DNA from: a phage
Length of the DNA stretch: 64,000 nt
Assembly: GCA_025611195.1 (NCBI GenBank)
Contig: GCA_025611195.1_4718.1
Strand: one strand, 5' to 3'
Shown here: positions 1 to 64,000 of the stretch, piece by piece
How the letters are laid out: the number at the start of each line of letters is the position of its first letter
Position numbering within the stretch: position 1 is the first letter of the stretch
The notes under the pieces: generated by a model
Told to the model about the DNA's origin: nothing
The model's database searches: none
What the model saw: the letters and a program-made list of their open reading frames with translations, nothing else
Made by a program: the position numbers and the translations under genes

Positions 1-342
1 GATCCGTTTTGCCCCCTTTGCTTTTCCAAGTTCAATCGCACGTATTGCAGCATCCAACTCAGCCTGATTGTTCGTTACATTGAAACCCAAAGCCTCTAAC
101 TCATCCACGTATTCCTTGGGTTCGACAAGCACAGCGTCTTTAGGAAAGTTGAGTTTAGGGTCAACATAACCGTATTGTGTTGGTTTGGGCTTTCCACTTT
201 TTGAAGGTTCCAAGGTGCCTTTTATTTCTTTCACCATATCGTAGGTGTAGCCATGCACGCCATAGCCACCATACCCACTCGATGTTGGACGGGATCCTCC
301 ATCACAGTAGAAAACGGCACCAAGCTCAGTATTTCCTGCCAT
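1..342 (-). CDS. RNase H-like protein, N-terminal part (gene runs off the window start)
   Basis: Minus-strand ATG at 342..340, open to position 1; translation MAGNTELGAVFYCDGGSRPTSSGYGGYGVHGY...TNNQAELDAAIRAIELG resembles RNase HI catalytic motifs (DG[GS] and TNNxxEL). Not in the ORF track because it is truncated. Confidence 0.5.
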   Translation of the reverse strand, partial: MAGNTELGAVFYCDGGSRPTSSGYGGYGVHGYTYDMVKEIKGTLEPSKSGKPKPTQYGYVDPKLNFPKDAVLVEPKEYVDELEALGFNVTNNQAELDAAIRAIELGKAKGAKRI

Positions 343-392
343 TGTAAACCTCATTAATCATTGTCCGTATGATAGCCCAAAGTTGTACGGTA

Positions 393-944
393 TTACCGAT
401 TACCGTCAGTTGACGTTGGTTGATTGCGATCGATTTTCATTGACCGTAATTTTCCACCATTAGTTACACACTGATTGCGCTGTTCGACGGAGGTCAGACT
501 GTTACAGACATAATAAGTATCGATAAAACGCTCAACGCGTTCTTGAAACTTCCTCCCGGCAACTTGCTCTTTTTCAAAAGTTCGTAACGCACGATCGACC
601 TCACCTTGGAGAATCCGGTTCTGTTCAACCATACTGTCGATTAAACGGCCTCGCACTTCGTTCGATGTATAGAGTTGATGAATCAGTTCTCGGTTGGTGT
701 CTCGCGCATAGCGCAATGTTGTATTTTCCTGACGTAAACTATTCGCCTCAGCCATCAAGGTAAAGATTTTTTCGCCAGCAAATAACGTCACGATACCCAA
801 CACGATGAAAAAACCCGTAATCAAGAATATCGAGGACTGTCGAGCTCCATCTCGACGATAGCGTGTGGGTGGTCGCTTACTTCGCCGAAACAACTCGCGA
901 AGAAAAGGGAAAAGCCAGGGCAACGCCTTGAGTGTAGTAAACAT
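393..944 (-). CDS. hypothetical membrane protein (N-terminal TM helix plus coiled coil)
   Basis: ORF 393..1235 trimmed to ATG at 944 preceded by AAGGA; hydrophobic segment IFLITGFFIVLGIVTLFAG followed by heptad-rich region; upstream part of the ORF overlaps the long + gene. Confidence 0.45.
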   Translation of the reverse strand: MFTTLKALPWLFPFLRELFRRSKRPPTRYRRDGARQSSIFLITGFFIVLGIVTLFAGEKIFTLMAEANSLRQENTTLRYARDTNRELIHQLYTSNEVRGRLIDSMVEQNRILQGEVDRALRTFEKEQVAGRKFQERVERFIDTYYVCNSLTSVEQRNQCVTNGGKLRSMKIDRNQPTSTDGNR

Positions 945-998
945 GCGTGTGTCCTTGATAGTATGAAATTTCCAATACAACTTAACCGAGGACGTCGA

Positions 999-2339
999 AT
1001 GATTAGTATTTTTGGTTTTTATACGTACAAAGGGTACGCTAATAACCACCCAAAAACCACGGCGAAATTCGGTGAGTTCAGCCAGCATAGTGCTACGTTC
1101 AGTCGCGAGATCGGCATCTATACCAACACGGCGTACGCACGTACGACCCTGCTGGTATTGAATGCAGAAAACGAAGCTGGTGAAGCACAAACGCTGGATG
1201 ACAACACCGCAAATCAGATTCTTCAGGTTGGTCAATGGTTGCTGGAAAAAGCCTCATCGGGCGAAATCCAGGATGACAGAGACCAGGTTATCAGCTACCT
1301 AAAAGACGACTTCACAACGTATTTGGATTCTATCGACATCCCGACACCCACCACCGATGGGAAAGTCTATCTACCGGCGTGGATCAGTTTCAAGATAACC
1401 GCCACAGGTGATGTTGTCAAGATATGGCTGTCTGATAGCGTATTCCAAAGTCAATATCCAAAATACGAATATGAAGTCGTTCCTCCTGTTCCTAAGGATC
1501 AGTTAGACACCTTCTTCGAAGATCTGGCAACGTTGAAGAAACTGGTTGACAGTCGAAGTAGCGAGAAACTGACCGAAGAAATCAACGAGGTGCGCGACCA
1601 ATTCCCAGACACACAATTGTGGACGAAAACCTATAAAGCGTACGATTACACCGACGATTCGAAATACATCGATACCGATTGGACGGTGATTATCTACGGT
1701 GCAGCAGGTAACAATATTGATAATATCAAGGAGTTCCTGCAAAACTGGATTCTTAGCAATAGTACGCACGGACGCCCAGACTGGGAAATCGTTCTGCCAG
1801 ATCTTTTTATTCCGACAGAACACATCTTCATCCCGATCTGGAACCGTCACAGCGCTCCGGAGATGACCAATCAGGCACGTATCTATAGTCCCATCTTCGA
1901 TGATTCGTTGATGGATACCTACCTGAAAAACTTTGCTGATGGTTACGGTGAAACCGCCGAAGTCCGTAAATCGCTTCAAGCGGTGCCGACGCTATGGCGT
2001 TCGATCGGTTTCTTAAGTGTTGGTAACTCACGTAACCGTGATGGTAAACTTAAGTTCTACGATCGTTGGCCGCAATACGCGCTCATCAGCACAACCAGTA
2101 TTGATATTAACCGCATCGACGACGCGACACGTGAATTCATCACGTTCACTTACGAAATGCTGAAACTGGCGGAATCGCTTACTGAAGACGACCCGGTACC
2201 GTTGGGTTATAGTCGTGTTACGCGTGGTAGCAATAACTTCTTAGCGAAAAGCCACAACGATGTTCAGTATCTCTTCTTAACAAAAGAAGCGTTCCTGAAG
2301 AAAATGCCGGATGAAGCCGACACACCTGTTGGAGGTTGA
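999..2339 (+). CDS. hypothetical protein
   Basis: Long ORF 963..2339; ATG at 999 has GAGGA 6 nt upstream, ATG at 963 has no SD; no recognisable motif. Confidence 0.55.
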   Translation: MISIFGFYTYKGYANNHPKTTAKFGEFSQHSATFSREIGIYTNTAYARTTLLVLNAENEAGEAQTLDDNTANQILQVGQWLLEKASSGEIQDDRDQVISYLKDDFTTYLDSIDIPTPTTDGKVYLPAWISFKITATGDVVKIWLSDSVFQSQYPKYEYEVVPPVPKDQLDTFFEDLATLKKLVDSRSSEKLTEEINEVRDQFPDTQLWTKTYKAYDYTDDSKYIDTDWTVIIYGAAGNNIDNIKEFLQNWILSNSTHGRPDWEIVLPDLFIPTEHIFIPIWNRHSAPEMTNQARIYSPIFDDSLMDTYLKNFADGYGETAEVRKSLQAVPTLWRSIGFLSVGNSRNRDGKLKFYDRWPQYALISTTSIDINRIDDATREFITFTYEMLKLAESLTEDDPVPLGYSRVTRGSNNFLAKSHNDVQYLFLTKEAFLKKMPDEADTPVGG

Positions 2340-2341
2340 TT

Positions 2342-2968
2342 ATGGCTGTAACACGCATGACGCCAAGTCCCGGTGCGGTCGGGGTATTCACAGTATCCGC
2401 GCCGTTCTCCGTTGGTGCGTCAACGCTTTATACCGTTACAGCGTTGCGTAGATTCAGTGAAGTTATTGGTAGCGGAATCGATCTATTTAAGGAACTGTAC
2501 GAACCGTTATCGATAGACAAACCCACATTCGATGCGCATCTCGAAGCGAATGCTTATCTCGTTACGTTGCAACCGGATTACGGTGCGCCCGTACTGGTAC
2601 CCGATACGTATATCACATCGTACCCAAAGAACGATTCATTGCGGTATCGTCGCATTATTCTGGGTATCGATTTCGGGCCTCTTCCTCCAGGTCTTGACCT
2701 TTCGTATTTAACAACAATATTGAAAGGTAAGGCCAGTGATATTCTTGGTGTCGAACCTGAAGTTAAAATAATGGAAATCACTCTCGATGATACCGTTACA
2801 CAGGAACAACATCAGATAAACGAAGCCCGTCGTCAGGCTGCGATAAAAGAGCGAGATACCATTTACGCACGCTGTGAAACGCAAGAGAAGCAGATAACAG
2901 CTTTACTTGCAACCCAAAAGCAACTTATCAAATTGCTTCAGGACGCCGGAATCAATCCGACACCTTAA
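2342..2968 (+). CDS. hypothetical protein with C-terminal coiled coil
   Basis: ORF 2336..2968; ATG at 2342 preceded by GGAGG, stop of upstream gene overlaps (translational coupling). Confidence 0.5.
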   Translation: MAVTRMTPSPGAVGVFTVSAPFSVGASTLYTVTALRRFSEVIGSGIDLFKELYEPLSIDKPTFDAHLEANAYLVTLQPDYGAPVLVPDTYITSYPKNDSLRYRRIILGIDFGPLPPGLDLSYLTTILKGKASDILGVEPEVKIMEITLDDTVTQEQHQINEARRQAAIKERDTIYARCETQEKQITALLATQKQLIKLLQDAGINPTP

Positions 2969-2974
2969 CATATT

Positions 2975-3006
2975 CCCTCCTCCTTCCCTTACGGGTTGGA
3001 GGAGGG
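2975..3006. terminator. conserved two-tier GC hairpin (family copy, inverted orientation)
   Basis: CCCTCCTCC/GGAGGAGGG 9-bp stem enclosing CCC-TTAC-GGG; lies between convergent genes; A10 run at 3021..3030. Confidence 0.45.
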
Positions 3007-3041
3007 TTATGCCGTCAAGCAAAAAAAAAATGATAGTCACG

Positions 3042-3063
3042 GACCCTCCAATGAAGGAGGGTC
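3042..3063. terminator. GC hairpin
   Basis: GACCCTCC aatgaa GGAGGGTC, 8-bp perfect stem just downstream of the 3077 gene stop. Confidence 0.4.
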
Positions 3064-3076
3064 GTGACCGTCAGTT

Positions 3077-3778
3077 TTAGGATGTAGATAATCTCGCGTA
3101 CTTCTGGCGAACATGGTTCTTACGGCGAACTTCGTCATCCTCGTCACGCCATTCGAGGTAAGCAACGAATCGACGTAACTGTGCTGCTGTCATCGTTGAC
3201 GATCGGTCTTCTACATCTAGAACGACGTAACGAACGCCACCAACATCATCGCATTCAACGTAATTGAATACCATAAGACCATCACCGTATTCAACGACGG
3301 TAACTTCGAACCGTTTCTCGAACAAATAAAACAGTTCTGATTCGATGATCATCGGAATGACGCTTATATCAGCACGATCGAGGATTTCCATCATCGCCCG
3401 TAACGCGCGAGGAGTATGGCGAGCGAACTGACCGTTAAAACGTTCTCTCATCGCTTGTTCCACGCCATCTGTTTTTGTTCCAAACCAAGGACGTATTACA
3501 GATTTCGGTGGTGTAAGACGAAAGCGATATGCTTGTATAAACAACAGAATATCAGCGGCGTTAGGAAATTCTTCCTGGTCTTCGTATATCTTGCGGATAA
3601 TATCCGGAATCGTAACCATCAAGTATTTCTTATCGCCTCCCACTTTCTCGAGATTAGCAATATGCCCTTCTACTACCGGCTGGTAAACGAAATTATACCA
3701 ATGACGGTATCTTGCGGCACGCTGGTAGTTCGGGATAAAATTAAGAACAACATTCACTGCACGTTTTAACGGGTTCAT
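3077..3778 (-). CDS. hypothetical protein
   Basis: ORF 3077..3781; ATG at 3778 with GAAGGA upstream. Confidence 0.55.
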   Translation of the reverse strand: MNPLKRAVNVVLNFIPNYQRAARYRHWYNFVYQPVVEGHIANLEKVGGDKKYLMVTIPDIIRKIYEDQEEFPNAADILLFIQAYRFRLTPPKSVIRPWFGTKTDGVEQAMRERFNGQFARHTPRALRAMMEILDRADISVIPMIIESELFYLFEKRFEVTVVEYGDGLMVFNYVECDDVGGVRYVVLDVEDRSSTMTAAQLRRFVAYLEWRDEDDEVRRKNHVRQKYARLSTS

Positions 3779-3792
3779 CAAAAGGATCCTTC

Positions 3793-4206
3793 TTATGTTC
3801 TAATATGCACATCGTCAATCCCCTCGGTAATCCAGCCGATGGGAAGGACAATCGTTGTTATCGTGTTATGGGTGTAGGGATTAAGAAAATGGAAATAGTA
3901 ATTTTTGTTAGACTGTTCGATGCGCAGCTCGAGCTGCGCATCTTCAGGTAACCGCAACCAAGCACCGTACAGTTCATTAAACTTACGCTGAATTTTACCG
4001 GGGTTCATTGGAACCCTACGACCACGGTGGCGTAGCTGGCGTAATGATTCAATCAAACACTCAGAGATACCCATCACCGTTCCGTTATCGCTTGTATCAA
4101 TAACGATGAACTCATGTGACCCACGGCCATGATAGAATCCAGCAACAAGCGCAACGGCGACAACGACAACCGTACCGATACCTACGTACCAATAGTAAAC
4201 GTCCAT
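3793..4206 (-). CDS. small membrane protein
   Basis: ORF 3793..4227 trimmed to ATG 4206 (GAGG upstream); N-terminal hydrophobic helix VGIGTVVVVAVALVAGF. Confidence 0.45.
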   Translation of the reverse strand: MDVYYWYVGIGTVVVVAVALVAGFYHGRGSHEFIVIDTSDNGTVMGISECLIESLRQLRHRGRRVPMNPGKIQRKFNELYGAWLRLPEDAQLELRIEQSNKNYYFHFLNPYTHNTITTIVLPIGWITEGIDDVHIRT

Positions 4207-4217
4207 AACAGCCTCAC

Positions 4218-4751
4218 TTATGCCCAATAGTCGGCGAGCGGTTTCACCTTATTAATGGGTAACTGTACTTTACCGATGTTCTCTACATCCGCATCAGCGT
4301 AGAGAACGATTTTATCGTCGTCTCTTTCCCAACGAATAATAAATCGACCAGGAAGAAGATTACCCTGTTCAAGAGATGCTGTAACCTGTTGTGTTAAAAC
4401 AGACAACCAAGCAGGCATCAGTGTTGCAATATCTAAGTCATTTGACCACTCAGCACGTTGCTCCACTGGACGCAACATACGTTGGACGGTGCGTTGAACT
4501 GTTGCGGTGATATAGCCTTTATCTTCGTCACTGATTGGATCCGGACGAGACACGAAACGTTCAGCAGGCTTACGGGAAATATACTCATGTAGTTTGATGA
4601 GTGGTGTTGTCATAGTACTCGCTCCATCAGAATGTAATTGGGTAACCCGCAGGGTTGTCTGCATGTTATTCAGAAGCGCAAAAGCGCCATAAACAACAAC
4701 GATACCAAGTACAGCCAAAACAGAAATCATTAACGTGTATTGCATTGTCAT
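4218..4751 (-). CDS. small membrane protein
   Basis: ORF 4218..4793 trimmed to ATG 4751 (GAGGGG upstream); N-terminal TM helix LMISVLAVLGIVVVYGAFALL. Confidence 0.45.
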   Translation of the reverse strand: MTMQYTLMISVLAVLGIVVVYGAFALLNNMQTTLRVTQLHSDGASTMTTPLIKLHEYISRKPAERFVSRPDPISDEDKGYITATVQRTVQRMLRPVEQRAEWSNDLDIATLMPAWLSVLTQQVTASLEQGNLLPGRFIIRWERDDDKIVLYADADVENIGKVQLPINKVKPLADYWA

Positions 4752-4846
4752 CTTCCCCTCATACGCATCTTGAAGATTAGTTAAAAACAACAAAAGAAAA
4801 AACGATATAAAGCAAGGTCCTCTGATATCAGAGGACCTTGGATCAA

Positions 4847-5503
4847 TTAGCTTGCAGCATCTTCATTCGTATCAGGTTTGCTTCCCCCTAACAAACCGTC
4901 AAACAGACCCGTATGTTTCAGGTAGAAGAGAGCGATAGCGCCCATCGCTGCTGCGCTCGTCGCCGTTAACGCAACCCCAGCACGATACTGCCATTTACGG
5001 TCAGGCTTTTGATCAAGCGCCATACGACGCATGTATTCAGCCTCTGCTTCATTCCGATGAATTTCGGATTCTGCCAGACGGGCTAAGGTATCGCGGTCCA
5101 GGTTATCATAACGTACGTTCATGGTGGTTTCCTCTTGTTTGGAAGTTGATTGCTTGGTGAATTCTTGATCAACAGTCGTTTCGGTTGGTTCAAACGGCTG
5201 GTTGTTCATTTTCTGATCTTGATTGGTCATGATAGACTCCTTCGATTTTTGAGACGAAATTGATTTAAACCATCGTGGATGGAGGTATTCGGTTTTACAT
5301 GTACAGTTAAGTTTCTCGTGCATGAAAGCGTAAAAACGTTTTGCGCCTACACGTAAGGCTTTCAGCATTATCCATCCACGAGCACTCAAACGGTGTAGCT
5401 GTTGTGGTATATCTAGTTTCCTAGCCAAGCGAAAGTATCTTTCAATCACTTCGATAGGAAACCATTGTTGTTCCACATCGGTGAGACTGAAAGTCTTATC
5501 CAT
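4847..5503 (-). CDS. hypothetical protein with C-terminal transmembrane anchor
   Basis: ORF 4847..5530 trimmed to ATG 5503; C-terminal hydrophobic segment VALTATSAAAMGAIALFYL; strong internal AAGGAG+ATG at 5229 could mark a second start. Confidence 0.45.
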   Translation of the reverse strand: MDKTFSLTDVEQQWFPIEVIERYFRLARKLDIPQQLHRLSARGWIMLKALRVGAKRFYAFMHEKLNCTCKTEYLHPRWFKSISSQKSKESIMTNQDQKMNNQPFEPTETTVDQEFTKQSTSKQEETTMNVRYDNLDRDTLARLAESEIHRNEAEAEYMRRMALDQKPDRKWQYRAGVALTATSAAAMGAIALFYLKHTGLFDGLLGGSKPDTNEDAAS

Positions 5504-5527
5504 GATTGAAATCTCGCTGGCTTGCTT

Positions 5528-5551
5528 CACCTAGGTAATATAGCCGTGAAA
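5528..5551 (-). promoter_or_regulatory. conserved TATATTAC-containing motif (candidate phage promoter)
   Basis: Plus-strand CACCTAGGTAATATAGCCGTGAAA; about 25 nt upstream of ATG 5503 on the minus strand. Confidence 0.45.
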
Positions 5552-5652
5552 AATGTTGGAGTACATCGAATTCCACCACCGCGGCTATTTTATGGGCTAA
5601 GAGCCTAAACCAATCATCTTCGAAATCATCATCTACGAAACAGGAACCTATC

Positions 5653-6474
5653 ATGGATAAAGTATTTGTTTGTAAGCTGTTTACTAATGGCAATAGCCAA
5701 CCGATGTATCTGACCGATCCTGTTCTGGGTAATCGAAACAGCACCGTATTTAAAGAAGCTATCGATTACGCCAAAAACAAAGCCGTGAGAACACTGACGT
5801 CCGATGACTGTATCAATGGTATCACGTGGGCAGAGTTATTCGGCGATGCTGTTAGACACTTCATTCGGGATGCAAGAAAACAGGAAATCAGCCTCACGAC
5901 TATTGTTGTGCGCGAAAACGCAGAAATTTTATCAAACGTTTTGGTTGATTTTAGTGACGTTTACGTGTTTAATCCAGAGAACACTTTTGAACAATACCTT
6001 GCTGCCCTGAACAAACAGCTCGGTAAAGATATTCATCCCGAATTCGCCAAGTTAACGTATCAAGTACTTTTTAACGACGTCGATCCAAATACGAAGATCA
6101 ATACCAGCTTGTCGCCCCTGGTAAAGAAATACGGATCGGTTCTTGCTACAGCAACACCCGCCATCGATGGCGGTTATGATATCGAATTAGATGGTCCATT
6201 AAAAGAACAAGAACCTACTGGGGTTCGGGCAATACACCATACCCTCGTCGTTAAATCCGATGGTTGTGATGAGCATTACGCTATGACAAACGATGAAAAT
6301 AATCACCGTTTAACTCAAGCGATCGGTGTTCTACGTTATACCGAACCAACCACCGTAGACGATTATACTTCGACAACAACGCACACCACGTGTTTCATTT
6401 TCATTTATCCAAATGAAAGTGTGTACATTACTGACTGCTACGGCAACACTGTAGATAGCTTACGTCGTTATTAA
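5653..6474 (+). CDS. hypothetical protein
   Basis: ORF with ATG and AGGA upstream; followed by a UUCG-loop hairpin plus T-run. Confidence 0.55.
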   Translation: MDKVFVCKLFTNGNSQPMYLTDPVLGNRNSTVFKEAIDYAKNKAVRTLTSDDCINGITWAELFGDAVRHFIRDARKQEISLTTIVVRENAEILSNVLVDFSDVYVFNPENTFEQYLAALNKQLGKDIHPEFAKLTYQVLFNDVDPNTKINTSLSPLVKKYGSVLATATPAIDGGYDIELDGPLKEQEPTGVRAIHHTLVVKSDGCDEHYAMTNDENNHRLTQAIGVLRYTEPTTVDDYTSTTTHTTCFIFIYPNESVYITDCYGNTVDSLRRY

Positions 6475-6480
6475 TCATCG

Positions 6481-6505
6481 AGCCTGTCCTTCGGGGCAGG
6501 CTTTT
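6481..6505 (+). terminator. intrinsic terminator with UUCG tetraloop
   Basis: AGCCTGTCC-TTCG-GGGCAGGCT stem-loop followed by TTTTAT, 7 nt after the stop of 5653..6474. Confidence 0.6.
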
Positions 6506-6809
6506 ATGCTGCTAAATATCGGGAATAAGAATTAACAAAATAGGAAAATGGTGTGAATATAACACAAAGGAGGGAGATGATTATGTTACTCATTCTAATG
6601 GAGAGGGCGTTGCTGGCGGGTATATGCGCATTCTCTGTTAAACACGCTGTTGCTATCATGACTGAAGAAAGGCGTAATACGCATAATGTATTACGCTGAA
6701 AACAATGTCTGCATTAGTGTATGACGAGAAATCGTCGAGGCCCCCGTCTTCACGAGGGCCAACACCTATGCGCGACTATTTACCATCTACGAAACAAAGG
6801 GTTATAAAC

Positions 6810-7118
6810 ATGAGCAATTTGAATGTTGAATTTACTTCAACAACGCCTGTCATGAATGGCGTTGGTACTGAAACCAAGATCGTATTAGAACCCATTCCGG
6901 GGTTACGTGATCTCGGCGATTTTTACCAACTGATGCCACGTATACGGAAAGCCTTAAACAGCATCGATCTCGATTCTGATAAAGATTTCCAACACGATAC
7001 AGAAAATACCGATCATGTGCTGCTACCATCAGGAGTAGCAAAATTCACCTACACGCAAACATTGAAAGCCTCCGATGGTGAAATCCGTCGTTTTATTGTT
7101 GAAGTAGAAAGCGCATAA
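6810..7118 (+). CDS. hypothetical protein
   Basis: ORF 6705..7118; ATG 6810 has AAAGGG upstream, whereas ATG 6705 lacks an SD and would add a P/S/R-rich extension; start uncertain. Confidence 0.4.
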   Translation: MSNLNVEFTSTTPVMNGVGTETKIVLEPIPGLRDLGDFYQLMPRIRKALNSIDLDSDKDFQHDTENTDHVLLPSGVAKFTYTQTLKASDGEIRRFIVEVESA

Positions 7119-7122
7119 AAAC

Positions 7123-7154
7123 CATCCTCCCAACCCGTCAGGGAAGGGAGGATG
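7123..7154. terminator. conserved two-tier GC hairpin (family copy)
   Basis: CATCCTCCC/GGGAGGATG stem with loop AACCCGTCAGGGAA; between convergent genes. Confidence 0.45.
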
Positions 7155-7171
7155 AAATATGCCGTTATATG

Positions 7172-7801
7172 TTATTCAACAAATCCCGCGTTCAACAAAT
7201 TGTCGTAAACACGATTAGCGACATCAACAGGAGAATGTGTGTTACTGGTGTCTATACACAACGTTTTCGCGTCGCCGAGATAGTCCATAAAATCCATGTA
7301 ACGATAACGTCGTTTATTGAATGTCGCTTCATCGATGTTATCAAACATCTGATGTTTAGCGTGGCGAACACGGAACCGTCTTAAATACGTAGGATAGTCA
7401 ATATCCAGATAAACGTAGTAAGATGGCATGATAATCGACGGTAGGTTCGGCAACAACGCATCAAACAGCTTAACGTTAGCATCATTAACCTGATAAACGT
7501 ACGTCGAAGCAATCGAACGATCGCTAAGCACAGTCTTCCCTTCGTTAAGGGCTGGATGAATCACCTTATTGAAGAGATGATTCCGTTGCGACATCATCGC
7601 CAATAGTTCAGTTTCTGGATCGAATCTGTTCGTTGGCGTCTGATCTTCCAGGATAAGTTTACGAATCGCTTCTCCGTAGAGTGTACCGCCGGGTTCACGT
7701 ACAACACAGACATTGTTTAAACGACTGTGTAAAGACGAGATAACCGAACTCTTTCCTGAATAATCCAGACCTTCAATAACGATATATTTATTACGAGACA
7801 T
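7172..7801 (-). CDS. tmk: thymidylate kinase (dTMP kinase)
   Basis: P-loop KYIVIEGLDYSGKSS, REPGGT and LSDRSIASTYVYQ motifs match the Tmk family; ATG at 7801 with SD. Confidence 0.8.
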   Translation of the reverse strand: MSRNKYIVIEGLDYSGKSSVISSLHSRLNNVCVVREPGGTLYGEAIRKLILEDQTPTNRFDPETELLAMMSQRNHLFNKVIHPALNEGKTVLSDRSIASTYVYQVNDANVKLFDALLPNLPSIIMPSYYVYLDIDYPTYLRRFRVRHAKHQMFDNIDEATFNKRRYRYMDFMDYLGDAKTLCIDTSNTHSPVDVANRVYDNLLNAGFVE

Positions 7802-7817
7802 TCCCCGCTCCAATTAA

Positions 7818-8999
7818 CTATTTCGTTTTTGCCGTCAACGGTTGCGATACCGTAATCTCGACACGATTCTCATCGGTACGTTTAACGATGATAAGGTTGC
7901 GCTCGTCACCGAATGGTTCTGCTACCTTGGAAGCCTCTTTAAGATTTTCAAGAATCTCACCGAAAGCTTCAAATACCGCAAAACCAGAGCTAACATCAAT
8001 TCTTACTAAATGTACACGCATATCGTTTACGGTAACGGTGTCATCCGTCTTGAACCCGCAACAGGAGGGTAGACAGAACTGACCATTAACGCAGTTATCT
8101 AAGTATGCTTCACCGCCGAACATTTCTATTAACGTCACCGGTTTAAATGTTTTCTCTGGGAAAGCACTATTAAGGGTATCGTTTCCGTTCACGAACCAGA
8201 TCGTTACTTTATCTTCGGAATACGCTAGTCGGTACGGTTGGGTTGCGGACGCTTGCGCTTTATGCTGGTTAAATAACTTTGATTTTGTCGCAATCGCAGC
8301 ACGACCTTCGACGTCGAAGTACAGAACTTCATATCCAACACATCCGATAAACACGCGACGGTTATTAAGTTCCGGAATTCTGACTAATAATGCTTCACCG
8401 TTGTATCCAGTAGGAACAATACCGCGTAGGATGATAGATTCATTGTTCAATACCGAGTTATCTGCAGTGATACTTCGCATTACCGCTGGCGTCACTATTT
8501 TATCTGCGGTAGGTTCAGGTTGCTCAGCAATGCGGTCAAAAGGTTCGATGGTTACCGCGGGAACGAAGTATTCAACTATATGCTTGTTTTCAGCACCAAC
8601 GTCCATGACGGTGATCTGCAAACGCGTAGCATCCGAATTCAATGCCTGTCTCACACGTTCTGCATTAGGAGTATCGCGGTCAATATGAATCAAGGCTTTT
8701 ACCACACCGTCGTCTTCCAACCATCCTGTTAAAACGCGACCGACGATATCATTCACGTCACGAATCGGGAAGCGCAGTTCAGCGCCATCGAGCACTGCTT
8801 CGATTTTACTGCTAGTGACGGGCACCTTACCGTCGTTAAGATGTGCCAACAGACCGGTTAATGCATCTTCACTAACCGGATATTTTGTCGTTGTACTGAC
8901 CAACGGTACGATAAAACGATCTTCGCTGTATTTCTCTGCACCACAGATAACCGGGACTTGAGGGCATTGATCAACTAGGCCCCACTCAACAGTATTCAT
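7818..8999 (-). CDS. hypothetical protein
   Basis: 393-aa ORF, ATG with GAAGGA upstream; tightly packed in operon with tmk. Confidence 0.55.
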   Translation of the reverse strand: MNTVEWGLVDQCPQVPVICGAEKYSEDRFIVPLVSTTTKYPVSEDALTGLLAHLNDGKVPVTSSKIEAVLDGAELRFPIRDVNDIVGRVLTGWLEDDGVVKALIHIDRDTPNAERVRQALNSDATRLQITVMDVGAENKHIVEYFVPAVTIEPFDRIAEQPEPTADKIVTPAVMRSITADNSVLNNESIILRGIVPTGYNGEALLVRIPELNNRRVFIGCVGYEVLYFDVEGRAAIATKSKLFNQHKAQASATQPYRLAYSEDKVTIWFVNGNDTLNSAFPEKTFKPVTLIEMFGGEAYLDNCVNGQFCLPSCCGFKTDDTVTVNDMRVHLVRIDVSSGFAVFEAFGEILENLKEASKVAEPFGDERNLIIVKRTDENRVEITVSQPLTAKTK

Positions 9000-9031
9000 A
9001 ACGTTTTCCTTCTTGGGTTTTGTACATGTTG

Positions 9032-9646
9032 CTAACGGCGTTTTGTACCAACCTTCCCATTTCGATGGTCGTCAAGAATACGCCATTCTTCGAACAGGAG
9101 TTCAGCTGCGAAATAACCTACGGCGATGCTGTCTATCGCATGCTCATCAAGATTCGCTAACACAACACCGTTTCTGGGTGTGATGTTCATGAGGTTCAAC
9201 ACTTTCTGGCGAACATCGTCCTTACCGACACGGGACGTCATGATCCCAACGGCGCGTTTTGCGCTTCGGTTATCAACCCCTAAGAAAGACACCGTAGGGT
9301 CAAAATCGATAACCGTTGTCTGAATCGCTGAAAACAGTTCACTGAGCGCCATACCGCTTTGCTTGAAACGACCGATAAACGGTGTTTCACAAGCGACCGC
9401 TTGCGGTTGGTACTCTTGCAATAACGATGTCAGCGAACGACGATGTTCTTGGATACGTGCGGCACGGTTACCGTATCCAAGAGCAATATCGCCATCAGGA
9501 TCATATCGGCGTGAGGCGTGCCATGTCCCCGCATAAAGCAGTTCAATATCTTCGACACGCACGTCCAAACGCAGTAACGACGCACCGAGTGTATCGGTGC
9601 CAGGGTCGATTGCCAGAATATCGTAAGCGTATTCTGGTGGGATCAT
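9032..9646 (-). CDS. RuvC-like Holliday junction resolvase
   Basis: ILAIDPGTDTLGASL near N-terminus, acidic PQAVACETPF and LDEHAIDSIAVGYF segments resemble the RuvC catalytic core; start ATG 9646 overlaps the upstream stop (ATGA). Confidence 0.6.
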   Translation of the reverse strand: MIPPEYAYDILAIDPGTDTLGASLLRLDVRVEDIELLYAGTWHASRRYDPDGDIALGYGNRAARIQEHRRSLTSLLQEYQPQAVACETPFIGRFKQSGMALSELFSAIQTTVIDFDPTVSFLGVDNRSAKRAVGIMTSRVGKDDVRQKVLNLMNITPRNGVVLANLDEHAIDSIAVGYFAAELLFEEWRILDDHRNGKVGTKRR

Positions 9647-10455
9647 GGTGTTACAACAGCCTCTACTGACCACGGGAAGGTTTTCGCAATAACGCCTTCC
9701 AGGAAGCGTTCAACTTCGGCTTGCTCATACACCGAAAGCTTTTCAAACGGCGTTTGGTCCTCGGTTAAACCCACCGCATGAATAGGACCCAGATCTTTAA
9801 CCAGGGTAACTTCGCCTTTAACGCCTTCACGTTTAACGATAACCGCATGGTCATTAACCTTAGGGTCGTACAACACACGCATCATGGTTACCGCATCATC
9901 CGGTTCATAACCGAAATCGATCGCAACGCGAGCACTCGTCCCTTCTTCATCCAAGAGCTTGCTCAACGCTTTACAACGGTCTTCAATCCAATCCAACGCA
10001 ACCACGGTTTCTTGGCGTAGCTGAACCTCAACTTCTTTTCCTTGTTCGTCGATACGTTTCACGGTAACAAAATCACGCAATAAGCGGTCAGGAAGAAGGG
10101 AAGCGATAAGTTCAACGTTGGGTTCGGGTTTATCGTTTTCCAGAATGATGGTCGCTTGTGCGTCCAGATGTTCTTTAAAACGGATGTAACGTGTTAATCG
10201 CAGAACTTCATCCTGGGATTTTGCGTCTTCGGGAATAATCTCCGTCATGACGTTATAAATCTTTTCAGCGAACGTTGGAATTACGGTGATTGTAATTCGT
10301 GCTGGTGTACCACGCTCCTGGTACTCATCGGCTAACTTCTTTGCCATCCCGTTAAAGTAGGTCTGGAGAAACGGTTGTTGGGTTAAAAACATTTTCTCCA
10401 GATCGGAATAGCGATGCTTGCGCGCGTGGCCTAGCTTCTTCATGGGCTTTTTCAT
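9643..10455 (-). CDS. hypothetical protein (between SbcC-like and RuvC-like genes)
   Basis: ORF 9643..10458, ATG 10455 with AAGGA upstream; no Mre11/SbcD phosphoesterase motifs seen. Confidence 0.55.
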   Translation of the reverse strand: MKKPMKKLGHARKHRYSDLEKMFLTQQPFLQTYFNGMAKKLADEYQERGTPARITITVIPTFAEKIYNVMTEIIPEDAKSQDEVLRLTRYIRFKEHLDAQATIILENDKPEPNVELIASLLPDRLLRDFVTVKRIDEQGKEVEVQLRQETVVALDWIEDRCKALSKLLDEEGTSARVAIDFGYEPDDAVTMMRVLYDPKVNDHAVIVKREGVKGEVTLVKDLGPIHAVGLTEDQTPFEKLSVYEQAEVERFLEGVIAKTFPWSVEAVVTP

Positions 10456-10476
10456 CAACAGAAATCCTTATTTATC

Positions 10477-12933
10477 TTAAATAATCGTGACGTGTTCGTT
10501 ATACGTTTCAGGGAGGATGATGTTCGTTTTATCAAGAACCATACACTCAGCTTTACGGAATGATGCATGGTTGATAACATAGTGGCTGATGAACCACACT
10601 TGGCTTACGCGATGACCATCGACCAAACGACGAACAAAATCCATGGCATTAGATTGGTGCTGCGGATCAAATGTTGATGCGAATTCATCTAACATCAACG
10701 GATAATCCGTAAACCCCTTGTAATGCATCATCGCGATGATAAACGCGATATTGATAATTTCCTTTTGTCCCTTACTCCCATAAACAATATCTTTTCGCGG
10801 CGTCGGATACTTCTCAGTTAAAAGCGGAAAACGATAGTTCAATCCTTGCGCGTCGATAGCACACGGAAGTATCTGAAGTTGGTATTCCCAAATACTCGAA
10901 ATGATACCGTTCATGTATTCAACGAACGCGTTGATTGGACCAGCGATTGTTTCGGCAATCAATCCGTTGGATGGACTCAACTCATCCAGAACAAGTTGTG
11001 CGTAACTGAGCTGTTCTTCCACCTCTTTTTGCGTTGTTTCCAACTGAGCCAGAAGCTGCTGGTCGGTTTTAGCTTCCTGTAACTGCTGTTCGACATGACT
11101 TATCCGGCGAACCGTATCAGACATCGCAGCACGTAGTGATTTCGTGTAAAGATGCTGTAGATACTCCAACCACAGTTGCGTTAACGCTTTATCGCTACTA
11201 TCAGAACGTACCTGATCTTCCATAATCGCCGTAATGGTTTCCAATCTACCTTCCGTAGCTGTGATGGCTTGTGTTAACCGTTCAACGGTTGTTAACAACT
11301 CTGTCCTGTTCTTATAAAGCAGTTCTCGACGTTGCTGTAATGGTTCAACATCAACCGCTTGTACACGTTCGAGCATATCCTGAAGATGTTTACGTTCTTG
11401 CTCGGCTTGTGTATAACGCGCGAGTTTCTCGAATGCAAGCAACCAGTCGTTAATGATGCCAATACTGCGGAATCCTAAACCGTTTTTGCGGCCTTCTTCC
11501 AGCAGATTATCCCACATGGGTTTAATAGCGTAATAATCTTTCGTCCAACGCGTTAACTGACGATGCTGTTCCATCCAAAGCGTATAACGCTGCACCTTCT
11601 CATTAAGTTCGGCTAACGATTTCTCCTGTTCTTCAACCCAAGCGCGACCCTTCTGAATACGTTGTTCAATGCTCGCTTTGCTGGTCTTTTCTGTCTCACC
11701 AACATGAAAGCGATAATTGCATTTTGGACAGCTGGTCTGGGGTTGATGGTTAAGATGGTCAAGATGCGCTTCCAAATCGGCTAACGCGTGTTTCGCGTTA
11801 CGCAAACGCATTCGTGCCGCCTCTTCCTCCTTGATGTAAGCTTCAGCATCGTAAACATGATAGGTGTTGTCGGTATCAATCCATTCTTGCAATAGTTCCG
11901 TTAACGGAGCCTGAACTTGCGTGAGCTGTTGTAAACAAACCGCGGCGTCCAGATTCATCGTTAAAAGCTCACCTGGATGATCATGCTGAAGTTGTTCGTC
12001 CAAACAGGCAAGGCGGGCTTTAATCTGATCGATATCGCCTTCTCCAGACTGTTTCAACTGGTCAAGGATATTATCGATACCCAACAGCTCGTCAACCTGA
12101 CTTTCGAGTTTCGCATTCGCATTCGCGAGTTGCTCTCTTAGTTCAGCCAGATTCCGCTGTTCTTGTTGCGATGTTCCTCCTTGGTAACGAACAACCGCAC
12201 GAAGAAGCTCGCGATTAAAATGATGGGCACGTTGTGCGGATTCCAGAAGCTGTCGTTGATCAACATCGCTATCGAATAACGGCAATCCCATCATCGCTTC
12301 GAGCGCCGAGCGTTGCTGCTTTAACTCTGCTTCCAATCCCTGGTGGTCGGTTCCAGTGTATTTCGCTTCAATTCGCTGTGATGTTTCAACCAACTTATTC
12401 AATGTGTGCTCATTCACCGCTTTCAGTGAACGTACCTGTTGCTTAACAACCTGAAACAGCTCAAGCGCATAATCGACGTTAACCGGGCATATCTGCGTTA
12501 ATCGTTCGCGACGTTTCATCGGTCCCATTTCGGTGAACTGGTAAGCTGTTTCGTAACCTAACAACAAACGAATGGTGTCGTCATTAAGTTCGAAATGTTC
12601 TTCGATCAGTTTCCACTGGGCTGGTTGTGTGCCACCACCATTCAAGTTCTCACTGTCGTTAACGTAGAACTCGTGCTTAAACCCTTTTTCTAAACGACTG
12701 ATAAGACGGTATTGCTTATTACGGTGTTCGCAGCGGTACTCGTAATACCCGTCTTTATCAAAATCAGCGCGCTCGGGAACGGTTGGATACAGCAAAGGCA
12801 GTAGACTGCTCTTACCCGAACCATTACTACCTAGAATGAGTTGTACGGGATTATCTGGCCGGATGACCAGCTCCCGAATCATCCCGGTATCAAAACGATT
12901 GAATCCACGTAAGTGGAGATAGGTGCATCGCAT
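10477..12933 (-). CDS. SbcC/Rad50-like SMC-family ATPase
   Basis: N-terminal Walker A LILGSNGSGKSS, long central coiled coil with mid-protein CPKC zinc-hook, C-terminal Walker B LMLDEF and H-loop FISHY; start at 12933 or 12969 uncertain. Confidence 0.7.
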   Translation of the reverse strand: MRCTYLHLRGFNRFDTGMIRELVIRPDNPVQLILGSNGSGKSSLLPLLYPTVPERADFDKDGYYEYRCEHRNKQYRLISRLEKGFKHEFYVNDSENLNGGGTQPAQWKLIEEHFELNDDTIRLLLGYETAYQFTEMGPMKRRERLTQICPVNVDYALELFQVVKQQVRSLKAVNEHTLNKLVETSQRIEAKYTGTDHQGLEAELKQQRSALEAMMGLPLFDSDVDQRQLLESAQRAHHFNRELLRAVVRYQGGTSQQEQRNLAELREQLANANAKLESQVDELLGIDNILDQLKQSGEGDIDQIKARLACLDEQLQHDHPGELLTMNLDAAVCLQQLTQVQAPLTELLQEWIDTDNTYHVYDAEAYIKEEEAARMRLRNAKHALADLEAHLDHLNHQPQTSCPKCNYRFHVGETEKTSKASIEQRIQKGRAWVEEQEKSLAELNEKVQRYTLWMEQHRQLTRWTKDYYAIKPMWDNLLEEGRKNGLGFRSIGIINDWLLAFEKLARYTQAEQERKHLQDMLERVQAVDVEPLQQRRELLYKNRTELLTTVERLTQAITATEGRLETITAIMEDQVRSDSSDKALTQLWLEYLQHLYTKSLRAAMSDTVRRISHVEQQLQEAKTDQQLLAQLETTQKEVEEQLSYAQLVLDELSPSNGLIAETIAGPINAFVEYMNGIISSIWEYQLQILPCAIDAQGLNYRFPLLTEKYPTPRKDIVYGSKGQKEIINIAFIIAMMHYKGFTDYPLMLDEFASTFDPQHQSNAMDFVRRLVDGHRVSQVWFISHYVINHASFRKAECMVLDKTNIILPETYNEHVTII

Positions 12934-12960
12934 GCTATGATAATCCTTCTTCGATACCTT

Positions 12961-12976
12961 CTGAACCATGGTTCAG
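12961..12976. promoter_or_regulatory. perfect 16-bp palindrome CTGAACCATGGTTCAG
   Basis: In the divergent region between the SbcC-like gene and 13047..14135. Confidence 0.3.
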
Positions 12977-13046
12977 AATGCGAAGCTGAAGCCATACTTC
13001 AGCGTTATTTTCTATATCGTTATTTAAATCAGTAGGAGATTACAGC

Positions 13047-14135
13047 ATGAGCGATCTGGCAACAGACAACCGCACAAAAGGGAGTCAGTTAGCTCCAGAC
13101 AGCAACGTAAGCGTTTTCCGTATCTTTGCCTTGGGTACCGTTGCTGCCGACTTTTCCAATAAAAGTCTGGAGGAAGATCCGAACCAGGCGCTGGAGGTCT
13201 TTCTTGACGAGATGATGTCAGGTGCTGACGGGAAAGTTGAAGCGGCGGGAAGCGTGAAAGAAGTTAGTGCAACAGACGCTCAAGGGAACAGTTATACCGC
13301 AAAAGCGGCAACAACAACCAGCGTACAGTGTTACTGGTTACCCTTTGGTAGTAACCGGATGACAGCACCTAACTTGAGGAAAGGTCAGCGTGTGGTGGTC
13401 TGGCGTACTGCCGATGAAGAACAACTCTACTGGCAGCCCAAAGGAGGGGATAGTGAGCTGATGACCATGGAATCGGTTATCCTCACCGTCAGTGCACGTC
13501 CTAGCGCTAAGAAGGACCGTAAATCGATTTCAACGGAAGACTGCTATTACCTAATGGTTGATACCTTTCTTAAGAAAGCGGTTATCGGTACAAGCGCACA
13601 GCTTGGTGAAGTTACCCAAGTCTACATGGAACTTAATCTGGACGAGGGTTACTTACAGGTTGCGGACAGCGTCCATCAAAACCTACTATTGCTCCATTTT
13701 GTCGAGCATATGCTGCGATACCAAAACCAGGACGACAGCATTATCGACGTAACAAAAAAGAACATCACATTCCAATGCGAGGATACGCTCAAAGCAATCG
13801 CTAAGAACGATATCCGAATGAAAGCAAAAAATATTTATACGGAATGTGAGAACTTTGAACGTACCAGCAAAACAGAAAGCGTTACGAGTCAGAATGTTTC
13901 TTTGAAATGCGATCGCTACACCGCGCAAGTATCAGGACAAACCATATTCAAATGTCCGAATACGGTATTCACCGGAGCCGTGAGTTTCACTGGTGAAGAC
14001 GGAAACACGATGACATTGAACGGTAACTTCATACACGTCGCGGGATCTTGGCGTTCACCAAGCGGAACAAACGTGTACACTCACGACCACGGTGGTGTTA
14101 AATCCGGTAGTAGTAGAACCGACCCGTTTCAATAA
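13047..14135 (+). CDS. hypothetical protein (possibly structural)
   Basis: 362-aa ORF, AGGAG SD; beta-rich C-terminus ending in YTHDHGG; function not recognised. Confidence 0.5.
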   Translation: MSDLATDNRTKGSQLAPDSNVSVFRIFALGTVAADFSNKSLEEDPNQALEVFLDEMMSGADGKVEAAGSVKEVSATDAQGNSYTAKAATTTSVQCYWLPFGSNRMTAPNLRKGQRVVVWRTADEEQLYWQPKGGDSELMTMESVILTVSARPSAKKDRKSISTEDCYYLMVDTFLKKAVIGTSAQLGEVTQVYMELNLDEGYLQVADSVHQNLLLLHFVEHMLRYQNQDDSIIDVTKKNITFQCEDTLKAIAKNDIRMKAKNIYTECENFERTSKTESVTSQNVSLKCDRYTAQVSGQTIFKCPNTVFTGAVSFTGEDGNTMTLNGNFIHVAGSWRSPSGTNVYTHDHGGVKSGSSRTDPFQ

Positions 14136-14158
14136 AACAAAAAAGAAATATAACATAG

Positions 14159-14193
14159 CCTCCTTCCCCGGCCTTGGTGGCTAGGGAAGGAGG
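14159..14193. terminator. GC hairpin (family-like stem, different loop)
   Basis: CCTCCTTCCC/GGGAAGGAGG 10-bp stem; between convergent genes; A-rich run upstream. Confidence 0.45.
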
Positions 14194-14208
14194 ATTATAG
14201 TTTATTTA

Positions 14209-14598
14209 TTAACGCACTGCGTTCTGGATGATTTCTTTTCCGATCTTAACCAAAGCAGGTATCTGCACAGCGGTTGCGCCTCGATGACGAAACGCGGTCG
14301 TTAACGCGGTATCGATACTCACAGCACGTCCGTGGAGACGATCGAAATAGACTTGCGTGATTGCAGCAGCGTAATCCTTTCGCTGTTTCTTGGTTTGGTT
14401 TAATAGCGCCGCACTATGGCTAACGATGAAGTAAGCGATTAAGAAGAACGCCGCCGACCGCGAACCGGGTAGAAAACCTTGTCGCTTAGGAAGCATCTCA
14501 CAATCGCGAACAGTATTATCGTTCGCGAGCTCATCCATGTCAACGCAGCATAATTTTGCATAGGTGTGGAGATAGTGGGTAAAAGTTGAATTTAACAT
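14209..14598 (-). CDS. small hypothetical protein with one TM helix
   Basis: ORF 14209..14646 trimmed to ATG 14598 (GAGGA upstream). Confidence 0.45.
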   Translation of the reverse strand: MLNSTFTHYLHTYAKLCCVDMDELANDNTVRDCEMLPKRQGFLPGSRSAAFFLIAYFIVSHSAALLNQTKKQRKDYAAAITQVYFDRLHGRAVSIDTALTTAFRHRGATAVQIPALVKIGKEIIQNAVR

Positions 14599-14704
14599 GT
14601 TTCTTTCCTCGATTACAATGAGTTCAATGTATAGCTTAAACGTCACAGAACGACGTGTAGCGATTTGTTTTAATTTCTAAGGGGTTTCCTTATCTAAGAT
14701 TGAT

Positions 14705-15067
14705 TTAAAGCGTTCTGAAGAGTTCTGTATCGTTCTCGTCACGTAAACACGCTTCGTTCAACAATTCAGCTAACAACTTCGACCGAACTTCAACAAATGT
14801 CCTGAGGCGATGCTTCCATTCTAAACAGACGGTGTATGAACGATCTAACTTTTTGTGCTCGACGATAGATGCCGTGCAGTAGGTTTCGCGTTTATTCACA
14901 TCGTCCCAAACATCACGAATGATCGTCAAGCCTTTCTCAGTACATGTAAACGTTATAACGTAGTGATTGTTCGCTACTTCAACACGAACATCAGTAAATT
15001 CGTTTCGTAACGATGAGGTCTTAGTTAAACGATCAATAGCGAGCGATAAACCAACACGTTGTTGCAT
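14705..15067 (-). CDS. small hypothetical protein
   Basis: ATG 15067 with AGAGGGG upstream. Confidence 0.45.
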   Translation of the reverse strand: MQQRVGLSLAIDRLTKTSSLRNEFTDVRVEVANNHYVITFTCTEKGLTIIRDVWDDVNKRETYCTASIVEHKKLDRSYTVCLEWKHRLRTFVEVRSKLLAELLNEACLRDENDTELFRTL

Positions 15068-15068
15068 A

Positions 15069-15494
15069 TCAGATCCCCTCTTTCAGAATCTCATTAAGGC
15101 CGTCAGTAATCCAGTCGAACTTCGTCTTAATCATAGCTGGGGTCAATCCGTATACTTCCCACACAAGCTGTGGTTTATGTGTTCCATCGTCCAAACAAAG
15201 CACATCGATTGAGAGCATCATACCGCCCGTCAGTTTCATGTTCTCACAACTACGAAGATATGCGGATTCTAGCAATACTTTCCCTAACGCGGTGCAAGCA
15301 AACGTTAACCGGGAAGAATACATGTACGATGAAGTTTTACAGTAGGTTGCTGATATCGGTTGAATATGTTTGCGGAGTTTGGCGTCTTCACGTAAAAGCA
15401 GTAACGTGCGATGTAAACGCGTATGCTCGGTAACCGATGGGCTATATTCACCGATACGCTCTTCGACTACTGATTTAGGCCATTTAATTTCCAT
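15069..15494 (-). CDS. small hypothetical protein (MEIK- N-terminus)
   Basis: ATG with GAGGAAG upstream; abuts neighbouring genes. Confidence 0.45.
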   Translation of the reverse strand: MEIKWPKSVVEERIGEYSPSVTEHTRLHRTLLLLREDAKLRKHIQPISATYCKTSSYMYSSRLTFACTALGKVLLESAYLRSCENMKLTGGMMLSIDVLCLDDGTHKPQLVWEVYGLTPAMIKTKFDWITDGLNEILKEGI

Positions 15495-15509
15495 GTTATC
15501 TTCCTCGTA

Positions 15510-15953
15510 TTAACACTGTGTTCCATTCGATAAGCGGGTGGTATCAAAACGATCCAGTTGGTGTACAATGCTATCAGCAACACGATGCAAATAGTGTATT
15601 TTGTCCATTCGTGAAATCGCAGAAATCGTCCAGCAAGCCTCTGACGTCCAATAGGTGCCGTCTTCACTAAGGCTAACGTTATAAACTAACTTCGTCATCA
15701 CATTTCTCGCCTTATGCTCAGCAGACCAGAATATGTTTTCTAACACATCCTTCCCCGTTTGTGAAAACACGAACCCAAGCTTCACGTCGAAGTCGGATGC
15801 TTCAAGATTAACGCAGTGAAGATGATTCTCTAACGGCGCAAAAGAGGCTAAACGTTCCAGCGCATGTTGCAGTGTGGGATGATCGAGCTTTTCGAGATCA
15901 TCCACAGGTTGTTCAGGTACAATCGCGATCGATTTACAGAATTTAATTTCCAT
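15510..15953 (-). CDS. small hypothetical protein (MEIK- N-terminus, possible paralog of 15069..15494)
   Basis: ATG with AGAGGA upstream; same N-terminal MEIK start and similar length to neighbour. Confidence 0.45.
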   Translation of the reverse strand: MEIKFCKSIAIVPEQPVDDLEKLDHPTLQHALERLASFAPLENHLHCVNLEASDFDVKLGFVFSQTGKDVLENIFWSAEHKARNVMTKLVYNVSLSEDGTYWTSEACWTISAISRMDKIHYLHRVADSIVHQLDRFDTTRLSNGTQC

Positions 15954-16065
15954 GGTAGGTTCCTCTTGATAGTGGTTGATGATAGTAACGGGGACGGCGA
16001 TGTCCCCTTGGTTTCTTATTGCCCCGCCCGAACCCGATGGGGTACAGGCGGGTGATGTTGATGCG

Positions 16066-16473
16066 TTATAGCGGCATCAGACGTTCTTTAAGTTGGGTTA
16101 ACTTATTTGCAACGATGTTCTCAACGCCGATCATCTTGTTCATGTTGTCGAGGGTATCCTGCCAGATGAAAATATCCACGGAACCGGTTCCGACTAACGC
16201 GTTCTCAGGACGATGGTCACGGGTCACGTAGCGTGGTCTCTGCGGGCAGGTTTGTAACTCGATCCAAAGCGCATCTAACGGACCACGGTCCGTGACACCT
16301 AAGGCGAAGAATTCACCTCGTACGACCAGAACATCATCAGCCGTCCTGACGCGGGTTGATCCTTCGTACACCAATTCCATCTTTGCTCGACAGGCTGGGT
16401 TCTCGTTCCACGCCTGGACGGCATCGGCAAGGGCTATTGACGTTGCGGTGGTGTTCGTTTGATCATGTTGCAT
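16066..16473 (-). CDS. small hypothetical protein
   Basis: ATG 16473 with AGGAG upstream. Confidence 0.45.
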   Translation of the reverse strand: MQHDQTNTTATSIALADAVQAWNENPACRAKMELVYEGSTRVRTADDVLVVRGEFFALGVTDRGPLDALWIELQTCPQRPRYVTRDHRPENALVGTGSVDIFIWQDTLDNMNKMIGVENIVANKLTQLKERLMPL

Positions 16474-16550
16474 TCTAAGCTCCTGTAACGCTATCTAAGC
16501 GTCGTTTTAAGTTAAGGTATAGTTTCCCTTCCTTGGGTTCGTTTATTGCG

Positions 16551-16826
16551 TTACACGGCTTTACAGCTTGCGTAAACCACAACTGTTCCGTTGTTGATTG
16601 CCTCAACAACATCCTGGGTCAGTTTGGTCGCGAGTTTATTATCCGCACTCGGTACGTAATAACCTTCCCCTGTTTCAGTGACTAGGCGATAACGTACTAA
16701 TCCTACCGCACGCTCGACGCGTATCACCTTTTCAAGTTTGTATTTGATGATCTTCGTCAGGCTGACGGCGTCTGATGCGTAGATTGCTTTATAAACCTTG
16801 TTCTTTGCTGTCGGTTTCATCAACAT
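16551..16826 (-). CDS. small hypothetical protein
   Basis: ORF 16551..16889 trimmed to ATG 16826 (AAGGA upstream) to avoid overlap with the upstream gene. Confidence 0.4.
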   Translation of the reverse strand: MLMKPTAKNKVYKAIYASDAVSLTKIIKYKLEKVIRVERAVGLVRYRLVTETGEGYYVPSADNKLATKLTQDVVEAINNGTVVVYASCKAV

Positions 16827-16848
16827 GGTTTCTGTTTTCCTTGGTTTA

Positions 16849-17682
16849 TCACGATGCCAGGTCAGCGATATCCCAATGGGTATAACCAACCTCGCGGATG
16901 AGCTCTGCTGTTTCTTCGAACAGTGGGGTAGGGCTAATGACCGGTAACCATTTCCCCTCTCGGGTTATCTTGACTTCGACGGTCTGTAAGTTCGTGTTCC
17001 AACGAACATCATAAACCAGCGCATAGCCAAGAGGATGAACAAGTCCATCTTGGTTAAATGTCTCCAAAAGACCTCGTACGTCTTCTTCGTAGGATGTTTT
17101 CGACAAGACAGCACGTACTCGTCGCAGTCTCTTCGTGATAACCTTTCCCAGCTCGATGCTCTCCCAGCCTGTCATGACGCAAGGATTGTCATCACGACGA
17201 AGAGACCGAGAAATATAAATAGAATCGCTCGCGGTAAGGTGTACCCACCCAAGATCGCAGTATGCGACAGGTCGTGGTGATTCTCCTTCGATAACCGTCG
17301 GTTCATCCAACATCGCCACAACACCGCAGTCTGCGAACTCCGGCGATACTTCATCCAGCATCTTAATACGGCTTTCTTGGCCGGTATGGTCAGGATCAAC
17401 ATGCGCGTAGTAGTAATTAGGCTCTATCGCACGGTATTGCGCAATACGTCTACGGAAGTCAGGATCCTGCATTCCCAGCGGATGGTAATACGCAAGCTGT
17501 TGCTTTATACCATCCTTGATTACCAACAGAAGATCTTCGCGATCTGATGCGGGATCTTCCACCACGATGTATTTAACAATCGCTTTCAGGTTCTTAACGA
17601 TGTTATCCGGAAGTTTCTCGATATCTCGAGCATCGTAGACGCGGTTAACTACAGTGCTTACAAGGTGTTTTGATAGGCTCAT
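16849..17682 (-). CDS. hypothetical protein, paralog of 18039..18821
   Basis: C-terminal VHPLGYALVYDVRWNTNLQTVEVKITREGKWLPVISP aligns with VHPLGFAWVSEVRYNPRKKRVEAKVLNERWLPVVQP of the other gene. Confidence 0.5.
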   Translation of the reverse strand: MSLSKHLVSTVVNRVYDARDIEKLPDNIVKNLKAIVKYIVVEDPASDREDLLLVIKDGIKQQLAYYHPLGMQDPDFRRRIAQYRAIEPNYYYAHVDPDHTGQESRIKMLDEVSPEFADCGVVAMLDEPTVIEGESPRPVAYCDLGWVHLTASDSIYISRSLRRDDNPCVMTGWESIELGKVITKRLRRVRAVLSKTSYEEDVRGLLETFNQDGLVHPLGYALVYDVRWNTNLQTVEVKITREGKWLPVISPTPLFEETAELIREVGYTHWDIADLAS

Positions 17683-17751
17683 CGATGATCTCTCTTTGTT
17701 ATTTCTACCGATAACTCGGCATAAGGGGACAATGATGTCCCCATGTTCATG

Positions 17752-18042
17752 TTAACTCCCTCTGTGGCATGAAAACAGAGCGTCTAATTGCTCCCGTTGT
17801 TCTTTTAAGTATGCGGGAAGCTGGTCTTCCCGTACCGTTCCGATTTCCAACGTGATGTACCAGCGTTGTTCGGAAGCCTGCCATTGAAAACTGCTCTGTA
17901 ACCTCAGGATGTTGGGATCGTGTACCATGCTTGCGCTGTAACGGTTGAACCAATTCAGGTATTCTGCTTTCCCTTCCTCGTCGGCAACGTAACGCTGCAC
18001 GCTGTTCTTCCCTTTGTTCTCGTATCCTGTTGCACGTATCAT
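17752..18042 (-). CDS. small hypothetical protein
   Basis: ORF 17752..18096 trimmed to ATG 18042 (AGGAG upstream, ATGA overlap with upstream stop); an alternative frame 17747..18091 is also open. Confidence 0.4.
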   Translation of the reverse strand: MIRATGYENKGKNSVQRYVADEEGKAEYLNWFNRYSASMVHDPNILRLQSSFQWQASEQRWYITLEIGTVREDQLPAYLKEQREQLDALFSCHRGS

Positions 18043-18821
18043 GCGAACGTTTCTCCTGTAACGTGTTGTGGGCGTTGTAGCATGGTAGCATCCCATTGTA
18101 CGATCCGGCTCCGGCTTACCCGCATCATGATGGATTCATCGTCAAGCCCTGGTTGCACAACCGGTAACCAACGTTCGTTAAGCACCTTCGCTTCAACCCG
18201 TTTCTTGCGTGGGTTGTAACGCACCTCGCTAACCCAAGCGAATCCAAGCGGATGGACCACCCGTGGATAATACATGCGAAGCAATTGATGCATCCGATCC
18301 AGTACCTCCAGGTCAGCATCGGTCAGGTATGGTTTCACCATGGTAAGCTTTTTGGTGTAATACGTTCCGGTGGTATGATTGATCCAACCAGGAAGCACGT
18401 GATGGAACCCTACCTGTAATGGCGTATCCCCGTTCACCTTCAACCAACCGTATCGCCCTGTCGCACGTCCCTCATCGTAAGCAACTTGTGCAAGCTGATC
18501 GATGAACGCACGATCGGTGATCTCGATGCGTTCCACCCGTTCATCCAACGCACCGCGTACCACGAATCCGCTCGCGCTCATCCGCGCAGGATGCTGGCTG
18601 CGATGCGCGTACCAATTCTTGTTGCCGGTAAGCAGGTAAGGGTACGTGTGAGCACCCCGCCAAACAACCGTTCCGTTCGTCCCATCAACACAGTGTACAT
18701 ACATCCCATCTTGACCGTTGTTGTAGCATGCTACCTTCACGCATTCGTTTTGAACATCGCTCGGTAACGCCAGGTATTCACCTTCGGTAAACATGGTATC
18801 AAAAATGATTTCGTCGTTCAT
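18039..18821 (-). CDS. hypothetical protein, paralog of 16849..17682
   Basis: ATG 18821 with AGAGGA upstream; first gene downstream of the AT-rich region. Confidence 0.5.
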   Translation of the reverse strand: MNDEIIFDTMFTEGEYLALPSDVQNECVKVACYNNGQDGMYVHCVDGTNGTVVWRGAHTYPYLLTGNKNWYAHRSQHPARMSASGFVVRGALDERVERIEITDRAFIDQLAQVAYDEGRATGRYGWLKVNGDTPLQVGFHHVLPGWINHTTGTYYTKKLTMVKPYLTDADLEVLDRMHQLLRMYYPRVVHPLGFAWVSEVRYNPRKKRVEAKVLNERWLPVVQPGLDDESIMMRVSRSRIVQWDATMLQRPQHVTGETFA

Positions 18822-18911
18822 CTAAAAAAGATCCTCTGTTTTTCACGTTAATTAAACAACGTATTGATTTCTATTTAACGCAATACGAACATTGTACGTA
18901 TGCATCATGAA

Positions 18912-18929
18912 GGTAATATAGTCGTGAAA
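18912..18929 (-). promoter_or_regulatory. conserved TATATTAC-containing motif (candidate phage promoter)
   Basis: Plus-strand GGTAATATAGTCGTGAAA; about 90 nt upstream of the first gene of the small-gene cluster (ATG 18821). Confidence 0.45.
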
Positions 18930-19031
18930 GGATTTGCATTAAAGCAAGGGTTTTGTTTTAAGAAGGGATGGATTTAGAAGAGGTGTTTCAAGGAAGGTAA
19001 ACGAGGATAGGTATTTTGATTTAAGTAAGAT

Positions 19032-19396
19032 GTTATCTGTATTTGTTAAAAGTGTATTGTCTATGTTATCTTGTTTATCTTAGGTTATGTCTTATTGTTT
19101 AATCGTTTTATCTTTGTAGGTTAAATTGTTCTAGTTATCTTGTTGTATAAAGTAATTCAATAAGCTTATCTTCAAAATGATAAATAACTTGTGTTTATTG
19201 TACATGCTAATCAAAAAACCATTTGTGATACTCTTCTTCACGTTGTTCATCAGAGTATCTCGTCTATACTCATTGCATTCGTATACGACATAACCGTTAT
19301 ACGCTAACGCTACGCTTATAGCTTGATAACTCTAAGGATAAAAACATAAACTCGCTTCGCTCGTTTAGTTTTTCTTTTTCTTAGAGTTATCTTGTT
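19032..19396. repeat. iteron-like direct repeats (GTTATCTTGTT) in AT-rich non-coding region
   Basis: Exact 11-mer at 19065..19075, 19134..19144 and 19386..19396, plus at least four degenerate TTATCTT copies at 19032..19180. Confidence 0.5.
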
Positions 19397-19557
19397 GCTC
19401 GTCTCTAAAGGACTTCGCTCCTCCCCCGTCCCCCGAAGGGGCCGAGGTCGTGGAAATTTTACTTTCCAAATACATTTACAACATCTGTAAACTTTTACTC
19501 CAGGTACTTAATCTTATCATTAGAAATTATAAAGAGAAGAATAAACACAAACATAAA

Positions 19558-19589
19558 CCTTCCTCCAACCCAACAGGGAAGGAGGAAGG
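19558..19589 (-). terminator. conserved two-tier GC hairpin (family copy)
   Basis: CCTTCCTCC/GGAGGAAGG stem, loop AACCCAACAGGGAA; directly after stop of 19603..20496. Confidence 0.45.
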
Positions 19590-19602
19590 GGATTAATTAA
19601 AA

Positions 19603-20496
19603 TTATTCGGAAACGTTGTAACCGAATACCGCTTTACCGTAGGTGTGAGTACCGTCAGCTAATGACAGCACCAACACGTGGTTGTACGTAGCGTTAACGC
19701 CTTTATCGGTGGAATCGGTGGTAGCACCGTTATAGACGAAAGTAGCCGTTTGCAGATTGGCTTTCAGCTCGGTGATGATCTCGTCGCCCACACCCGTCTG
19801 CTCTTTGATCAGCGTGGTCAGGTTACCTGCCAGGCTTTCATCGATCTTGGTTTCGTTACTGGTAATCGCCTGTAAACCTGCGGTGTAGGTACTGAAGTCT
19901 AACGGATAGGTTAACAGACGCGCTGAGGTCTTGGTGCCATCGCCTTCATCAACGTAGGTTAAGTTACCCAGGTTGGTAACCTTGATGATGTTGGACAGAT
20001 CCAGCGTGGTGTTATAAACCTTAACTTGAACAGAACCGTACCAAGCCAGCGAATCTTCTTTGGCTTTCAGGGTGATCGTCTGGATACCATGATCGTCGAA
20101 GGTAACCGGCGTAGCTAACGTATCGGCTTTGATGTCTTTCGCTTTATCCAGGAACTTCTCACCGGAAGGTGTGATCATACCGTAGCGTTGAGCTACAAGG
20201 TCAACCACATCACCGATGGTGGTGTTTTTATTAACGTTAACGCGTACGGCGATCTTCTGGAACCACTTAGCCAGATCCAGACGATGATAGGTAACATCGC
20301 GGTCATTGAAGTAAGGAGTACCTTCACCAGGGCTAAGCGTTAAAGTTGCATCTGGAGCAGAATCGCTTTTGGATTTAAGAACGTATTTAAGGTCGGTGGG
20401 TTTGAAGTTGGCACCCGTATCGGCGTTGAGTGTGTTAATCTCATCAACGATAAGTTGCCAAGGTGTTTTTAAAGTAAGTGATACTTGAGCTGTCAT
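19603..20496 (-). CDS. putative virion structural protein (YxRxDL / LAW[TY]GSV paralog family)
   Basis: Motifs YHRLDLAKWF and SLAWYGSVQVKVY shared with 20643, 31567, 33389 and 34251 genes; fairly host-adapted codons; GAGGAAG SD. Confidence 0.55.
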   Translation of the reverse strand: MTAQVSLTLKTPWQLIVDEINTLNADTGANFKPTDLKYVLKSKSDSAPDATLTLSPGEGTPYFNDRDVTYHRLDLAKWFQKIAVRVNVNKNTTIGDVVDLVAQRYGMITPSGEKFLDKAKDIKADTLATPVTFDDHGIQTITLKAKEDSLAWYGSVQVKVYNTTLDLSNIIKVTNLGNLTYVDEGDGTKTSARLLTYPLDFSTYTAGLQAITSNETKIDESLAGNLTTLIKEQTGVGDEIITELKANLQTATFVYNGATTDSTDKGVNATYNHVLVLSLADGTHTYGKAVFGYNVSE

Positions 20497-20533
20497 TTTC
20501 TTCCTCGATGGTTGTTACATTACTCTCAAAAGA

Positions 20534-20547
20534 TGTAAACGTTTACA
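20534..20547. promoter_or_regulatory. perfect 14-bp palindrome TGTAAACGTTTACA
   Basis: Centred in the 146-bp divergent region between two codon-optimised structural genes (19603..20496 and 20643..21185), flanked by TATATA runs. Confidence 0.35.
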
Positions 20548-20642
20548 GAAATTAATATATCTTTATATATAAAATGTAAATACTATGGAGAACGACTCCG
20601 ACTCTCCTTTTCGACCATCAAAAAATCAGAGGATACATAATC

Positions 20643-21185
20643 ATGGCCTTAGACTTTAACAAAGCAGCCAAATCCCTTCTGCTTGATCTTATCAACACCA
20701 AAGCAACCCGCCCACTGACTGAAGAAGAACTGCAGTTCGGTACTCCGGGAGCATCTTCCGAACATGAAAAGAACACCGTTATCCAGCTGGATGCTGCAGC
20801 TGAAGCAGCTAACCTGCAGGGTACTCAGCAGTTCTACTACGATCGTCTGGCTCTGTCCGAAGTTTTCGCTGATGTAACCAGCGATGTTACTTTCGAACTG
20901 CCGCACGGCACTGACAGCATTAAGGCTTCCGAGCTGGTAAGCAAGCTGGTCACCAAATTCGGTCTGGCTTCCCTGACCGGTGAAATCAATGAAGAAACCT
21001 TCCAGCTGTCTGCTGGCACTGTTGGTGAAGTAACCCTGACTGCGATCGAGGGTGGTCTGGTATATACCGGCACCCTGCAGGTTGCACTGACCTACGCACC
21101 AGCACCGAAAGACGAACTGGCAACCGTTCTGGCGAATAACGTAGCTGAAGGTTTCGTGAAACCTGAAGTTGCTGTCGTTGGCTAA
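20643..21185 (+). CDS. abundant small structural protein (short member of the same paralog family)
   Basis: Strongly biased codon usage (CTG, GGT, ACC, GAA) like the capsid gene; motifs FYYDRLALSEVF and GGLVYTGTLQVALTY; GAGGA SD; double stop codon. Confidence 0.6.
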   Translation: MALDFNKAAKSLLLDLINTKATRPLTEEELQFGTPGASSEHEKNTVIQLDAAAEAANLQGTQQFYYDRLALSEVFADVTSDVTFELPHGTDSIKASELVSKLVTKFGLASLTGEINEETFQLSAGTVGEVTLTAIEGGLVYTGTLQVALTYAPAPKDELATVLANNVAEGFVKPEVAVVG

Positions 21186-21384
21186 TAAGCACGTAGAGCA
21201 ATAGTATGGGTTTTGTACAGCTCGGCTATTGCTCTTCTACAATTTGGTTGTAACAATCTGCGTGGTTGCACGCTTATCTTTCTCAATGAGCGCTTCATAC
21301 GAAGCGTGGTGTTGAAAGGGTTGTGGATCTCCTCAAGCGGCCAGGGACCCAGACCAACCTGAATAAACACAAACACATGTTAAG

Positions 21385-21416
21385 CCCCTCCTCATCCGTT
21401 ATTGGGTGGGGAGGGG
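21385..21416. terminator. GC hairpin with U-rich tail
   Basis: 13-bp stem CCCCTCCTCATCC/GGGTGGGGAGGGG (two G-U pairs), loop GTTATT, then TCTTATACGTCTTTAT; between convergent genes. Confidence 0.45.
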
Positions 21417-21479
21417 TCTTATACGTCTTTATGCGTTCCGTTCGTTCTGGAGCGTTTTAGGACGGTTTATGATGGTGTT

Positions 21480-22115
21480 TTACTCAACACTGAACCCGTT
21501 CAAGATGATCGCTTCATAACGCTTACGTTCACGACGTTTGCGTGCCTGCCAACCGTAGATGAATTTCTCATCTTTCTCGCGTCGCTCTGCTAACTCGATG
21601 TAATAAGTGCTCTGCATATCCAGCATCGCATCGATGAGATAATCCTTACCGGTTGCACCACGCTTAGCGATGTATGCGTCGAGCGCGCTTAACGTCGCAG
21701 GTCCCATCAAACCGTCGGCGTTGATATTTTTCCAGTAAGTTTGGCGGTTGTTCATGACGTTCAGATAACGCTGGAGGTTCTTAACCGGAACGGTTTTGCC
21801 TGCGTTGATACCCAGGTCAAAGAGACGATCAGCCAAGAACACGGAACGTTTCATGACCTCATCAAGCTTCATCTTATCCCAGAAGTGGGTCTTGTAGATA
21901 AAGAACGCCATTTCCGTGGTAAGGTTACGCATGTTACCGTCCCAGCCGAATTTCGTTTTCAGCGTGGTTTTGTATTGATCGGCGAGTGTTTTCGTAATGC
22001 CGTGGTTCGTGATTCCGCCCGAATCATCGGGATCGTCGACGTAACCTGCTTCGATGCTAGTTTTGTCACGAATTATGAATTCGCAAGTAAAATCTTTTTC
22101 AGTAATCTTAGCCAT
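21480..22115 (-). CDS. endolysin (GH108-type lysozyme with C-terminal peptidoglycan-binding domain)
   Basis: N-terminal EAGYVDDPDDSGGITNHGIT matches the GH108 catalytic motif; GAGGAG SD 5 nt before ATG. Confidence 0.75.
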   Translation of the reverse strand: MAKITEKDFTCEFIIRDKTSIEAGYVDDPDDSGGITNHGITKTLADQYKTTLKTKFGWDGNMRNLTTEMAFFIYKTHFWDKMKLDEVMKRSVFLADRLFDLGINAGKTVPVKNLQRYLNVMNNRQTYWKNINADGLMGPATLSALDAYIAKRGATGKDYLIDAMLDMQSTYYIELAERREKDEKFIYGWQARKRRERKRYEAIILNGFSVE

Positions 22116-22241
22116 TAGAACTCCTCATTTAAATAACGATTTAGAGGAACAGGAAGGGTCTAGAACGCGATAAACGATTTAACCCAGGCAAACCCTAGAT
22201 TAAACTTTTCGAAGCGTTACAACGCGTTCTAGAACGCTGAA

Positions 22242-24290
22242 TTAAATACCCTTGGTTCCTTTCACGTGATGTGCAATTTCTTCAACCATTGCACGCAGGG
22301 CACGAAGTTGTTGGTCGTGTTCATACCAACCGCCTAACAGAACCCCGCTATACACCATGGTGTCAAGACTTAACAGCCCTTTATCTGATACGTTGATCAT
22401 TTCCGGGAACTGTTCTTGAACACGCTGTGCGATAACACCGATCTTCTCGACATCAGGATCGTAGTTGTGACGGAAACGAGCGAGTCCGCTATGTGCCATC
22501 TCACGTAAACGATCACTGAAAGATTCCGGATGGTCTTTCAGATAACGGATGTCATGTTTACTGCGTTCATCAGAACGGATGTATGCGTTAGGAACATCGA
22601 TGTTGCTGTTGAAGTACAGCGCACTACCGCCACCGGCAGAGTTCCCCCAATAGAAGCTGGTTAAGATGCTACCCCCGTTACCTGTAACGTGCACCGTGCT
22701 GCCTACACGGGTTCCCCCACTACCATCAACGAAGACAAGCTTGTTCCCGCTGTAAGAACCCCAGAACAAACGGCTGTCGATGATGTTTGTTGCAGCGAGG
22801 CGAGCGTTACGTGGTGTAGAATACACGGTGTTAACATCTTGCTGTGCTTGCGCATCGGAAGCGATACCGTAGTTCTGAACATTCCCTAAGCCTACCTGGG
22901 CTTTGTTAACGGCGTGAGGGTTATCCCGACGGTTAGCGTGAGCATTAACCAGATCGCCCGCCAGTTTTTGAATAGCCCAGTTGGTAGATTGTGGCGTCAT
23001 ATAGCGGTTAGTTGCAGAACCACCTTGCGCTTCAGCTTGGTTAGCAGTTGGATAGTTCTCAACGCTTCCCAACCCTACCTGTGCTTTAGACACTTGGTGC
23101 GGGTTGTTCTTGTCGGCGATGTGCGCATTAAGCGGAACTAACGCGAAGGTCTCAATGGACGCTTTGGTGGTGTTCGGTGCCATTAATCGGTTAGCTGCAA
23201 CACCCGCACGCGCTTCTTCTTCAGAAGCCATCGGATAGTCTTGCACATTCCCTAACCCAACCTGCGCCTTGGTTACTCTGTGTGGGTTGTTGTAATCGGC
23301 TTTATGCGCATTAAGTGGAATCAATGCGAACTGTTCAATCGCTGCAACGGTACGTAGCGGTGTCATGAAACGGTTGTTCGCTGTTCCGGCTTTCGCCTCA
23401 TCATCCGAAGCGGTCGGGAAGTTATCAACGTTCCCAAGGTTAACCTGTGCTTTGGTGACGCTATGTGGGTTATCTCGACGGTTAGCATGCGCGTCGACTA
23501 GATCGCCCGCCAGTTTAGCAATCGCCCATCCAACCGTCTGTGCTGTCATGTATCGGTCAGGTGCGGTACCGGCTTCTGCCTCCGCCTTGTTTGCGGTAGG
23601 ATAGTTCTGTACGTTACCTAGTCCGACTTGGGCTTTTGTTACTTCATGCGGGTTATCGGTACGGTTAGCGTGCGCGTAATGCAGATCGGTCAGATCTTTA
23701 TCCGCTGCTTGCATGTCTTTGCGTAACTGATCGATTGCCGCCCAGAGACGGTTATCGGACGCAGCATCACCGATGAGTATTGCGGCTTTTAGCGAATAGA
23801 TCGCTAAGCAAAGATGTTCGGTACCGTAGATAGCACTAACGTGGTGGATGTGTGGTTCAGGCGGATAAAGTTCCGGTTTGTTCTTGATGTCGTCCCAGTT
23901 GATCGGACGATCGTCAAGTTTGAGTTCTTCGATAGCCTGATACAACGCATCAATAAGACTTACGTAAACACCACCGATGATACGATAGTCGTTAACTAAT
24001 GTACCCTCGATGTCATCGTTGATGATGGCGATGGCCGCACAGATTTCTTTACCAGCGTAAAGCGTAGCGTCCTGATACAAGAAAATGGGTTTGTAATCCA
24101 CGCCGCGTACCAGTGTCTTACCGGTAAGCTTTTCGGTGATAACCAGACTTTCGGTGAAGAACGGTCCGCCATCGAGGGCGTAACATTTATTCTCGGTTCG
24201 TGGAACGGTGTGCTCTTCACCAACGATGTGGTTGCTATCGAGCGTGCCGGTCCAGTCCTCGGGGTACTTCAGGGTAATTGGTGTTGACAT
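22242..24290 (-). CDS. tail fibre protein with C-terminal intramolecular chaperone (S74-like) domain
   Basis: Five NPHxVTKAQVGLGNVxNY repeats; C-terminal ~110 aa beginning SDERSKHDI resembles the self-cleaving chaperone domain of fibres/endosialidases. Confidence 0.8.
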   Translation of the reverse strand: MSTPITLKYPEDWTGTLDSNHIVGEEHTVPRTENKCYALDGGPFFTESLVITEKLTGKTLVRGVDYKPIFLYQDATLYAGKEICAAIAIINDDIEGTLVNDYRIIGGVYVSLIDALYQAIEELKLDDRPINWDDIKNKPELYPPEPHIHHVSAIYGTEHLCLAIYSLKAAILIGDAASDNRLWAAIDQLRKDMQAADKDLTDLHYAHANRTDNPHEVTKAQVGLGNVQNYPTANKAEAEAGTAPDRYMTAQTVGWAIAKLAGDLVDAHANRRDNPHSVTKAQVNLGNVDNFPTASDDEAKAGTANNRFMTPLRTVAAIEQFALIPLNAHKADYNNPHRVTKAQVGLGNVQDYPMASEEEARAGVAANRLMAPNTTKASIETFALVPLNAHIADKNNPHQVSKAQVGLGSVENYPTANQAEAQGGSATNRYMTPQSTNWAIQKLAGDLVNAHANRRDNPHAVNKAQVGLGNVQNYGIASDAQAQQDVNTVYSTPRNARLAATNIIDSRLFWGSYSGNKLVFVDGSGGTRVGSTVHVTGNGGSILTSFYWGNSAGGGSALYFNSNIDVPNAYIRSDERSKHDIRYLKDHPESFSDRLREMAHSGLARFRHNYDPDVEKIGVIAQRVQEQFPEMINVSDKGLLSLDTMVYSGVLLGGWYEHDQQLRALRAMVEEIAHHVKGTKGI

Positions 24291-24303
24291 AACCTGGAGG
24301 TCC

Positions 24304-26907
24304 TTATAACGTGACTGTACCTAATTTGGTTGTCTTATTGAGATTGATGACAGAAATCTGGGTATCGCTGGTCGTAATCGTCCCGATGTTAACGCGCTGC
24401 CCTTTATCATCTTCTTGCTTGTGGATGGTTAACTCCAATTCTAACTGGTCGCCATTAGGAACAACGGAAACGTACCATGTTTTATTACCTGGTGAGCTAT
24501 TATAGTCTTTTAGGTTATAATGGCCTTTAGGTAGGGTCATGACTTTACCAGCAAACAAGCAAGTGATGTCTTCGTTGATGTAGATATCGTAACCGGAAGC
24601 AGCAACGACCGTAGAAACCATGTAACGGTTTTTAACAGCGAGAGCTTTATATTCCGCAACGGAATTGCCGACAACACTAAAGACTTGACCGCCATTACCC
24701 ATCACCGTAGAGACTGCGGCATCAACATAACCGATTCCCCACACCGGATGTACGTTCCAACGATAGCCGCTTGACTGTAGGTAAGCATACAAACCTTCAA
24801 ATGCGATGGTTGTCCAGTTCCCATCGTTTTGTCGTCCAGCTCGGAACTGATAGGTGTTCTGGTTCCCTGCAGACTGACGTAAATACGGAACATGTCCAGC
24901 AACAAGCCACCCATCACTCACCTTCTTGTAAGCTAATACACCCCAGGCGGCATTCTGACTGTAGATATTTGTTGAATCGGGGTCTTCGACATAACCCAGC
25001 AGTTTGGTTACGCCCGTCACCGTAATAGCGCCTTTACGTGCGGATACGGTAACCTCCGCAGCGATTCGTCCATGTACGCGTGTGCTGGTATTACAGCCAG
25101 CAACAAACAGAATACACGGTGCGTTTGTACCATCTGGAGGTACGGCTAACGCATGCTGCCACCGACTGACGCCAGACACCTTGTTTCCGGTATATGCGTT
25201 CCACACGAGCTGTCCGCCTGCTTGCAGGTTGGCTGCGGTTATGCTGATGGCTTCACCGGAAGGTGCGAGTTTGGTGGCGTCGTATCCGATTTTACCGGAT
25301 AAGTTTGAATCAGTTAAATAAGACCCGCTAACTACCGTATTGTCATCGCTTAAATGTACGGTTAGGAAAGGTCGCGACATTTGACCTGCGCTAACCACCA
25401 CGTTGTTGGAAGGCGGAAAACCGTAAACGTCAATACCTTCTCCCTGATAACGGTAATCGAGATTCCAGTCATAGGTCACTAGACGAGCCTCAAAATTACC
25501 CTGTCCACCACCCGTACGTGAGTTAACGAAAACCTTGTTTTTAGAAAAGAAACCCAGGTAACCATGGGACGCGAGTGCACCTACGATGCGATCCCCGACG
25601 TTTTTCCAGTATGAGTCGTACTGTATTCCACCAGTAGGACCGAGTTTGGCGAGTTCGTCGAACACATTTCCAGAGAAACCGTTGATGGTGTACGATCGCG
25701 CTTGGGGGGCGGATAAATTGTCGTTTTGGATAATGGCTACCTGACCGCGTTCGTTGATTTCGATATTCCCGGTACCGTTACCCGAACGCCATTGCCAGAA
25801 ACCATCGTTATACTCACTTGTTCCATCGGTTGTAGTAGATGGTCCTACCCAGTCTATCCCGCTATCTGTTGACACGTATGTGGATTGTCCAGCGCCCGGG
25901 TTCATGCTGTAACTGTTGTTGGCGGTTTCAAAATCGAGATAGAACTGATGTAGCCCGTTCTTTTGCTGGTTTTTGCGGTTGTTCGTCCACCATGCCGAAG
26001 CAATCAGAATACGTGCTTTAGTACCTTTGGTTGCTGCGAGCATACGAATCTGAGCACGCCAGACGGTTTGACCGATCCCATCAGAAGGGAAATCGTTAGT
26101 AGTTATGCGGTTGCAGACAATCATCTCGGCACTGTTGCTTATCGCCGTTCCTTCTATCGTTCTACCGCTAATATTCGTAAGCTGTGTAGCCGCTACGCTG
26201 CCACCGCTGGGACCGATGGAAGATTTGGTTACGGTATAAACATTTAAGTAGAGTTTATAACTGTTAGTGCCAGCGATAGCGATGTAGATTTTACCGTTAA
26301 TTTCCCAACAGCAGATATGCGGTGATGTATCAACAAAGTTGGCAAGACTACCATCAAGATACATGGCGACATGTTTGGATGCGTCAAACGTTCCGTCTGT
26401 CAACGCGATAAACATTTTAGGGCTGCTACCGTCTTCAAAAGCAGCTTGACCTAACATGATACCGTTCTGGTGACAGTATATCACCGTAGGAATACGATCG
26501 AGCGTTGCGGGCTCATAGCGGCGGCTGGTTGGAATAACTTCAGTGATCTGTCCGTTTTGATTTGTTTTACAGATAACGTAGTAAACCCCTTTCTTTACGC
26601 TGTTCGTTGCCGAACGCAGTAACACGATGGTACCATCGGATTCACGGCATACGCCGTAACGACGGTATTTGTCGTTTAGACAGATAGCACCATCAGCGGA
26701 GCCTTCGATTGCCAGAGGAAAATAACTTTGATCCCCAACCTGTTCGATATCGGTTACGCCGATATCGATGTATTTTTCCATCTCGGTGTCGAACTCAGCG
26801 GTACTATAGGCACCGAGATCGCTCGCCTTTAGTCCCGTTGGGTTGTCGCGACTGGCGATACGTGTATTAACGCTACTCACCAGTTCACTGAACTTTTTCA
26901 TTGCCAT
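24304..26907 (-). CDS. large tail/receptor-binding protein
   Basis: 867-aa G/S/T/N-rich ORF between the fibre genes; N-terminus carries RDNPTGLKASDLG, a single fibre-repeat-like motif. Confidence 0.55.
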   Translation of the reverse strand: MAMKKFSELVSSVNTRIASRDNPTGLKASDLGAYSTAEFDTEMEKYIDIGVTDIEQVGDQSYFPLAIEGSADGAICLNDKYRRYGVCRESDGTIVLLRSATNSVKKGVYYVICKTNQNGQITEVIPTSRRYEPATLDRIPTVIYCHQNGIMLGQAAFEDGSSPKMFIALTDGTFDASKHVAMYLDGSLANFVDTSPHICCWEINGKIYIAIAGTNSYKLYLNVYTVTKSSIGPSGGSVAATQLTNISGRTIEGTAISNSAEMIVCNRITTNDFPSDGIGQTVWRAQIRMLAATKGTKARILIASAWWTNNRKNQQKNGLHQFYLDFETANNSYSMNPGAGQSTYVSTDSGIDWVGPSTTTDGTSEYNDGFWQWRSGNGTGNIEINERGQVAIIQNDNLSAPQARSYTINGFSGNVFDELAKLGPTGGIQYDSYWKNVGDRIVGALASHGYLGFFSKNKVFVNSRTGGGQGNFEARLVTYDWNLDYRYQGEGIDVYGFPPSNNVVVSAGQMSRPFLTVHLSDDNTVVSGSYLTDSNLSGKIGYDATKLAPSGEAISITAANLQAGGQLVWNAYTGNKVSGVSRWQHALAVPPDGTNAPCILFVAGCNTSTRVHGRIAAEVTVSARKGAITVTGVTKLLGYVEDPDSTNIYSQNAAWGVLAYKKVSDGWLVAGHVPYLRQSAGNQNTYQFRAGRQNDGNWTTIAFEGLYAYLQSSGYRWNVHPVWGIGYVDAAVSTVMGNGGQVFSVVGNSVAEYKALAVKNRYMVSTVVAASGYDIYINEDITCLFAGKVMTLPKGHYNLKDYNSSPGNKTWYVSVVPNGDQLELELTIHKQEDDKGQRVNIGTITTSDTQISVINLNKTTKLGTVTL

Positions 26908-26919
26908 TATTCACCTCGA

Positions 26920-27405
26920 TTAAATAGGCGAGTCGGGAAGCTGACCATCATCGATCTCGATGGCGGCCACCTTACGTGTCGCAGCAAGATGTGATGTACC
27001 CTGGACTTTGTTCCAGGTACCGATACGCATGGTGTTTTTGTAGCTGCTATCGCTATCGTTCAGCGTGTAAACAAAACCGCTATCGGTTACGGCAAGATAG
27101 ATCCAGCCTACAGACTCACTGATACCCGACACGTCCAAAGTTGTTGCTGGCACCGTCCCTACCACCGTGTTGTATTCCGCTGTACCTTGGCCAATGCTGA
27201 TCCGCCCGTTGCTGTAACTGGCTGCCGGAAGCGTTTTATTTCGACTGAAGAAAAGAAACGGAAGGTAACGCTGGGTAACAAGCGGTGCAAGTTTAGGAGC
27301 CACTTCGGTCTTAGTGTAGACATCTGTTTGTTCTGGCGTTACCTCGTGAGGGTTCTTTTGGGTAAGATACGTTCCCCATTCAGAAAGCAGTGTTGATAGC
27401 TTCAT
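26920..27405 (-). CDS. small tail-fibre-associated protein
   Basis: N-terminal KNPHEVTPEQTDV resembles one fibre repeat; lies in the fibre module. Confidence 0.5.
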   Translation of the reverse strand: MKLSTLLSEWGTYLTQKNPHEVTPEQTDVYTKTEVAPKLAPLVTQRYLPFLFFSRNKTLPAASYSNGRISIGQGTAEYNTVVGTVPATTLDVSGISESVGWIYLAVTDSGFVYTLNDSDSSYKNTMRIGTWNKVQGTSHLAATRKVAAIEIDDGQLPDSPI

Positions 27406-27409
27406 GCGG

Positions 27410-27919
27410 TTACCCCATGTAACGTTTTTGGCCGAGGATGAAGACTTTGTTAAATACCACCGAAGTGATTCCTGATGCGTTACAGCTTACCTGCCCGACG
27501 CGAATTGCTGTTGACGTATCGACCCCAGCACTACTCTGCCAGCTCCAATCAATCGATCCGTCTTTCTGATGAATGAAAAGATAACCGGTTTTGTTCGCCC
27601 AGTCGGAAGTAAGATTTTTGATGTCTAACGTTCCTTTCGCCAGAATATAGTCGGTACCGGCGATCATGACGGGGATTTCAGGATACGAGATTACCGTACC
27701 GCTAGCGGTAACGTTGCTGATGCGATCACTACGGATATCGGTACAATCACCGAAATACGCTACGGGGAGTATCCCCTTAGGTAGCTTTTTGTCGATTCTC
27801 GTATCGATCGTGCTTTTATCGGGTGCGTCGATTTGCGCTGCAGTGACTTGGTTAGGGTTATCCTTCCTTGCATACCACGTCGTCATGCGAGCACCCAACT
27901 CACTCATTTTTGTGCCCAT
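27410..27919 (-). CDS. small tail-fibre-associated protein
   Basis: ORF 27410..27925 (GTG) trimmed to ATG 27919 with AGGA upstream; N-terminal RKDNPNQVTAAQIDA motif. Confidence 0.5.
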   Translation of the reverse strand: MGTKMSELGARMTTWYARKDNPNQVTAAQIDAPDKSTIDTRIDKKLPKGILPVAYFGDCTDIRSDRISNVTASGTVISYPEIPVMIAGTDYILAKGTLDIKNLTSDWANKTGYLFIHQKDGSIDWSWQSSAGVDTSTAIRVGQVSCNASGITSVVFNKVFILGQKRYMG

Positions 27920-27976
27920 TTTCACGTCCTATCGAAAAATAAAAAGAAGGAAAGGTGGGTAGAACCCACCCATCCA

Positions 27977-30130
27977 TTATAACGTTTCGAAGTCTTTTGC
28001 CTTGATGACCGCGTTGAAGTTGGCAAGGAATTCCTTAAGTAATGCTTGGAAAACATCGCGGAACGCCGCGTTCGTCTTCAAGCTGGTTAAATAATCGTTC
28101 TTAAGGTAATCACTAAGCTTACCGATCTTCTGCATTGTCACGCCTTCATCGTTCTCTCCGGGTTCCTGGCTATTGATATTAGCCCACTTGATCCCTTCGA
28201 GATCGCCATCAGCAAGGAAGTTAGCTGGCGTCTCATCATCGTTAAGGATTTTGATCGTGTCGCTGGATTCAATACCACCGTAAGCTTCCAGAAGCTGGTT
28301 GACGGTCAACTTATTGACGTTGATTGAACCATTAGCACCATCGATACCGAGTCCGGTACCCGTGATAGACGTTGCTGAAAGATCGATTGGTCCGGTTAAC
28401 TTACCCCCATTGATAGGGAGCGCACCGACTTGTTCGGCTGTGTGCGTGTGATCTGCTAACGCCGCGAACGCTGCAATCGACTTGTAAGTCGAGTACGGTG
28501 TCATGTACGCCGTCTGGTTAGTCCTGTCAGCAGCTTGCACATCGGTGGCGACAGCAAAGTCCTGTACGTTCCCTAACCCCACTTGTACCTTGGTTACTTC
28601 ATGCGGGTTACTCTTATCGACAACGTGTGCTGCAAAACCATCACCTGCTAAAGCGATGATCGCTGCTTTTGTCGCAGCCGGTGTCATATAGCGGTTGGTC
28701 GCTACACCTGTTTGCGCTTCCACATCAGAAGCAACAGGGTAGTTCTCAACACTCCCCAACCCAACCTGGGTTTTCGTTACCCTGTGCGGGTTCTCGGTAT
28801 TTGCGATGTGGCTACTGAACCCTTGACCAGCCATTTGCTCGATCGCGTAACGAACAAGTATTGGTGTCATGTACTTGTTGTTAGCCTGACCGTCGATCGC
28901 TTCTTGGGTAGTAGCAACCCCAAAGTTCTGCACACTTCCCAGACCGACTTGGGCTTTTGTCACCCCATGCGGGTTATTGGTGTTACCGATATGTTCGGTT
29001 ACGGTTGGGGTGATTAACGCTGCGATAGCGGCGGCTGTGGTCGCAGGCGTCATGTATTTGTTGTTAGCAACACCCGCACCAGCTTCCCCATTAGACGCTA
29101 CACCATAGTTCTGTACGTCCCCCAGCCCTACCTGTGCTTTCGTAACAGCATGAGGGTTGTTATTATCCTCGGTATGGGTTGTTAACGTAGCGTTGACATG
29201 ATCGATGCGTGTACTTAAGCCGTCCGTGATTGCCTTGATTGCTGCTCGTACACCCGCTGGAGTCGTGTACAGATTAGTGGCTGTACCGGTAACGGTTGTA
29301 TTATCATCGGCTACACCGTAGTTCTCAACGTCTCCGAGTCCCACCTGGGCTTTGGTCACCTTGTGTGGGTTGTTGCGGTTACTGATGTGTGCGGCGGCAC
29401 TATCACCACTAAGGTTAGCGATCATCTTGCGCGTCATCGCCAACGTCATGTACAGATTTTCACCGACAGTTTCCAGATCGCTCTCAGTCGCTGTTGTGAA
29501 ATTCTGCACATTCCCTAAGCCCACCTGGGCTTTCGTAACGCCGTGGGGATTATCGCGTCGATTCTCATGCTGTACTAACGCAGTCATTGCTTTATTGAAC
29601 CCTTCTTCAAGCGGTTCTTTCAATGACTCGATTGCAGCCACCACATCGTCCCACGTCATTGTGTCGGTTTCGACATTATGTTGGTGGTTGATTGGTGGGA
29701 ATACAGAAGGAACGTCGGCAACCTTTTCCCAGAACGTAACACGAGGATCGTAAAGGTTGTTGGCTAAAACGTTAAGAATTTGTTGTTGATCAAGTGTAAA
29801 CTCACCCCCCAGTGAATAGTAGTTCAGTTGCAACTGTCCACTGAATGCGGTGTCCAACAGCATGATGGAACCGTATAATTCCAGGCCGGTCAGCGCAGCC
29901 ATGGCACGGAAGGGGTGAGTGCATAAAAAGTCAACGCCTTCTTCCAGATACGCGTTTGTTTCAGGGTTGTAGATCTTTAACCCATTACGAAAATAGGGTG
30001 CGTATTTAGGAACGAGAAAGTTAAATCCGGTCCCCGTGGAAGGACGGACAGTGACGAGTTCTTCTGGAACCCATGCGCCATCCAAATTCCCCTGCGGGTT
30101 ATACGGAAGGCGTTTAATTTCATCTGTCAT
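27977..30130 (-). CDS. tail fibre protein
   Basis: Six NPHxVTKAQVGLG(N/S/D)V(Q/E)N(F/Y) repeats; N-terminal region similar to that of the 22242..24290 fibre; no chaperone domain. Confidence 0.8.
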   Translation of the reverse strand: MTDEIKRLPYNPQGNLDGAWVPEELVTVRPSTGTGFNFLVPKYAPYFRNGLKIYNPETNAYLEEGVDFLCTHPFRAMAALTGLELYGSIMLLDTAFSGQLQLNYYSLGGEFTLDQQQILNVLANNLYDPRVTFWEKVADVPSVFPPINHQHNVETDTMTWDDVVAAIESLKEPLEEGFNKAMTALVQHENRRDNPHGVTKAQVGLGNVQNFTTATESDLETVGENLYMTLAMTRKMIANLSGDSAAAHISNRNNPHKVTKAQVGLGDVENYGVADDNTTVTGTATNLYTTPAGVRAAIKAITDGLSTRIDHVNATLTTHTEDNNNPHAVTKAQVGLGDVQNYGVASNGEAGAGVANNKYMTPATTAAAIAALITPTVTEHIGNTNNPHGVTKAQVGLGSVQNFGVATTQEAIDGQANNKYMTPILVRYAIEQMAGQGFSSHIANTENPHRVTKTQVGLGSVENYPVASDVEAQTGVATNRYMTPAATKAAIIALAGDGFAAHVVDKSNPHEVTKVQVGLGNVQDFAVATDVQAADRTNQTAYMTPYSTYKSIAAFAALADHTHTAEQVGALPINGGKLTGPIDLSATSITGTGLGIDGANGSINVNKLTVNQLLEAYGGIESSDTIKILNDDETPANFLADGDLEGIKWANINSQEPGENDEGVTMQKIGKLSDYLKNDYLTSLKTNAAFRDVFQALLKEFLANFNAVIKAKDFETL

Positions 30131-30162
30131 GATGCGCCCTTTACAAGTTGTTAGTAAGTGTG

Positions 30163-30180
30163 GGATACCCTGGGGTATCC
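30163..30180. promoter_or_regulatory. 18-bp palindrome GGATACCCTGGGGTATCC
   Basis: Between divergent starts of the fibre gene (30130) and 30235..31515; AATATTACTGTAAC lies 20 nt downstream. Confidence 0.3.
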
Positions 30181-30234
30181 TGTGTTAACAGCGGTAAAAT
30201 ATTACTGTAACTATAAAATAAGGGGGCCTCTCCC

Positions 30235-31515
30235 ATGTATACATTGGTAAAAACTTACGGATTACCCGTAGGTTCCGGCACGGCCTGGACAGCACTTGAG
30301 GCGGGTGAAAGTGTCCTGAGTACGTTGTTCTCAGCGTATCAAAAACTCAAGATCCAGGTTCATGAAAGCTATGCTGACCAGCAACAAGTTATTGATCTGT
30401 ACACATTTCAATCCGAGCTTCAAAACAGCAATGACACGCTCAATGCGTGGTTGAAAGCGAAATCGGATGCGCACACCAACCTTCGAGGACAGCCTGGTGA
30501 GCTGTCGATTAAAACCCACAAGCTTTATTGTCACGACGTTATTACCGTAGGCTTTCTCCCTAAAGTCGGTAATAGCGGTTATCATCCGAGCAACGCGATC
30601 CCTGAGTCGGAACGTACCGATATCCTGTTGACGAAAGCGGATACGAATTACGAAAATATCGGCAAACATTGCTTGTTCACCGTAGGCGGTTATGTTCATC
30701 CTCATGTTTACGGTAAAGACGTCGGTGTCTATATCCAGGGTGGGTTCGAGACAGCACAGCGTAGCCAAGAAAACGATATCGGCATGATTGATTTTAGTCG
30801 TATCGGGAGTTTGGAAATCCACGCTATCACAGAAGAGATGCTTGCTGATTCCACGAAGCTCTTGCCGTATAAGGACGAGATGTACTTACGGCTACCACGC
30901 AAGGTCGCCGAAGATGAAACCGTCGCGCTTGTGTTCGGGGGATATCTACACCTTCTTGACGATTGTTACACGATCGTTAGTGACACGACGGCAAAAATAA
31001 ACTGCAGAAACATGTTTCTGTATGAAAGATACTTCCGCTCCCGCAAATACCTTGATTTAACGTCTCTTGGTATTCTGTTGAACGAAGAAGACCCGCAGTC
31101 CGATATTGTTGCCAATCGTTTACTGTCTGATAAGACTTTAAAAGCATGGGTGACACACCCCTGCAGTTTCTGGGTGTATATCAAAGCAACATCGATTCAG
31201 GTTACACAAGAACCTTTACCACGAAGTGGTGTACCAGGACAATATTTCTTAGGTAAGAAACCGGAAGGACTGATTCGAGCTGACCTCGGTGAGTTACCGG
31301 CTTACGTGCAGACCTATGAAAAACCGTTATGGGTACTTCACTCACGCTGGGGACTTCGTAAGAACATGTTGTTTGAAAACACGTTGTACAAACATACACG
31401 CGTTAAGCGGCTTAACGATACACCTTATCTTCACCAGGTCTGGTTGGAAACGCACGCGACGTTGCAGACAGTACATAAGCTCGAATTGATCGATTCCAGT
31501 CAGAAAAACAAATAA
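30235..31515 (+). CDS. hypothetical protein in tail module
   Basis: 426-aa ORF, ATG with AAGGGGG upstream; only + gene within the tail module. Confidence 0.5.
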   Translation: MYTLVKTYGLPVGSGTAWTALEAGESVLSTLFSAYQKLKIQVHESYADQQQVIDLYTFQSELQNSNDTLNAWLKAKSDAHTNLRGQPGELSIKTHKLYCHDVITVGFLPKVGNSGYHPSNAIPESERTDILLTKADTNYENIGKHCLFTVGGYVHPHVYGKDVGVYIQGGFETAQRSQENDIGMIDFSRIGSLEIHAITEEMLADSTKLLPYKDEMYLRLPRKVAEDETVALVFGGYLHLLDDCYTIVSDTTAKINCRNMFLYERYFRSRKYLDLTSLGILLNEEDPQSDIVANRLLSDKTLKAWVTHPCSFWVYIKATSIQVTQEPLPRSGVPGQYFLGKKPEGLIRADLGELPAYVQTYEKPLWVLHSRWGLRKNMLFENTLYKHTRVKRLNDTPYLHQVWLETHATLQTVHKLELIDSSQKNK

Positions 31516-31525
31516 ACAAACATAA

Positions 31526-31557
31526 CCCTCCTCCAACCCATCAGGGAAGGAGGAGGG
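31526..31557. terminator. conserved two-tier GC hairpin (family copy)
   Basis: CCCTCCTCC/GGAGGAGGG stem, loop AACCCATCAGGGAA; between convergent genes. Confidence 0.45.
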
Positions 31558-31566
31558 AATATGTTG

Positions 31567-32472
31567 TTATGCCACGTATAACGTTAGATAACCGTCGATG
31601 AGCGTATTCATCACACTGAGTTGAAGTACAACAGCTTTACGAGCGTCTGTACGTACACCAAATGGTAGTGTTTTGAAATGCTCTGGATCGGCTATTACTT
31701 TCGCATTCTGCAAGTTGAGCGGTCCAGGTATTGACGACAATACCCAACGATCGTTGGCCGTAAGACCGTCGATCTCTTCAGAGAGACCCAATTGCAGTGC
31801 GTTCATTTCTGCGATTAATGCCTCCGATTGTGTATCACCTGAGGTTAACGTATACCCATCAGTAAGTGACGTTAGAACATCATCAGACATGAACCAGTTG
31901 TACGAAACAATAGCGCCTGGGAGTTTATCACTATCTCGATCGATGAGATAATTCAACCCAGCCAACATATTGTTGCGAATGAGGTTGTTGAGGTCGTTAT
32001 GTCCTGAAGTTAACTCAACAAGTAATTGACCAACCCATACTTGGTTACCAGGTTTAGGTGTTATCGCAACATGTATCGGTGATTTGGATTTATCCAGATC
32101 CGCGTCGACAATCTCGGTTTTATTGAGAAGGATACCGTACGTTGATGCTAAGACAGGTAATATCTCAGAGACCTTGGTCAGCGCGTCTAAGGTTTCGATC
32201 TCGATGGGCCAGCGGTGCTGGCCACCAGACCAAATACCCAGTTTACCAAGATCAACGCGGTTATAATAGATGTCGACAGAGTTCACCAGCCCTGAACCTG
32301 GTTGGGGATGCACAGTTAACTTGCTGTTACGCTTGTACCCTGTGCTTTCAGAAGCCTCACCGATAACCAGTTTATCCAGCGTTACGCCTCGAGCATCGAA
32401 ATCGCTATGCTTTCGAATCAGCCGAAAGAGGATTTCTTTCGATTCTAACCCTAGGATTTCACTGTACTCCAT
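31567..32472 (-). CDS. putative structural protein (paralog family)
   Basis: Motifs YYNRVDLGKL, NQVWVGQLLVELT and ANDRWVL...LNLQNAKV shared with 33389 and 34251 genes. Confidence 0.55.
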   Translation of the reverse strand: MEYSEILGLESKEILFRLIRKHSDFDARGVTLDKLVIGEASESTGYKRNSKLTVHPQPGSGLVNSVDIYYNRVDLGKLGIWSGGQHRWPIEIETLDALTKVSEILPVLASTYGILLNKTEIVDADLDKSKSPIHVAITPKPGNQVWVGQLLVELTSGHNDLNNLIRNNMLAGLNYLIDRDSDKLPGAIVSYNWFMSDDVLTSLTDGYTLTSGDTQSEALIAEMNALQLGLSEEIDGLTANDRWVLSSIPGPLNLQNAKVIADPEHFKTLPFGVRTDARKAVVLQLSVMNTLIDGYLTLYVA

Positions 32473-32487
32473 TTAACACCCCTTAGG

Positions 32488-33372
32488 TTACGGTAGGATT
32501 TCTGCGCCTGTCGGGCCTGCCTTACGAGCTTCCAACGCACCAAGGTCGTATTTCAACGTCAGCGTATCGTTGGTGGTAAATAGGTTGTGGTAAGTCGAAA
32601 TCAGATCGGTAACCTGTGCGCCTACGATTTCGTTCATGTCGAAGGTAGAACCTTGACCATCTTCAGCACGAACGATTTTGTCACCAGCAGAGACCATCCC
32701 AATTTCAGAAATAACCGCGTACTCTTCACCACCTTCGGTGAGTTTAGCCACATTGAGATATTCGTTAATATCCCATGGTGTCCAGACCAAAGAGACCTTA
32801 CAGCTATAATCGTAGTACTCTCCGGTCGCCACCAGAATTCCTGTTGTTGGAATATCCGGTCGGGGCGGGTTGAGGTTCTTGTCGGTTGGATGCCATTCGA
32901 TGGTCTGAGCAACACCATCGATGTACTTGGTATACCGCATGGAGCGGACAACGTTATCGAAATCGATACGACGACCGTAATAACAGATGTACTTTTTACC
33001 GTTTTCCAGCGTCTCAATACGACGTAACCCAAATTTAGCGCGTTCGTCTGTGGTCAAATCGTTACCAACTTCACGCATCACGAAAGGTTTGATTTTCCAT
33101 GGTGAAAGATCGCTTGCTTCGTGAGCGATCGGCATCGAGGAAGGGATGCCGTTAGCGTTGCGGATGAATTCGTGACCTTGGTTGCCGATACAGAAGTAAC
33201 GTACAGCAGGATTACCCTCGGGGTAAATCTTTGATTGAATCTGAAGCTTTTCGTTCAAGGTGCTGTGTTCTTCCCACGCATGAGGAAGACCGAGCGTAAG
33301 GTTCGTTTGTACTTGACCGCCGATAATCGTACGGACGATACGATCGGTAGCACGGATTTGTGTAGAAGCCAT
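32488..33372 (-). CDS. putative structural protein
   Basis: 294-aa ORF embedded between paralog-family genes; no recognised motif. Confidence 0.5.
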   Translation of the reverse strand: MASTQIRATDRIVRTIIGGQVQTNLTLGLPHAWEEHSTLNEKLQIQSKIYPEGNPAVRYFCIGNQGHEFIRNANGIPSSMPIAHEASDLSPWKIKPFVMREVGNDLTTDERAKFGLRRIETLENGKKYICYYGRRIDFDNVVRSMRYTKYIDGVAQTIEWHPTDKNLNPPRPDIPTTGILVATGEYYDYSCKVSLVWTPWDINEYLNVAKLTEGGEEYAVISEIGMVSAGDKIVRAEDGQGSTFDMNEIVGAQVTDLISTYHNLFTTNDTLTLKYDLGALEARKAGPTGAEILP

Positions 33373-33388
33373 GTCTTTTCCTATTTAA

Positions 33389-34240
33389 TCAGTTATATTG
33401 CATCAACAGGATACCGCCGTAGTTCGTGCAGTAATCTTGGCTAAGCGTAACGATAACAGCGTTAGCGAACGCAGGGTTAACAGGATAACCCTGTGCGATA
33501 AGTTCTGTTGTTTTACCGGTTGCGAGTACGGTAGCCCCGTAAAGGTTGTTTTCGTCTTCACGGCCGTTATAAACCCATGGGGTTGGTGCAACGTTGTTGA
33601 ATAAGCTGACCATTGCGCTTAGGTTACCACCAACCTTTAACCCGGCAAGATCGGAACGGATTGCCGTGCAGTCTATAGCGTAACTGTAGACCAATGCCTG
33701 GATACGATTTGCGGTGTAGTACGGGAAATTGAGACCGGTCATCACCGAAGTCTTCATCATCCCCGCAATATCGTGGGCACTATCGAGGAGGTAGAATGTA
33801 ACACTTCCCGTCCAAGCCAATCCGGTGTTTTTCAATTCTACGACATGAGGGAATGGGTATTCATCACCTCGTACAATCGGAGAATCGACGCAGCTATCCT
33901 GATCGATAACGATTCCGTACGTCGATTGGATCAGAGGGATAAGATCGTGCGTTGTTTTAACCCCGGCGTCGATAGCAAGCTTCGGTTCCATTCCCAAGAA
34001 GAAGTCTTGGATAGGGATACGATCGTACCACACGTAGCTGCTTTCACGGTATTGTGCTGGCGTTACTGTTGCCGAAGGCGATACCTTAGCGCGGGTGTTC
34101 CGTTTATACGCGTGGTTTCCGTTTTCAGCAGCATCCGTGATCTCAAGCGCATCGAAGTTAAAGTCGAAGTCAGGATTGGCTGCCTGAATAAGTTCGGCGA
34201 CCAGTACTTTAGGACTTTTGTTTAACAATTTCTGACTCAT
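33389..34240 (-). CDS. putative structural protein (paralog family)
   Basis: Motifs WYDRIPIQDFF, GLAWTGSVTFYLL and YCTNYGGILLMQYN. Confidence 0.55.
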   Translation of the reverse strand: MSQKLLNKSPKVLVAELIQAANPDFDFNFDALEITDAAENGNHAYKRNTRAKVSPSATVTPAQYRESSYVWYDRIPIQDFFLGMEPKLAIDAGVKTTHDLIPLIQSTYGIVIDQDSCVDSPIVRGDEYPFPHVVELKNTGLAWTGSVTFYLLDSAHDIAGMMKTSVMTGLNFPYYTANRIQALVYSYAIDCTAIRSDLAGLKVGGNLSAMVSLFNNVAPTPWVYNGREDENNLYGATVLATGKTTELIAQGYPVNPAFANAVIVTLSQDYCTNYGGILLMQYN

Positions 34241-34250
34241 TGTTTATTCC

Positions 34251-35198
34251 TTAGCCTTGTTCTTCTGGAGAACGACCCTGGAGGCTTGCGGTATGTCCGT
34301 CGACGTTGTAATAGAAAATCAATGGACCGCCGACAGCAGTACAGTAGTTTTCATCCAGACTGATCTCGATACCGTATTGGTAACCCGCTCGTGCTGGAAT
34401 ACGTCCGCCTAACTCGCCGTTGAAAGCCACTTTAGCGTTATACAGGTTATACGGTGCGATGTTGTCGTCTAATACCCAACGGTCGGCGGTCATTTCAGCC
34501 AGAAGATCGGCGACCACCACATCGCTAATGACTGTACCTGTTACCAGCGAAGCCAGCTGCTCACCGTAATCGGAAGTATTGCGACTGTAACTGTAGATCT
34601 CACCGCTAGCGCGTACGCCCTGTCCGAAGAACTTAAGACCATCAAGCTCTTTGATTGCGATAATATCATCAAGATTCGGTACACGCGATTTCATCAAGAT
34701 ACGAACACTTCCCGTCCAAGCCAGGCAACTAGATACGACACGGAGCAATTGTCCGTTAACGGTATCCCAGTTAAGTTCGTCGTTGACAATTTCTTCTGCG
34801 GTAAGGCCGAGACCGAAACGTTCTTTGATGATAGGCCAGATATCACGCATCTTGGTGGCATCTGGCGCATCGATAAGAATAGGTGCTACGTTACGTAGAT
34901 ACGCACCGATGTTAATACGATCGTAATACAGCGTCGTCGAACCTTCATAATCGTCTAACTCGGTAAGCTTAGCGGTTGCTGTTGCCGTAATCTGGGTATC
35001 ACGCTCGTAGGCGCTTTGGTTGGTGGTTGGTGTCCCTAAAACCAATAATTCAGGGGTTAGAACATGTTCTCCGTTCTGAGGTGGGTTATCGTGGTTGATA
35101 AGACCATACACGAGATCGGATGAGGGTAAAGAGACGTCGACCGGGTAAAGTTCGGTGTCGTCAATAGTTGTTACCGTATCACTCACGGTGACCTCCAC
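34251..35198 (-). CDS. putative structural protein (paralog family)
   Basis: Motifs YYDRINIGAYL, CLAWTGSVRILMK and YCTAVGGPLIFYYN; start is GTG at 35198, or GTG at 35186 which has GGAGG upstream. Confidence 0.5.
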   Translation of the reverse strand: MEVTVSDTVTTIDDTELYPVDVSLPSSDLVYGLINHDNPPQNGEHVLTPELLVLGTPTTNQSAYERDTQITATATAKLTELDDYEGSTTLYYDRINIGAYLRNVAPILIDAPDATKMRDIWPIIKERFGLGLTAEEIVNDELNWDTVNGQLLRVVSSCLAWTGSVRILMKSRVPNLDDIIAIKELDGLKFFGQGVRASGEIYSYSRNTSDYGEQLASLVTGTVISDVVVADLLAEMTADRWVLDDNIAPYNLYNAKVAFNGELGGRIPARAGYQYGIEISLDENYCTAVGGPLIFYYNVDGHTASLQGRSPEEQG

Positions 35199-35245
35199 GC
35201 CAGGAATTAATTAAAAAAGACTTTACGATTTGCTGCACTATCACG

Positions 35246-37657
35246 TTAAGCGTCCTCGATAGGCAAAGGTTTAACAATCAAACGATTGAGCGGATTCGAT
35301 AGACGCATACTGATAGGCTTATACGCAACATGATTCGTCTCACTTAGAACCGCTGACCTGAAACGACCATTCACCTGTTTGTAGATTGGTTCTATCCAAA
35401 GACCTCGAAGGTCATGTTTGCGGAAACGCTGTTCGAACGGTTTGATCGGGTTTATAGTCAGCCCATGCAACGACTCCGACAGTAAACGCTCACGAAGATC
35501 GCGTGGTGCCCGACCTGGGAACGGCGCAAGCCACAAACCATCGAGTGGGTTTTTACGGAAACGTAACGAGATAGGATCACTGACGACTTGTGCCCAATAT
35601 TGCGTACTGAATCGAACGGTTTGAGTATTCTCGTAACCGCTACAATCGCACCAGGTTGGTTTCGGAGGCGCTTCCAAACTTTCAACCGCTGATTCACGCC
35701 AGTTCGTCATCGGGTTGTTATCATGTACGAATTTGATAACTTCCGTAGCCTGGTTATCCGTATCGTGAACGTTTGCTTGCGCCCAGTCTTCCCACAGTTC
35801 TTCACTACCGCGTACTAAACTCGAACCAAGACGAACGGCGATTTTGTTTAGCGGCTTGATTGGATCGCTGTTGATTGTCTGGATAAAATGGATGGTGTAA
35901 CTGCTCAATGTCTTAAGCAGCTGCAGCATTCCGTATTGAATATCCTTAAGACTGGTGACATCTTCCAAATCTTGACCGGTGGCCTTTGTGAAGATATCGA
36001 GAGCTAGGATTCCCGCCTCTTCTTGACTGATTGCGTCAAGCTCCCAATCCATCGCTAAGAACCATTCCTTGTAAAGCTGACCGATACCGAAGTCGACACC
36101 AACATCCATGTAGAAATTTTCAACGATCGCTTCAGCCATGCCTCGAGCTTGATAATGTTCTTGGAGCTGGTACATGAACTGATGACGACGCCAGCCTTGG
36201 TAAATCTCGGTAACGACGTTGAGAAACTCTTCAGTACTGACGACCGCACGCAGCGTCACTTGCTTATCCAAACACCACCAGATCAGTTTATCGGGAATGA
36301 TAGCAGGATCGGTAATGCTGCGGAGATGGTCGAATGTCGGTAGCGTCAATACCCGGACATGGTTAGCATGTATCTTAGGTACTTCAATCAGCGTCATGCC
36401 CATCGAATAGTTAAGCAAGTACAAGAACAGCTTGTATGCATCTTTCATCGACATCGTCATGGTATCACCCGTCACCGGGTTGGTTGTCGTTAACCGTGAC
36501 TGATACATGCCTATTGCGCTAAGATGGATCCATTCATTCAGTAGGAAATCATACTTAGGATACAATTCACTGTCTGTAAGGTCTTCCGCTTCACTTTCCA
36601 ACACCTTGGTCGTTAAGGTGTTGTTGTCGTGCATCGACATCTTCTCTATTGTGCGGTTAAGCTCGGTATAATACTCTGCTTCGTTATCCCGCGCTAAAGG
36701 GAACTGTTGCTGCATCACGGTGGTGACCTTACGTCTTACCGTACCGTTGCCGACGATCTCTTGAAGGTTAAGCGGTTTACGCTCCATGTAAACTGTAGGT
36801 TTTAACGTCTGAGGTATCTCGGAAGCGTCTTGTTTGATCGAGAACGCACCGATTGGAATTCCACGTTCGGTTAATACCTTTTGAATGAGCTTATCGTAGT
36901 TTTCCGTTCTGCCCATGTTTCTTTCAACGTAAGCGATGTTACGATAGAACCAGAGCATTTGGGATTCGGTCATGTATCGCTCGAAACGATCGAGACCTTG
37001 ATGGCTTGCCAGATAACTCCAGATATGGAAGCTATGGGCATAATGGGTATGACAGTTTTCCCAACGAATACCTTTTATCATCTCAGGTATTTGTGTGAAT
37101 AGGATGGCGTATAACGCAGGCCAATGAAGCATATCGACGCTTTCATACGCCGGATGTTCCCAACGTCTAAAGTAGTCGTCGATTTCCTGCTGTAACCGTG
37201 GAATAAGGTTGGCCTCGCGCGATTCAACCTCTCGTGTATCGTACCAGAGAATCTCATGATTGCGTGCCGCAATTGCTTTCTCGATATCGATGGGGTTAAG
37301 GATACCCAAGATCAACATACGTTGTTCCGGGTACCGCGCAATTAAACGATTGAAATAATCTCCACCATACGCGTACTCCCTTGCCGTCATGCGGTGCCGT
37401 AACATGTTTTCCTTGGTGAACTCGATCTCTTCGAGCGTATCCAGGGAATTTACGGTCATCATTGTCTGACAAGGATGATACTCGCCAGCGAGATTCATGT
37501 AGTATAACCACGTGCGTGGGTCGTCCCCGACGGCCATCTGGTAGACTTCGGAAACCTTGAGGTTTAACCGTTCTGCCGTGATGTCGCTTTTAATAATCAG
37601 GGTGTCCGTTAGACGCTGCACGCTTTCCGAATAAAGCTGATAGTCAGTGTTGGACAC
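35246..37657 (-). CDS. large hypothetical protein with C-terminal RFRK...GLW repeats
   Basis: ORF 35246..37726 (TTG); GTG at 37657 has GGAGGA 6 nt upstream and avoids overlap with the divergent + gene; start uncertain. Confidence 0.5.
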   Translation of the reverse strand: MSNTDYQLYSESVQRLTDTLIIKSDITAERLNLKVSEVYQMAVGDDPRTWLYYMNLAGEYHPCQTMMTVNSLDTLEEIEFTKENMLRHRMTAREYAYGGDYFNRLIARYPEQRMLILGILNPIDIEKAIAARNHEILWYDTREVESREANLIPRLQQEIDDYFRRWEHPAYESVDMLHWPALYAILFTQIPEMIKGIRWENCHTHYAHSFHIWSYLASHQGLDRFERYMTESQMLWFYRNIAYVERNMGRTENYDKLIQKVLTERGIPIGAFSIKQDASEIPQTLKPTVYMERKPLNLQEIVGNGTVRRKVTTVMQQQFPLARDNEAEYYTELNRTIEKMSMHDNNTLTTKVLESEAEDLTDSELYPKYDFLLNEWIHLSAIGMYQSRLTTTNPVTGDTMTMSMKDAYKLFLYLLNYSMGMTLIEVPKIHANHVRVLTLPTFDHLRSITDPAIIPDKLIWWCLDKQVTLRAVVSTEEFLNVVTEIYQGWRRHQFMYQLQEHYQARGMAEAIVENFYMDVGVDFGIGQLYKEWFLAMDWELDAISQEEAGILALDIFTKATGQDLEDVTSLKDIQYGMLQLLKTLSSYTIHFIQTINSDPIKPLNKIAVRLGSSLVRGSEELWEDWAQANVHDTDNQATEVIKFVHDNNPMTNWRESAVESLEAPPKPTWCDCSGYENTQTVRFSTQYWAQVVSDPISLRFRKNPLDGLWLAPFPGRAPRDLRERLLSESLHGLTINPIKPFEQRFRKHDLRGLWIEPIYKQVNGRFRSAVLSETNHVAYKPISMRLSNPLNRLIVKPLPIEDA

Positions 37658-37684
37658 GATCGGTCCTCCAAGGAGCCAGTGTAA

Positions 37685-40591
37685 ATGAACGATATAAATA
37701 AAGGGCGCGTCGCCCTCGAACGTCAAATGAGCAATAATGACGTTGCGAAGGCACTCATGAACAAATTTGTCGCTCCTGCTCCGCAGTCACGTCTTTATAA
37801 TACACGTGATGCGGAAGGAGCGAGCGGTCGTTTCGGGTTAGTTGTTCCCGACCAAATGACGATGAACACGGTTACGCGTGCGACCGCGACAAACATCGAG
37901 GATAATAAAAACATTCTCGAGCTGTTCCCTGAACTTAAACGCGTGATGCAGATCTACGTTGCCGCGTTGACGAACCCTAACGATCTTAAGACGGTCGAGA
38001 TGTTTATCGATAGCGAAGATTTCCCCGGTAGGGTCGCAGAAATCGTTCAGCCGATGATCGATACCATCGACACGCATTTTAAGAATATCTATAAAATAAA
38101 GACGCTTATCCCTCGTATCATCGAAGACGTCTTCTTTATCAAGGGCAGTTATAACTTCGTTGTTCTGCCAGAAAGCACGCTCGACCGCGCTATTAACGGT
38201 AACGGTCAACTGAAACTTGAAGAATACGGATTTAGAGACAACCACTTTGCAAGTTGGGGGCTTTTAGGTAACGATAGTCGCAAACGTCACGAAAATCAAT
38301 TACCTTCGACGGTTTCGATGGAAGATTATTTCTCAGGCGTTAATGAAACCATACCGTACGATCCCGTTGTCCGTATAGACAGCATTAAGTTTACCAATAC
38401 CCTGCTTCGTGATAAGGACGGTAAATTCATTGAAGCGAAGATCGATATTCCGGATATGGTTACGGTTGTCGATAACCCGGATATCCTCCGTATGCCTATT
38501 TTGCATCAGCGTCGAGCAGCGACAGCGGTGCAGCGTGCGTTACGCGCGAACACATTAGGAGGTAGTGGTTTGGTAACGCTGTCGGGTGATCCAACCCAAA
38601 CCGCTAACCGACGCGAGCTAACGCAAGAGCAGGTTAACGAGATTTGGAATAAACTCAACATCCAACGCCACACTAAGGTATCTCCCGTTTACGCGTTGGC
38701 AACCCCAGATACACTCGATCGTCAAAGTGTTGGTCACCCCGGCGTGATGCATGTACCGCCTGAGGCATTAGAACCAGTACATGCGCCAGGTGATCCGGAG
38801 AACCATATCGGGTATTTAGTTCAGTTGGATGAGTTTGGTTATCCGGTGCGTTTGGTTGAAGATGCGGCGTATTACAAACAGTTGGAAGGTCGGTTGTCGA
38901 AGATCACCGCGGATATCGCAGGTACTTCAAGCAACGGCATGGCGAGCGAGATGATCGGCGCGGCCAAGAACATGGTCCAAGGTACGTCATGTAATCAAGT
39001 AGACATGTCGGCCTTCGTATCGTCGTACGAATCATTGATGCAGCGCTACATTGTTGAACGTATCGTCAACGGTTATCTTGGTAGTGCGGTGGAGATCGGT
39101 GCGACATCATCGTTTTACCTATCGATGCTTGCTCGCAGTCTCGCCCACAAGCAGACTCGTGTTTTGTTTATTCCTCGTGAGATGGTGACATACATCGCTT
39201 ATGAATACAACAAATACGGTATCGGTCGTTCACTGCTTGAAAGTACGAAGATGATCTCGTCGCAACGAGCCATGCTCATGGTTCAAGAACTGATGGCGAA
39301 AATCAAAAGTTCGTTGAACTATACGACGCTAAGCGTAATGCTTGAAGACACCGACAGAAACCCGGTCGATACCGTCGAACAGGCATTACATAGTTTCGCT
39401 CGCGTCTACCAGTCTGGTTTCCCGTTGGGTGAAACTAACCCAATGGATATCATCAACGCGTACGAACGAAGCTCGATTCGATTGAAGGTTGAGGGGAATA
39501 ACCCACGCTTCCCGAAATTGAATACAGATGTCAGCGTTGAGCAGCGTAACTATCAGTCTCCTGATAACGAATTGATGGATCGTTACCGCCGTGACCATTT
39601 CATGGGTTTGGGAGTTTCTCCAGAGATTATCGATACTTCCTACCAATCTGAATTCGCGGCTTCTGTGATTACCGCCAACGCGATGCAAGAGAAGCAGTTC
39701 ACGGTTTGTCGTGAGGTTATCACGAACGGCTTAACTGATCACATCAAGAAGTACACGGCTTACAGTCCTGTATTGTTGACGTCGCTACGAAACACGGTTC
39801 GTGCGAACATGTCTAAGCTCTCCCAAGCACAATTGAAACAGCTTTTTGGTAGCGATTTCGAAAACGGCGTTATTCGTAACGTTAATGCTTATCAGGAGAT
39901 CGACGACCAGTCAGCAACAATGGACCTGGATTATTCTAAACCGGAAGTTCAGGAAGTTATTGCCGATGCTTATGTATCCATGTTCTTAAACAGTCTGCAG
40001 GTGCGTTTACCGAACAGCAATGCTCGCCGCCTTGAAGATCAGGTACGTGAATATAATCAGTACAAGGAAGCGATTACAGCGCAACTTGATGATTATTTAA
40101 CCCCTGATTACGTCATGGGTCTGGGTGGGGTTGATGAAACAACACTGCAGATGATCCGCGCATGCATTATTGGTACCGCGATGCGTACGTGGGCAAAAGA
40201 GAACAACTTCAATCAGGAGCTGGCTGATCTCTTCAGTCTTGACGATAAGAAGAATGCCGTGCAAGATTGGAAACGTGCATCCATGGAGCATATTGAAATC
40301 ATGGGTAAATGCATGGGTGATTTTGCATTGTATATTCAGAATCTGACGAAGAAGATTGAAGAGAAGATGGGGGATCAAGCACAGGACGGCAGCGTTTCAT
40401 CTGATGGTTCTTGGTCGTCTGATTCAAGTAGTGATACCGGTTCTTCTGATGACTTTGGTGGTGATGATTTCGGGGATACCGATTTCGATACCGAAACGAT
40501 GGAGGAAACCTCAACAGAGGAGACAACCACGTCTGAGGATACGACTACCGACACAACGTCAGAAGACGAGACTTCAGGTGATATTGTCTAA
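37685..40591 (+). CDS. large hypothetical protein with acidic S/T/D/E-rich C-terminal tail
   Basis: 968-aa ORF, AAGGAG SD before ATG 37685; last ~70 aa are almost entirely S, T, D and E. Confidence 0.55.
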   Translation: MNDINKGRVALERQMSNNDVAKALMNKFVAPAPQSRLYNTRDAEGASGRFGLVVPDQMTMNTVTRATATNIEDNKNILELFPELKRVMQIYVAALTNPNDLKTVEMFIDSEDFPGRVAEIVQPMIDTIDTHFKNIYKIKTLIPRIIEDVFFIKGSYNFVVLPESTLDRAINGNGQLKLEEYGFRDNHFASWGLLGNDSRKRHENQLPSTVSMEDYFSGVNETIPYDPVVRIDSIKFTNTLLRDKDGKFIEAKIDIPDMVTVVDNPDILRMPILHQRRAATAVQRALRANTLGGSGLVTLSGDPTQTANRRELTQEQVNEIWNKLNIQRHTKVSPVYALATPDTLDRQSVGHPGVMHVPPEALEPVHAPGDPENHIGYLVQLDEFGYPVRLVEDAAYYKQLEGRLSKITADIAGTSSNGMASEMIGAAKNMVQGTSCNQVDMSAFVSSYESLMQRYIVERIVNGYLGSAVEIGATSSFYLSMLARSLAHKQTRVLFIPREMVTYIAYEYNKYGIGRSLLESTKMISSQRAMLMVQELMAKIKSSLNYTTLSVMLEDTDRNPVDTVEQALHSFARVYQSGFPLGETNPMDIINAYERSSIRLKVEGNNPRFPKLNTDVSVEQRNYQSPDNELMDRYRRDHFMGLGVSPEIIDTSYQSEFAASVITANAMQEKQFTVCREVITNGLTDHIKKYTAYSPVLLTSLRNTVRANMSKLSQAQLKQLFGSDFENGVIRNVNAYQEIDDQSATMDLDYSKPEVQEVIADAYVSMFLNSLQVRLPNSNARRLEDQVREYNQYKEAITAQLDDYLTPDYVMGLGGVDETTLQMIRACIIGTAMRTWAKENNFNQELADLFSLDDKKNAVQDWKRASMEHIEIMGKCMGDFALYIQNLTKKIEEKMGDQAQDGSVSSDGSWSSDSSSDTGSSDDFGGDDFGDTDFDTETMEETSTEETTTSEDTTTDTTSEDETSGDIV

Positions 40592-40622
40592 ACGGATGTA
40601 AAAAAAAATAACACATAGTTAA

Positions 40623-40657
40623 CCTTCTCCCCAACCCGATGAGGGAAGGGGAGAAGG
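40623..40657. terminator. conserved two-tier GC hairpin (family copy)
   Basis: CCTTCTCCCC/GGGGAGAAGG stem, loop AACCCGATGAGGGAA; A9 run at 40600..40608; between convergent genes. Confidence 0.45.
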
Positions 40658-40673
40658 GCTATGCGCTATTTAA

Positions 40674-40952
40674 TTATTTTCGAGAGGTTAACCACGATTC
40701 AATTGCGGTGAGGTTGCATTTCAGTTCACGCCAACTAGGGTGTGGTGGGATCACAGCACCTTTGTCGATTACGGTTAGCTGAACCTGGTACTTCTGTTGC
40801 ATACGCGCTACCGTATCGCTTACCGAGAGGAAAAGCTGGTAACGTTCGTACGCTGTCAGTTCGCGGTCCTGATAAACCGCGTAGGTGGCTAACGTAACTT
40901 CGCGTAAGTCCTTTGCGTCTACAGAGACGGTGATGAGTTTATATTGACTCAT
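40674..40952 (-). CDS. small hypothetical protein
   Basis: 92-aa ORF between hairpin element and the Q/P/Y-rich gene. Confidence 0.45.
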   Translation of the reverse strand: MSQYKLITVSVDAKDLREVTLATYAVYQDRELTAYERYQLFLSVSDTVARMQQKYQVQLTVIDKGAVIPPHPSWRELKCNLTAIESWLTSRK

Positions 40953-41014
40953 ACGGTTTCCTTATCGACTAGGGTATTGCAAACTACAATACCCGTCATC
41001 GGATGATAACTTAA

Positions 41015-43573
41015 TTACTGCTCTTCACGTTCCAACAGATACTCGGAAGCGGTAATACCGTTTACCGTACGTACTGCTTTCAGACGAGTATCATCACTCA
41101 GAATCACGGTAACAGACTGCAGACCTTTTACTTTGGTCTCGAAGGTCTTGAATACCTGATCCAGCATACGAGCAATGCTTGGGTTGGTTGCAGCCGATGC
41201 GTGAGTGTAACCATTCTGGTTCAGCTTCAGAATCTTGGCGTTGGTTGGTACACGAAGAACAACATGCGGACGCATTGCGAACACACTGTGGTTAAACCAG
41301 TAAGCATCGTTACTATCTTCGTCGGTGACGATGTCTGGATTAACACGCATGTCTTCGGTAGCCGCGTCTGCCAAACGACGTTCGATTTCGTCAGCATCCA
41401 GAGAGCCGTCCTTCTCCAGTTCTGCACGATACTCACTCATGGCAACCAGATGACGTTCACGATTCGCTGCAGATTTTTCGTGAGCGGCTTTCAGGTAGTC
41501 ATGCATGTTGTACAGTTCTGCTATGGAAAGACGAATGTTCCACTGACCTTCGCCGTCACGATTGCAGTAGAGACACTTCAGCATGTTGACCCAGGTGTAG
41601 TAGCAATTGGAGAACTCATCTTCAATGAACTTTTGATCCATTTTAAGATCGTGAATCAGCCAACCGGACAGTTCTCCGATATCATCAACGAAGCTAGAGA
41701 TGGTGGTTTCAGAGAAGTTCTTCGGTACGATACGTTTGATCAGCTTGTTAACGTCTTTGGTCATGCTATCGTTCAGGAAATGCCAAATACGCAGAGGGAT
41801 GACGTCACGATACTGTTGCATGATCTGACGATAAGCTTTGATATCGTCGCTACGACCTTTATCAATAGACAACGCGTCCAGGAATTCATGGATAGCATCC
41901 AGCTCTTTGTCGGTATAGGTTCCCAGATAGGAATTGACCGTGGCAAGGAATGCTAATGCGTCGTTTTGGTTGACGTCAGTGTTGGTCTGCTGAATGATCG
42001 CTACTGCAGCTTTGGTTTCAGCATCCTCAACGCTTGACGCTGCGATCGCGTCGGTAACAGTAAACAGTTTCATTTCGCGCTGTTCGCCGACAACGATCGG
42101 TTCACGTTGAATCGGTTTGTTAAGACTAACGCGAACAACTTCTGCTTGCGCGATACGATCCAGTTTTACCATTTCCTGCTCTGCCATACGACGAGCGGTT
42201 GGATCTGATTCAAGTTCGATGTATTCCACTTCTTCCTCCGTGAGGGATGTAATGTCAACAATGGTTTCATGAAGAATTCCGTTTTCGTCGATACGTGCTC
42301 GACGAGCGAAGTGTCTGAAGTCATACAACGTTGGCCAGCGACAATTCGGCGCGTAGTCTTTGGCCTTCAAACGCATCTGCATAAATTCTTCATGTTGAAC
42401 AACACGACCGTAACGCTTAGCATCTTCGGTCGCATCAATTGGATTAACGGTCTTTGTTACCGTAGCGGAACGAGCCGTACGAATGGGTTCCGGTTTAGTC
42501 TGCACAGGTTCAGGTTGAACGGATTTCTGTTGTCCGGCCTTAACATGCCATTCGGGTTCTTCGTACCGTTCAGCAAATTGCTCGGCTGCTGCAAAGATAT
42601 CATTGATGCCACCAATATCTCCTTCTGGGTTCGTCGAATATACCCGTGGTTGCGGTGCCTCATAACGCGGCGCTGCGGTAGCAGGTGCGTCATTAACGAT
42701 AGGATCGTCATCACCAACATCGTACAAACGGTTGAACGCACAATCCTTCGAATCGATATACGATGGAGCTTGTGGTTGGATAACCGTCGGTCGAGGCTGT
42801 GCGCCGTATCCCGGCATTGTTGGAGCCATACCACGCATAACTGCCGGGTTAGGTTGGTATTGTGGTTGTGGGTAGGTTCCACCATACGTGGGATATGCGG
42901 GCTGTTGCGGTTGACCGTACCCACCGCCAACCATCGCATTTGCTTGCGGCCCACGGTAAGTCATCCCCAGTTGCATTACCTGCTGCTTCAGACCACGGGA
43001 CTTCTGCGCTATTTGCGCTAGACTCCCACTTTTATTTAGCTGCGTGTACTTATTCGCGGCTTCCGGGTTAATGCGCGATAATTCAATCGCACGATAATAT
43101 TCCGGGTATTGATTGGCTTCAAAGAGCCAGGTTACGAGGTGATACAGCGCAACTGTGCTCACAGCAGCAGAGACGATCTGGTCGTTGGACGCATTCTGCG
43201 GCATCGGGTTGATGTAAGAGAATACGTTCCAACAACAGTCTTCAACAAGCGATTCCATCATCATATCGTTATTGGTGTAACGTGCGACGAACTCGGTTTG
43301 TATTTTATCCTGTTGGGCGAAGTCTTTCAGGACATTGAAGACGGCTTGACGGATTTTGACGATCGTCGCTTCTTGGGTGATGAAGTTATAGTTCTGCTGA
43401 TATGATGGTTGTTGGTACTGTGGTTGTTGATAGGTGTTATTCGGGTATGCGCCGTACGGTGGTTGCTGGTACTGTTGCTGGCGAACCTGCTCAGCCGCAT
43501 AATTAATCGTGCTCGCATAAGGGTTTTCGCTGTAGCCCATTTGCTGATACATGTTGTTACTGCCATTATACAT
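41015..43573 (-). CDS. large protein with Q/P/Y-rich low-complexity regions
   Basis: 852-aa ORF; N-terminus and a central segment are QQPxYG-type low complexity. Confidence 0.55.
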   Translation of the reverse strand: MYNGSNNMYQQMGYSENPYASTINYAAEQVRQQQYQQPPYGAYPNNTYQQPQYQQPSYQQNYNFITQEATIVKIRQAVFNVLKDFAQQDKIQTEFVARYTNNDMMMESLVEDCCWNVFSYINPMPQNASNDQIVSAAVSTVALYHLVTWLFEANQYPEYYRAIELSRINPEAANKYTQLNKSGSLAQIAQKSRGLKQQVMQLGMTYRGPQANAMVGGGYGQPQQPAYPTYGGTYPQPQYQPNPAVMRGMAPTMPGYGAQPRPTVIQPQAPSYIDSKDCAFNRLYDVGDDDPIVNDAPATAAPRYEAPQPRVYSTNPEGDIGGINDIFAAAEQFAERYEEPEWHVKAGQQKSVQPEPVQTKPEPIRTARSATVTKTVNPIDATEDAKRYGRVVQHEEFMQMRLKAKDYAPNCRWPTLYDFRHFARRARIDENGILHETIVDITSLTEEEVEYIELESDPTARRMAEQEMVKLDRIAQAEVVRVSLNKPIQREPIVVGEQREMKLFTVTDAIAASSVEDAETKAAVAIIQQTNTDVNQNDALAFLATVNSYLGTYTDKELDAIHEFLDALSIDKGRSDDIKAYRQIMQQYRDVIPLRIWHFLNDSMTKDVNKLIKRIVPKNFSETTISSFVDDIGELSGWLIHDLKMDQKFIEDEFSNCYYTWVNMLKCLYCNRDGEGQWNIRLSIAELYNMHDYLKAAHEKSAANRERHLVAMSEYRAELEKDGSLDADEIERRLADAATEDMRVNPDIVTDEDSNDAYWFNHSVFAMRPHVVLRVPTNAKILKLNQNGYTHASAATNPSIARMLDQVFKTFETKVKGLQSVTVILSDDTRLKAVRTVNGITASEYLLEREEQ

Positions 43574-43608
43574 TTCTTACGATCCTTTTTATTTTATTCG
43601 GTTATGTG

Positions 43609-45405
43609 TCAATCGATTATGTCACGATCGTTAATTTCTACAATTTCTTCATCGAATCGACCGACGTCTTTCTTCAAGCCTGCATTTGTTGCTGCAACGT
43701 CATTTGCGATTTGTGGGGTAATGATTAACCGACCGCGTTCATCGATAGGTGCGTACATACTGAACTTCTGACGTCCGGTTGGTTCGGAGTGTGGAAGATT
43801 CAGATAGCTTGCGCAGAACGGGATGGAACCACTCACCAAACGACTCTCGTCAGCCAACGCAGCACCGCCTGCATTTTGGCTCTGGAGAACAACATGCGTG
43901 CTCACTTTGAACAGCATGCAATCGCCCGGTGACTGAATCGATGTTGCCACTTTCTCACGCTTATCACGATTGCTCTGGATATTGAGAATCGCTTCCGTTG
44001 CAACTTGATTGCGCAACGCCTTCTGTACATCGCGATTGGTCATCTCTTTACGGTTGTTCTGTCGTTTACCACGTTCCGTGGTTTTAAGATGGAACCCCAG
44101 TTTAAAGATGCTTTTACGCACATCCTCCATGACGTATTCCAACACCATCAATTCCTTACCGAACATCGTCGTGGTATCAACACGACTCATTTCGATAGTA
44201 ACGTTGTCAATCAGATACGCCATAAATTCGTAGAAGTCGTCGCAAGGAATATTTTCCTGTTTGAACTTCTTCTGTTGAATTTCATCAACGTAAAGATCGA
44301 GACTGTCGATGTGGTGGTTTACATCACGCAACAAACGCGCATCCGCATTGTTGTTATTAAAGATAATCAAACCGAGTAATGTACGCCAATGGTCTGGCGC
44401 ATTAGCGAACTCTTCAACCGGATAGTCTTCCGGGAAACGATCGTAATAACGGTCGATGAGATATAAGAACGCGCCGACAAGGCCAAGAACAATACGTTCC
44501 GTACCTCCACGTCTTACAGCGATTTGAATATCGGGATGTTTATAACGTACAGCGTTAGCGCTACGGCTTTTACCGCTTTTGCTGATACTAAAGCCTTTAG
44601 GAATAACCCCCATGGTGCGATAGATTACCCATTGGTCGCGCGGAAAATCGCGTTCAGCAAGATTCCGTCCGGTGACGGCTTCGACGCCAGCAAAACGTCG
44701 GAAACATTCACCCACCCCATACTTCGCAAAGAGATAGTGACCCAGTGTGGTTACGCTGGTGTGGTTGATGTTGTCACCGTTCACTTTACTTTGTTTGGTA
44801 AGATGATAGATTTGCGACCAGGGTAACGACAGGTAATGACGATAATCGATACCCGTTGGTGTATCATTGCTCAGGAACTGATACGGTGTACGTTTAACCG
44901 TGATTTTGTCACGCGGAAGCATGATGAACGCCATGTCTTTCGTGTAACTGATTACAGGGTCAGCGAGCACTGCACTGAGAATGAAGTTCGCACCACGTAG
45001 ACGCATTTTACCACCCTGACCTACCGCGGGCAATAGGAGAGGATGTCGGATAATGCAGTAGTCCTTTCCTGGTTCGCGGCGGTCACCTGATTCCATCGCA
45101 CCATACCAGCGGAATTCTAGCATCACCATAAACACGTCGGAAGGTGCAAGGTCGAAGGTCAGCTTACCGCTATCCTTCCCTTTGGTTTTCTTTCCTCCGC
45201 TTAAGTAGTGGAACTGTTCGCGGGCCATACAACGACGCAGGCCATGATACACCAGATCCTTAGGTAAACTATCTTTGCTGTTCCGCCAAAGACGATCAAC
45301 ATAGGACTCAACATCTTGCATCTTATCGACGACGATGTTGCGTGCTATCTTCTCGTTCATCTTCGGTGCAAGCTCAGCGACAGCTTTGCAGAATCTAGGA
45401 TCCAT
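43609..45405 (-). CDS. hypothetical protein
   Basis: 598-aa ORF with no internal stops. Confidence 0.55.
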   Translation of the reverse strand: MDPRFCKAVAELAPKMNEKIARNIVVDKMQDVESYVDRLWRNSKDSLPKDLVYHGLRRCMAREQFHYLSGGKKTKGKDSGKLTFDLAPSDVFMVMLEFRWYGAMESGDRREPGKDYCIIRHPLLLPAVGQGGKMRLRGANFILSAVLADPVISYTKDMAFIMLPRDKITVKRTPYQFLSNDTPTGIDYRHYLSLPWSQIYHLTKQSKVNGDNINHTSVTTLGHYLFAKYGVGECFRRFAGVEAVTGRNLAERDFPRDQWVIYRTMGVIPKGFSISKSGKSRSANAVRYKHPDIQIAVRRGGTERIVLGLVGAFLYLIDRYYDRFPEDYPVEEFANAPDHWRTLLGLIIFNNNNADARLLRDVNHHIDSLDLYVDEIQQKKFKQENIPCDDFYEFMAYLIDNVTIEMSRVDTTTMFGKELMVLEYVMEDVRKSIFKLGFHLKTTERGKRQNNRKEMTNRDVQKALRNQVATEAILNIQSNRDKREKVATSIQSPGDCMLFKVSTHVVLQSQNAGGAALADESRLVSGSIPFCASYLNLPHSEPTGRQKFSMYAPIDERGRLIITPQIANDVAATNAGLKKDVGRFDEEIVEINDRDIID

Positions 45406-45444
45406 TACTCACTCCTTTCAGAAAGTTGCTTAAGCAGATTAAAG

Positions 45445-46881
45445 TTACTTTTTCGATGACGTCTTCTCAAGAATCTTGAAAAAGGTCATACCTATACCGA
45501 CAACGGCCGCAGTTATACTCGCAGCGGCTTTCCAAACATCGACGTTACGTTGACGTCGCGCTTCTTCCGCTTCACGTTGTCTTTTTGCCTCTTCATCACG
45601 TCGACGTATCTCAGCAGCAAACTCGTCGTGCTTACGTTTGGCTTCTTCGTCTCGACGACGAAGTTCAGCGACGAATTCTTCATGTTTGCGTTTGGCCTCG
45701 TCATCACGACGTTTTAAATCAGCTTGATAATCTTCGTGTATTTGTCTACGTAGATCATCTTGACGTTTCATTTCGGCTTGGTGTTGTTCCATCCTACGTT
45801 TTGATTCGTCTCTAAGCTGATCGAGTTCGGCTTTGTGTTGTTCATCGCGCAGCTTTGCGTCGGCGCGATGCGCTTCGTGCATCTGTGCGATAACCGCCTT
45901 GTGTTCATCCGCCATACGCCGCATTTCAGCCATCACCCCTTTAAGGGTTTCTTCTGATGACTTACGTTCATAGCTACGCTGGTCGAAATCATTTTTGTAG
46001 GCTTCTTTTTGGATGGGGTCGCGCCAATGCAATGCCGATTCACGTGTCGGAAAAACATTATACTTCCACATCTCTTTTTCCAAATCTTCGACCGGTACGA
46101 AGACGGAGTCGTTATTCCCGAAGGTAACCAACATACCTGGCGCGCCTGCTCCATTCGTTGGTTTTATTTCGAACGCTTTCCCCAGCACGTTAACCCATAG
46201 GCTATACGGATTATGAAAGTCGGGCGGCGTCCAATGGATAGTGAGTTGCGTTCCGAGAATCCGGAAACCCTCTGTCTTTCCTGTCAAGCTCCGCGCACAT
46301 GTTGCGATGTAGGGGTGATCAATCCCTTTCGTAACATGGTCTGCGCTTTTGTATTCTCCTTTAACTTTTACGATTGCCACGTTGATTTGCGCGACATAAA
46401 TAGGTTGATTAAAGTTCAACGTGTTGAGGTCAATTTGACATATCTCATCCAGCGTATCGTACCAGTCTTGCTGGTCTAATAGACGCGGTATTTTCTCTGT
46501 GTTAACGGTGCGATGGATATGCGGTTTCCTTATCGCATAACCGGTGCCGTTTTTAACGCGGAGTATATCCCGACGTCTACCCGCGTAGACGAAGTTTCTG
46601 AATGCACCATTCGCATTAGATATGTCATGGCTGTCAACTATTACAGGACTACGAAATTTTGAACGTCGTACGATCCTGAATGTATTGCCGTCCTCAACTC
46701 TACCAGGAATGTACTGGAACATATTGTCGGAGGTGATAACCAACACGGTATGGCCGGATTCATTAATACATGCCCACCCTAATTCCAGGTCATACAACGG
46801 TTCAGCATAACCGTCAATGCGATATGCGTGCGTACCATCCCACGGTTCGAACGCGGTATCACATATTGGCATGGAGGGCAT
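45445..46881 (-). CDS. coiled-coil protein with tandem RRRDEEAKRKHEEF repeats and C-terminal TM anchor
   Basis: ORF 45445..46887 (TTG) trimmed to ATG 46881 with GGAGG upstream; about three 18-aa charged repeats then hydrophobic AAASITAAVVGIGMTFF. Confidence 0.5.
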   Translation of the reverse strand: MPSMPICDTAFEPWDGTHAYRIDGYAEPLYDLELGWACINESGHTVLVITSDNMFQYIPGRVEDGNTFRIVRRSKFRSPVIVDSHDISNANGAFRNFVYAGRRRDILRVKNGTGYAIRKPHIHRTVNTEKIPRLLDQQDWYDTLDEICQIDLNTLNFNQPIYVAQINVAIVKVKGEYKSADHVTKGIDHPYIATCARSLTGKTEGFRILGTQLTIHWTPPDFHNPYSLWVNVLGKAFEIKPTNGAGAPGMLVTFGNNDSVFVPVEDLEKEMWKYNVFPTRESALHWRDPIQKEAYKNDFDQRSYERKSSEETLKGVMAEMRRMADEHKAVIAQMHEAHRADAKLRDEQHKAELDQLRDESKRRMEQHQAEMKRQDDLRRQIHEDYQADLKRRDDEAKRKHEEFVAELRRRDEEAKRKHDEFAAEIRRRDEEAKRQREAEEARRQRNVDVWKAAASITAAVVGIGMTFFKILEKTSSKK

Positions 46882-47031
46882 CGTCAACCTCCATCAGATT
46901 GAAAACTATCACGCATAATGCATTTCCCTTTTCTTGTTCTTATCAAGCCGACAGCCGACGGTTTCAGCATCGTCCCTAGCGCGAGAACGACCTTACGTGT
47001 TGTCTATGCCTTATTAATCGCAGGCGTCTGT

Positions 47032-47055
47032 CACCTAGGTAATGTAAGCGTCAAA
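47032..47055 (-). promoter_or_regulatory. variant of the conserved motif (candidate promoter)
   Basis: Plus-strand CACCTAGGTAATGTAAGCGTCAAA; about 150 nt upstream of ATG 46881. Confidence 0.35.
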
Positions 47056-47089
47056 TTTTTTCTATTTATAACGATAAACGGCATAGAAA

Positions 47090-47119
47090 CCTCCCCCAAC
47101 CCTTACGGGCTGAGGGAGG
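47090..47119 (-). terminator. GC hairpin (family copy, inverted orientation) in capsid-gene 3' region
   Basis: CCTCCC/GGGAGG stem enclosing CCC-TTAC-GGG; a second hairpin CCGGA..TCCGG lies at 47140..47155. Confidence 0.4.
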
Positions 47120-47218
47120 CTGACTTATGTATCACGGTGCCGGATGAATGTCCGGTGCAATGAAACCATCCGCAACGTTGTCGTCAAGAATATCATCCAA
47201 CGAAGCAGCTACGGTAGT

Positions 47219-49441
47219 TCAGTTAGTCTGAACCGGCAGCTTGATGTTTTCAGTGTAGACCTTACGCAGGTTCACAACGTTAATCAGACCCAGCAGCGGG
47301 CAGTTGTTAACGAAGCGGCAGCGAGGCTGAACCATGGTTTCTTTAGAAACCTGACCGTTACGGGTAACCTGAGCAACAGATACCAGTTCCGGTACATACA
47401 GGAACATACCGAAGGTCAGCGGATCCGGAGAACCCTGGATACCACGAGACAGGGTCACGAAGATCTTATCACGCAGCAGGACGTTCGGGTTATCTACAAC
47501 CACGAAGTTGAAGCTTACACCAACGGTACGGAAATCACCATCGGTCTGCAGGAACTGCGGGATGTAGTTGTCGGTTGCTACTACGCAACGCGGTTTCTCA
47601 TCAGCGTTGGAAGACAGCAGCTGCAGAGCTGGCTGATAACCAGACTCGGAGTACATGCGATATGCCATCTCACGAATCACGTTCATGATCGCAGCGGACA
47701 CTTCGGCACGACGTTCTGCAGTGGTGGTACCCTGAACAGATTTCGCCAGGTCCAGATTGATTTCTTCGAACCACGGACGGATCAGGTAACGACCGAAACC
47801 TTCGATCTGGATATCACCGAACTGACGGAAGCGAGAGGTCGCAACCGCTTTCAGTGCATCTTTGTAGCTGAACAGTTTCTCAACCATCAGGTTGTCGAAA
47901 CGTGCGTTAGCAGCTTGGATCAGAACGTCCAGGTCAGCAGCGTTTTCTTCCCAATCCAGCGGACGAGGAATAGAGAACGGAGCCAGCAGGCCGATTGCGT
48001 AACGTTCTTGCTTCATGTTGAAGTCAAGGTGTTTACCACGTTCACGACGGTTGCTGTTGTTACGGCGAATACGCAGTTCGTAACCAACCAGTTTGAAGCT
48101 CAGGTCGTCAGCCAGGTCTTTAAATTCTTGGCTCTTACGCGGCTGTTCGATGTTGTCCTGATCAACCAGGCGATACAGTTCAGCGTTAGCACCGTTAACA
48201 CGCAGACCTGCTTTCTCTACGTTGGAAGAACCGTAAACTTCGATAGCCAGCTGAGCAGCAGATTTCGCATCGATGATGTCCTGCAGCGCTTCAGCTTTCG
48301 CGCCTTTAACGTCAACGGTGTTCTCATCAACGAAGATGGAGTGGGTGTCGAACGCCAGGGTCATTTTGCGGAAGTCGCCTTCCAGGGATTTCTGGAAACC
48401 GTTGGTAATCAGACCGGATACGTCGAACGGAACGTAAGAGGTCTTGCTGTGCTTGGCTGATTTGATTTCCACCAGGATTTTGGTCAGCGTGATCTGAGCA
48501 TCCAGCGCGTCGGTGTTGTCGCTGTAACCGTTAGCCAGAATGCTATCGTCTTCAGCGATACCGATCATGTCGATCAGTTTATCAACAGCCAGGTAAGACG
48601 TTTTGTAAGTTACGCCTTTGATCTCGATGTCGCGCGGAGCAACGATAGTTTTGTCAACGAAGTACTGCGCGTTAGCATCGTCAGCACGATAGATCGGATG
48701 CAGATCGGTCACGTCGTTGGACAGAACGTCGTTGTACATGAACGCATCCAGCAGCGGACGACGTACCCAATCAGCCGGAGTACCGTCAGCGTTACGACGC
48801 AGGTGGTTGAACACCAGCGGACGACGGAAAGATACATCATAACCGATCTGGTTCGGAGCCAGAACGATGGTGTTGTACAGTTCGTTACCCATGCGGCTCA
48901 GACGAGAAGCCTTCACGTTGAACACAACGGAGTACGGCATCATGTCACGCAGTTCTTTCTGGTCGTAGGACAGCTGAACCAGTTCTTCAGATTCGCAACC
49001 GCAGGAATCAGCAGCCATCATGACGAAGTTAGAGCTGTCAACTTCACGGCCAGACGGAGTGGTGCTGATGTTCATGGAACGTGCTTGTTTAGCATATTCC
49101 ACCGGGTTGCCATGAGCCAGCATGATCAGTGCTGCTGCACGAGCCTGCTGTGCGTTCATGGTGAACAGCTGTTCTTCAATACGCTGCTTCTCTTCCGGAG
49201 TGGTGGTTTCGAAGCCCAGCATGGACAGAACCGGTTCTTCTGCTTTACGGATGTCGCTGCTGAAGCTCTTAACATCCATATCGTTAACCAGTTTGTCCAT
49301 GGATTTGAAATCAACCTTAGAAGCAGATTCCATAGACAGGAAGGTGTTCTCCAGACCTTTGTCTGCTGGTTTGCTACCATTAGCGGTCAGGAACTGGCGA
49401 GTGGCCGCGACCTGTTGGCTAAGAAGGGTTTTATCATTCAT
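47219..49441 (-). CDS. putative major capsid protein (jumbo-phage type)
   Basis: 740 aa, strongest host-optimal codon bias in the window, AAAGGA SD; size fits phiKZ-like capsid proteins; the assignment is inferred, not motif-proven. Confidence 0.6.
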   Translation of the reverse strand: MNDKTLLSQQVAATRQFLTANGSKPADKGLENTFLSMESASKVDFKSMDKLVNDMDVKSFSSDIRKAEEPVLSMLGFETTTPEEKQRIEEQLFTMNAQQARAAALIMLAHGNPVEYAKQARSMNISTTPSGREVDSSNFVMMAADSCGCESEELVQLSYDQKELRDMMPYSVVFNVKASRLSRMGNELYNTIVLAPNQIGYDVSFRRPLVFNHLRRNADGTPADWVRRPLLDAFMYNDVLSNDVTDLHPIYRADDANAQYFVDKTIVAPRDIEIKGVTYKTSYLAVDKLIDMIGIAEDDSILANGYSDNTDALDAQITLTKILVEIKSAKHSKTSYVPFDVSGLITNGFQKSLEGDFRKMTLAFDTHSIFVDENTVDVKGAKAEALQDIIDAKSAAQLAIEVYGSSNVEKAGLRVNGANAELYRLVDQDNIEQPRKSQEFKDLADDLSFKLVGYELRIRRNNSNRRERGKHLDFNMKQERYAIGLLAPFSIPRPLDWEENAADLDVLIQAANARFDNLMVEKLFSYKDALKAVATSRFRQFGDIQIEGFGRYLIRPWFEEINLDLAKSVQGTTTAERRAEVSAAIMNVIREMAYRMYSESGYQPALQLLSSNADEKPRCVVATDNYIPQFLQTDGDFRTVGVSFNFVVVDNPNVLLRDKIFVTLSRGIQGSPDPLTFGMFLYVPELVSVAQVTRNGQVSKETMVQPRCRFVNNCPLLGLINVVNLRKVYTENIKLPVQTN

Positions 49442-49590
49442 TGAAAGTATCCTTTACAGAATTAACTTATATAAGTCGGTCGATAGACCATAGCGTACAC
49501 GCGTGCATGCGCCACTATAGTATCAGTAAACACTTACCGTTATTGAGGTTGTGATACAACACTAAAAATGCCGCATAACTTTTCCCTACG

Positions 49591-50211
49591 TCACAAACGA
49601 CGCAGGCGATAATGGATGGAACGATTGGTGCAATATGAACGGAACAGCGGCAATTGCGCAACTTCCGCAAGACTCATATTAATTCGCAGATGTTCAATAA
49701 CGGCGCTGTAGTTATCAGCAATACGATCGCTCAATAACTCTTCTGCCAATAAAGGAAGACAATCGACAACAATCGCGATCACATCCTCATTAACATAACG
49801 CACCCGAACACTCAACGGACGTTTGTCTGGGCTGTAAGTTGGATCCGCCAAACGACGTTCAATATCACGCGGATAGCTCGTCAGTAAATGGTAATAACCA
49901 TTGTCATAACGATTGATGTACTCACACAGCACATCAACATTCTTCTCCGACGGCAAACCTGTTTCGTCATAGTGATACGCAAACATACCACCAAGTAGGT
50001 TGTTAAGATGTACCGCAGGGTTCGCTTGTTCGTGTTCTTTCGTGATGAAGAAAGGCACGTTTTGGGCTGCGAAATAAAAACCTACATCATTGGGCGATAG
50101 TATGCCGAAAAGACTTTTAGGATCCAACAGCACCTGTAAGTCATCACGCGCATTTCGAATAATCGCGTGTTCTACCCAATTCGGAACGACGAGATATCGG
50201 AGTTCCTTCAT
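49591..50211 (-). CDS. hypothetical protein
   Basis: 206-aa ORF immediately upstream of the capsid gene promoter region. Confidence 0.5.
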   Translation of the reverse strand: MKELRYLVVPNWVEHAIIRNARDDLQVLLDPKSLFGILSPNDVGFYFAAQNVPFFITKEHEQANPAVHLNNLLGGMFAYHYDETGLPSEKNVDVLCEYINRYDNGYYHLLTSYPRDIERRLADPTYSPDKRPLSVRVRYVNEDVIAIVVDCLPLLAEELLSDRIADNYSAVIEHLRINMSLAEVAQLPLFRSYCTNRSIHYRLRRL

Positions 50212-50250
50212 TATGATTACCTCTTTGCAAGTATCGAAAGGATTGAGTCG

Positions 50251-51861
50251 ATGGACCCAAAACAGATAGCCATTAAGATTATTACGTTACTGTTTCGTAA
50301 CGCACAATTGAACCATCCCGATCCCAGTACGATCGACCATGTTAAATCCGTCTTAGATAAAGTCGAACCCCCGAAAAACCATCTCGCTACGGACATAGAT
50401 AGAGAGGTTTTCAACAACCTGATGAATACCATTCATTGGATGCTGGAACAACCGTTATCGGAACCTTTCGACAAACAACAGTTGTTACAAAGGATACGTT
50501 TAGATTGCCTTGAGCAAAGCAATCTTTACGAGATTCTTGCCGACGGACTGTACGATATCGAAGACGATGCTCATATCAGTAAGGTCTGTTCGCTTTATTA
50601 CAACGAATTGCGTAACCTGGTTACCCGCCGTCGTGTTTTCGAAACCTTTAGAAACACGTACATGGATATCAGTAACGGGCGACTTGGGGATAAAGAATTT
50701 TTCGATGCGATGGCGAATTTGAAATTATCGCTTGATAGTATCGAAATGGATACCGAAAATCCCGAAGAGATGTCGTGTATGGTTGATGGCTTTATTGCCG
50801 ACAGCGAAGACGATATCGAGAAAGTCGAACGCATGTTCGTCAAAGCGATGGAACGTAACAGTCCTGAAGGTGGGTTTGTAACCGGCTGGCAAGGTTTTAA
50901 TAAAATGTTGGGGTCGGTCGGCGTTTTACGTCGCGGTACCTTAGGACTGATTGGTGCAATGCAGCACCGAAATAAATCGGGTGTGTTGTTAAAACTGTTC
51001 ACGCATCTGGCATTGTACAATAAACCTCATTTCTTTTTTCCGGAGCGAGCAAAGAAAGCATTACTGATTCATTTGTCAACAGAAAACGAAGTAGAAGAAA
51101 ACACGCTTCAGATATACAAGAACATGCGAGAACAGGAAACAGGCGAATATGTCGATATTCGTAAGATTGACCCTCGCGAGGCATCACGTTATGTGTTGAA
51201 GGTGTTCAACGATGCGGGTTTCTCTGTTTGTATGCGCCGTGTTGACGGGATGAGTTACAAACAACTCGCTAATCTCATCGACCATTTCGAACGCATGGGT
51301 TATGAGGTCATGGCGTTGTTCATTGACTATCTGAAAATGTTCTCATCGGAAGGGCTGGATAGAAATGGACCGACCGGCGCATGGCTACAAGAACTCTTCA
51401 ACAAAGTCCGTAACCTCTGCAGTGTTAAACGTATTTTAGGTATGACCGTACACCAGCTGTCATCCGACGCGAAGATGCGCGCACGTGATGGTAACGACGA
51501 AGAGTTTGTTGACCAGGTCGCAGGCTTAAGTTACTGGGATGGTTGTAAAGGGATTGACCGTGAGATCGATCTTGAAGTGATTGTTGATATCGTTAAGGAA
51601 CCGGGTAAACGTCAAAGCTGGCAAGTCTTTGCATTAGGGAAGGACCGTCAACCGGATAACGGTTCAACAAAACCTGAGGATAAACATTTCACAATGCCAT
51701 TCCAAACCATCGGGATGCTTCCTGATGATTACGGTAAGAAAGCAGTATACTGCCGTAAGGTTGGTGGACAACCGGTCTCCGAGGGAGGTAAAGGTCCGTG
51801 GAACAAATTCGATGAAAATGCAGCACCGAGTAATGAATTACAATTTGATTTAGAATTTTAA
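50251..51861 (+). CDS. hypothetical protein with degenerate P-loop/RecA-fold-like motifs
   Basis: ORF 50167..51861 trimmed to ATG 50251 (AAAGGA upstream); segments GAMQHRNKSG, ALFIDYLKMF and TVHQLSS weakly resemble DnaB-type helicase motifs. Confidence 0.5.
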   Translation: MDPKQIAIKIITLLFRNAQLNHPDPSTIDHVKSVLDKVEPPKNHLATDIDREVFNNLMNTIHWMLEQPLSEPFDKQQLLQRIRLDCLEQSNLYEILADGLYDIEDDAHISKVCSLYYNELRNLVTRRRVFETFRNTYMDISNGRLGDKEFFDAMANLKLSLDSIEMDTENPEEMSCMVDGFIADSEDDIEKVERMFVKAMERNSPEGGFVTGWQGFNKMLGSVGVLRRGTLGLIGAMQHRNKSGVLLKLFTHLALYNKPHFFFPERAKKALLIHLSTENEVEENTLQIYKNMREQETGEYVDIRKIDPREASRYVLKVFNDAGFSVCMRRVDGMSYKQLANLIDHFERMGYEVMALFIDYLKMFSSEGLDRNGPTGAWLQELFNKVRNLCSVKRILGMTVHQLSSDAKMRARDGNDEEFVDQVAGLSYWDGCKGIDREIDLEVIVDIVKEPGKRQSWQVFALGKDRQPDNGSTKPEDKHFTMPFQTIGMLPDDYGKKAVYCRKVGGQPVSEGGKGPWNKFDENAAPSNELQFDLEF

Positions 51862-51887
51862 ACGCAAAAAAAAAAGATTGTACGGTT

Positions 51888-51919
51888 CCCTCCTCCAACC
51901 CGTAAGGGAAGGAGGAGGG
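51888..51919. terminator. conserved two-tier GC hairpin (family copy)
   Basis: CCCTCCTCC/GGAGGAGGG stem, loop AACCCGTAAGGGAA; A10 run at 51866..51875; between convergent genes. Confidence 0.45.
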
Positions 51920-51934
51920 TTATGACCGCGGTGG

Positions 51935-52261
51935 TTAACTTATCGTCATAAATTCGCTTGGTGAGAATTTCCAACCATTCTCATTGAGAAGTGTGTTGAG
52001 TTTCGCTGCGACGATAAGCCATGCATGCATAGCCGTTATGTCGTATTGGCGATTCACTCGACGTTGGTTTTCGATATTGATTTGCTCCTGTTCAGTGATG
52101 TTTGGATAGAGTGAGATAGCGCTGGGCTTACCCAACGCGCTAGTCATCACCGCAGTACATTCACTGATAATGTTGTTTAAGTGGTAGTTGTATACCGTTC
52201 CACGCATGACGCGATGACGGCATTCGATAATAGCGTCGTAAATGATTTCTCGAGTAATCAT
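51935..52261 (-). CDS. small hypothetical protein
   Basis: 108-aa ORF following a hairpin element. Confidence 0.45.
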   Translation of the reverse strand: MITREIIYDAIIECRHRVMRGTVYNYHLNNIISECTAVMTSALGKPSAISLYPNITEQEQINIENQRRVNRQYDITAMHAWLIVAAKLNTLLNENGWKFSPSEFMTIS

Positions 52262-52267
52262 GATAAC

Positions 52268-52669
52268 TTAAAACATACGTTCGTTTTTAGCACGTGCGGC
52301 CATTACCAGATCGTAGATACCCGCGGTTCGTAAACATTCGTCGTAGTAACGATGTGCGCCTTCCTCAGCCATCCATGATAACCCACGACTATCCGCAACA
52401 ATAACCAATTTGTTATTGTTGAATGCACACACAACACGGTAAGTCGCGTTGTTATTCGGATCGCGAGTGATCAGTTCATAGACACCGTTAACAGGTTTAC
52501 TGAATTCGCCATTTAACGGGACGAGTTCGGTAGTACCTTCAGCAAACGTTACGTTGATCGGAGAAGGATCTTTAGCGATAACAGTATATTCCACATTGTG
52601 TTCTTTACTGGTCATAATGCCGAAGTAAGAACTGATAGGAGAACGCGGTACACTAAGAATATTAAACAT
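52268..52669 (-). CDS. small hypothetical protein
   Basis: ORF 52268..52771 trimmed to ATG 52669 with AAGAGGA upstream. Confidence 0.45.
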   Translation of the reverse strand: MFNILSVPRSPISSYFGIMTSKEHNVEYTVIAKDPSPINVTFAEGTTELVPLNGEFSKPVNGVYELITRDPNNNATYRVVCAFNNNKLVIVADSRGLSWMAEEGAHRYYDECLRTAGIYDLVMAARAKNERMF

Positions 52670-52739
52670 GAAAGTTGTCCTCTTAATTGGATATAAATTG
52701 TTGAGTTTGTGATTGGGAAATGAAAACGTTGTTTCGGTT

Positions 52740-53312
52740 TTAGACGATGAGTGACCAGGTGGTAAGCACACCGCTTGCGAATTCGAGCTTAAGACGTTTA
52801 CCGATAAGTTGTTGTTGAATCATCTTTTCAGTGATACGTCGATCTTGCTGAACCGCTTTATCAAACGCTTCTTTCGCTTCGGCTTGGTAGAAGTTCGTTT
52901 CTTCGTTGTCGTCGATCTCTTCGAGAGCGTCATCGTCGATGTCAGCAAGTTTCACTCGACCGTTTTCATCAGGTTGTTCTGCAGGCTCATTGTCATAAGG
53001 CGTGTCTTTTGTTGGTGCGACACGATGATGCAACTCGACCTGTGTTAACATGATCTCCATCTCACCATCGATAGGGATGATTTCATCGGCGCAGCCGTTT
53101 TCGGTCAGCTCTCGACTTTCCAGTAATGTCGTGGTGACAGAGAACACCTCTTCAACAGGAACCTCATCATCGTCGATAGTGTTAACCGTATTGCTGGTAA
53201 CTTCGGCAACGACCATCAAATCGAATGCGTGAGGATCACCTGGCATTTTGATTCCTGGAAGTTTGTTGAGGTACCAAGGATCGAGAATCATGATTTCTGG
53301 ATTAAACATCAT
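52740..53312 (-). CDS. acidic hypothetical protein
   Basis: 190-aa D/E-rich ORF with GAAAGG upstream of ATG. Confidence 0.45.
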   Translation of the reverse strand: MMFNPEIMILDPWYLNKLPGIKMPGDPHAFDLMVVAEVTSNTVNTIDDDEVPVEEVFSVTTTLLESRELTENGCADEIIPIDGEMEIMLTQVELHHRVAPTKDTPYDNEPAEQPDENGRVKLADIDDDALEEIDDNEETNFYQAEAKEAFDKAVQQDRRITEKMIQQQLIGKRLKLEFASGVLTTWSLIV

Positions 53313-53383
53313 TTTACCTTTCTATGTTAGGTGGATTGCGGATAGAAGAATCAATGCATAAACTAATTTAAGTTTGTTAAGGT

Positions 53384-54286
53384 TTACTTAGCCTTTGAGT
53401 TATGCGGACTAACATGCTGTTGTACTCGTTGGATTGTATCGTAGTACGGGTTAGATTGGTTGAACATGTTGTTGTGTGGGGGATAGCCATATGGCGCATT
53501 TTGCCTTGTTGGTGAGAAACCTTGTTGAGAAGGACGGTTTGAATTAACCGCGAGTACGTAGTAAACCAAATTTTGACGGTCGAATGTTCCTTCGTTTTTG
53601 AAAGTGTCGGCGTAGGCTTTTACCGCTGGAGTGAGCCTATCACCATCGGCTGTAATAATTGTACCGTCTGGGTAAACTTCCCGAACGACGCACCATGTTC
53701 CGATGAGAACATCTTTAGGTGCTGTATTACCATATCCGGTTGTAACGGTAAGGTAAGTATCGAACCCTTCAGAACAACAAGGATGACGATAGATGGGTCC
53801 TGTCATTTCCGTTCTATCGGTATCGCTACATTGTTCTATTGAGAGCGATGATGTGTCGGTTTTGAAATTGTCAAATTCTTTCTTTAAGTCGATTACGGGT
53901 TCTTTCGTATAGTACTTCTTGATTGCTTTGACGTAAAGATCAGGAACGGTTGTCAGCAATCCGTTATACCTGATTCTCAGGTTTTCGAGTAATCCAAAGA
54001 TGCTCGCGCATGCCTGTTCGCGAGGTTTTGTAAGATAAGAGATCCCCTCAGGAACGCTGGGATCTTTGAGAAAGAAGATTGCGTTATTGTCGTTGTGCGA
54101 TGCGTTGAAGAAAACGATTGATTCGATATATACGGAGCATAGGCTGTCATTGGCGTCGTCAGATAACACCCAGATGCACTCATCGGTCGTCTTGTTTAAA
54201 AGTTCTGTTTTGTCGACCAAACGTTGTTTCATTGCGAGGAAATGTGCCTGTTGTTCAGCAGTTAATTCACGATAAATAGTGGTCAT
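53384..54286 (-). CDS. hypothetical protein, paralog of 54372..55145
   Basis: ORF 53384..54364 trimmed to ATG 54286 (AAGGAG upstream); shared segment YRHPCCSEGFDTYLTVTTGYG...WCVVREVYPDGTIIT vs YIHPECHTTYDRYLTITGG...WRMIREIYPDGRIVT. Confidence 0.5.
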   Translation of the reverse strand: MTTIYRELTAEQQAHFLAMKQRLVDKTELLNKTTDECIWVLSDDANDSLCSVYIESIVFFNASHNDNNAIFFLKDPSVPEGISYLTKPREQACASIFGLLENLRIRYNGLLTTVPDLYVKAIKKYYTKEPVIDLKKEFDNFKTDTSSLSIEQCSDTDRTEMTGPIYRHPCCSEGFDTYLTVTTGYGNTAPKDVLIGTWCVVREVYPDGTIITADGDRLTPAVKAYADTFKNEGTFDRQNLVYYVLAVNSNRPSQQGFSPTRQNAPYGYPPHNNMFNQSNPYYDTIQRVQQHVSPHNSKAK

Positions 54287-54371
54287 GTTGGGCTCCTTGA
54301 TTACGATAAGGATGATTGCGGTTTTGTGGGTTTGGTAGGGCCCTAAACAAAGGAACCCTACCAATATTAGG

Positions 54372-55145
54372 TTAATCAGGATCGGCGTAGAAATGGTGAG
54401 GATAGCCGGAGTACGATCCTGCGTTACCGGCTATGGATTCTTTCTGGGAATCGACGACGAGCGCATAGAACTGTCGGGAATTTGTTAGCGTTGAGAAATA
54501 AGCGGAAAGGACTTTTTCATTCAATGCATCACAAGGTAGGCAGGTGCGACCGCAAAACGTCACGATACGGCCGTCAGGATAGATCTCACGAATCATTCTC
54601 CACTCACCGATATCCACTGGTGATGGCGCTGCTACACCACCTGTTATCGTTAAGTAACGATCGTACGTGGTATGGCATTCAGGATGAATATAGATCGGCT
54701 TGTTCGTTTCGACAGGTTCCGAAGTATCTCGACGACTAAGAAGCTCAACGACTTCAAGATAAATCGTTGGTAGATCGCGGAGAATACCGGTGCTACGACG
54801 TTTCTTTGTGATTCGCGGACGAATCTCGTTGAGAGCGTATTCGAGCTTACGTTCAGCTTCGTACGCATCGAGTTTTATCAAGCGACCCGGTTCATCGGAA
54901 TGATCCTGAGTTACGTAAACGAAATACGTGTCGCCTTTTGCAGCGTGAAAGATTCGAGCGACCTTAAATGTTTCTACGGTACGATAACCAAGGCGCGATT
55001 GATTTTCCACAGGAGAAAATATCCAATGCCGTCCTTCGTCAGCCTCAACAATTTCGTTGAAACTATCTGTCTGTTCTGGGACCTGGTAGTCAGCCAGTAA
55101 TGTGTCGAGAGCATCATCAGCCAGTTTGATGTAAATATCTGTCAT
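54372..55145 (-). CDS. hypothetical protein, paralog of 53384..54286
   Basis: ATG 55145 with GAGGA upstream; preceded by the TATATTAC-type motif and a palindrome. Confidence 0.5.
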   Translation of the reverse strand: MTDIYIKLADDALDTLLADYQVPEQTDSFNEIVEADEGRHWIFSPVENQSRLGYRTVETFKVARIFHAAKGDTYFVYVTQDHSDEPGRLIKLDAYEAERKLEYALNEIRPRITKKRRSTGILRDLPTIYLEVVELLSRRDTSEPVETNKPIYIHPECHTTYDRYLTITGGVAAPSPVDIGEWRMIREIYPDGRIVTFCGRTCLPCDALNEKVLSAYFSTLTNSRQFYALVVDSQKESIAGNAGSYSGYPHHFYADPD

Positions 55146-55201
55146 GTTTGTATCCTCGGTTATTAAGAGAAATTTACAGTGATAACAGTAAGCGTTGTTA
55201 T

Positions 55202-55225
55202 CACCTAGGTAATATAGTCGCGAAA
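55202..55225 (-). promoter_or_regulatory. conserved TATATTAC-containing motif (candidate promoter) overlapped by a palindrome
   Basis: Plus-strand CACCTAGGTAATATAGTCGCGAAA; about 57 nt upstream of ATG 55145; inverted repeat GTGATAACA-N8-TGTTATCAC at 55179..55204. Confidence 0.45.
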
Positions 55226-55259
55226 TAAACTGGAGTAATGCGCTTAAGACAGCATAAAC

Positions 55260-55291
55260 CCCTCTCCCAACCCGTCAGGGAAGGGAGAGGG
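55260..55291 (-). terminator. conserved two-tier GC hairpin (family copy)
   Basis: CCCTCTCCC/GGGAGAGGG stem, loop AACCCGTCAGGGAA; immediately after stop of 55296..56663. Confidence 0.45.
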
Positions 55292-55295
55292 AATA

Positions 55296-56663
55296 TTAAA
55301 CGGTTGGACGAACGGTATTGTCTTTTTCTGGTGCGATCCATAACGTGACCGTACCATGGCATGTCCACTGTGGTTCACGTACAGAAGAACCCGCCATCGT
55401 TACAGCGCAATCGGTACGCATGATGACCCCATATGCTTCGCAGAGGTTGTTATCCTGCATCCACACAACTTTAGCGGGCATACCGGGATACAACAGATCC
55501 ATGTTTGCGTATTCCCACACCAACTGCATTGTTCTACCGCGTAATCCAGCAGTATTGCTTATTTCACGCCATCGGTTATCGGTTACGCGTCCCATCCCTT
55601 TCGCCACCTTCACGTTATCGCTACGCTCTTCAGTTACGTACTCGCTAACGTTTACGGTACGACTGATTATGGTATCGCCCCCCTTTGATAATGTCATCCC
55701 CTGACTCATCTGACTTGCCGAAACAAAACGCCCACCCGCATTACCTAACAACGAAGCCGCGTTATTGACGTCGCTTACCGACGCCCCTCTCGTACATGCA
55801 ATTTCCACGTATTTGTCGCGATTGATCCAGGTCTTGTCCATACCCGGAAACATATCGGCAGGATAGTTGTAAAAGATAGCTGTACGTCGACCGTCAGAGA
55901 AACGGGTTTCGTCGTATAAGGGGTAGATATACAGATACGGGGATTGATAATAACAACCGACATCTGCTGAATAAATACCAACCTGGTTCTGGATTTTATC
56001 TACGAGATCCATCGCATTGGTACCGTGTGGAAGAATAAGCAACTTGAATGGGTTGTCGTTATTCGGTGCAACGATATCCACACCCTGCATTTTGAATCCG
56101 GTGTCAGCTTCAACCGCAGAAAGTATCTTGCTGAATTCAAGGCGCAACACATCCAGCACTTTCGATCCAGTATAGTTCTCACCGGTTTCTGATTGCATGA
56201 AGCTTTCAAGAACAGGATCGAACAGTTGAAATTGAAGATCGACCATTTGTTCGTAGTCTTTCTTCGAAGAATCGGTTGCGGTACGTTCGTCGGTAGCAGA
56301 CATACGACTGTCTACGGTTGTTAAACAGACCGCCCGGTAGACATAAGCCTGTGCGGCATCGTCTACGGTTTGGCGTTGTCCGCGCATCAGGCTGTACGCC
56401 TGCACGATGATGCGCATTTTAAGTTGTTGTTGGTACGGTAGAATGTATTTTCCGTAACTGCCTGGTGGAAACTTTACAGAGATATAAAGTTCATCCCCTG
56501 CGTTACGTTCATAGTCTCGATACGTGTGGACTTGAGTCACTAAAGGAACAGACACCGTCATTGACGGCGTGATTAATTCCGCGGTGACTTTATACGCAAC
56601 AGCAACAGCTTCCTGCGCAAACGTACCGATATACCGTCCTAACGGCGTCTGTTTGTAATCCAT
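55296..56663 (-). CDS. putative virion protein
   Basis: 455-aa ORF in a tightly overlapping run of long minus-strand genes near the capsid gene. Confidence 0.55.
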   Translation of the reverse strand: MDYKQTPLGRYIGTFAQEAVAVAYKVTAELITPSMTVSVPLVTQVHTYRDYERNAGDELYISVKFPPGSYGKYILPYQQQLKMRIIVQAYSLMRGQRQTVDDAAQAYVYRAVCLTTVDSRMSATDERTATDSSKKDYEQMVDLQFQLFDPVLESFMQSETGENYTGSKVLDVLRLEFSKILSAVEADTGFKMQGVDIVAPNNDNPFKLLILPHGTNAMDLVDKIQNQVGIYSADVGCYYQSPYLYIYPLYDETRFSDGRRTAIFYNYPADMFPGMDKTWINRDKYVEIACTRGASVSDVNNAASLLGNAGGRFVSASQMSQGMTLSKGGDTIISRTVNVSEYVTEERSDNVKVAKGMGRVTDNRWREISNTAGLRGRTMQLVWEYANMDLLYPGMPAKVVWMQDNNLCEAYGVIMRTDCAVTMAGSSVREPQWTCHGTVTLWIAPEKDNTVRPTV

Positions 56664-56665
56664 GT

Positions 56666-57271
56666 TTAACGACCCCGTTGCTGTTGTTGAATGATGAATT
56701 CTTCGATCTTCGTGCCACGGAATTCGCTGTGACGAACTGCTTGCAGCTGCTCTTCAACGGTTGGACCAGCGTGGAGACCACCACGACGTGCACGGTTGAT
56801 GCCGATGCGACGACGTTGACCGATTTCACGCAAACGTGAAGATAATCCGCTCATTTCGGTTGGGTCTTTAATACGACCGCGTGCAACGTTCCACAGACCA
56901 CCCATGAACTCTTCGAGAATACGACTGGCTTCGAGAGATGGTACGCGTGCGTTAGGATCGTTTTCGAGATTGTATTTAACGTATTCCGTGTGTTCCAGAA
57001 GAAGCATGAACATCTTCATGGCGTTCACGTCAGGATTTGCAATACGCATAGGGACACCACGAGAATGCTTCTCAGCAGCCTGCGGTACGGTGAGCTGTGC
57101 GGGCACCTCTTCGTTCATGGTCATATCGTCGATTTCTGCAACCCCTGAAGAGTAGACACCGCTGACCTCATTGGTGTAATTGTCCACCATGAATTTACGG
57201 GGAATCCAGAATTCGAATTTACGTTCAAATAGACGTTTGGTTGGAGTATCTTTAACGTGTTGTAGACTCAT
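56666..57271 (-). CDS. hypothetical protein
   Basis: 201-aa ORF whose stop overlaps the next start. Confidence 0.5.
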   Translation of the reverse strand: MSLQHVKDTPTKRLFERKFEFWIPRKFMVDNYTNEVSGVYSSGVAEIDDMTMNEEVPAQLTVPQAAEKHSRGVPMRIANPDVNAMKMFMLLLEHTEYVKYNLENDPNARVPSLEASRILEEFMGGLWNVARGRIKDPTEMSGLSSRLREIGQRRRIGINRARRGGLHAGPTVEEQLQAVRHSEFRGTKIEEFIIQQQQRGR

Positions 57272-58584
57272 GGCTCAATAGCTCCTGCTCGTAACAGCAT
57301 AATAACGAACGGTGTGAAATAATAACGGTCCAGCGGAGAAAGCAACGGTAATGCGTCAACCATCTGTTTCAGTGCTGGGTGACTGATCGCTTTCTCATCG
57401 ACCATATCACGCACCATACTCTCAATGATTGTCATTGGGGCTTGGTTGCGATAGAAAGCCTCTGTGAAAACATAGTACGGATCGTCTGCTACCGATGGAA
57501 ATAACGGAACGTCGTCATACTCCATCGATGTATGATTGGTCACCAATGGGTTTGTCGGCGGTGTGTTTTCAGGCACAGCCAACTCTTTACCTACGTCTTC
57601 ACCGAGCGACGTGGTCGCAGGCCACATACAGAATCGCGCCCCGCTAAAACGAATCCCACCTGCAGCTGGGTACTGATAGAAACGCTTTGTTGACAACAGT
57701 GTGAATTTCACCGTCAACCGCGCCTCGTCTTCCCGACGTCCGTCCATGACCCATTCAAAGACAGAAATCGCGTTCGCTTCCTGGCTATCATCTACATTAA
57801 GACGTCCGAAGTTCCATGAGGGTTTTCCTTCAAGCGACGACCATAATTTCGTAAACGCGTTAACACACCAGGGGTCGTAGGTTGCAGCATCTTGACCAGG
57901 AACAAGCAGCGTGTTTAATTCACGGCTGTAAAATTCGTGGTAATACGCGTGACAAAGTCCCAGCGCACGACGGAGATAATCATACTTACGATTGTATTTC
58001 TCCGTTGCCATTACGGGATGTTTTCCGTGCTTTAACTGGTCTTGGTCGTACAGTGTATCCTCAACGATTTTCGCTTCCAGTTCGATAAGCTGTTTTTCGT
58101 CAAGAATACGCTGGAAGGAAATATCGCATTCGTAAGCCGGTGCTAAGCTGATGTTCTTCGGTGTGATTCTGGTGATAGTGTACACCGCGATACGATGATC
58201 GAGACCGGAGATTAACAGCATGTTACCTAAAAGAGGAACCGATACTGCCGGAAGTATACACGTACCCTCGGATTGAAAACGTGCGGTACCGTTGTCGTAC
58301 GACGGCGTCAATGACGACATTAACTTGATAGGGTAATGTCTGATACGACGGTACTGTTGTTCGGCGATATCGCGGTTAGCTTGAAAACTGCTTTGTTCAT
58401 CATCACGACCGAGAATCTGTTCGTAATAATCACATTCTACGGAATAACCGGATGCGTAATTCACCAGTCCGATTTGACTATTGTATTGCTCATCCACCAC
58501 CGCAGAACGATAAACATCGTCGCGAGCCTTCGCAGGCTGTTGGGGGTTGATGATGGGTTTCGCGGGCTTCTTAGCGAGCGCCAT
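57268..58584 (-). CDS. putative virion protein
   Basis: 438-aa ORF overlapping both neighbours by a few nt. Confidence 0.55.
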   Translation of the reverse strand: MALAKKPAKPIINPQQPAKARDDVYRSAVVDEQYNSQIGLVNYASGYSVECDYYEQILGRDDEQSSFQANRDIAEQQYRRIRHYPIKLMSSLTPSYDNGTARFQSEGTCILPAVSVPLLGNMLLISGLDHRIAVYTITRITPKNISLAPAYECDISFQRILDEKQLIELEAKIVEDTLYDQDQLKHGKHPVMATEKYNRKYDYLRRALGLCHAYYHEFYSRELNTLLVPGQDAATYDPWCVNAFTKLWSSLEGKPSWNFGRLNVDDSQEANAISVFEWVMDGRREDEARLTVKFTLLSTKRFYQYPAAGGIRFSGARFCMWPATTSLGEDVGKELAVPENTPPTNPLVTNHTSMEYDDVPLFPSVADDPYYVFTEAFYRNQAPMTIIESMVRDMVDEKAISHPALKQMVDALPLLSPLDRYYFTPFVIMLLRAGAIEP

Positions 58585-60136
58585 AGCGTTTCACTCCTAC
58601 GATGGTACCGACAAGAATTCTCGGTACGAATAAACTACGATGTTTGAACCATGAAGCGGTTGTTGGGATACGTTTGATGGCTTCGATAAGCCCGATTAGC
58701 GTATAACATCCCCGGCTGTTCTTCTTAGGCCAGTACTTTTTATCTAAACCTAATACCGCAAACAGTTCATCCACCAGATTGGGATAACAACACAACGCTT
58801 CAAGCGTCTCAACCTGTAACTGACTTAAATCTAACAGTATCGCCAGACGAACGTGGTAATCACTCCGTAAGTCTAACTGATCTTTCGCTTCAAGATCACC
58901 AACGTCGGTTAATGTCCACGCGTCTCTTGCGTAGCGGTATTTACCCTTCCAAACCTCAAGGAAAAAAGGAGATTGGTAATGGCATTTTGACCATTCTGGG
59001 TACTCGCGGAACCACCGAACAAGATCGGGATGGAATTCACCTTCTTCGGCTAACGCGTCCAACGTCACCAACAGGTTAGGTTGTTCAGGATCGATAGCGA
59101 GTAGCGCGGTGAAAAGCGTGCTTGATGGAAGCTCGGTCTCCACGCTCGATGGTGGCAGCCATTCATCCAAATCGGGATACCGATACGCTTGAATCGATGC
59201 ACCCTGTTCCGGCAAGAACGAATCACGAAGAATGTCCTGATACTGCACCACCATACCACCACGACGTGCACGGGATTTATCACGCACCGAGAGGCTCGGT
59301 TTGTAAAGGTACTCTTCGGGGAGTATCTGTTGGTGTACTTGAACCGGATACCGTGCTACGATGTGTGTTGGTGTGTCGTACGTGTAACGGTAAGAGAATG
59401 TAGCGTTGTACGAAGAACTGTTCTCATTCTTCTCTGGCTTCGGAGCGTCAGTGAAATCAAATTGACCAGAGATCTCTTCTTGCATTTCCCTGATAACCAA
59501 TTTAACGCTCTTACCGTCACCTGCGACTGTCGTCATGGTGGTTGCACGGTTGTCGAACCCGTCTCTAAGGTATTCGCTGAACTTATCCTTGTAACCCGCT
59601 ATTGCTTCTCGGTGTGTGTGAATAACTTTTAACAGCATGAGAAACTGTGTAGGGATCGCATAGCTGTATTCAGCACTGAGAAACGCGGCAACATGCTGAC
59701 TTGTGAGCAAACGTTTCATGTCGTACCACCAACGTTCGGCGGTGACCTGATCCTCGAACCGTTTGGTGATCTGCATGGTCGCAACCATCGTACTGTAAAC
59801 AGGTACTAGCGATACGCCAAGGTTACGGTCTTCAAATACTGGAAGACTGTTTCGTTTGTAAACGGTATCGTACATGGACGCCTGTTCTTCAGGAACAACG
59901 TTAAGCTCGATTTGGATAAACCCGTCAGCAGGCCCTTTTACATCCTGATCAACAACTTGCGGCGGTTGCTCGTTCGCAGCGCTCATTTTAGCGTGAAGAG
60001 CTTCCCCTCGAAAAAGAATATTCTCGCGATTGTAATCCCACCCGCAAAGCTCGCTGATCTGCCGTAATACCGCGATTGCAACTGGACGTGTTACCGTCGC
60101 GTATACGTCATTGATTTTTCGATCAAGTTTAGGCAT
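58571..60136 (-). CDS. putative virion protein
   Basis: ORF 58571..60163 trimmed to ATG 60136 with GAGGA upstream, overlapping the upstream stop. Confidence 0.55.
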   Translation of the reverse strand: MPKLDRKINDVYATVTRPVAIAVLRQISELCGWDYNRENILFRGEALHAKMSAANEQPPQVVDQDVKGPADGFIQIELNVVPEEQASMYDTVYKRNSLPVFEDRNLGVSLVPVYSTMVATMQITKRFEDQVTAERWWYDMKRLLTSQHVAAFLSAEYSYAIPTQFLMLLKVIHTHREAIAGYKDKFSEYLRDGFDNRATTMTTVAGDGKSVKLVIREMQEEISGQFDFTDAPKPEKNENSSSYNATFSYRYTYDTPTHIVARYPVQVHQQILPEEYLYKPSLSVRDKSRARRGGMVVQYQDILRDSFLPEQGASIQAYRYPDLDEWLPPSSVETELPSSTLFTALLAIDPEQPNLLVTLDALAEEGEFHPDLVRWFREYPEWSKCHYQSPFFLEVWKGKYRYARDAWTLTDVGDLEAKDQLDLRSDYHVRLAILLDLSQLQVETLEALCCYPNLVDELFAVLGLDKKYWPKKNSRGCYTLIGLIEAIKRIPTTASWFKHRSLFVPRILVGTIVGVKRYGAR

Positions 60137-60512
60137 CGATGTCATCCTCGCTAATTTCACCATATCCTTGTTGTCGATATCCGGTATAATGAATCAGACT
60201 GCTCTGTAGAAGCTCTTTAACGAGCCCTAGACGCGTTTTATCTGCTTCATTGGACGTTTCCATTAATGTTTCTATTTCGTTGTTTAAAACAGCGTATAGC
60301 GCTTCTAACGGCAATCCTTGGATGATTGGTTTGCTGGTGCCTTCTGGCAATGCCGCAACAGGAATCTGCACGACGGTTTCATGCGCAGTATGCGGGTTAA
60401 TACGACAAATATACATACCTGGTACTGAATGTCGCGGGCACGCCGCTACCAAGCATGTCTGTTGTTGCGCACCGTTAAGTGCGAGTGGTAGAAATTTTGC
60501 TTCACGTCTCAT
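60129..60512 (-). CDS. small hypothetical protein
   Basis: 127-aa ORF. Confidence 0.45.
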   Translation of the reverse strand: MRREAKFLPLALNGAQQQTCLVAACPRHSVPGMYICRINPHTAHETVVQIPVAALPEGTSKPIIQGLPLEALYAVLNNEIETLMETSNEADKTRLGLVKELLQSSLIHYTGYRQQGYGEISEDDIDA

Positions 60513-60563
60513 CGCAGATTCCTGTTTGAAAGATAAGATATCACATGATGGTCGACAGCATAA

Positions 60564-60585
60564 AGCCCACCCCGAAGGGCGGGCT
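60564..60585 (-). terminator. hairpin with UUCG tetraloop (minus strand)
   Basis: Minus-strand AGCCCGCCC-TTCG-GGGTGGGCT followed by TTATGCTG, 16 nt after stop of the 1127-aa gene. Confidence 0.45.
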
Positions 60586-60600
60586 GTTTATGCGCACGGA

Positions 60601-63600
60601 TTACTTGTAGGCACCGCAGTGTGCTTTGATGAGGAAAAGCACCGCTTGCATCGGTTTATTGAACTGTTGCCATAACGTCAATGCCGGATGGAACAACCAA
60701 TCTTCCAGGCCAAGAACAATACCGTAGTTAACGACATTATTAACATCGTTCTCAACGTTGAGTTCGCTATCCAGGAATTTATCGATTGAACGCAGGGCCT
60801 GCATGGCGTTGTCAGCAATAAGCCACGCTTCATGCGCTTCACGAGCCGCACGGAGCAATGCTTCCAGTTCGCTGGTGCTGGCTACCGGTAACTCCTCACT
60901 GGTGAGGTCGTCAGAAACCGTAAACTGGCGATTGATACCGGTGTAGATCCACTGCATCAGTTTCGCCGCTTCCTCGTTCGGGTTGTTACGTGTTGTCGCA
61001 TAGGTCGCGCTCATCTTCACGATATGCGTTTCACCAAGATACGCTTTGGACCCAACGCCTTTACGATCGCTGTCTTTCCACGGCTGTACGGTAGCGACCA
61101 TGAGCTTATCCCATTTCTGAATAGGAATACGCTTCAGACCAACAACCGATCCGGCGGATGTTTCGGACTGGTTGCTCTTCCGCACTTCGCCGAGTTCACG
61201 ATCGATAGCAACGATTAATTCACGCGTCATGTTACCAAGCATTTTGATTTCACCCAACGCAGCGATAAGCTTCTTCACATCGGTAATCGGTTCACCACCG
61301 ATGGTAAGATGACGGATGAAACGTTTCAGAATAATCCGTTCTGCTGCTGGGTTACCGCGACGCGCTTTAGCCAACGCTTGCTGTGTTTCGGCGAACAGCT
61401 TATCCCATGGAGCCGTAGCGGCGGTATAGTAACGGTGGTTGGTTTCAATCCAGTTACCGATACGGTTGACCGCACTCTTAACGGTATCCATGAATCCTTC
61501 CATCGCAATTTCGGTAGCTTCGACGTTACCCTGGAAGTTATCAGGACCGATCTCGCGTGCCGCTACCAGAATACCTTCCACCGCACTCACCGCATGCCGA
61601 CCGATAGCCAGATTTCGCTGTGCTTCTTCAGCACGCTCAACGAATTCCACCACTGCAGGATCGTCAACGATTTCCGCCTCGACAACAACACGTGTACCCG
61701 CATCACCTTCCAATGTCTCGATAGTGACAACCGGATCGTTTTCACCAGCAACATCCTGGTACTCTTCCTGTTTGAGTTCGCCGTTATCGGCCGCTGCGAC
61801 AGCGGTGAGTATACGGACGGTAACATCACCGAGTTCTTTCGCAGCGAATCCGTAGACGGTGCATGCTGTTGTCGCAAAGTTCATCAGTGCGCGTGTGCGT
61901 TTAACGATGTAGCCAACGCCGTAGTCACTACCGTTCTTATCGAGGTCGCGGATTAACCGTTCAGCTGTCTCCTGAAGTTGTGTAGCTGCTTTCAGAAGGT
62001 CTTCGTTAAACAGTTTCGTTGACGCATCGATCAGCATATCAACGCTAACGTTAGACGGTACGGCATCATCCTGCTGTTTCATGGCGCTAAGTTCGTCGCG
62101 GAACTTACGGATACCGTCTAAAGCGGCGTCGGCACTATGTCCGAACGCGGCCACGCCAGACATTGTTGTTGCTGTCAGCATGTCCGTATCAGCGTTTGGA
62201 CTTTCGCCTTCTTTAAGATCCTTCAGCTGGTCGAAGAACTTACGGGATGCTTCAGCGATACGTTTGCTGTCTTTTACCGCGTTTACGATTTTATCGACGG
62301 ATTTAGCATCGTTCGCAAGCAGCGTATCGAGTTTGTTCCATTCGACGTTGACTTTCTTTTCATCCGAAGTATTACTCGGTGGAGGAAGCAGTTTCATCAC
62401 CGGTGCTGTGCGTTGTTCTTTGGTCAGCTTGTTGGCCTTCCCTTCGATTTTTTTCTTATTAACACCAAAGAGATTTTTCAAACGCGCCACGAGGGCTTTT
62501 AAGAACTTCGCGACCGCTTCGTAAACCGATTTCAGAATCTGTTTAAAGCGACCCGGCTGCTTTTCCCCGTCTTCCAGATTAAGATCGCTGTTCAGCGCGA
62601 CATCAAGCTGTTTGTACGATTCCATGATGTATTCGTCTTTGATTTCAGGACGAATCTCGAAGCTTTCCATCGGACCTTCAGCCGGACGGAATTCCATTTT
62701 CAGTTCGCCTTGCAGAGTAGGGTCGACAATGGCGATCGCTTCACCCTGACCATCAGCGTTAAAGCGTTCAGCGTAACGAGTACGACGAACAATAACACTC
62801 TTATCCCCATCAAGACGACGTACCACCATGGTGCCAGGAATGTACGGTTGTTCTGTTTCAATGACGGTAACATCTGTCTCACCTTCACCGAGAATAACCG
62901 ATGCGCGCTGTTCAACAACAGGAACATCTAATACACCACGGGCTTCCAGCTCTTGATGAATTTCGAACGACTCTTGTTTCAGATCTTTATCTTCTTCGTT
63001 TTCGTCGTCTTCATCGTCACCTTTGGTGTTTTCATCACCCTCGGTGGTTTTGGTGTCGGCAGCATCAGCATCGGCGTCTGCGTTGGTGGGTTCTTCGGAC
63101 GCAGGTTCGGCGGTGCCGTCCTCGGTAGGCGTTTCATCAGCGTTATCGACATCAACATCGCCTTGCAGTTCTGTTTCCTGAGCAACTGCTTCGGCTTTCT
63201 GCTCGCCGGTATTACCGTCATTAGCGTCGACAGCAGGTTGTTCGTCAGCGACGGTATCTTCAACCTTTTCTACTTTCTCTACGACACGTTTAATCACAGT
63301 GACTTTGATGGGTTCTTCCGTTGTTTTGGTTTCTGGTACCGCATCGGCTACCGCAGGTGCTGTTTCAACAACAGGTTCTGCTTCTTCCGGTTCGACGACA
63401 CTACCTTTAACACCCTCGGTAGTTTCCGCAGGTTGTGCTGCCTGTTCGATTTGTGTTGGGTTGGTTGGATCGATGGCGTTAGCCGCATCCTGAATCTTGT
63501 TCTTCAGGTTATCGCGGTCAGCGTTAACGGTCGGGTCATTGGTCACTTTCGGTGCCGGTGTTTCGGTCGGTGCGTTTGCCGGATACGGGTTCTTCGGCTC

Positions 63601-63984
63601 TTCACCAGGTGCGGTTGGTACCGCGATCAGAACGAACGGTTGAACATCGTTACCGTCTTCCATGGTCACGCCACCGTTGCTCGGTGTGAAACGAATTCGT
63701 AAACTACCATCGATAGGACGGGTCACAATAACAGCACGCACGACATCCTCACCGTTTTCATCCGTGCTACGAATCACACGAACGGCGTCATCAACAGTAG
63801 CCCCTTCCTCGAGCGTATCTGATTCGATCGTCGCTTCGATGCTGTCTGGCCGTGCCGCTGTAGGTAATGCGATCACTTGCTCTTCTTTATCGGTAGAAAG
63901 CGTTGCTTTGACTTCGATGGGTGTATCGCCGCTTTCCAGGTTAAGATGCGACTTACGCATCAGATCAGCTAACGATTTTTTCAT
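60601..63984 (-). CDS. giant acidic protein (possible head/internal protein)
   Basis: 1127-aa ORF with AGAGGA upstream; central ~200 aa are extremely E/D/T/P/A-rich. Confidence 0.55.
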   Translation of the reverse strand: MKKSLADLMRKSHLNLESGDTPIEVKATLSTDKEEQVIALPTAARPDSIEATIESDTLEEGATVDDAVRVIRSTDENGEDVVRAVIVTRPIDGSLRIRFTPSNGGVTMEDGNDVQPFVLIAVPTAPGEEPKNPYPANAPTETPAPKVTNDPTVNADRDNLKNKIQDAANAIDPTNPTQIEQAAQPAETTEGVKGSVVEPEEAEPVVETAPAVADAVPETKTTEEPIKVTVIKRVVEKVEKVEDTVADEQPAVDANDGNTGEQKAEAVAQETELQGDVDVDNADETPTEDGTAEPASEEPTNADADADAADTKTTEGDENTKGDDEDDENEEDKDLKQESFEIHQELEARGVLDVPVVEQRASVILGEGETDVTVIETEQPYIPGTMVVRRLDGDKSVIVRRTRYAERFNADGQGEAIAIVDPTLQGELKMEFRPAEGPMESFEIRPEIKDEYIMESYKQLDVALNSDLNLEDGEKQPGRFKQILKSVYEAVAKFLKALVARLKNLFGVNKKKIEGKANKLTKEQRTAPVMKLLPPPSNTSDEKKVNVEWNKLDTLLANDAKSVDKIVNAVKDSKRIAEASRKFFDQLKDLKEGESPNADTDMLTATTMSGVAAFGHSADAALDGIRKFRDELSAMKQQDDAVPSNVSVDMLIDASTKLFNEDLLKAATQLQETAERLIRDLDKNGSDYGVGYIVKRTRALMNFATTACTVYGFAAKELGDVTVRILTAVAAADNGELKQEEYQDVAGENDPVVTIETLEGDAGTRVVVEAEIVDDPAVVEFVERAEEAQRNLAIGRHAVSAVEGILVAAREIGPDNFQGNVEATEIAMEGFMDTVKSAVNRIGNWIETNHRYYTAATAPWDKLFAETQQALAKARRGNPAAERIILKRFIRHLTIGGEPITDVKKLIAALGEIKMLGNMTRELIVAIDRELGEVRKSNQSETSAGSVVGLKRIPIQKWDKLMVATVQPWKDSDRKGVGSKAYLGETHIVKMSATYATTRNNPNEEAAKLMQWIYTGINRQFTVSDDLTSEELPVASTSELEALLRAAREAHEAWLIADNAMQALRSIDKFLDSELNVENDVNNVVNYGIVLGLEDWLFHPALTLWQQFNKPMQAVLFLIKAHCGAYK

Positions 63985-64000
63985 AAAGCGTTATTCCTCT

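Follow-up and report, generated by a model that had tools for sequence, protein, structure and literature searches.

Putative short phage promoters and three unrelated palindromes at the divergent gene junctions of a Goslar-like jumbo phage

Introduction

How are genes transcribed that point away from each other across a few tens of base pairs, and do palindromes lying between them serve both genes? The 64,000-nucleotide stretch of phage DNA analysed here (the window) raises both questions. By sequence comparison it is ~94% identical to, and collinear with, Escherichia phage Goslar, and its source is a Goslar-like chimallivirus, one of the phiKZ-type jumbo phages that form a nucleus. Genes for RNA polymerase beta subunits are annotated in the phage, and transcription would be carried out by two phage-encoded multisubunit RNA polymerases. 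Early promoters of the phiKZ type are centred near -10, and late promoters, which are used by the non-virion RNA polymerase, have a 5′-TATG-3′ overlapping the start site with initiation at the G, as in P119L (PMC7598289, PMC4666361). TATG is necessary for a late promoter of this type, not sufficient (PMC4666361), and a conserved upstream sequence is reported to be absent from phiKZ late promoters (PMC7598289, PMC7618050, PMC4666361). The account that we favour, with slightly better than even confidence, combines short phage promoters with three heterogeneous palindromes: a putative late-promoter dyad, a putative leader hairpin and an accessory insert.

Results

Divergent junctions are short and conserved in length

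With gene models transferred from Goslar, the window contains seven divergent junctions, 632 bp in total:

945–998 (54 bp): J1, gp189 (minus)/gp188 (plus); identical in Goslar
5504–5652 (149 bp): J2, gp004 (minus)/gp005 (plus)
12934–13046 (113 bp): J3, gp012 (SbcC-like, minus)/gp013 (baseplate, plus)
20497–20642 (146 bp): J4, gp022 (minus)/gp023 (plus), both virion structural
30131–30234 (104 bp): J5, gp029 (minus)/gp030 (plus)
37658–37684 (27 bp): J6, gp035 (minus)/gp036 (plus), two back-to-back ribosome-binding sites
50212–50250 (39 bp): J7, gp042 (minus)/gp043 (DnaB-like, plus)

An earlier note on this DNA had placed J1, J3, J5, J6 and J7 exactly; J2 and J4 were outside its list, and J4 houses the second of the three palindromes that it reported. 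The comparison with related phages that it had proposed finds junction lengths kept in clades with ~50% protein identity. J6 has the same 27 bp here and in sister clade L022. J5, 104 bp long here, measures 105 bp in L022, 92 bp in L023 and 104 bp in L024 (sister-clade loci), J4 is 146 bp versus 136 bp in a sister clade, and J7 is 39 bp versus 36–37 bp in L031 and L033. J3 measures 113 bp here versus 64–67 bp in L015, L017 and L027–29 and 58 bp in L030. In phiKZ, gp128 and gp129 are separated by a junction of 35 bp. The ribosome-binding sites of J6, CCTCC (37665–69) and GGAG (37672–75), are near reverse complements, as had been noticed, for the trivial reason that two Shine-Dalgarno sequences stand back to back.

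The same note argued that such junctions leave no room for two sigma70 promoters. They are indeed short, which is ordinary in this family, but sigma70 promoters need not be accommodated: sigma70-like sites are not enriched (19 found versus 26.6 in shuffles) and the promoters appear to be of the short, phage-specific type, so that the argument is beside the point. Its alternative, compact phage-specific promoters, is right, yet was known already for the phiKZ family (PMC7598289, PMC4666361). Because the promoters of both phage polymerases are short, divergent genes can stand 27–150 bp apart; at junctions of 27–39 bp, start sites would have to fall within the neighbouring gene and both mRNAs would overlap head to head.

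Candidate promoters in or near the junctions include:

961–973, plus: GTATGAAATTTCC; a sense-oriented copy of this 13-mer precedes gp087 in Goslar
962–965, plus: TATG, matching the phiKZ late promoter core, candidate late initiator of gp188, 33 nt before the ATG
5526–5565, minus: predicted early (virion RNA polymerase type) promoter of gp004, ...TTTCACGGCTATATTACCTAGGTGA, scoring 47.3 bits with a position weight matrix
50212–50215: TATG at J7, not conserved in L031 and L033

TATG is found 33–53 nt before the ATG at gp188, gp023, gp043 and the capsid gene. Across clades it is conserved at gp023 and, in most clades, at the capsid gene, where L031 has TAGG instead. Genome-wide, sense-oriented intergenic TATG is only weakly enriched (62 versus 47 regions), short of a clear sense bias. 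The early-promoter matrix was derived from 12 Goslar copies. Members of this family, which has a TATATTAC core, number 4 in the window and 14 in Goslar; every one lies on the minus strand, upstream of a gene on that strand. One of the Goslar promoters precedes the nuclear shell gene. The four window copies resemble the AT-rich early promoters of phiKZ and 201phi2-1, which have a similar core near -10, but their extended consensus, TTTCACGnCTAyATTACCTAnGTGA, is Goslar-specific. No early promoter was found in the five junctions listed earlier, and among all divergent junctions only J2 has one.

Inverted repeats are in excess at the junctions and share no sequence

Four repeats were found:

12959–12978 (J3): perfect 20-bp palindrome TTCTGAACCATGGTTCAGAA
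12985–13003, plus (J3): hairpin GCTGAAG-ccata-CTTCAGC, then GTTATTTTCT; terminator-like by terminator scan and in the Goslar annotation (putative terminator)
20534–20547 (J4): 14-mer TGTAAACGTTTACA, an instance of GTAA-N4-TTAC (core 20535–20546), a genome-wide dyad family
30163–30180 (J5): inverted repeat GGATACCC-TG-GGGTATCC; hairpin of ~-11 kcal/mol on either strand

Three of them had been described as perfect palindromes. This holds for the J4 14-mer and for CTGAACCATGGTTCAG (12961–12976), which extends to the 20-mer, and fails for GGATACCCTGGGGTATCC at J5, where two arms of 8 bp flank a 2-nt spacer, the non-complementary TG. The second J3 hairpin, 6 bp past the 20-mer, had been missed.

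With the criteria set at arms of 7 or more and spacers of 8 or less, we observed 4 repeats in the seven divergent junctions versus 0.37 expected from 3000 dinucleotide-preserving shuffles (P = 0.0003); for arms of at least 10, P = 0.007. Taken singly, neither the 14-mer nor the 8+2 repeat is more than marginal against chance. The repeats could lack any function: they may match by chance, or have arisen when replication switched template at quasi-palindromes, and be tolerated in non-coding DNA. In 64 kb, about four perfect palindromes of 14 bp and about one of 16 bp are to be expected, and the perfect 14-mer occurs in this phage only, its relatives having TGTAAGTGTTTACA. The joint excess and the arm-length statistic count against this reading, as do conservation patterns at all three sites described below, and we hold it to be decidedly unlikely.

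The presence of all four repeats in divergent junctions, beyond chance, also favours the model put forward earlier, in which one binding event of a dimeric regulator at each palindrome, acting as an operator, would control the genes on both sides. The three reported palindromes have no sequence in common, however, so that three separate regulators would be needed. They are three unrelated things, not one system, and the operator model appears unlikely.

The J4 14-mer belongs to a dyad family found upstream of several late genes

Further features bear on this family:

19487–19498: GTAA-N4-TTAC dyad (GTAAACTTTTAC) in a 781-bp gene-free stretch; identical in Goslar at 15706
20584–20607, plus: TATG (20584–87) with hairpin GGAGA-N11-TCTCC directly after it; candidate late start and 5′-terminal stem-loop of the gp023 mRNA
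49478–49537, minus: putative promoter region of gp041 (major capsid), with dyad (49526–37), ACTATAG box (49515–21), TATG (49489–92, CATA on the plus strand) and hairpin at +1 (49478–89)

In Goslar, 12 matches to GTAA-N4-TTAC are intergenic and 4 are coding, although intergenic DNA makes up only 7% of the genome. Twelve control palindromes of the same composition gave 0–2 intergenic matches each, and other spacer lengths between GTAA and TTAC gave 0–1. The window holds 7 dyads versus 1.0 expected, a number reached in 0 of 100 shuffles. Half-sites and 4-bp spacing are constrained while the centre is free: at the J4 site relatives carry GTAAGTGTTTAC or GTAAGTATTTAC, and a sister clade GTAACGTTTAAC. 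The very strong intergenic bias of the family, and a position kept in three clades, argue against a functionless 14-mer. Conserved half-sites at fixed spacing around a free centre resemble a classical transcription-factor site, and 5 of the 12 intergenic Goslar dyads fall in divergent junctions, both as expected of an operator; against it, the dyad is also met in tandem and convergent gaps. The symmetry argument is weakened by a sister clade in which the J4 dyad reads GTAA-N4-TAAC.

The distance from dyad to TATG is 33–34 nt at gp023, major capsid gp041, tail sheath gp218 and gp213. As a rule this spacing is weak: just 4 of the 12 intergenic Goslar dyads have a TATG at this distance, other dyads sit between tandem or convergent genes or face away from genes, and the 33-nt spacing was picked after data inspection (roughly P = 0.01–0.06). 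In the window, the spacing at gp023 is 37 nt. The gp023 TATG is kept in three clades, 50–53 nt before the ATG and 31–37 nt past the dyad; upstream of gp023 in L022 and L027 the dyad keeps its position and half-sites with a variable centre, 31–32 nt from TATG. At gp041 the module runs from dyad through 33 nt to TATG and recurs whole in L031 and L033, whose capsid proteins are 72% and 68% identical; the dyad centre varies there and the stem covaries. The hairpins directly after TATG at gp023 and the capsid gene differ in sequence by clade; such hairpins are not supported as a general feature genome-wide (P = 0.36). The phiKZ capsid gene has no such dyad upstream, and we found no description of GTAA-N4-TTAC as a promoter-associated motif in the literature searched.

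These patterns suggest that the dyad is an upstream element of late (virion) gene promoters, ~33 bp before TATG (37 at gp023 here). It would most likely be bound by a dimeric phage factor or a sigma-like polymerase subunit, which would lend specificity to TATG, otherwise too short a signal. The notion of shared bidirectional regulatory sites thus retains limited support, for the 14-mer alone as a copy of the genome-wide dyad; it does not extend to the J3 palindrome, whose insert two close relatives and the sister clades lack.

The J5 hairpin is kept in position and varies in sequence

Two conserved elements adjoin the J5 repeat:

30176–30188: block TATCCTGTGTTAA, conserved across clades and unique in the genome; it overlaps the repeat's right arm
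30194–30226, plus: GTAAAATATTAC dyad, 4 nt, then ACTATAAAATAAGGGGG (ACTATA box and ribosome-binding site of gp030), compared in L022, L023 and L024

In those three loci the gp030 dyad keeps its position and half-sites and varies at its centre, and the dyad-N4-ACTATAR arrangement is common to gp030 and the major capsid gene. The hairpin itself is 100% identical among close relatives, and therefore offers no fine-scale covariation to use. Farther away, a different hairpin occupies the position in L022 (GAUGCGCC/GGCGUAUC) and L024 (GAUAAGCC/GGCGUAUC), and only a weak one in L023. A fully different sequence with pairing kept points to structure rather than a site for a sequence-specific protein, which counts against an operator; maintenance of a hairpin in sister clades also counts against a lack of function. 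The J5 repeat is thus best described as a hairpin kept in position in a conserved junction with a dyad and an ACTATA box, and it may fold into a leader stem-loop on one of the two mRNAs.

The evidence at J5 bears on a further model, in which the hairpins act at the RNA level only, the J4 and J5 hairpins as 5′ stem-loops protecting mRNAs from decay and J3 as a small RNA or attenuator. It draws support from the clade-specific stems directly after TATG at gp023 and the capsid gene. It is opposed by the failure of these stems to follow a general rule and by the L022 J5 stem, in which one plus-strand G.U pair becomes a C.A mismatch on the minus strand, leaving the acting strand ambiguous.

The J3 repeats lie in an accessory insert

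Both J3 hairpins are contained in one element, delimited by alignments to relatives:

12958–13005: 48-nt accessory insert

It is absent in L017 and in the sister clades, largely deleted in L015, and absent or deleted in L027–L030. Among the carriers the arms of the 20-mer are invariant and the centre reads AT, ACG, CGT or CAT, so that half-site spacing differs (N2 versus N3); the Goslar genome has a second copy, TACCTTCTGAACC-N-GATTCAGAAG, ahead of gp055. Dispensability of the insert and the exact inversion between ACG and CGT, a signature of hairpin-mediated template switching, fit a lack of function, and invariant arms and a second copy do not. Two CTGAA-N-TTCAG repeats side by side would suit an operator, but because natural relatives lack the insert and half-site spacing varies, the palindrome would not be an essential shared operator.

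For the RNA model, J3 would encode an RNA of ~70 nt, running from a TATG start (G at 12939) to the terminator-like hairpin at 12985–13003 and its U-tract and antisense to the gp012 leader, or else an attenuator in the gp013 leader. The terminator-like call, the fixed arms and free loop of the 20-mer, and the fold of the 108-nt plus-strand leader (z = -3.4; 0 of 200 shuffles fold as well) agree with this, and in phiKZ antisense RNAs have been reported as frequent. Against it, an Rfam search gave no match, and a terminator placed between divergent genes would have no preceding gene to act on. On the minus strand, the 12985–13003 hairpin has a TATG in its loop (12993–12996). A role of the hairpins at the RNA level only is possible, though we regard it as doubtful. 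In the mixed account that we favour, the J3 insert is probably neither core promoter nor shared operator, and may serve as a terminator, be transcribed into a small antisense RNA or form a structured leader that the phage can do without.

Discussion

The late promoters proposed here resemble those of phiKZ in having a minimal initiator over the start site and no -35/-10 pair, which makes very short junctions possible. They differ in the GTAA-N4-TTAC dyad 33–37 bp upstream at several late genes and in the change of TATG to TAGG in one clade. Middle promoters of phiKZ have TACT centred at -22 with an A-rich run before it (PMC8244752). Many dyad copies read GTAAAnnTTTACT, likewise an A-rich run followed by TACT; compared by description, the dyad differs in its strict symmetry, its fixed N4 and its distance of ~42 nt, versus 22 nt, from the candidate start. 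A trailing T after the dyad is not significantly enriched (9 of 12 versus ~6 expected).

Activator-dependent middle promoters of phage T4 carry a MotA box at -30. As there, a short core would gain specificity from a separate upstream box at fixed distance, with protein binding putative in our case; unlike in T4, the polymerase is the phage's rather than the host's, and the element is palindromic and further upstream. E. coli mRNAs of the ompA type have stabilising 5′-terminal stem-loops. Similarly, stems start at most 4 nt from the candidate start at gp023, the capsid gene and gp030 (Goslar), and at the first two their sequences differ by clade with pairing kept; here, however, there is no genome-wide tendency. 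The single-subunit virion RNA polymerase of phage N4 recognises a defined stem of 5–7 bp with a 3-nt loop, and our phage, which also brings its own polymerase, likewise has small DNA hairpins in candidate promoter regions. We did not adopt an N4-type hairpin promoter: the hairpins here are unrelated in sequence and the J3 hairpin is dispensable.

Short promoters are a known property of chimalliviruses. What the present analysis adds is the GTAA-N4-TTAC dyad upstream of TATG at several late genes, where it may act as a promoter element.

Divergent junctions of a Goslar-like phage

A 12-kb piece of the window aligned over its full length with Escherichia phage vB_EcoM_Goslar at 93.8% identity, the sole match in the phage collection, and the Goslar genes from gp189 through gp001 to gp053 are all collinear on the window. 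Goslar is a nucleus-forming chimallivirus whose record includes several split 'RNA polymerase beta subunit' genes, a nuclear shell protein and PhuZ. Three ORFs of the window (16849-17682, 53384-54364 and 54372-55145), inserted at the gp019/gp020 and gp046/gp047 boundaries, have no Goslar counterpart, and the gp030 protein of the window gave no exact match in a database look-up. With transferred gene models, the five narrow divergent junctions listed in the earlier note (J1, J3, J5, J6 and J7) are exact, and two additional ones (J2 and J4) were found:

945-998, J1, gp189/gp188
5504-5652, J2, gp004/gp005
12934-13046, J3, gp012/gp013
20497-20642, J4, gp022/gp023
30131-30234, J5, gp029/gp030
37658-37684, J6, gp035/gp036
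50212-50250, J7, gp042/gp043

Sister-clade contigs, at 48-72% protein identity to the window, served for the comparison with related phages; both synteny and junction lengths are retained.

Lengths of divergent junctions in the window and in sister clades
J4: window 146 bp; sister clades 136 bp
J5: window 104 bp; sister clades 105, 92 and 104 bp
J6: window 27 bp; sister clades 27 bp, same CCTCC/GGAG arrangement
J7: window 39 bp; sister clades 36-37 bp

The ribosome-binding sites at 37665-37675 in J6 are indeed near reverse complements, as had been observed, and are simply two Shine-Dalgarno sequences back to back. In phiKZ the divergent junction gp128/gp129 (locus L034, 12330-12364) spans just 35 bp, and head-to-head virion genes with very little space between them are therefore a family-wide feature; such short junctions, and back-to-back ribosome-binding sites, are ordinary for phiKZ-type phages. 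A gap of 27-39 bp cannot hold both a leader and a promoter, so that start sites would lie inside the opposite gene, and mRNAs from the smallest junctions would overlap head to head at their 5' ends.

Sigma70 and early promoters

The argument that these gaps leave no room for two sigma70 promoters is inapplicable here. Pairs of sigma70 -35/-10 elements are not enriched (19 sites in 12000-31999 versus 26.6 +/- 5.2 in shuffles) and are, if anything, depleted, and phiKZ-type phages transcribe their genes without the host RNA polymerase (PMC7598289). Sigma70 promoters were rejected as an explanation of the junctions for this lack of enrichment. Compact phage promoters, which the earlier note had also deduced, are correct but known biology for phages of this type.

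In phiKZ-type phages an early promoter is an AT-rich motif, about 10 nt long and with its centre near -10 (PMC7598289, PMC4666361). The early, virion RNA polymerase promoter motif found here is 40 nt long (...TTTCACGnCTAyATTACCTAnGTGA, with a phiKZ-like TATATTAC core) and belongs to the early-promoter family of chimalliviruses. Four copies lie in the window:

5526-5565, minus strand, early promoter
18904-18943, minus strand, early promoter
47030-47069, minus strand, early promoter
55200-55239, minus strand, early promoter

The 14 copies of Goslar are likewise confined to the minus strand. In window and Goslar alike, each copy precedes a minus-strand gene by 14-160 bp, and one of these genes is the nuclear shell gene. 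At a threshold of at least 12 bits, the position weight matrix matched in J2 only and not in J1, J3, J4, J5, J6 or J7, and an early promoter was accordingly rejected as an explanation of the five junctions first listed, most of which adjoin virion (late) genes. Beyond the window, two divergent Goslar junctions with early promoters, gp159/gp160 and that of the nuclear shell gene and gp245, both contain the 12-bp palindrome AATGACGTCATT (142859-142870 and 172929-172940).

Three unrelated palindromes

Counted with arms of at least 7 bp and a spacer of at most 8, inverted repeats number 4 in the 632 bp of divergent junctions versus 0.37 in shuffles (P = 0.0003); for arms of at least 10 the corresponding value is P = 0.007. 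The palindromes reported at these junctions are thus real and non-random, after corrections to their details. All three had been described as perfect: the second is, the first is longer than reported, and the third is not.

12959-12978, J3, perfect 20-mer
12985-13003, J3, second hairpin (GCTGAAG-ccata-CTTCAGC), 6 bp past the 20-mer
20534-20547, J4, perfect 14-mer
30163-30180, J5, imperfect 18-mer with 8-bp arms around a non-pairing TG

In an intergenic-versus-intergenic BLAST no motif was common to the three palindromes, and the only matches were TACCTTCTGAACC (J3 and upstream of gp055) and GTATGAAATTTCC (J1 and upstream of gp087). The three palindromes are unrelated elements. The suggestion that they are shared bidirectional regulatory sites has limited backing, for the J4 palindrome alone: conserved half-sites, fixed spacing, a free centre and occurrence at several loci, as expected of an operator, were found together solely in the dyad GTAA-N4-TTAC of the J4 palindrome. 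The spacing of the half-sites varies in the J3 20-mer (AT versus ACG, CGT or CAT), which is also missing in some relatives, and the arms of the J5 repeat differ in sequence between clades.

Among eleven relatives, the arms of the 20-mer (TTCTGAACC/GGTTCAGAA) are invariant and the centre is AT, ACG, CGT or CAT; ACG and CGT are reverse complements, and the loop has therefore flipped. This variation (12966-12968, and relatives L011-L021) occurs among near-identical phages, in one pair by exact inversion, which suggests template switching mediated by the hairpin. In one relative (L015) a deletion between direct CTTC repeats has removed both J3 hairpins, another (L017) cleanly lacks the 48-nt segment 12958-13005, and the J3 junctions of sister clades, 58-67 bp long, bear no trace of it. 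Together the two hairpins thus make up an accessory insert; judged by these comparisons it is dispensable, and neither the core promoter of gp012/gp013 nor an essential shared operator. Hairpin promoters of the N4 type were dropped as an explanation, given the unrelated sequences and this dispensability.

Beyond the window, Goslar carries a related copy, TACCTTCTGAACC-gtt-GATTCAGAAG, upstream of gp055; both it and the J3 copy precede a minus-strand gene and follow a minus-strand TATGGC. The second J3 hairpin, with its GTTATTTTCT tail, passes a terminator scan, is annotated as a terminator in Goslar and has no gene upstream on that strand; it looks like a plus-strand terminator. The plus-strand leader at J3 is unusually structured (z = -3.4). 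The insert could plausibly serve the gp012 mRNA as a leader stem, or act as an attenuator or small plus-strand RNA.

The J5 sequence is identical in four close relatives and hence uninformative there. In sister clades its right half is strongly conserved, in the order TATCCTGTGTTA, dyad, ACTATAR-AATAAGGGGG and ATG, and the conserved blocks beside the repeat occur only once in the genome. The stem is GGAUACC/GGUAUCC in the window, GAUGCGCC/GGCGUAUC with one G.U pair in L022, and GAUAAGCC/GGCGUAUC with one mismatch in L024; in L023 there is just a weak palindrome, GGTTAC|GTAATC. The stems of three lineages have folding energies of -10 to -14 kcal/mol; for L023 the values are -3 to -5. In lineages too few for statistics, a stem constant in place and changed in sequence suggests a structural element, for which an RNA leader stem-loop is the most likely candidate. 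Rfam families at gathering score and tRNAs each gave 0 matches in the window. A TATG immediately 5' of this hairpin was discarded as an initiator: Goslar alone has it, TGTG stands there in the window and in two relatives, and no dyad lies 33 nt upstream.

Terminator hairpins and a gene-free stretch

A conserved family of terminator hairpins, CCCTCCTCCAACCC-N4-GGGAAGGAGGAGGG, occupies every convergent junction and several tandem gaps:

2975-3006, terminator hairpin
7123-7154, terminator hairpin
14159-14193, terminator hairpin
19558-19589, terminator hairpin
21385-21416, terminator hairpin
31526-31557, terminator hairpin
40623-40657, terminator hairpin
47090-47119, terminator hairpin
51888-51919, terminator hairpin
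55260-55291, terminator hairpin

These hairpins are flanked symmetrically by CATAAA...TTATG(C), so that in either direction the hairpin is followed by TTTATGC, which contains the late core TATG; TTTATGC is found in 12 upstream regions versus 1.4 expected. A hairpin stands just upstream of the early promoters at 47030 and 55200, on the transcribed strand. The largest perfect palindrome of the window (28 bp, 4813-4840, CAAGGTCCTCTGATATCAGAGGACCTTG), in the tandem gap between gp003 and gp004, corresponds to an annotated Goslar terminator. The 781 bp at 18822-19602 contain no annotated gene, as at Goslar 14972-15825; they hold an early promoter, a GTAA-N4-TTAC dyad and a terminator, match no Rfam family or tRNA, and may encode a non-coding RNA.

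A conserved dyad

An unbiased inverted-repeat census of Goslar ranked GTAAA-N2-TTTAC first, with 5 exact matches in intergenic and 0 in coding sequence. GTAA-N4-TTAC has 12 intergenic and 4 coding matches in Goslar, where intergenic sequence is 7% of the genome; 12 control palindromes of the same composition gave 0-2 intergenic matches, and spacers other than N4 gave 0-1 versus the 12 for N4. The window contains 7 matches versus 1.0 expected:

19487, dyad in the gene-free stretch
20535, dyad within the J4 palindrome
30194, dyad in J5
30247-30258, dyad 12 nt inside gp030
49526, dyad upstream of the major capsid gene (gp041)
two further copies, deep within coding sequence

The perfect 14-mer in J4 is confined to this phage. 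Its relatives have GTAAGTGTTTAC or GTAAGTATTTAC, in which the arms are constant and the centre is variable, and GTAAGTGTTTAC is the exact sequence found upstream of the capsid gene. Across clades the centre of the capsid-gene dyad is GTGT, AAAT or AGTG, and that of the J5 dyad, constant in position, is AATA, TATT or ATGT. An ACTATAR box 4 nt past the dyad is common to the capsid and gp030 copies in all clades. The copy inside gp030 was set aside as probably non-functional, because synonymous changes break it in L023. Conserved half-sites at a fixed spacing around a free centre give the dyad what looks like the form of a dimer-binding site.

The dyad and late promoters

Late promoters of phiKZ are defined by 5'-TATG-3' overlapping the start site alone (PMC7598289, PMC4666361, PMC7618050), and this tetranucleotide is 'necessary but not sufficient' (PMC4666361). 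The divergent junctions carry the following copies:

962, plus strand, TATG in J1
5591, plus strand, TATG in J2
12936, plus strand, TATG in J3
12993, minus strand, TATG in J3
20584, plus strand, TATG in J4
50212, plus strand, TATG in J7

The genome-wide sense bias of TATG is weak. TATG is conserved across clades at gp023, and the capsid gene has it in most of them. J5 and J7 show no such conservation, and the J7 copy was rejected as a late initiator on this ground.

At four Goslar genes (gp023, capsid gp041, tail sheath gp218 and gp213) a sense TATG lies 33-34 nt past the dyad and 31-56 nt upstream of the start codon. At gp023 the spacing is 37 nt in the window, owing to a 4-bp insertion, and 31-32 nt in sister clades. 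At the sister-clade capsid gene, 33-34 nt separate the dyad from TATG, in one clade from TAGG. No TATG partner accompanies 8 of the 12 intergenic Goslar copies, some of which are in convergent gaps. Since dyad and TATG stand at a fixed distance from each other at the most highly expressed virion genes, the dyad may be an upstream element of late promoters.

At the capsid gene, about 100 nt of promoter and leader (49478-49537, minus strand) are conserved in three clades and comprise the dyad, ACTATAG, CACGCGTG, TATG (TAGG in one clade) and a +1 stem; this stem covaries as GGUC/GACC, GGUCU/AGGCC and GGUCC/GGGCC. Stems after TATG at gp023 and the capsid gene are clade-specific in sequence, among the few lineages available. 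Stems at or just past the start would shape mRNA 5' ends. A general rule of TATG followed by a hairpin is unsupported (Mann-Whitney P = 0.36). In the gp005 leader (5591-5606), TATG is directly followed by a small hairpin, GGGCT-aag-AGCCT; relatives keep the stem with a ttt loop, and Goslar has TATA in place of TATG.

Late genes at the junctions would start at TATG-like initiators read by the phage non-virion RNA polymerase, which a dyad about 42 bp upstream of the start may help to recruit or direct. The reading that we offer most tentatively, and hold to be rather doubtful, is that the dyad is the site of a dimeric factor that gives Goslar-like late promoters their missing specificity, possibly in both directions at divergent junctions; the factor could be a phage-encoded protein or a domain of a sigma-like polymerase subunit. 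The use of TATG is like that in phiKZ, whose late promoters, in contrast, are reported to have no upstream conservation; the dyad is absent upstream of the phiKZ capsid gene. The phiKZ middle motif (an A-rich run and TACT at -22; PMC8244752) resembles one half of the dyad; it has a different symmetry and lies at a different distance from the start. The literature searched contained no account of Goslar promoters, and solely the dyad and its apparently fixed relation to TATG at late genes go beyond that literature.

Late and middle promoters of chimalliviruses are poorly defined, and the phiKZ signal TATG has too few nucleotides to define a promoter (PMC7598289, PMC4666361, PMC7618050). A dimeric factor bound to the dyad, if it exists, would explain how a 4-nt TATG can be necessary without being sufficient. 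The dyad upstream of capsid, sheath and other virion genes would provide a concrete hypothesis that can be tested by mutation in a model chimallivirus infecting E. coli, and a handle for finding the factor and for engineering Goslar expression.

Follow-up and report, generated by a model that had tools for sequence, protein, structure and literature searches.

A candidate early host-interaction module of nine small, mosaic genes in a Goslar-like jumbo phage

Several early proteins of phage phiKZ, of the small and group-specific type, act on host machinery, and in the hyperplastic regions of T4-type phages small novel genes are flanked by promoter and stem-loop cassettes. Early operons of phiKZ-like jumbo phages consist of an AT-rich promoter box followed by a one-strand run of small group-specific genes (PMC7598289), and the virion polymerase of such phages uses as its early promoter a conserved AT-rich motif of ~10 nt that lies 5' of these operons (PMC7598289). 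Here we describe a locus in a 64,000-nt stretch of phage DNA (the window) that sequence comparison assigns to a phage related to Goslar (Escherichia phage Goslar), a chimallivirus, or nucleus-forming jumbo phage, of E. coli. It shares this layout and would belong to the early-operon type known from jumbo phages, and its homologues in Goslar, gp014-gp021, are already annotated as hypothetical.

Unlike phiKZ-like early operons, the Goslar-like operon is embedded among structural genes and carries two tandem, copy-variable paralog families, and its proteins show no similarity to phiKZ proteins in sequence or structure. It resembles T4-type hyperplastic regions in having small, fast-evolving cassette genes in a conserved backbone, with conserved stem-loops at cassette edges, but one upstream promoter would serve all the genes and the hairpins carry no promoter motif. 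Variable small paralogs among structural genes, two of them with a common N-terminal peptide, also recall the T4 internal and phiKZ inner-body proteins (PF12699), from which the cluster differs in its lack of the PF12699 domain, its virtual absence from virions and its early-type promoter.

Gene content and operon structure

An earlier, sequence-only reading of the window had described nine back-to-back minus-strand genes, each with its own Shine-Dalgarno (SD) sequence and none with a recognizable domain, and this description holds. All nine open reading frames (ORFs) were found (Table 1), 9/9 with an SD-like GGAG/GAGG box 5-10 nt 5' of the ATG, and Pfam, PHROGs, PADLOC and NCBIfam were blank for every protein, Pfam at E <= 1 returning nothing but two chance-level matches to unrelated families. 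For g1, the program-made ORF reaches a GTG at 14646; the SD belongs to the ATG at 14598, which is also the start annotated in Goslar and in 5/5 related contigs. This protein has a hydrophobic 19-mer (residues 48-66, Kyte-Doolittle maximum 1.85) and may span the membrane, whereas the cluster proteins are predicted to be mostly soluble.

Because the intergenic gaps are short, each gene has its own SD and a hairpin with a T-run closes the array, we read the nine genes as one operon. The terminator stem is followed by its T-run on the minus strand, the hairpin is kept in all seven genomes that we compared (the window phage, Goslar and five related contigs, L002-L006), and the Goslar record annotates a terminator at the same position. 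The locus is 91% identical in nucleotides to Goslar 11023-15810, and its genes correspond to Goslar gp014-gp021 plus one extra gene, g7, that is missing from Goslar; the Goslar orthologues of the other eight are 72-99% identical, with order, promoter and terminator alike. Neither the Goslar record nor the publications consulted give a function for gp014-gp021. Neighboring genes are structural, namely homologues of the tail-spike gene gp013 and of the fiber genes gp022 and gp023. Directly upstream of the cluster lies an unrelated, almost invariant non-coding element of ~310 nt.

The ORFs are real coding genes, as judged from dN/dS values of 0.04-0.6 for orthologues in the six other genomes (never >1, the 0.6 resting on very few substitutions) and from LC-MS/MS peptides for the homologues of g3, g4 and g5. 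Only g4 against Goslar yields no ratio, since it has zero synonymous changes (dS 0.0). No known homology, variable presence and raised dN/dS might instead suggest decaying or selfish filler without function for the phage, but we consider this extremely unlikely: almost every comparison gives a dN/dS far below 1, SD sequences, reading frames and gene order are kept over at least 14 loci (the order despite copy-number changes), and both paralog families give confident AF2 models in addition to the peptides for three homologues.

Table 1. Features of the cluster and its edges, in order of transcription where stranded (window coordinates)
Feature	Coordinates	Strand	Description
Probable early (virion RNA polymerase) promoter	18911-18929	minus	TTTCACGAC-TATATTAC-CT; 19-mer motif, kept in 7/7 genomes
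Conserved 5' leader	18822-18910	minus	Promoter to g9; alignable in 7/7 genomes
g9	18039-18821	minus	260 aa; family A, subfamily A1; homologue of Goslar gp021
g8	17752-18042	minus	96 aa; homologue of Goslar gp020; ATG overlaps g9 stop as ATGA
Hairpin GGGGACATCATTGTCCCC	17725-17742	minus	Upstream edge of g7 cassette
g7	16849-17682	minus	277 aa; family A, subfamily A4; no Goslar orthologue
g6	16551-16826	minus	91 aa; homologue of Goslar gp019
g5	16066-16473	minus	135 aa; homologue of Goslar gp018
Two GC-rich hairpins, g5-g4 gap	15990-16052	minus	Gap MFE -36.4 kcal/mol
g4	15510-15953	minus	147 aa, starts MEIK; family B; homologue of Goslar gp017
g3	15069-15494	minus	141 aa, starts MEIK; family B; homologue of Goslar gp016
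g2	14705-15067	minus	120 aa; probable third, more divergent family B member; homologue of Goslar gp015
g1	14209-14598	minus	129 aa, pI 9.5; homologue of Goslar gp014
Terminator hairpin	14136-14199	.	17-bp GC-rich stem; common to converging tail-spike gene (gp013 homologue)

Paralog families and mosaic variation

The cluster contains two paralog families, A (g9 and g7) and B (g4, g3 and probably g2), and four singletons. Paralogy of g7 and g9, already claimed from the sequence, was borne out by BLASTP (36% identity over 85 aa, E 2e-11) and extends to full-length homology in an hhalign profile-profile alignment of 236 columns at 98.5% probability. The two neighbors that had been noticed for their MEIK start, g3 and g4, are also paralogs, which explains their common N-terminus MEIK(W/F)xKS, seen in no other cluster protein. 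Alignment of family B with g2 (hhalign 88%, E 3e-6, 101 columns) and reciprocal HMM matches of 5e-4 and 2e-3 make g2 a probable third member; family HMMs found no additional members over the rest of the Goslar genome. Copies per genome range from 1 to 4 for family A and from 1 to 2 for family B, so that full-length homology coincides with differing counts in collinear genomes, as in a tandem paralog family with copy-number variation.

Across 48 sequences, family A falls into four old subfamilies that are 17-42% identical to one another; two residues, H190 and D244, never vary, and H73, T156, N203 and E210 hardly do. Structure prediction, which had been proposed as a check, gave confident AF2 models for both families and no anti-defense fold: the g9 model (pLDDT 79, pTM 0.80) matched nothing among solved and viral structures, and the g4 model (pLDDT 84, pTM 0.80) has matches to TYW3-like and Rpb11/alpha folds that look like generic fold resemblance. 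We rejected a TYW3-like/UPF0130 methyltransferase (identity <=8%, conserved catalytic and SAM-binding residues not found); identity to the Rpb11/RNA polymerase alpha dimerization fold is likewise <=8%. The invariant columns of family B (L28, L41, F61, G67 and W108) are glycine and hydrophobic or aromatic residues only, and thus no catalytic motif is kept.

These genes appear to be restricted to Goslar-like phages. With g1, g3 and g5-g9 as tblastn queries against 50,697 phage records, Goslar was the sole match, g9 being 83.5% identical to gp021 and g7 reaching Goslar solely through that paralog, at 29% identity. The 23 relatives of g9 all come from Goslar-like phages, g7 has 14 relatives that are 32-97% identical, and a family A profile retrieved only 7 representatives from 1.84 billion proteins. 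Other nucleus-forming phages yielded no homologues, whether by profile and structure for family A or by tblastn for 7/9 genes, and no cluster protein resembles known anti-defense or defense families in sequence or fold.

Flanking core genes are 95.6-99.7% identical across relatives (dN/dS 0.01-0.07), whereas cluster genes are 35-99% identical, with dN/dS of 0.1-0.47 in most comparisons; the island proteins evolve 5-20 times faster than the flanks. The best-conserved cluster gene is g1 (87-99%); g6 is 69-99% identical, g3 is 47-57% identical to orthologues outside Goslar, g5 matches Goslar at 97% identity and L003-L006 at 34-40%, and g4 is 99% identical to Goslar, 98% to L006 and ~50% to L002 and L003, and is missing in L004 and L005. 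Presence varies as well, with g1, g2, g5 and g6 in 7/7 genomes, g8 in 6/7 (L006 is without it) and a 145-aa gene present or absent among relatives. Against L002, dS jumps between adjacent genes, with 2.3 and 1.4 set against 0.18 and 0.10. Together these patterns point to a mosaic island in which cassettes are gained and lost and divergent alleles are swapped by recombination. We sought dN/dS >1 both pairwise and regionally and found none; diversifying selection is thus not demonstrated, and relaxed constraint with recombination would look alike.

Hairpins sit at cassette edges. Wherever a genome carries a g7-type gene, a GGGGAC-N6-GTCCCC hairpin lies 5' of it, and Goslar, in contrast to the window phage, lacks g7 and its preceding hairpin together. 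The same hairpin occurs in the g5-g4 gap of 6/7 genomes, the gap in L006 having the variant stem GGGGATAC-CGCT-GTATCCCC.

The same comparisons bear on the idea that the cluster encodes necessary, group-specific factors of the infection cycle, for example ones that act in the early-infection vesicle, in assembling the nucleus, in importing proteins or in exporting mRNA, and that these factors diverge by co-evolution with phage proteins. Such factors would fit the purifying selection on all cluster genes, the fixed order, the occurrence in all genomes of g1, g2, g5, g6 and one or more members of each paralog family, and a promoter type common to chmA and non-virion RNA polymerase genes. Yet allele swaps and losses are tolerated (Goslar does without g7, L004 and L005 without g4, and L006 without g8), the other nucleus-forming phages searched as above have no homologues, and known nucleus factors belong to the shared core genome, according to PMC10299810; we therefore regard this explanation as unlikely.

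Early-type promoter and virion content

The motif previously reported at 18912 proved to be a minus-strand TATATTAC box (18913-18920) that is part of a longer element. Alone, the box is not enriched in the window (3 found vs 1.9 expected), whereas the extended 19-mer TTTCACGACTATATTACCT, at <=3 mismatches, occurs three times vs 0.01 expected, all three copies being intergenic and on the minus strand; a variant of it lies at 47046. Its position 5' of the first cluster gene is kept in every genome compared, and in L005 and L006 a ~45-nt insertion follows immediately 3' of the promoter, within the leader. Goslar has ~12 copies of the extended motif, every one on the minus strand and intergenic, including one at 172978, 73 nt upstream of the nuclear-shell gene chmA, one at 160791 upstream of gp175 and one at 43266 upstream of gp040-gp039; gp175 and gp039 are labelled non-virion RNA polymerase in Table S4 of the Goslar virion paper (10.64898/2026.04.21.720040).

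Because the motif is common to the cluster, to chmA, whose transcripts are present 5 minutes post infection, and to non-virion RNA polymerase genes, it is probably an early promoter of the virion RNA polymerase. By the account in PMC7598289, such promoters are recognized by a conserved AT-rich motif of ~10 nt that early operons of one genome have in common, and the 19-mer fits this. Two observations bound what this implies. In Goslar, 175/249 genes (~70%) are expressed already at 5 minutes post infection, so 'early' by itself says little on function, and the motif also precedes gp214, an abundant virion protein gene, which makes it compatible with products that end in virions.

The sequence-only reading had named late expression together with products in virions as what would speak against a takeover role, and we looked for the latter in the published Goslar virion mass spectrometry (Table S4 of 10.64898/2026.04.21.720040). 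There, LC-MS/MS peptides were found for gp016, gp017 and gp018 (homologues of g3, g4 and g5), four of them for gp017, corresponding to ~0.6, ~18 (12-29) and ~4 copies per virion, respectively; gp014, gp015, gp019, gp020 and gp021 are missing from the table. ChmA and PhuZ, which are not virion proteins, read 84-268 apparent copies in the same table, and the authors' list of virion-associated proteins is without gp014-gp021 products. Being absent or far below this contamination level, the cluster products do not count as meaningful parts of the virion, and this speaks against a structural role.

Could the products nevertheless be packaged and injected with the DNA, like T4 internal or phiKZ inner-body proteins? 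Structural genes (gp013 and gp022/gp023) flank the cluster, inner-body genes form paralog families too, the MEIK N-terminus of g3 and g4 recalls a capsid-targeting tag, and gp017 was seen in virion preparations at its estimated 12-29 copies. We nonetheless find packaging very unlikely, given that 5/8 Goslar homologues are missing from the virion table and the other three lie far below ChmA and PhuZ, that the promoter is of early type and that the products go unlisted among virion-associated proteins. Inner-body or injected head proteins were likewise rejected as a specific identification: none of the nine proteins has the PF12699 domain, and none reaches a high virion copy number.

Possible roles in infection

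That these are early, non-structural accessory genes is well supported, the early timing itself being suggested by the shared motif. Group-restricted, fast-evolving, mosaic and copy-variable genes between conserved flanks are the usual signature of host interaction, and we lean, by a small measure, toward a single early transcription unit that serves as an accessory host-interaction module of Goslar-like jumbo phages. The earlier profile of early takeover or anti-defense genes thus stands as regards the early-type promoter, near-absence from virions and group-restricted fast evolution, but likeness to known anti-defense proteins is lacking. A host-takeover or anti-defense role as such is one that we infer; as a fast-evolving island of genes limited to one phage group, the operon is a plausible source of such proteins, as candidates.

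In such a module, the injected virion RNA polymerase would initiate at the TTTCACGAC-TATATTAC promoter (18911-18929), transcribe the nine small genes, each translated independently, and stop at the hairpin and T-run (~14136-14199). The products would be non-structural proteins peculiar to Goslar-like phages that bind or modify variable targets of the host or of competitors, such as defense systems or host machinery. These targets would be encountered in the vesicle and early-nucleus phase, with separate paralogs covering separate targets.

Rather than acting against the host, the island might serve competition among phages, by superinfection exclusion or by incompatibility of co-infecting Goslar-like phages; this would account equally for fast mosaic evolution with variable copy number, and nothing found here separates it from the anti-host reading. 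Goslar-like lineages that circulate side by side in the same hosts are numerous (237 genomes in 38 species; PMC12768965), and PMC11620839 documents a competition function between nucleus-forming phages for another gene. No nuclease, membrane-exclusion or similarly suggestive domain was found in the cluster, however, and we rate competition as quite unlikely.

Within the host-interaction reading, we can also envision a bolder and rather doubtful scenario, in which family A has an undescribed fold and acts as an enzyme or inhibitor, its 1-4 paralogs each neutralizing a different host defense or factor and forming, together with family B binders, the main host-range and counter-defense repertoire of these phages. 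If true, this would explain how a fast-evolving early arsenal is still needed even though a protein nucleus already shields the phage DNA.

Gene content and relatives of the cluster

The nine minus-strand genes g1 to g9 are best read as an accessory operon that is early and non-structural and encodes proteins with variable interaction partners, of either host or competing-phage origin. Escherichia phage vB_EcoM_Goslar, a nucleus-forming jumbo phage (chimallivirus) of 237 kb, is the sole megablast match to window 14000-19600 (91% identity, 83% query coverage). Its genes gp014-gp021, all annotated as hypothetical, are the counterparts of the cluster; g7 has no Goslar orthologue and falls within the unmatched 17%. 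The tail-spike gene gp013 lies on one side and the DUF7941 fibre genes gp022 and gp023 on the other.

All nine ORFs were recovered, each with its own ribosome-binding site (GGAG/GAGG type), as the sequence-only reading had described them. The g8 start overlaps the g9 stop as ATGA, and the best start of g1, the ATG at 14598 (129 aa), is also the one called in Goslar and five related contigs. The genes are real, since dN/dS is below 1 in every informative orthologue comparison, AlphaFold2 models are confident for both paralog families (pTM 0.80 each) and LC-MS/MS of Goslar virions detected peptides from the homologues of g3, g4 and g5. The absence of a recognisable domain, also claimed earlier, held across Pfam, PHROGs, PADLOC and NCBIfam, which match none of the nine proteins, and PDB sequence searches returned no match for any of them.

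Relatives are confined to similar phages. When seven genes (g1, g3 and g5-g9) were queried by tblastn against 50,697 phage records, each matched Goslar alone, and a search of 5.8 billion proteins gave 14 (g7), 23 (g9) and 26 relatives, all on 235-250-kb Goslar-like contigs from assemblies of E. coli, Shigella or Salmonella, or from metagenomes. These sources fit a recent survey that found 237 Goslarvirus genomes concealed in bacterial assemblies (PMC12768965). Full-text literature searches yielded nothing relevant for the promoter box TATATTAC or for the Goslar gene numbers, and no mention of gp14-gp21 was found in Goslar papers.

Coordinates of the cluster genes and associated features in the window
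Feature	Position	Strand	Remark
g1	14209-14598	minus	
g2	14705-15067	minus	
g3	15069-15494	minus	family B
g4	15510-15953	minus	family B
g5	16066-16473	minus	
g6	16551-16826	minus	
g7	16849-17682	minus	family A, subfamily A4
g8	17752-18042	minus	
g9	18039-18821	minus	family A, subfamily A1
Promoter motif of the cluster	18911-18929	minus	19-mer holding TATATTAC
Further promoter-motif copy	5533-5551	minus	motif match
Further promoter-motif copy	47039-47057	minus	motif match
Further promoter-motif copy	55207-55225	minus	motif match
First GGGGAC-N6-GTCCCC hairpin	17725-17742		stem invariant, loop variable; at variable-cassette boundary
Second GGGGAC-N6-GTCCCC hairpin	15990-16007		stem invariant, loop variable; at variable-cassette boundary
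Variable spacer	18990-19200		
Invariant ~310-nt element	19210-19520	minus	non-coding
gp023 homologue	20643-21185		DUF7941
Insertion relative to Goslar	53361-55140		1.78 kb
Insertion gene	54372-55145		257 aa
Insertion gene	53384-54364		326 aa

Probable early promoter and operon anatomy

The operon looks early-expressed. As promoter evidence, TATATTAC alone was set aside (3 seen against 1.9 expected, not enriched), and significance came only with the extended motif TTTCACGAC-TATATTAC-CT, which occurs 3 times in the window against 0.01 expected. With a fourth, variant copy at 47046, all four are intergenic on the minus strand and face genes; those downstream of the three further copies are homologues of Goslar gp004, homologues of gp040-gp039 (a non-virion RNA polymerase subunit) and a third operon. 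The complete Goslar genome holds about a dozen extended motifs, always intergenic on the minus strand and facing genes. One stands 73 nt upstream of chmA, the nuclear-shell gene, and others precede gp175 and gp040-gp039; the virion study labels gp175 and gp039 non-virion RNA polymerase subunits (10.64898/2026.04.21.720040). All of these have to be expressed at a stage when the phage's second polymerase does not yet exist, and chmA transcripts are present by 5 minutes post infection. A conserved AT-rich motif of ~10 nt upstream of early operons has been reviewed as the virion-polymerase early promoter of these phages (PMC7598289). Ahead of the first cluster gene, motif and leader are conserved in 7/7 genomes (the window, Goslar and the related contigs L002-L006). 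Contigs L005 and L006 carry a ~45-nt insertion just downstream of the TATATTACCTTCATGAT promoter box (alignment A6 columns about 878-920) that holds a second element, TTACCTAGGTGA-like in L005 and TTACCTAATTGA in L006.

Within the cluster, sigma-70 promoters and intrinsic terminators showed no enrichment over shuffles, and the 3' end of the operon is a strong hairpin with a T-run, common to the converging tail-spike gene. GGGGAC-N6-GTCCCC hairpins precede the g7-type gene and the first family B gene. Both positions are also occupied in L002-L005 and the second in Goslar, which lacks the first along with g7; in L006 the stem at the second site is a variant. Such hairpins could serve transcription attenuation or RNA stabilisation, or could be recombination points.

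The DNA immediately upstream of the promoter region includes a non-coding stretch of ~310 nt. It is single-copy, matches Goslar at 99.4% identity and is almost 100% invariant in the seven genomes, although nearby core genes have dS of 0.05-1.8. Its minus strand folds with an MFE of -92 kcal/mol (z -5.6 against shuffles; plus strand z -4.0) and terminates in a hairpin followed by TTTTTT, near 19210. It has no Rfam match at E <= 1 and contains no tRNA or tmRNA. It is a candidate for either a new non-coding RNA of the phage or a DNA element that acts in cis. Between this element and the early promoter is a spacer that differs widely from one relative to another, both in length and in sequence, and holds 5-6 AGATAA(C) repeats, described earlier as iterons.

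Virion content and paralog families

Late expression together with presence in virions would indicate structural roles, and we checked the virion half of this against LC-MS/MS data published for purified Goslar virions (10.64898/2026.04.21.720040, Table S4). Five homologues (gp014, gp015, gp019, gp020 and gp021) are missing from the virion protein table, and the other three are estimated at about 0.6 (gp016), 4 (gp018) and 18 (gp017) copies per virion. In the same preparation ChmA and PhuZ, which are non-virion proteins, reach 84-268 apparent copies; readings so far under theirs mean that detection of gp016-gp018 reflects proteins made, not packaged. A virion or injected-protein role was accordingly rejected as the main explanation, and a non-structural character of the cluster is well supported.

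The paralogy noticed between g7 and g9, which share 36% identity over the C-terminal 85 residues, extends further: profiles built from alignments of 15 and 21 relatives are homologous across 236 columns (98.5% probability). Clustering the cluster proteins of the seven genomes gave family A (19 members, 249-297 aa), family B (12 members, 137-147 aa, g3 and g4 among them) and single-copy groups; g2 probably belongs to family B as a third, more divergent member. Family A comprises four old subfamilies with mutual identity of only 17-42%, and HMM searches of the Goslar genome and the window found no members of either family outside the cluster. A kinship of g6 with the family A N-terminus was dropped at an hhalign probability of just 15%.

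Family A has no known fold, and both families are without known relatives; the family A profile had seven matches among 1.84 billion representative proteins, all in this phage group. H190 and D244 are among the residues invariant in family A, and H73, T156, N203 and E210 are nearly so, which would be compatible with an active or binding site. The invariant columns of family B are one glycine and hydrophobic or aromatic residues, and we read this family as a binding scaffold, not an enzyme. TYW3-like and Rpb11-like fold matches of family B were judged generic resemblance.

Variability and proposed role of the operon

No other stretch of this region, which is otherwise 95-99% conserved, varies as much as the cluster. 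Among relatives, identity is 95-99.7% and dN/dS 0.01-0.07 for the flanking genes gp011, gp012, gp013 and gp025, against 35% to 99% identity and dN/dS mostly of 0.1-0.47 for cluster genes. Relative to L002, dS is 2.3 for g4 and 1.4 for g3, yet 0.10 for g5 and 0.18 for g2; relative to Goslar it is 0.0 for g4 and 0.2-0.7 for its neighbours. Such jumps between adjacent genes indicate, on sequence comparison, that alleles have been replaced by recombination. Gene order is fixed as A1, g8, (A2, A3, A4), g6, (145-aa gene), g5, (B1), B2, g2, g1, where parentheses mark variable genes, and family A is single-copy in Goslar and in three further contigs, has two copies in the window and reaches three or four in the remaining cases. 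No dN/dS above 1 was found, pairwise or regionally, and diversifying selection is at most plausible.

Variation also occurs elsewhere. The gp023 homologue is ~50% identical in L003 and L006, with neighbouring genes above 84%; gp023 is an abundant fibre protein, and this divergence agrees with the virion study, where DUF7941 fibres are proposed to act in host recognition. A second variable island adjoining an early promoter is formed by the 1.78-kb insertion, which lies directly downstream of the promoter copy at 55207-55225 and whose two genes have no Goslar homologue and no Pfam domain.

The main rival reading holds that g1, g2, g5 and g6, which are present in every genome examined, encode group-specific factors that the infection cycle needs. 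The most conserved of the nine, g1, is basic (pI 9.5) with one strongly hydrophobic 19-residue segment, SAAFFLIAYFIVSHSAALL (Kyte-Doolittle 1.85), and may encode a small membrane protein. An accessory operon agrees in kind with the host-takeover or anti-defence genes first suggested, and takeover, anti-defence and exclusion are specific activities that we infer.

The DNA of nucleus-forming jumbo phages is protected from most defences that target DNA. This operon may bear on the question of what other host systems such phages have to counteract and which proteins they use for it. Because it looks early and non-structural, forms the most variable stretch and encodes two families without known relatives, it offers a short, concrete candidate list to screen by knock-down or expression, in an E. 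coli phage already open to genetic manipulation, and the 237 natural Goslarvirus genome variants are usable for association tests (PMC12768965). If the genes are dispensable on laboratory hosts and needed on certain wild strains, they would point to new pairs of defence and counter-defence.

What the first reader, a model, noticed from the sequence alone, without database searches (positions are those of the whole stretch)
18822..19602. 780-bp AT-rich gene-free region with GTTATCTTGTT iterons
This is the longest non-coding stretch in the window. It contains three exact copies of GTTATCTTGTT and at least four degenerate TTATCTT copies in the same orientation within about 330 bp, a purine-rich tract at 18961-19010, a TATATTAC-type promoter at 18912 and two GC hairpins at its far edge. 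It separates the tail-structural block from a run of nine small genes. Direct repeats of this kind are typical of replication origins (iterons) or arrays of regulator-binding sites; the half-site GTTATC also appears in the palindrome at 55179-55204.
Basis: seen in the sequence. Interest (0 to 1): 0.65.

Follow-up and report, generated by a model that had tools for sequence, protein, structure and literature searches.

The report
Conserved structured RNA gene beside repeats
The long gene-free gap in this Goslar-like nucleus-forming jumbo phage most likely holds an unannotated, almost invariant ~255-290-nt structured non-coding RNA unit, followed by a fast-evolving A-rich repeat tract and an early promoter; a classical iteron replication origin is less likely.

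Summary
The 781-bp gap (18822-19602) is the longest in the window. The AAGATAA(C) repeats are far above chance, and such a cluster occurs only once in the 237-kb Goslar genome.

The repeat tract is the least conserved part of the gap. Across 16-18 Goslar-like genomes, copy number (3-7), spacing and flanks all vary. The third "exact" copy is a window-specific substitution.

The notable feature is a ~290-nt core (19504-19212, minus strand). It has 7% variable columns, against 49% and 73% in the flanking genes. It folds into about 10 hairpins, and the variation fits RNA from the minus strand: compensatory changes, and 93 G·U cells versus 2 A·C.

The core starts with GTAAAAGTTTACAGA, a motif otherwise found upstream of the major capsid and gp023 genes here, and of chmA in Goslar. 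It ends at a U-run.

There is no Rfam hit, no tRNA and no conserved ORF.

Best reading: a new phage-polymerase-transcribed ncRNA unit, then an A-rich spacer, a pyrimidine tract and a phiKZ-type early promoter for the small-gene operon. A transcription-primed origin remains a live rival. Expression has not been tested.

The parts
19558..19589 (-). Terminator hairpin of the gp022 homologue (CCTTCCTCCTTCCC-TGTT-GGGTTGGAGGAAGG), followed by a TTTATG tail at 19557-19552. It belongs to a hairpin family repeated in the genome.
   Evidence: Other copies lie at 31516, 2978-3008 and 51891. Pair 9-37 shows a compensatory U-A to C-G change. In Goslar about 35 intergenic hairpins are followed by TTATGC.
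19505..19551 (-). U-rich variable spacer between the terminator and the core.
   Evidence: 46% variable columns and 78% mean pairwise identity in 16 genomes.
19484..19498 (-). Promoter-like motif GTAAAAGTTTACAGA at the 5' end of the conserved core. It is a candidate non-virion RNA polymerase (middle/late type) promoter.
   Evidence: GTAARWGTTTACWGA matches 3 times in the window against 0.04 expected. The other two matches are upstream of gp023 (20535-20549, +) and upstream of the major capsid gene (49523-49537, -). In Goslar it also lies upstream of chmA as a 16-nt exact match. The phiKZ middle promoter is described as TACT preceded by an A-rich repeat, centred at -22.
19212..19504 (-). Near-invariant structured core (~293 nt). 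It holds hairpins H5-H14, including a cUUCGg tetraloop hairpin (19447-19424), a 65-nt long hairpin (19390-19326), GNA-triloop mini-hairpins and a U-run at 19217-19212. If the -22 rule holds, the predicted RNA body runs ~19467 to 19212.
   Evidence: 19 of 280 columns vary and mean identity is 97.5%, against 82% and 68% in the flanking coding sequences. There are 97 pairs with 99.6% of cells paired, and compensatory series at 322-328 and 323-327. G·U cells number 93 against 2 A·C, and the consensus energy is -78.6 (minus) versus -60.8 (plus) kcal/mol. The core is single-copy.
19016..19211 (-). A-rich, G-poor, fast-evolving tract with AAGATAA(C) repeats at 19172-19166, 19141-19135, 19114-19108, 19081-19075 and 19072-19066, plus AGATAAC at 19038-19032.
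   Evidence: Composition is A 47%, G 9%. 90% of columns vary. It is the only such cluster in Goslar.
18955..19015 (-). Conserved pyrimidine-rich tract (purine-rich on the plus strand) upstream of the early promoter.
   Evidence: It is nearly invariant among the closer relatives. Mean identity over all genomes is 78%.
18912..18929 (-). Early (virion RNA polymerase) promoter TTTCACGACTATATTACC of the gp021-to-gp014 small-gene operon.
   Evidence: There are three TATATTAC sites in the window, all on the minus strand, sharing the extended consensus. They match the phiKZ/201phi2-1 early promoter.
18822..18911 (-). 5' leader of the gp021 homologue, with a hairpin at 18903-18880, the conserved AATCAATACGTTG, and a Shine-Dalgarno AGAGGA at 18837-18832.
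   Evidence: Leader hairpins are a general feature of the early transcripts.

Best explanation
The gap is a composite of several elements. Its key element is an unannotated transcription unit for a structured non-coding RNA, specific to Goslar-like chimalliviruses.

Reading the minus strand:
1. The late gp022 message ends at a hairpin terminator.
2. About 55 nt later comes a promoter-like motif (GTAAAAGTTTACAGA), the same word that precedes the capsid, gp023 and chmA genes.
3. This motif would direct the phage's own non-virion RNA polymerase to make an RNA of about 255 nt (up to ~340 nt if it starts at the TATG after the terminator, or by read-through).
4. The RNA folds into a series of stable hairpins and ends at a U-run.

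Nearly every base of the RNA is fixed, loops included. It therefore probably works as a protein-binding scaffold or decoy RNA, or a similarly constrained RNA, rather than as a simple antisense regulator.

Downstream lie an A-rich, G-poor spacer that keeps several AAGATAA words but otherwise evolves freely, a pyrimidine tract, and the phiKZ-type early promoter and leader of the small-gene operon.

Shown: conservation, foldability, strand bias of the substitutions, motif sharing, single-copy status and absence of coding potential. Inferred: that the RNA is transcribed, where it starts and ends, and what it does.
For: Conservation:
- In 16 genomes the core has 7% variable columns and 97.5% identity. 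The adjacent gp022 3' end has 49% variable columns and 82% identity. The gp021 5' end has 73% and 68% (alignments).
- Every Goslar-like genome sampled keeps an 800-950-nt gap here.
- A relative with 51% gp022 identity has only terminator, TTATGCCG and early promoter at this junction. The element is therefore a clade-specific insertion of about 640 nt.

Structure:
- The fold z-score is -5.5.
- RNAalifold gives 97 pairs with 99.6% of cells paired, against 40-52% when the partners are slid.
- The H13 apex shows a stepwise compensatory series: AU/UA, then AU/CG, GU/CG and GC/CG.
- In H7 a C-G/U·G pair swaps to U·G/C-G.
- G·U cells number 93 against 2 A·C. The plus-strand consensus fold is 18 kcal/mol weaker.
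- A cUUCGg tetraloop exists only on the minus strand.

Promoter-like motif and ends:
- The promoter-like motif matches 3 times against 0.04 expected, and each match points towards its downstream unit. It resembles the phiKZ middle promoter description.
- Conservation stops exactly at the U-run.

No alternative identity:
- No ORF survives the indels and substitutions.
- There is no Rfam or tRNA match.
- The core is single-copy.
Against: - No expression data were available. The transcription start, the 3' end and even transcription itself are inferred.
- Covariation is thin because the element hardly varies. Only 4 pairs have double changes, one of them in the terminator, and 144 of 500 shuffles reach that pair count.
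- The structure was derived from these same sequences.
- If transcription starts at ~19467, helices H3 and H5 lie outside the RNA, and their apparent G·U-tolerant variation would be coincidental.
- Invariance of loops and linkers is unusual for a purely structural RNA. It fits a DNA-level constraint or a recent sweep equally well.
- The U-run is 8 nt from the last hairpin, so it is not a canonical intrinsic terminator (one search found none).
- Both strands fold with similar z-scores.
Confidence: 0.5

Rival explanations
1. Replication origin. One version is iteron-type. The more plausible version is transcription-primed, like the T7 primary origin, T4 oriF/oriG or ColE1 RNA II. In that version a phage promoter makes a structured RNA whose 3' end runs into an easily melted AT-rich region and primes DNA synthesis.
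For: - This is the only unexplained long non-coding region in Goslar. The other long gap is a group I intron.
- The repeat cluster occurs once in 237 kb.
- GC is 24% immediately downstream of the conserved unit, in the direction of transcription.
- Promoter, structured RNA, then AT-rich tract mirrors primer-type origins.
- Conservation of loops as well as stems would fit combined DNA and RNA constraints.
- The RNA carries a G-run, GGGGGACGGGGGAGG.
- The phage encodes an RNase H and its own DNA polymerase and helicase.
Against: - Iterons in the classical sense are not met. The unit is 7-11 nt, spacing is irregular, and number and spacing are not conserved.
- There are no DnaA boxes.
- No initiator was recognised. 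gp021 is an orphan and its model has pLDDT 52.
- GC skew is uninformative.
- The element is absent at this junction in the 51% relative.
- RNA copied from the tract would be A-rich, giving rA:dT hybrids, which are poor for R-loops.
Confidence: 0.2
2. Purely regulatory DNA. It would act as a buffer or insulator between a strong late gene and the early operon, with AAGATAA words as binding sites for a phage or host DNA-binding protein that modulates the early promoter (an operator or UP-like array).
For: - The repeats, all in one orientation, and the pyrimidine tract lie within about 300 nt upstream of the early promoter.
- GATAAC-containing palindromes occur just downstream of some early promoters.
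- The region contains several hairpins and two T-runs that could stop read-through.
Against: - Other early promoters in the window and in Goslar have no such upstream array. The standard junction is only ~110-150 nt.
- An insulator or operator array does not explain 290 nt of near-invariance with compensatory and G·U-tolerant changes.
- The repeat tract itself is poorly conserved.
Confidence: 0.12
3. The conserved block has no function of its own. It is identical across genomes because of a recent recombinational sweep or hitch-hiking in a mosaic phage population, or it is a decaying remnant of former genes.
For: - Window and Goslar share other perfect runs of 120-400 nt in coding DNA.
- Character states in the core are mosaic between lineages (L025, L014), showing recombination inside it.
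- Hairpin loops have flipped by DNA inversion.
Against: - Low diversity holds across 16 genomes from different samples whose flanks differ by 18-32%. Neutral DNA under recombination should be as diverse as its flanks.
- The few substitutions that occur preserve pairing.
- The block carries a promoter-like motif shared with highly expressed genes.
Confidence: 0.08
4. Packaging (pac) recognition site for the terminase. The repeated words would serve as terminase-binding sites, as in lambda cosB, SPP1 pacL or P1 pac.
For: It is a unique, single-copy repeat cluster in a headful-type genome, next to a conserved non-coding block.
Against: - There is no evidence of termini here, and no small terminase is known for this group.
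- The terminase gene is about 175 kb away in Goslar.
- The repeat organisation is not conserved.
- The strand-specific RNA-type substitution pattern is not explained.
Confidence: 0.05

Closest known systems
Phage-encoded stable structured ncRNAs (for example the T4 stable RNAs C and D, or the large phage-associated RNAs GOLLD and ROOL)
   Same: It is a conserved, multi-hairpin, non-coding unit of a few hundred nucleotides in a lytic phage genome. It appears to have its own promoter and a 3' U-run. No target is evident from complementarity.
   Different: There is no sequence or structure match to any Rfam family, and it is not next to tRNA genes. It is restricted to Goslar-like chimalliviruses. 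The comparison with T4, GOLLD and ROOL rests on general knowledge, not on a test here.
Transcription-primed origins (ColE1 RNA II, T7 primary origin, T4 oriF/oriG)
   Same: The order of parts matches: promoter, then structured or G-run-containing transcript, then an AT-rich, easily melted tract downstream. The locus is single-copy, and the phage supplies its own RNA polymerase and RNase H.
   Different: No origin activity has been shown. The AT-rich tract would give A-rich RNA and weak hybrids. There is no sequence similarity to those origins. The resemblance is architectural only.
Iteron-type origins (lambda ori, P1, R6K, pSC101) and centromere-like repeat arrays (parC, tubC)
   Same: There are same-orientation direct repeats in an AT-rich non-coding region next to a promoter and a gene of unknown function.
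   Different: The unit is only 7-11 nt, against 17-22 nt in those systems. Spacing is irregular at 9-33 nt. Copy number and spacing are not conserved among close relatives. There is no recognisable Rep or adaptor gene and no DnaA boxes.
phiKZ-family early (TATATTAC) and middle (A-rich + TACT) promoters
   Same: TTTCACGACTATATTACC at 18929-18912 fits the published early consensus. GTAAAAGTTTACAGA fits the verbal description of the middle motif, and in the window it also sits upstream of the capsid gene and gp023 (and, in Goslar, of chmA).
   Different: The middle/late assignment in Goslar-like phages is inferred from motif sharing only. No start sites have been mapped for these genes.

Membership tests
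Iteron-type replication origin | Array of at least 3-4 direct repeats of about 17-22 bp with regular, helically phased spacing, conserved among relatives | tested here: not met
   The motif is 7-11 nt. Spacing in the window is 31, 27, 33, 9 and 33 nt. Relatives carry 3-7 copies with different spacing. 90% of columns in the tract vary.
Iteron-type replication origin | Adjacent AT-rich unwinding region | tested here: met
   GC is 0.24-0.31 at 18900-19300. A+T is 76% in the tract.
Iteron-type replication origin | Cognate initiator gene or host-factor sites (DnaA boxes, IHF) | tested here: not met
   No DnaA box even with 1 mismatch. The only exact IHF consensus lies in the gp021 leader. The neighbouring proteins have no Pfam or PHROG hit. 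The gp021 model has pLDDT 52 and is uninterpretable.
Iteron-type replication origin | Origin activity (marker-frequency peak, initiation of DNA synthesis) | not testable with these tools
   Only GC skew could be computed, and it is dominated by gene orientation.
Transcription-primed origin (T7, T4 oriF/G, ColE1 type) | Promoter followed downstream by an AT-rich or unwinding element | tested here: inconclusive
   A promoter-like motif at 19498-19484 is followed by the core and then the AT-rich tract, all in the same direction. The promoter is inferred, not mapped.
Transcription-primed origin (T7, T4 oriF/G, ColE1 type) | Persistent RNA-DNA hybrid used as primer | not testable with these tools
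   Needs DRIP or nascent-strand mapping.
Structured non-coding RNA gene | Sequence conserved above neighbouring coding DNA, without a conserved ORF | tested here: met
   7% of columns vary, against 49% and 73% in the flanks. Candidate ORFs are broken by indels or non-conservative changes.
Structured non-coding RNA gene | Secondary structure supported by compensatory and G·U-tolerant changes on one strand | tested here: inconclusive
   99.6% of cells are paired. 4 pairs have double changes. G·U cells number 93 against 2 A·C, and the minus strand is 18 kcal/mol better. There are few variable sites, and the structure was derived from the same alignment.
Structured non-coding RNA gene | Own promoter and terminator, and a detectable transcript | not testable with these tools
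   A promoter-like motif and a U-run at the conservation boundary are present. No RNA data were accessible.
Any Rfam family or tRNA/tmRNA | Covariance-model or ARAGORN match | tested here: not met
   There are 0 hits at gathering score. The best sub-threshold E-values are 0.6-9. No tRNA or tmRNA was found.
phiKZ-type early (virion RNA polymerase) promoter | TATATTAC core with a T-rich upstream extension, in front of an early operon | tested here: met
   TTTCACGACTATATTACC at 18929-18912 is one of three co-oriented copies. It matches the published consensus table. Activity was not tested.

The most novel reading that the evidence does not exclude
The locus is the replication origin of a nucleus-forming jumbo phage and works through a dedicated, highly structured primer RNA. 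A non-virion-polymerase promoter would make a ~255-nt RNA that, as ColE1 RNA II does, must fold precisely to hand its 3' end to the adjacent AT-rich repeat tract. This would explain why stems, loops and linkers are all frozen. No origin has been defined for any chimallivirus.
Probability: 0.15. Interest if true: 0.85.

Novelty: new member of a known kind. Interest (0 to 1): 0.6.

Why it matters
Nucleus-forming jumbo phages are heavily studied for their cell biology, but their non-coding elements are almost unknown. phiKZ work has reported only antisense RNAs and one unconfirmed small RNA, and my searches turned up no defined replication origin or packaging site for this family.

This locus is a precisely delimited, single-copy element that is far better conserved than the genes around it. 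It lies in Goslar, the E. coli model chimallivirus, at Goslar 15432-15723. It can be tested directly with existing RNA-seq time courses and with Cas13, antisense-oligomer or CRISPRi-ART tools.

Whichever reading holds (scaffold or decoy RNA, primer RNA of an origin, or cis element), it would add a new functional RNA or DNA element to the chimallivirus life cycle.

The shared GTAARWGTTTACWGA and hairpin-TTATGC words also give candidate non-virion RNA polymerase signals for this genus.

Tried and rejected
- **Rfam and tRNA:** Rfam at gathering score and at permissive E-values gave nothing credible, and no tRNA or tmRNA was found.
- **Sigma-70 promoter and intrinsic terminator scan:** at or below chance.
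- **Similarity searches:** cultured phages hold only Goslar. GTDB genomes gave no exact core match. E. coli genomes gave no match to the core, so there is no long host mimicry or complementarity. One metagenome hit (L017) was a 28-nt chance match in a high-GC organism.
- **GC skew:** in both the window and the whole Goslar genome the net trend follows gene orientation, with no usable inflection at the locus.
- **A-tract helical phasing in the repeat tract:** absent.
- **DnaA and IHF sites:** none relevant.
- **Neighbouring proteins:** the gp021 homologue and the small genes have no Pfam or PHROG hit. An AlphaFold model of gp021 from a 20-sequence alignment reached pLDDT 51.7, so no fold search was run.
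- **Coding potential:** the 36-aa ORF at 19475-19365 and the shorter ORFs are either upstream of the predicted start, broken by 1-nt deletions in 4 genomes, or changed non-conservatively.
- **Other classes considered and dropped:** CRISPR-repeat-like (anti-CRISPR RNA), ToxI-like, retron and Hfq/CsrA-sponge readings. By eye there is no repeat-hairpin-handle match, no partner gene and no contiguous motif.
- **Literature:** no paper found describes this region. The supplementary tables of the Goslar RNA-seq paper were not held.
- **Second long gap in Goslar (82470-83288):** checked as a possible sister element. It is a group I intron.

Full report
**Context**

[quoted passage not shown] It is about 90-95% identical to Escherichia phage vB_EcoM_Goslar over the aligned 64 kb. 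Genes around the finding are on the minus strand. The gap 18822-19602 lies between the stop of the homologue of Goslar gp022 and the start of the gp021 homologue. gp022 is a DUF7941 virion structural protein (19603-20496). gp021 (18039-18821) is the first of a run of small orphan genes. Goslar has an unannotated 854-bp gap at the same place.

**Checking the observation**

- The gap is the longest by crude gene calling, and GC drops to 0.24-0.33.
- GTTATCTTGTT occurs three times exactly, only here.
- TTATCTT occurs six times here, all on one strand.
- Against dinucleotide shuffles of the local AT-rich sequence, AAGATAA occurs 6 times against 0.25 expected, and the 11-mer 3 times against 0.001 (0 of 5000 shuffles each).
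- In the whole 237-kb Goslar genome, the only cluster of three or more AAGATAA within 300 nt is at this locus.

**Comparative data**

I collected 18 versions of the locus. They are the window, Goslar, two IMG/VR contigs, six metagenome contigs that share a 22-mer of the core (a seventh hit was truncated and an eighth was a chance match), and contigs fetched through gp022 homologues of 77-98% identity.
- Every Goslar-like genome keeps an 800-950-nt gene-free gap here.
- A more distant relative (51% gp022 identity) has only terminator hairpin, TTATGCCG, about 20 nt, then the early promoter.
- The same compact junction occurs elsewhere in the window, at 55300-55140.
- The gap therefore represents about 640 nt inserted into a standard junction in the Goslar-like clade.

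**Segment-by-segment conservation (16 genomes)**

| Segment | Variable columns | Mean identity |
|---|---|---|
| gp022, last 450 nt | 49% | 82% |
| gp021, first 300 nt | 73% | 68% |
| Spacer after the terminator | 46% | 78% |
| Core (280 nt) | 7% | 97.5% |
| A-rich repeat tract | 90% (many indels) | 58.5% |
| Pyrimidine tract | 59% | 78% |
| Promoter plus leader | 82% | 60% |

An almost invariant block sits next to them. Relatives carry 3-7 AAGATAA words with varying spacing and flanks. The third "exact" 11-mer at 19386-19396 is inside the core. At the position where the window has A, most genomes have G and one group has T.

**The core as a structured element**

On the minus strand the core and terminator fold with a z-score of -5.5. 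RNAalifold on 15 distinct sequences gives 97 pairs in 14 helices, with 99.6% of cells paired. Sliding the partners drops this to 40-52%.

Variation is scarce but informative.
- The H13 apex passes through AU/UA, AU/CG, GU/CG and GC/CG. In one lineage it ends as a GCGAAGC mini-hairpin.
- H7 swaps C-G/U·G for U·G/C-G.
- H5 shows U-A changing to U·G.
- The terminator shows U-A changing to C-G.
- Over the whole structure there are 93 G·U cells against 2 A·C.
- The plus strand's own consensus fold is 18 kcal/mol weaker, and mean single-sequence energies are -85 (minus) versus -70 (plus) kcal/mol.
- A cUUCGg tetraloop exists only on the minus strand.

These points favour a single-stranded minus-sense molecule, most simply RNA.

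Several caveats apply.
- Only four pairs have double changes, and shuffles often reach that count.
- The structure was derived from this alignment.
- Three pairs are broken in a few sequences.
- A competing fold exists for 19320-19262.

**Signals at the ends of the core**

The 5' end of the core carries GTAAAAGTTTACAGA (19498-19484).
- The degenerate word GTAARWGTTTACWGA occurs three times in the window against 0.04 expected. The other two copies are upstream of gp023 and upstream of the major capsid gene, each pointing towards its downstream unit.
- In Goslar a 16-nt exact copy lies about 190 nt upstream of chmA, the nuclear shell gene.
- The phiKZ middle promoter is described as a TACT motif preceded by an A-rich repeat, centred 22 nt upstream of the start.
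- Applying that spacing puts a G start at TATG for chmA, at CATG for the capsid gene, and at about 19467 in the core, which is the first base of hairpin H6 (counted by hand on the sequences). This step is inference.

At the 3' end, conservation stops exactly at GGTTTTTT (19219-19212). A transcript of about 255 nt is therefore predicted. It would be longer if it starts at the TATG that follows the terminator (phiKZ late consensus TATG) or arises by read-through.

**What the core is not**

- There are no Rfam or tRNA hits.
- It has no similarity to E. coli DNA.
- There is no second copy in the window or in Goslar.
- No ORF survives the 1-nt deletions and clustered substitutions seen in relatives.

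**The rest of the gap**

- The A-rich tract is strongly strand-asymmetric. In the window it is A 47%, T 29%, C 15%, G 9% on the minus strand, and relatives are similar.
- It shows no A-tract phasing and no DnaA boxes.
- The pyrimidine tract is well conserved among the closer relatives.
- TTTCACGACTATATTACC is one of three co-oriented copies of a phiKZ/201phi2-1-type early promoter in the window. It is followed by a leader hairpin and a Shine-Dalgarno sequence.
Other early leaders use unrelated hairpins, so the link is weak.

**Interpretation**

The best-supported reading (confidence about 0.5) is a new clade-specific structured ncRNA unit transcribed from the minus strand by the phage's non-virion polymerase. 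The invariance of loops suggests extensive protein or tertiary contacts. The repeat tract, pyrimidine tract and early promoter are separate downstream modules.

Classical iterons are not supported.

Other rivals are an insulator or operator array (0.12), a functionless swept or remnant segment (0.08) and a pac site (0.05). None of these explains the strand-specific, pairing-preserving substitutions as well.

Expression, the ends of the RNA and its function remain untested. I found no paper describing the element.

Noticed in passing
window 19558-19589, 31516-31554, 2978-3008, 51891-51916, 55290-55255; Goslar genome-wide: A family of GC-rich hairpins (CCTYCCTCC..GGAGGRAGG and others) is followed immediately by (T)TTATGC(C/T)G, at about 35 intergenic sites in Goslar. 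TTTATGC and TATGCCG are the most enriched words upstream of genes after the early promoter. Because the phiKZ late promoter is TATG at -3 to +1, this may be a composite terminator plus non-virion-polymerase start, or a polymerase-specific terminator tail.
   Followed up: partly
window 19484-19498 (-), 20535-20549 (+), 49523-49537 (-); Goslar 173084-173099 (-), 176760-176775 (+): GTAARWGTTTACWGA lies upstream of the major capsid gene and gp023 in the window, and upstream of chmA in Goslar. It is a candidate middle/late promoter of Goslar-like phages. One Goslar copy points antisense into gp243.
   Followed up: partly
window 16800-17780: There is a ~900-bp insertion relative to Goslar carrying an ORF of 277 aa (16849-17682, minus). 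It has no Pfam or PHROG match. The small-gene block is mosaic between relatives.
   Followed up: partly
L025 (ERZ19210725 contig), same locus: Two hairpins have flipped interiors relative to the other genomes: TTCCC..GGGTT became AACCC..GGGAA in the terminator, and GTGAAGAC became GTCTTCAC in an AACGTTTTG stem-loop. This indicates DNA inversions at palindromes.
   Followed up: no
window 55140-55300 (-); Goslar 49738 and 86711; L012/L014 gp021 leaders: Early transcripts begin with stable 5' hairpins a few nucleotides after TATATTACC. Several are built from GATAACA/TGTTATC or GATAAGA/TCTTATC arms. They could be operators or RNA-stabilising 5' stem-loops.
   Followed up: partly
window 18857-18869 (-): AATCAATACGTTG in the gp021 leader is invariant in all relatives and matches the IHF consensus WATCAANNNNTTR exactly. 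Its significance is unknown.
   Followed up: no
Goslar NC_048170 82405-82923 (+): The other long unannotated gap in Goslar, after the HNH/NUMOD1 gene gp069 next to the split DNA polymerase, matches the group I intron model (E 1.8e-9, just below gathering score).
   Followed up: yes
window 49442-50166 and 348-962: Crude ORF-based gene calling leaves two further gaps of 725 and 615 nt. The first contains the capsid-gene promoter-like motif and probably a gene with a non-ATG/GTG start (the Goslar gp042 region). Neither was examined.
   Followed up: no
L012, L013, L023 (same locus): One lineage has gained extra GCGAAGC mini-hairpin words in the core, giving up to three exact copies plus one GCGAAGT. 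This happened through a clustered 7-nt replacement and a T-to-A change, and suggests selection for GNA-triloop hairpins.
   Followed up: partly
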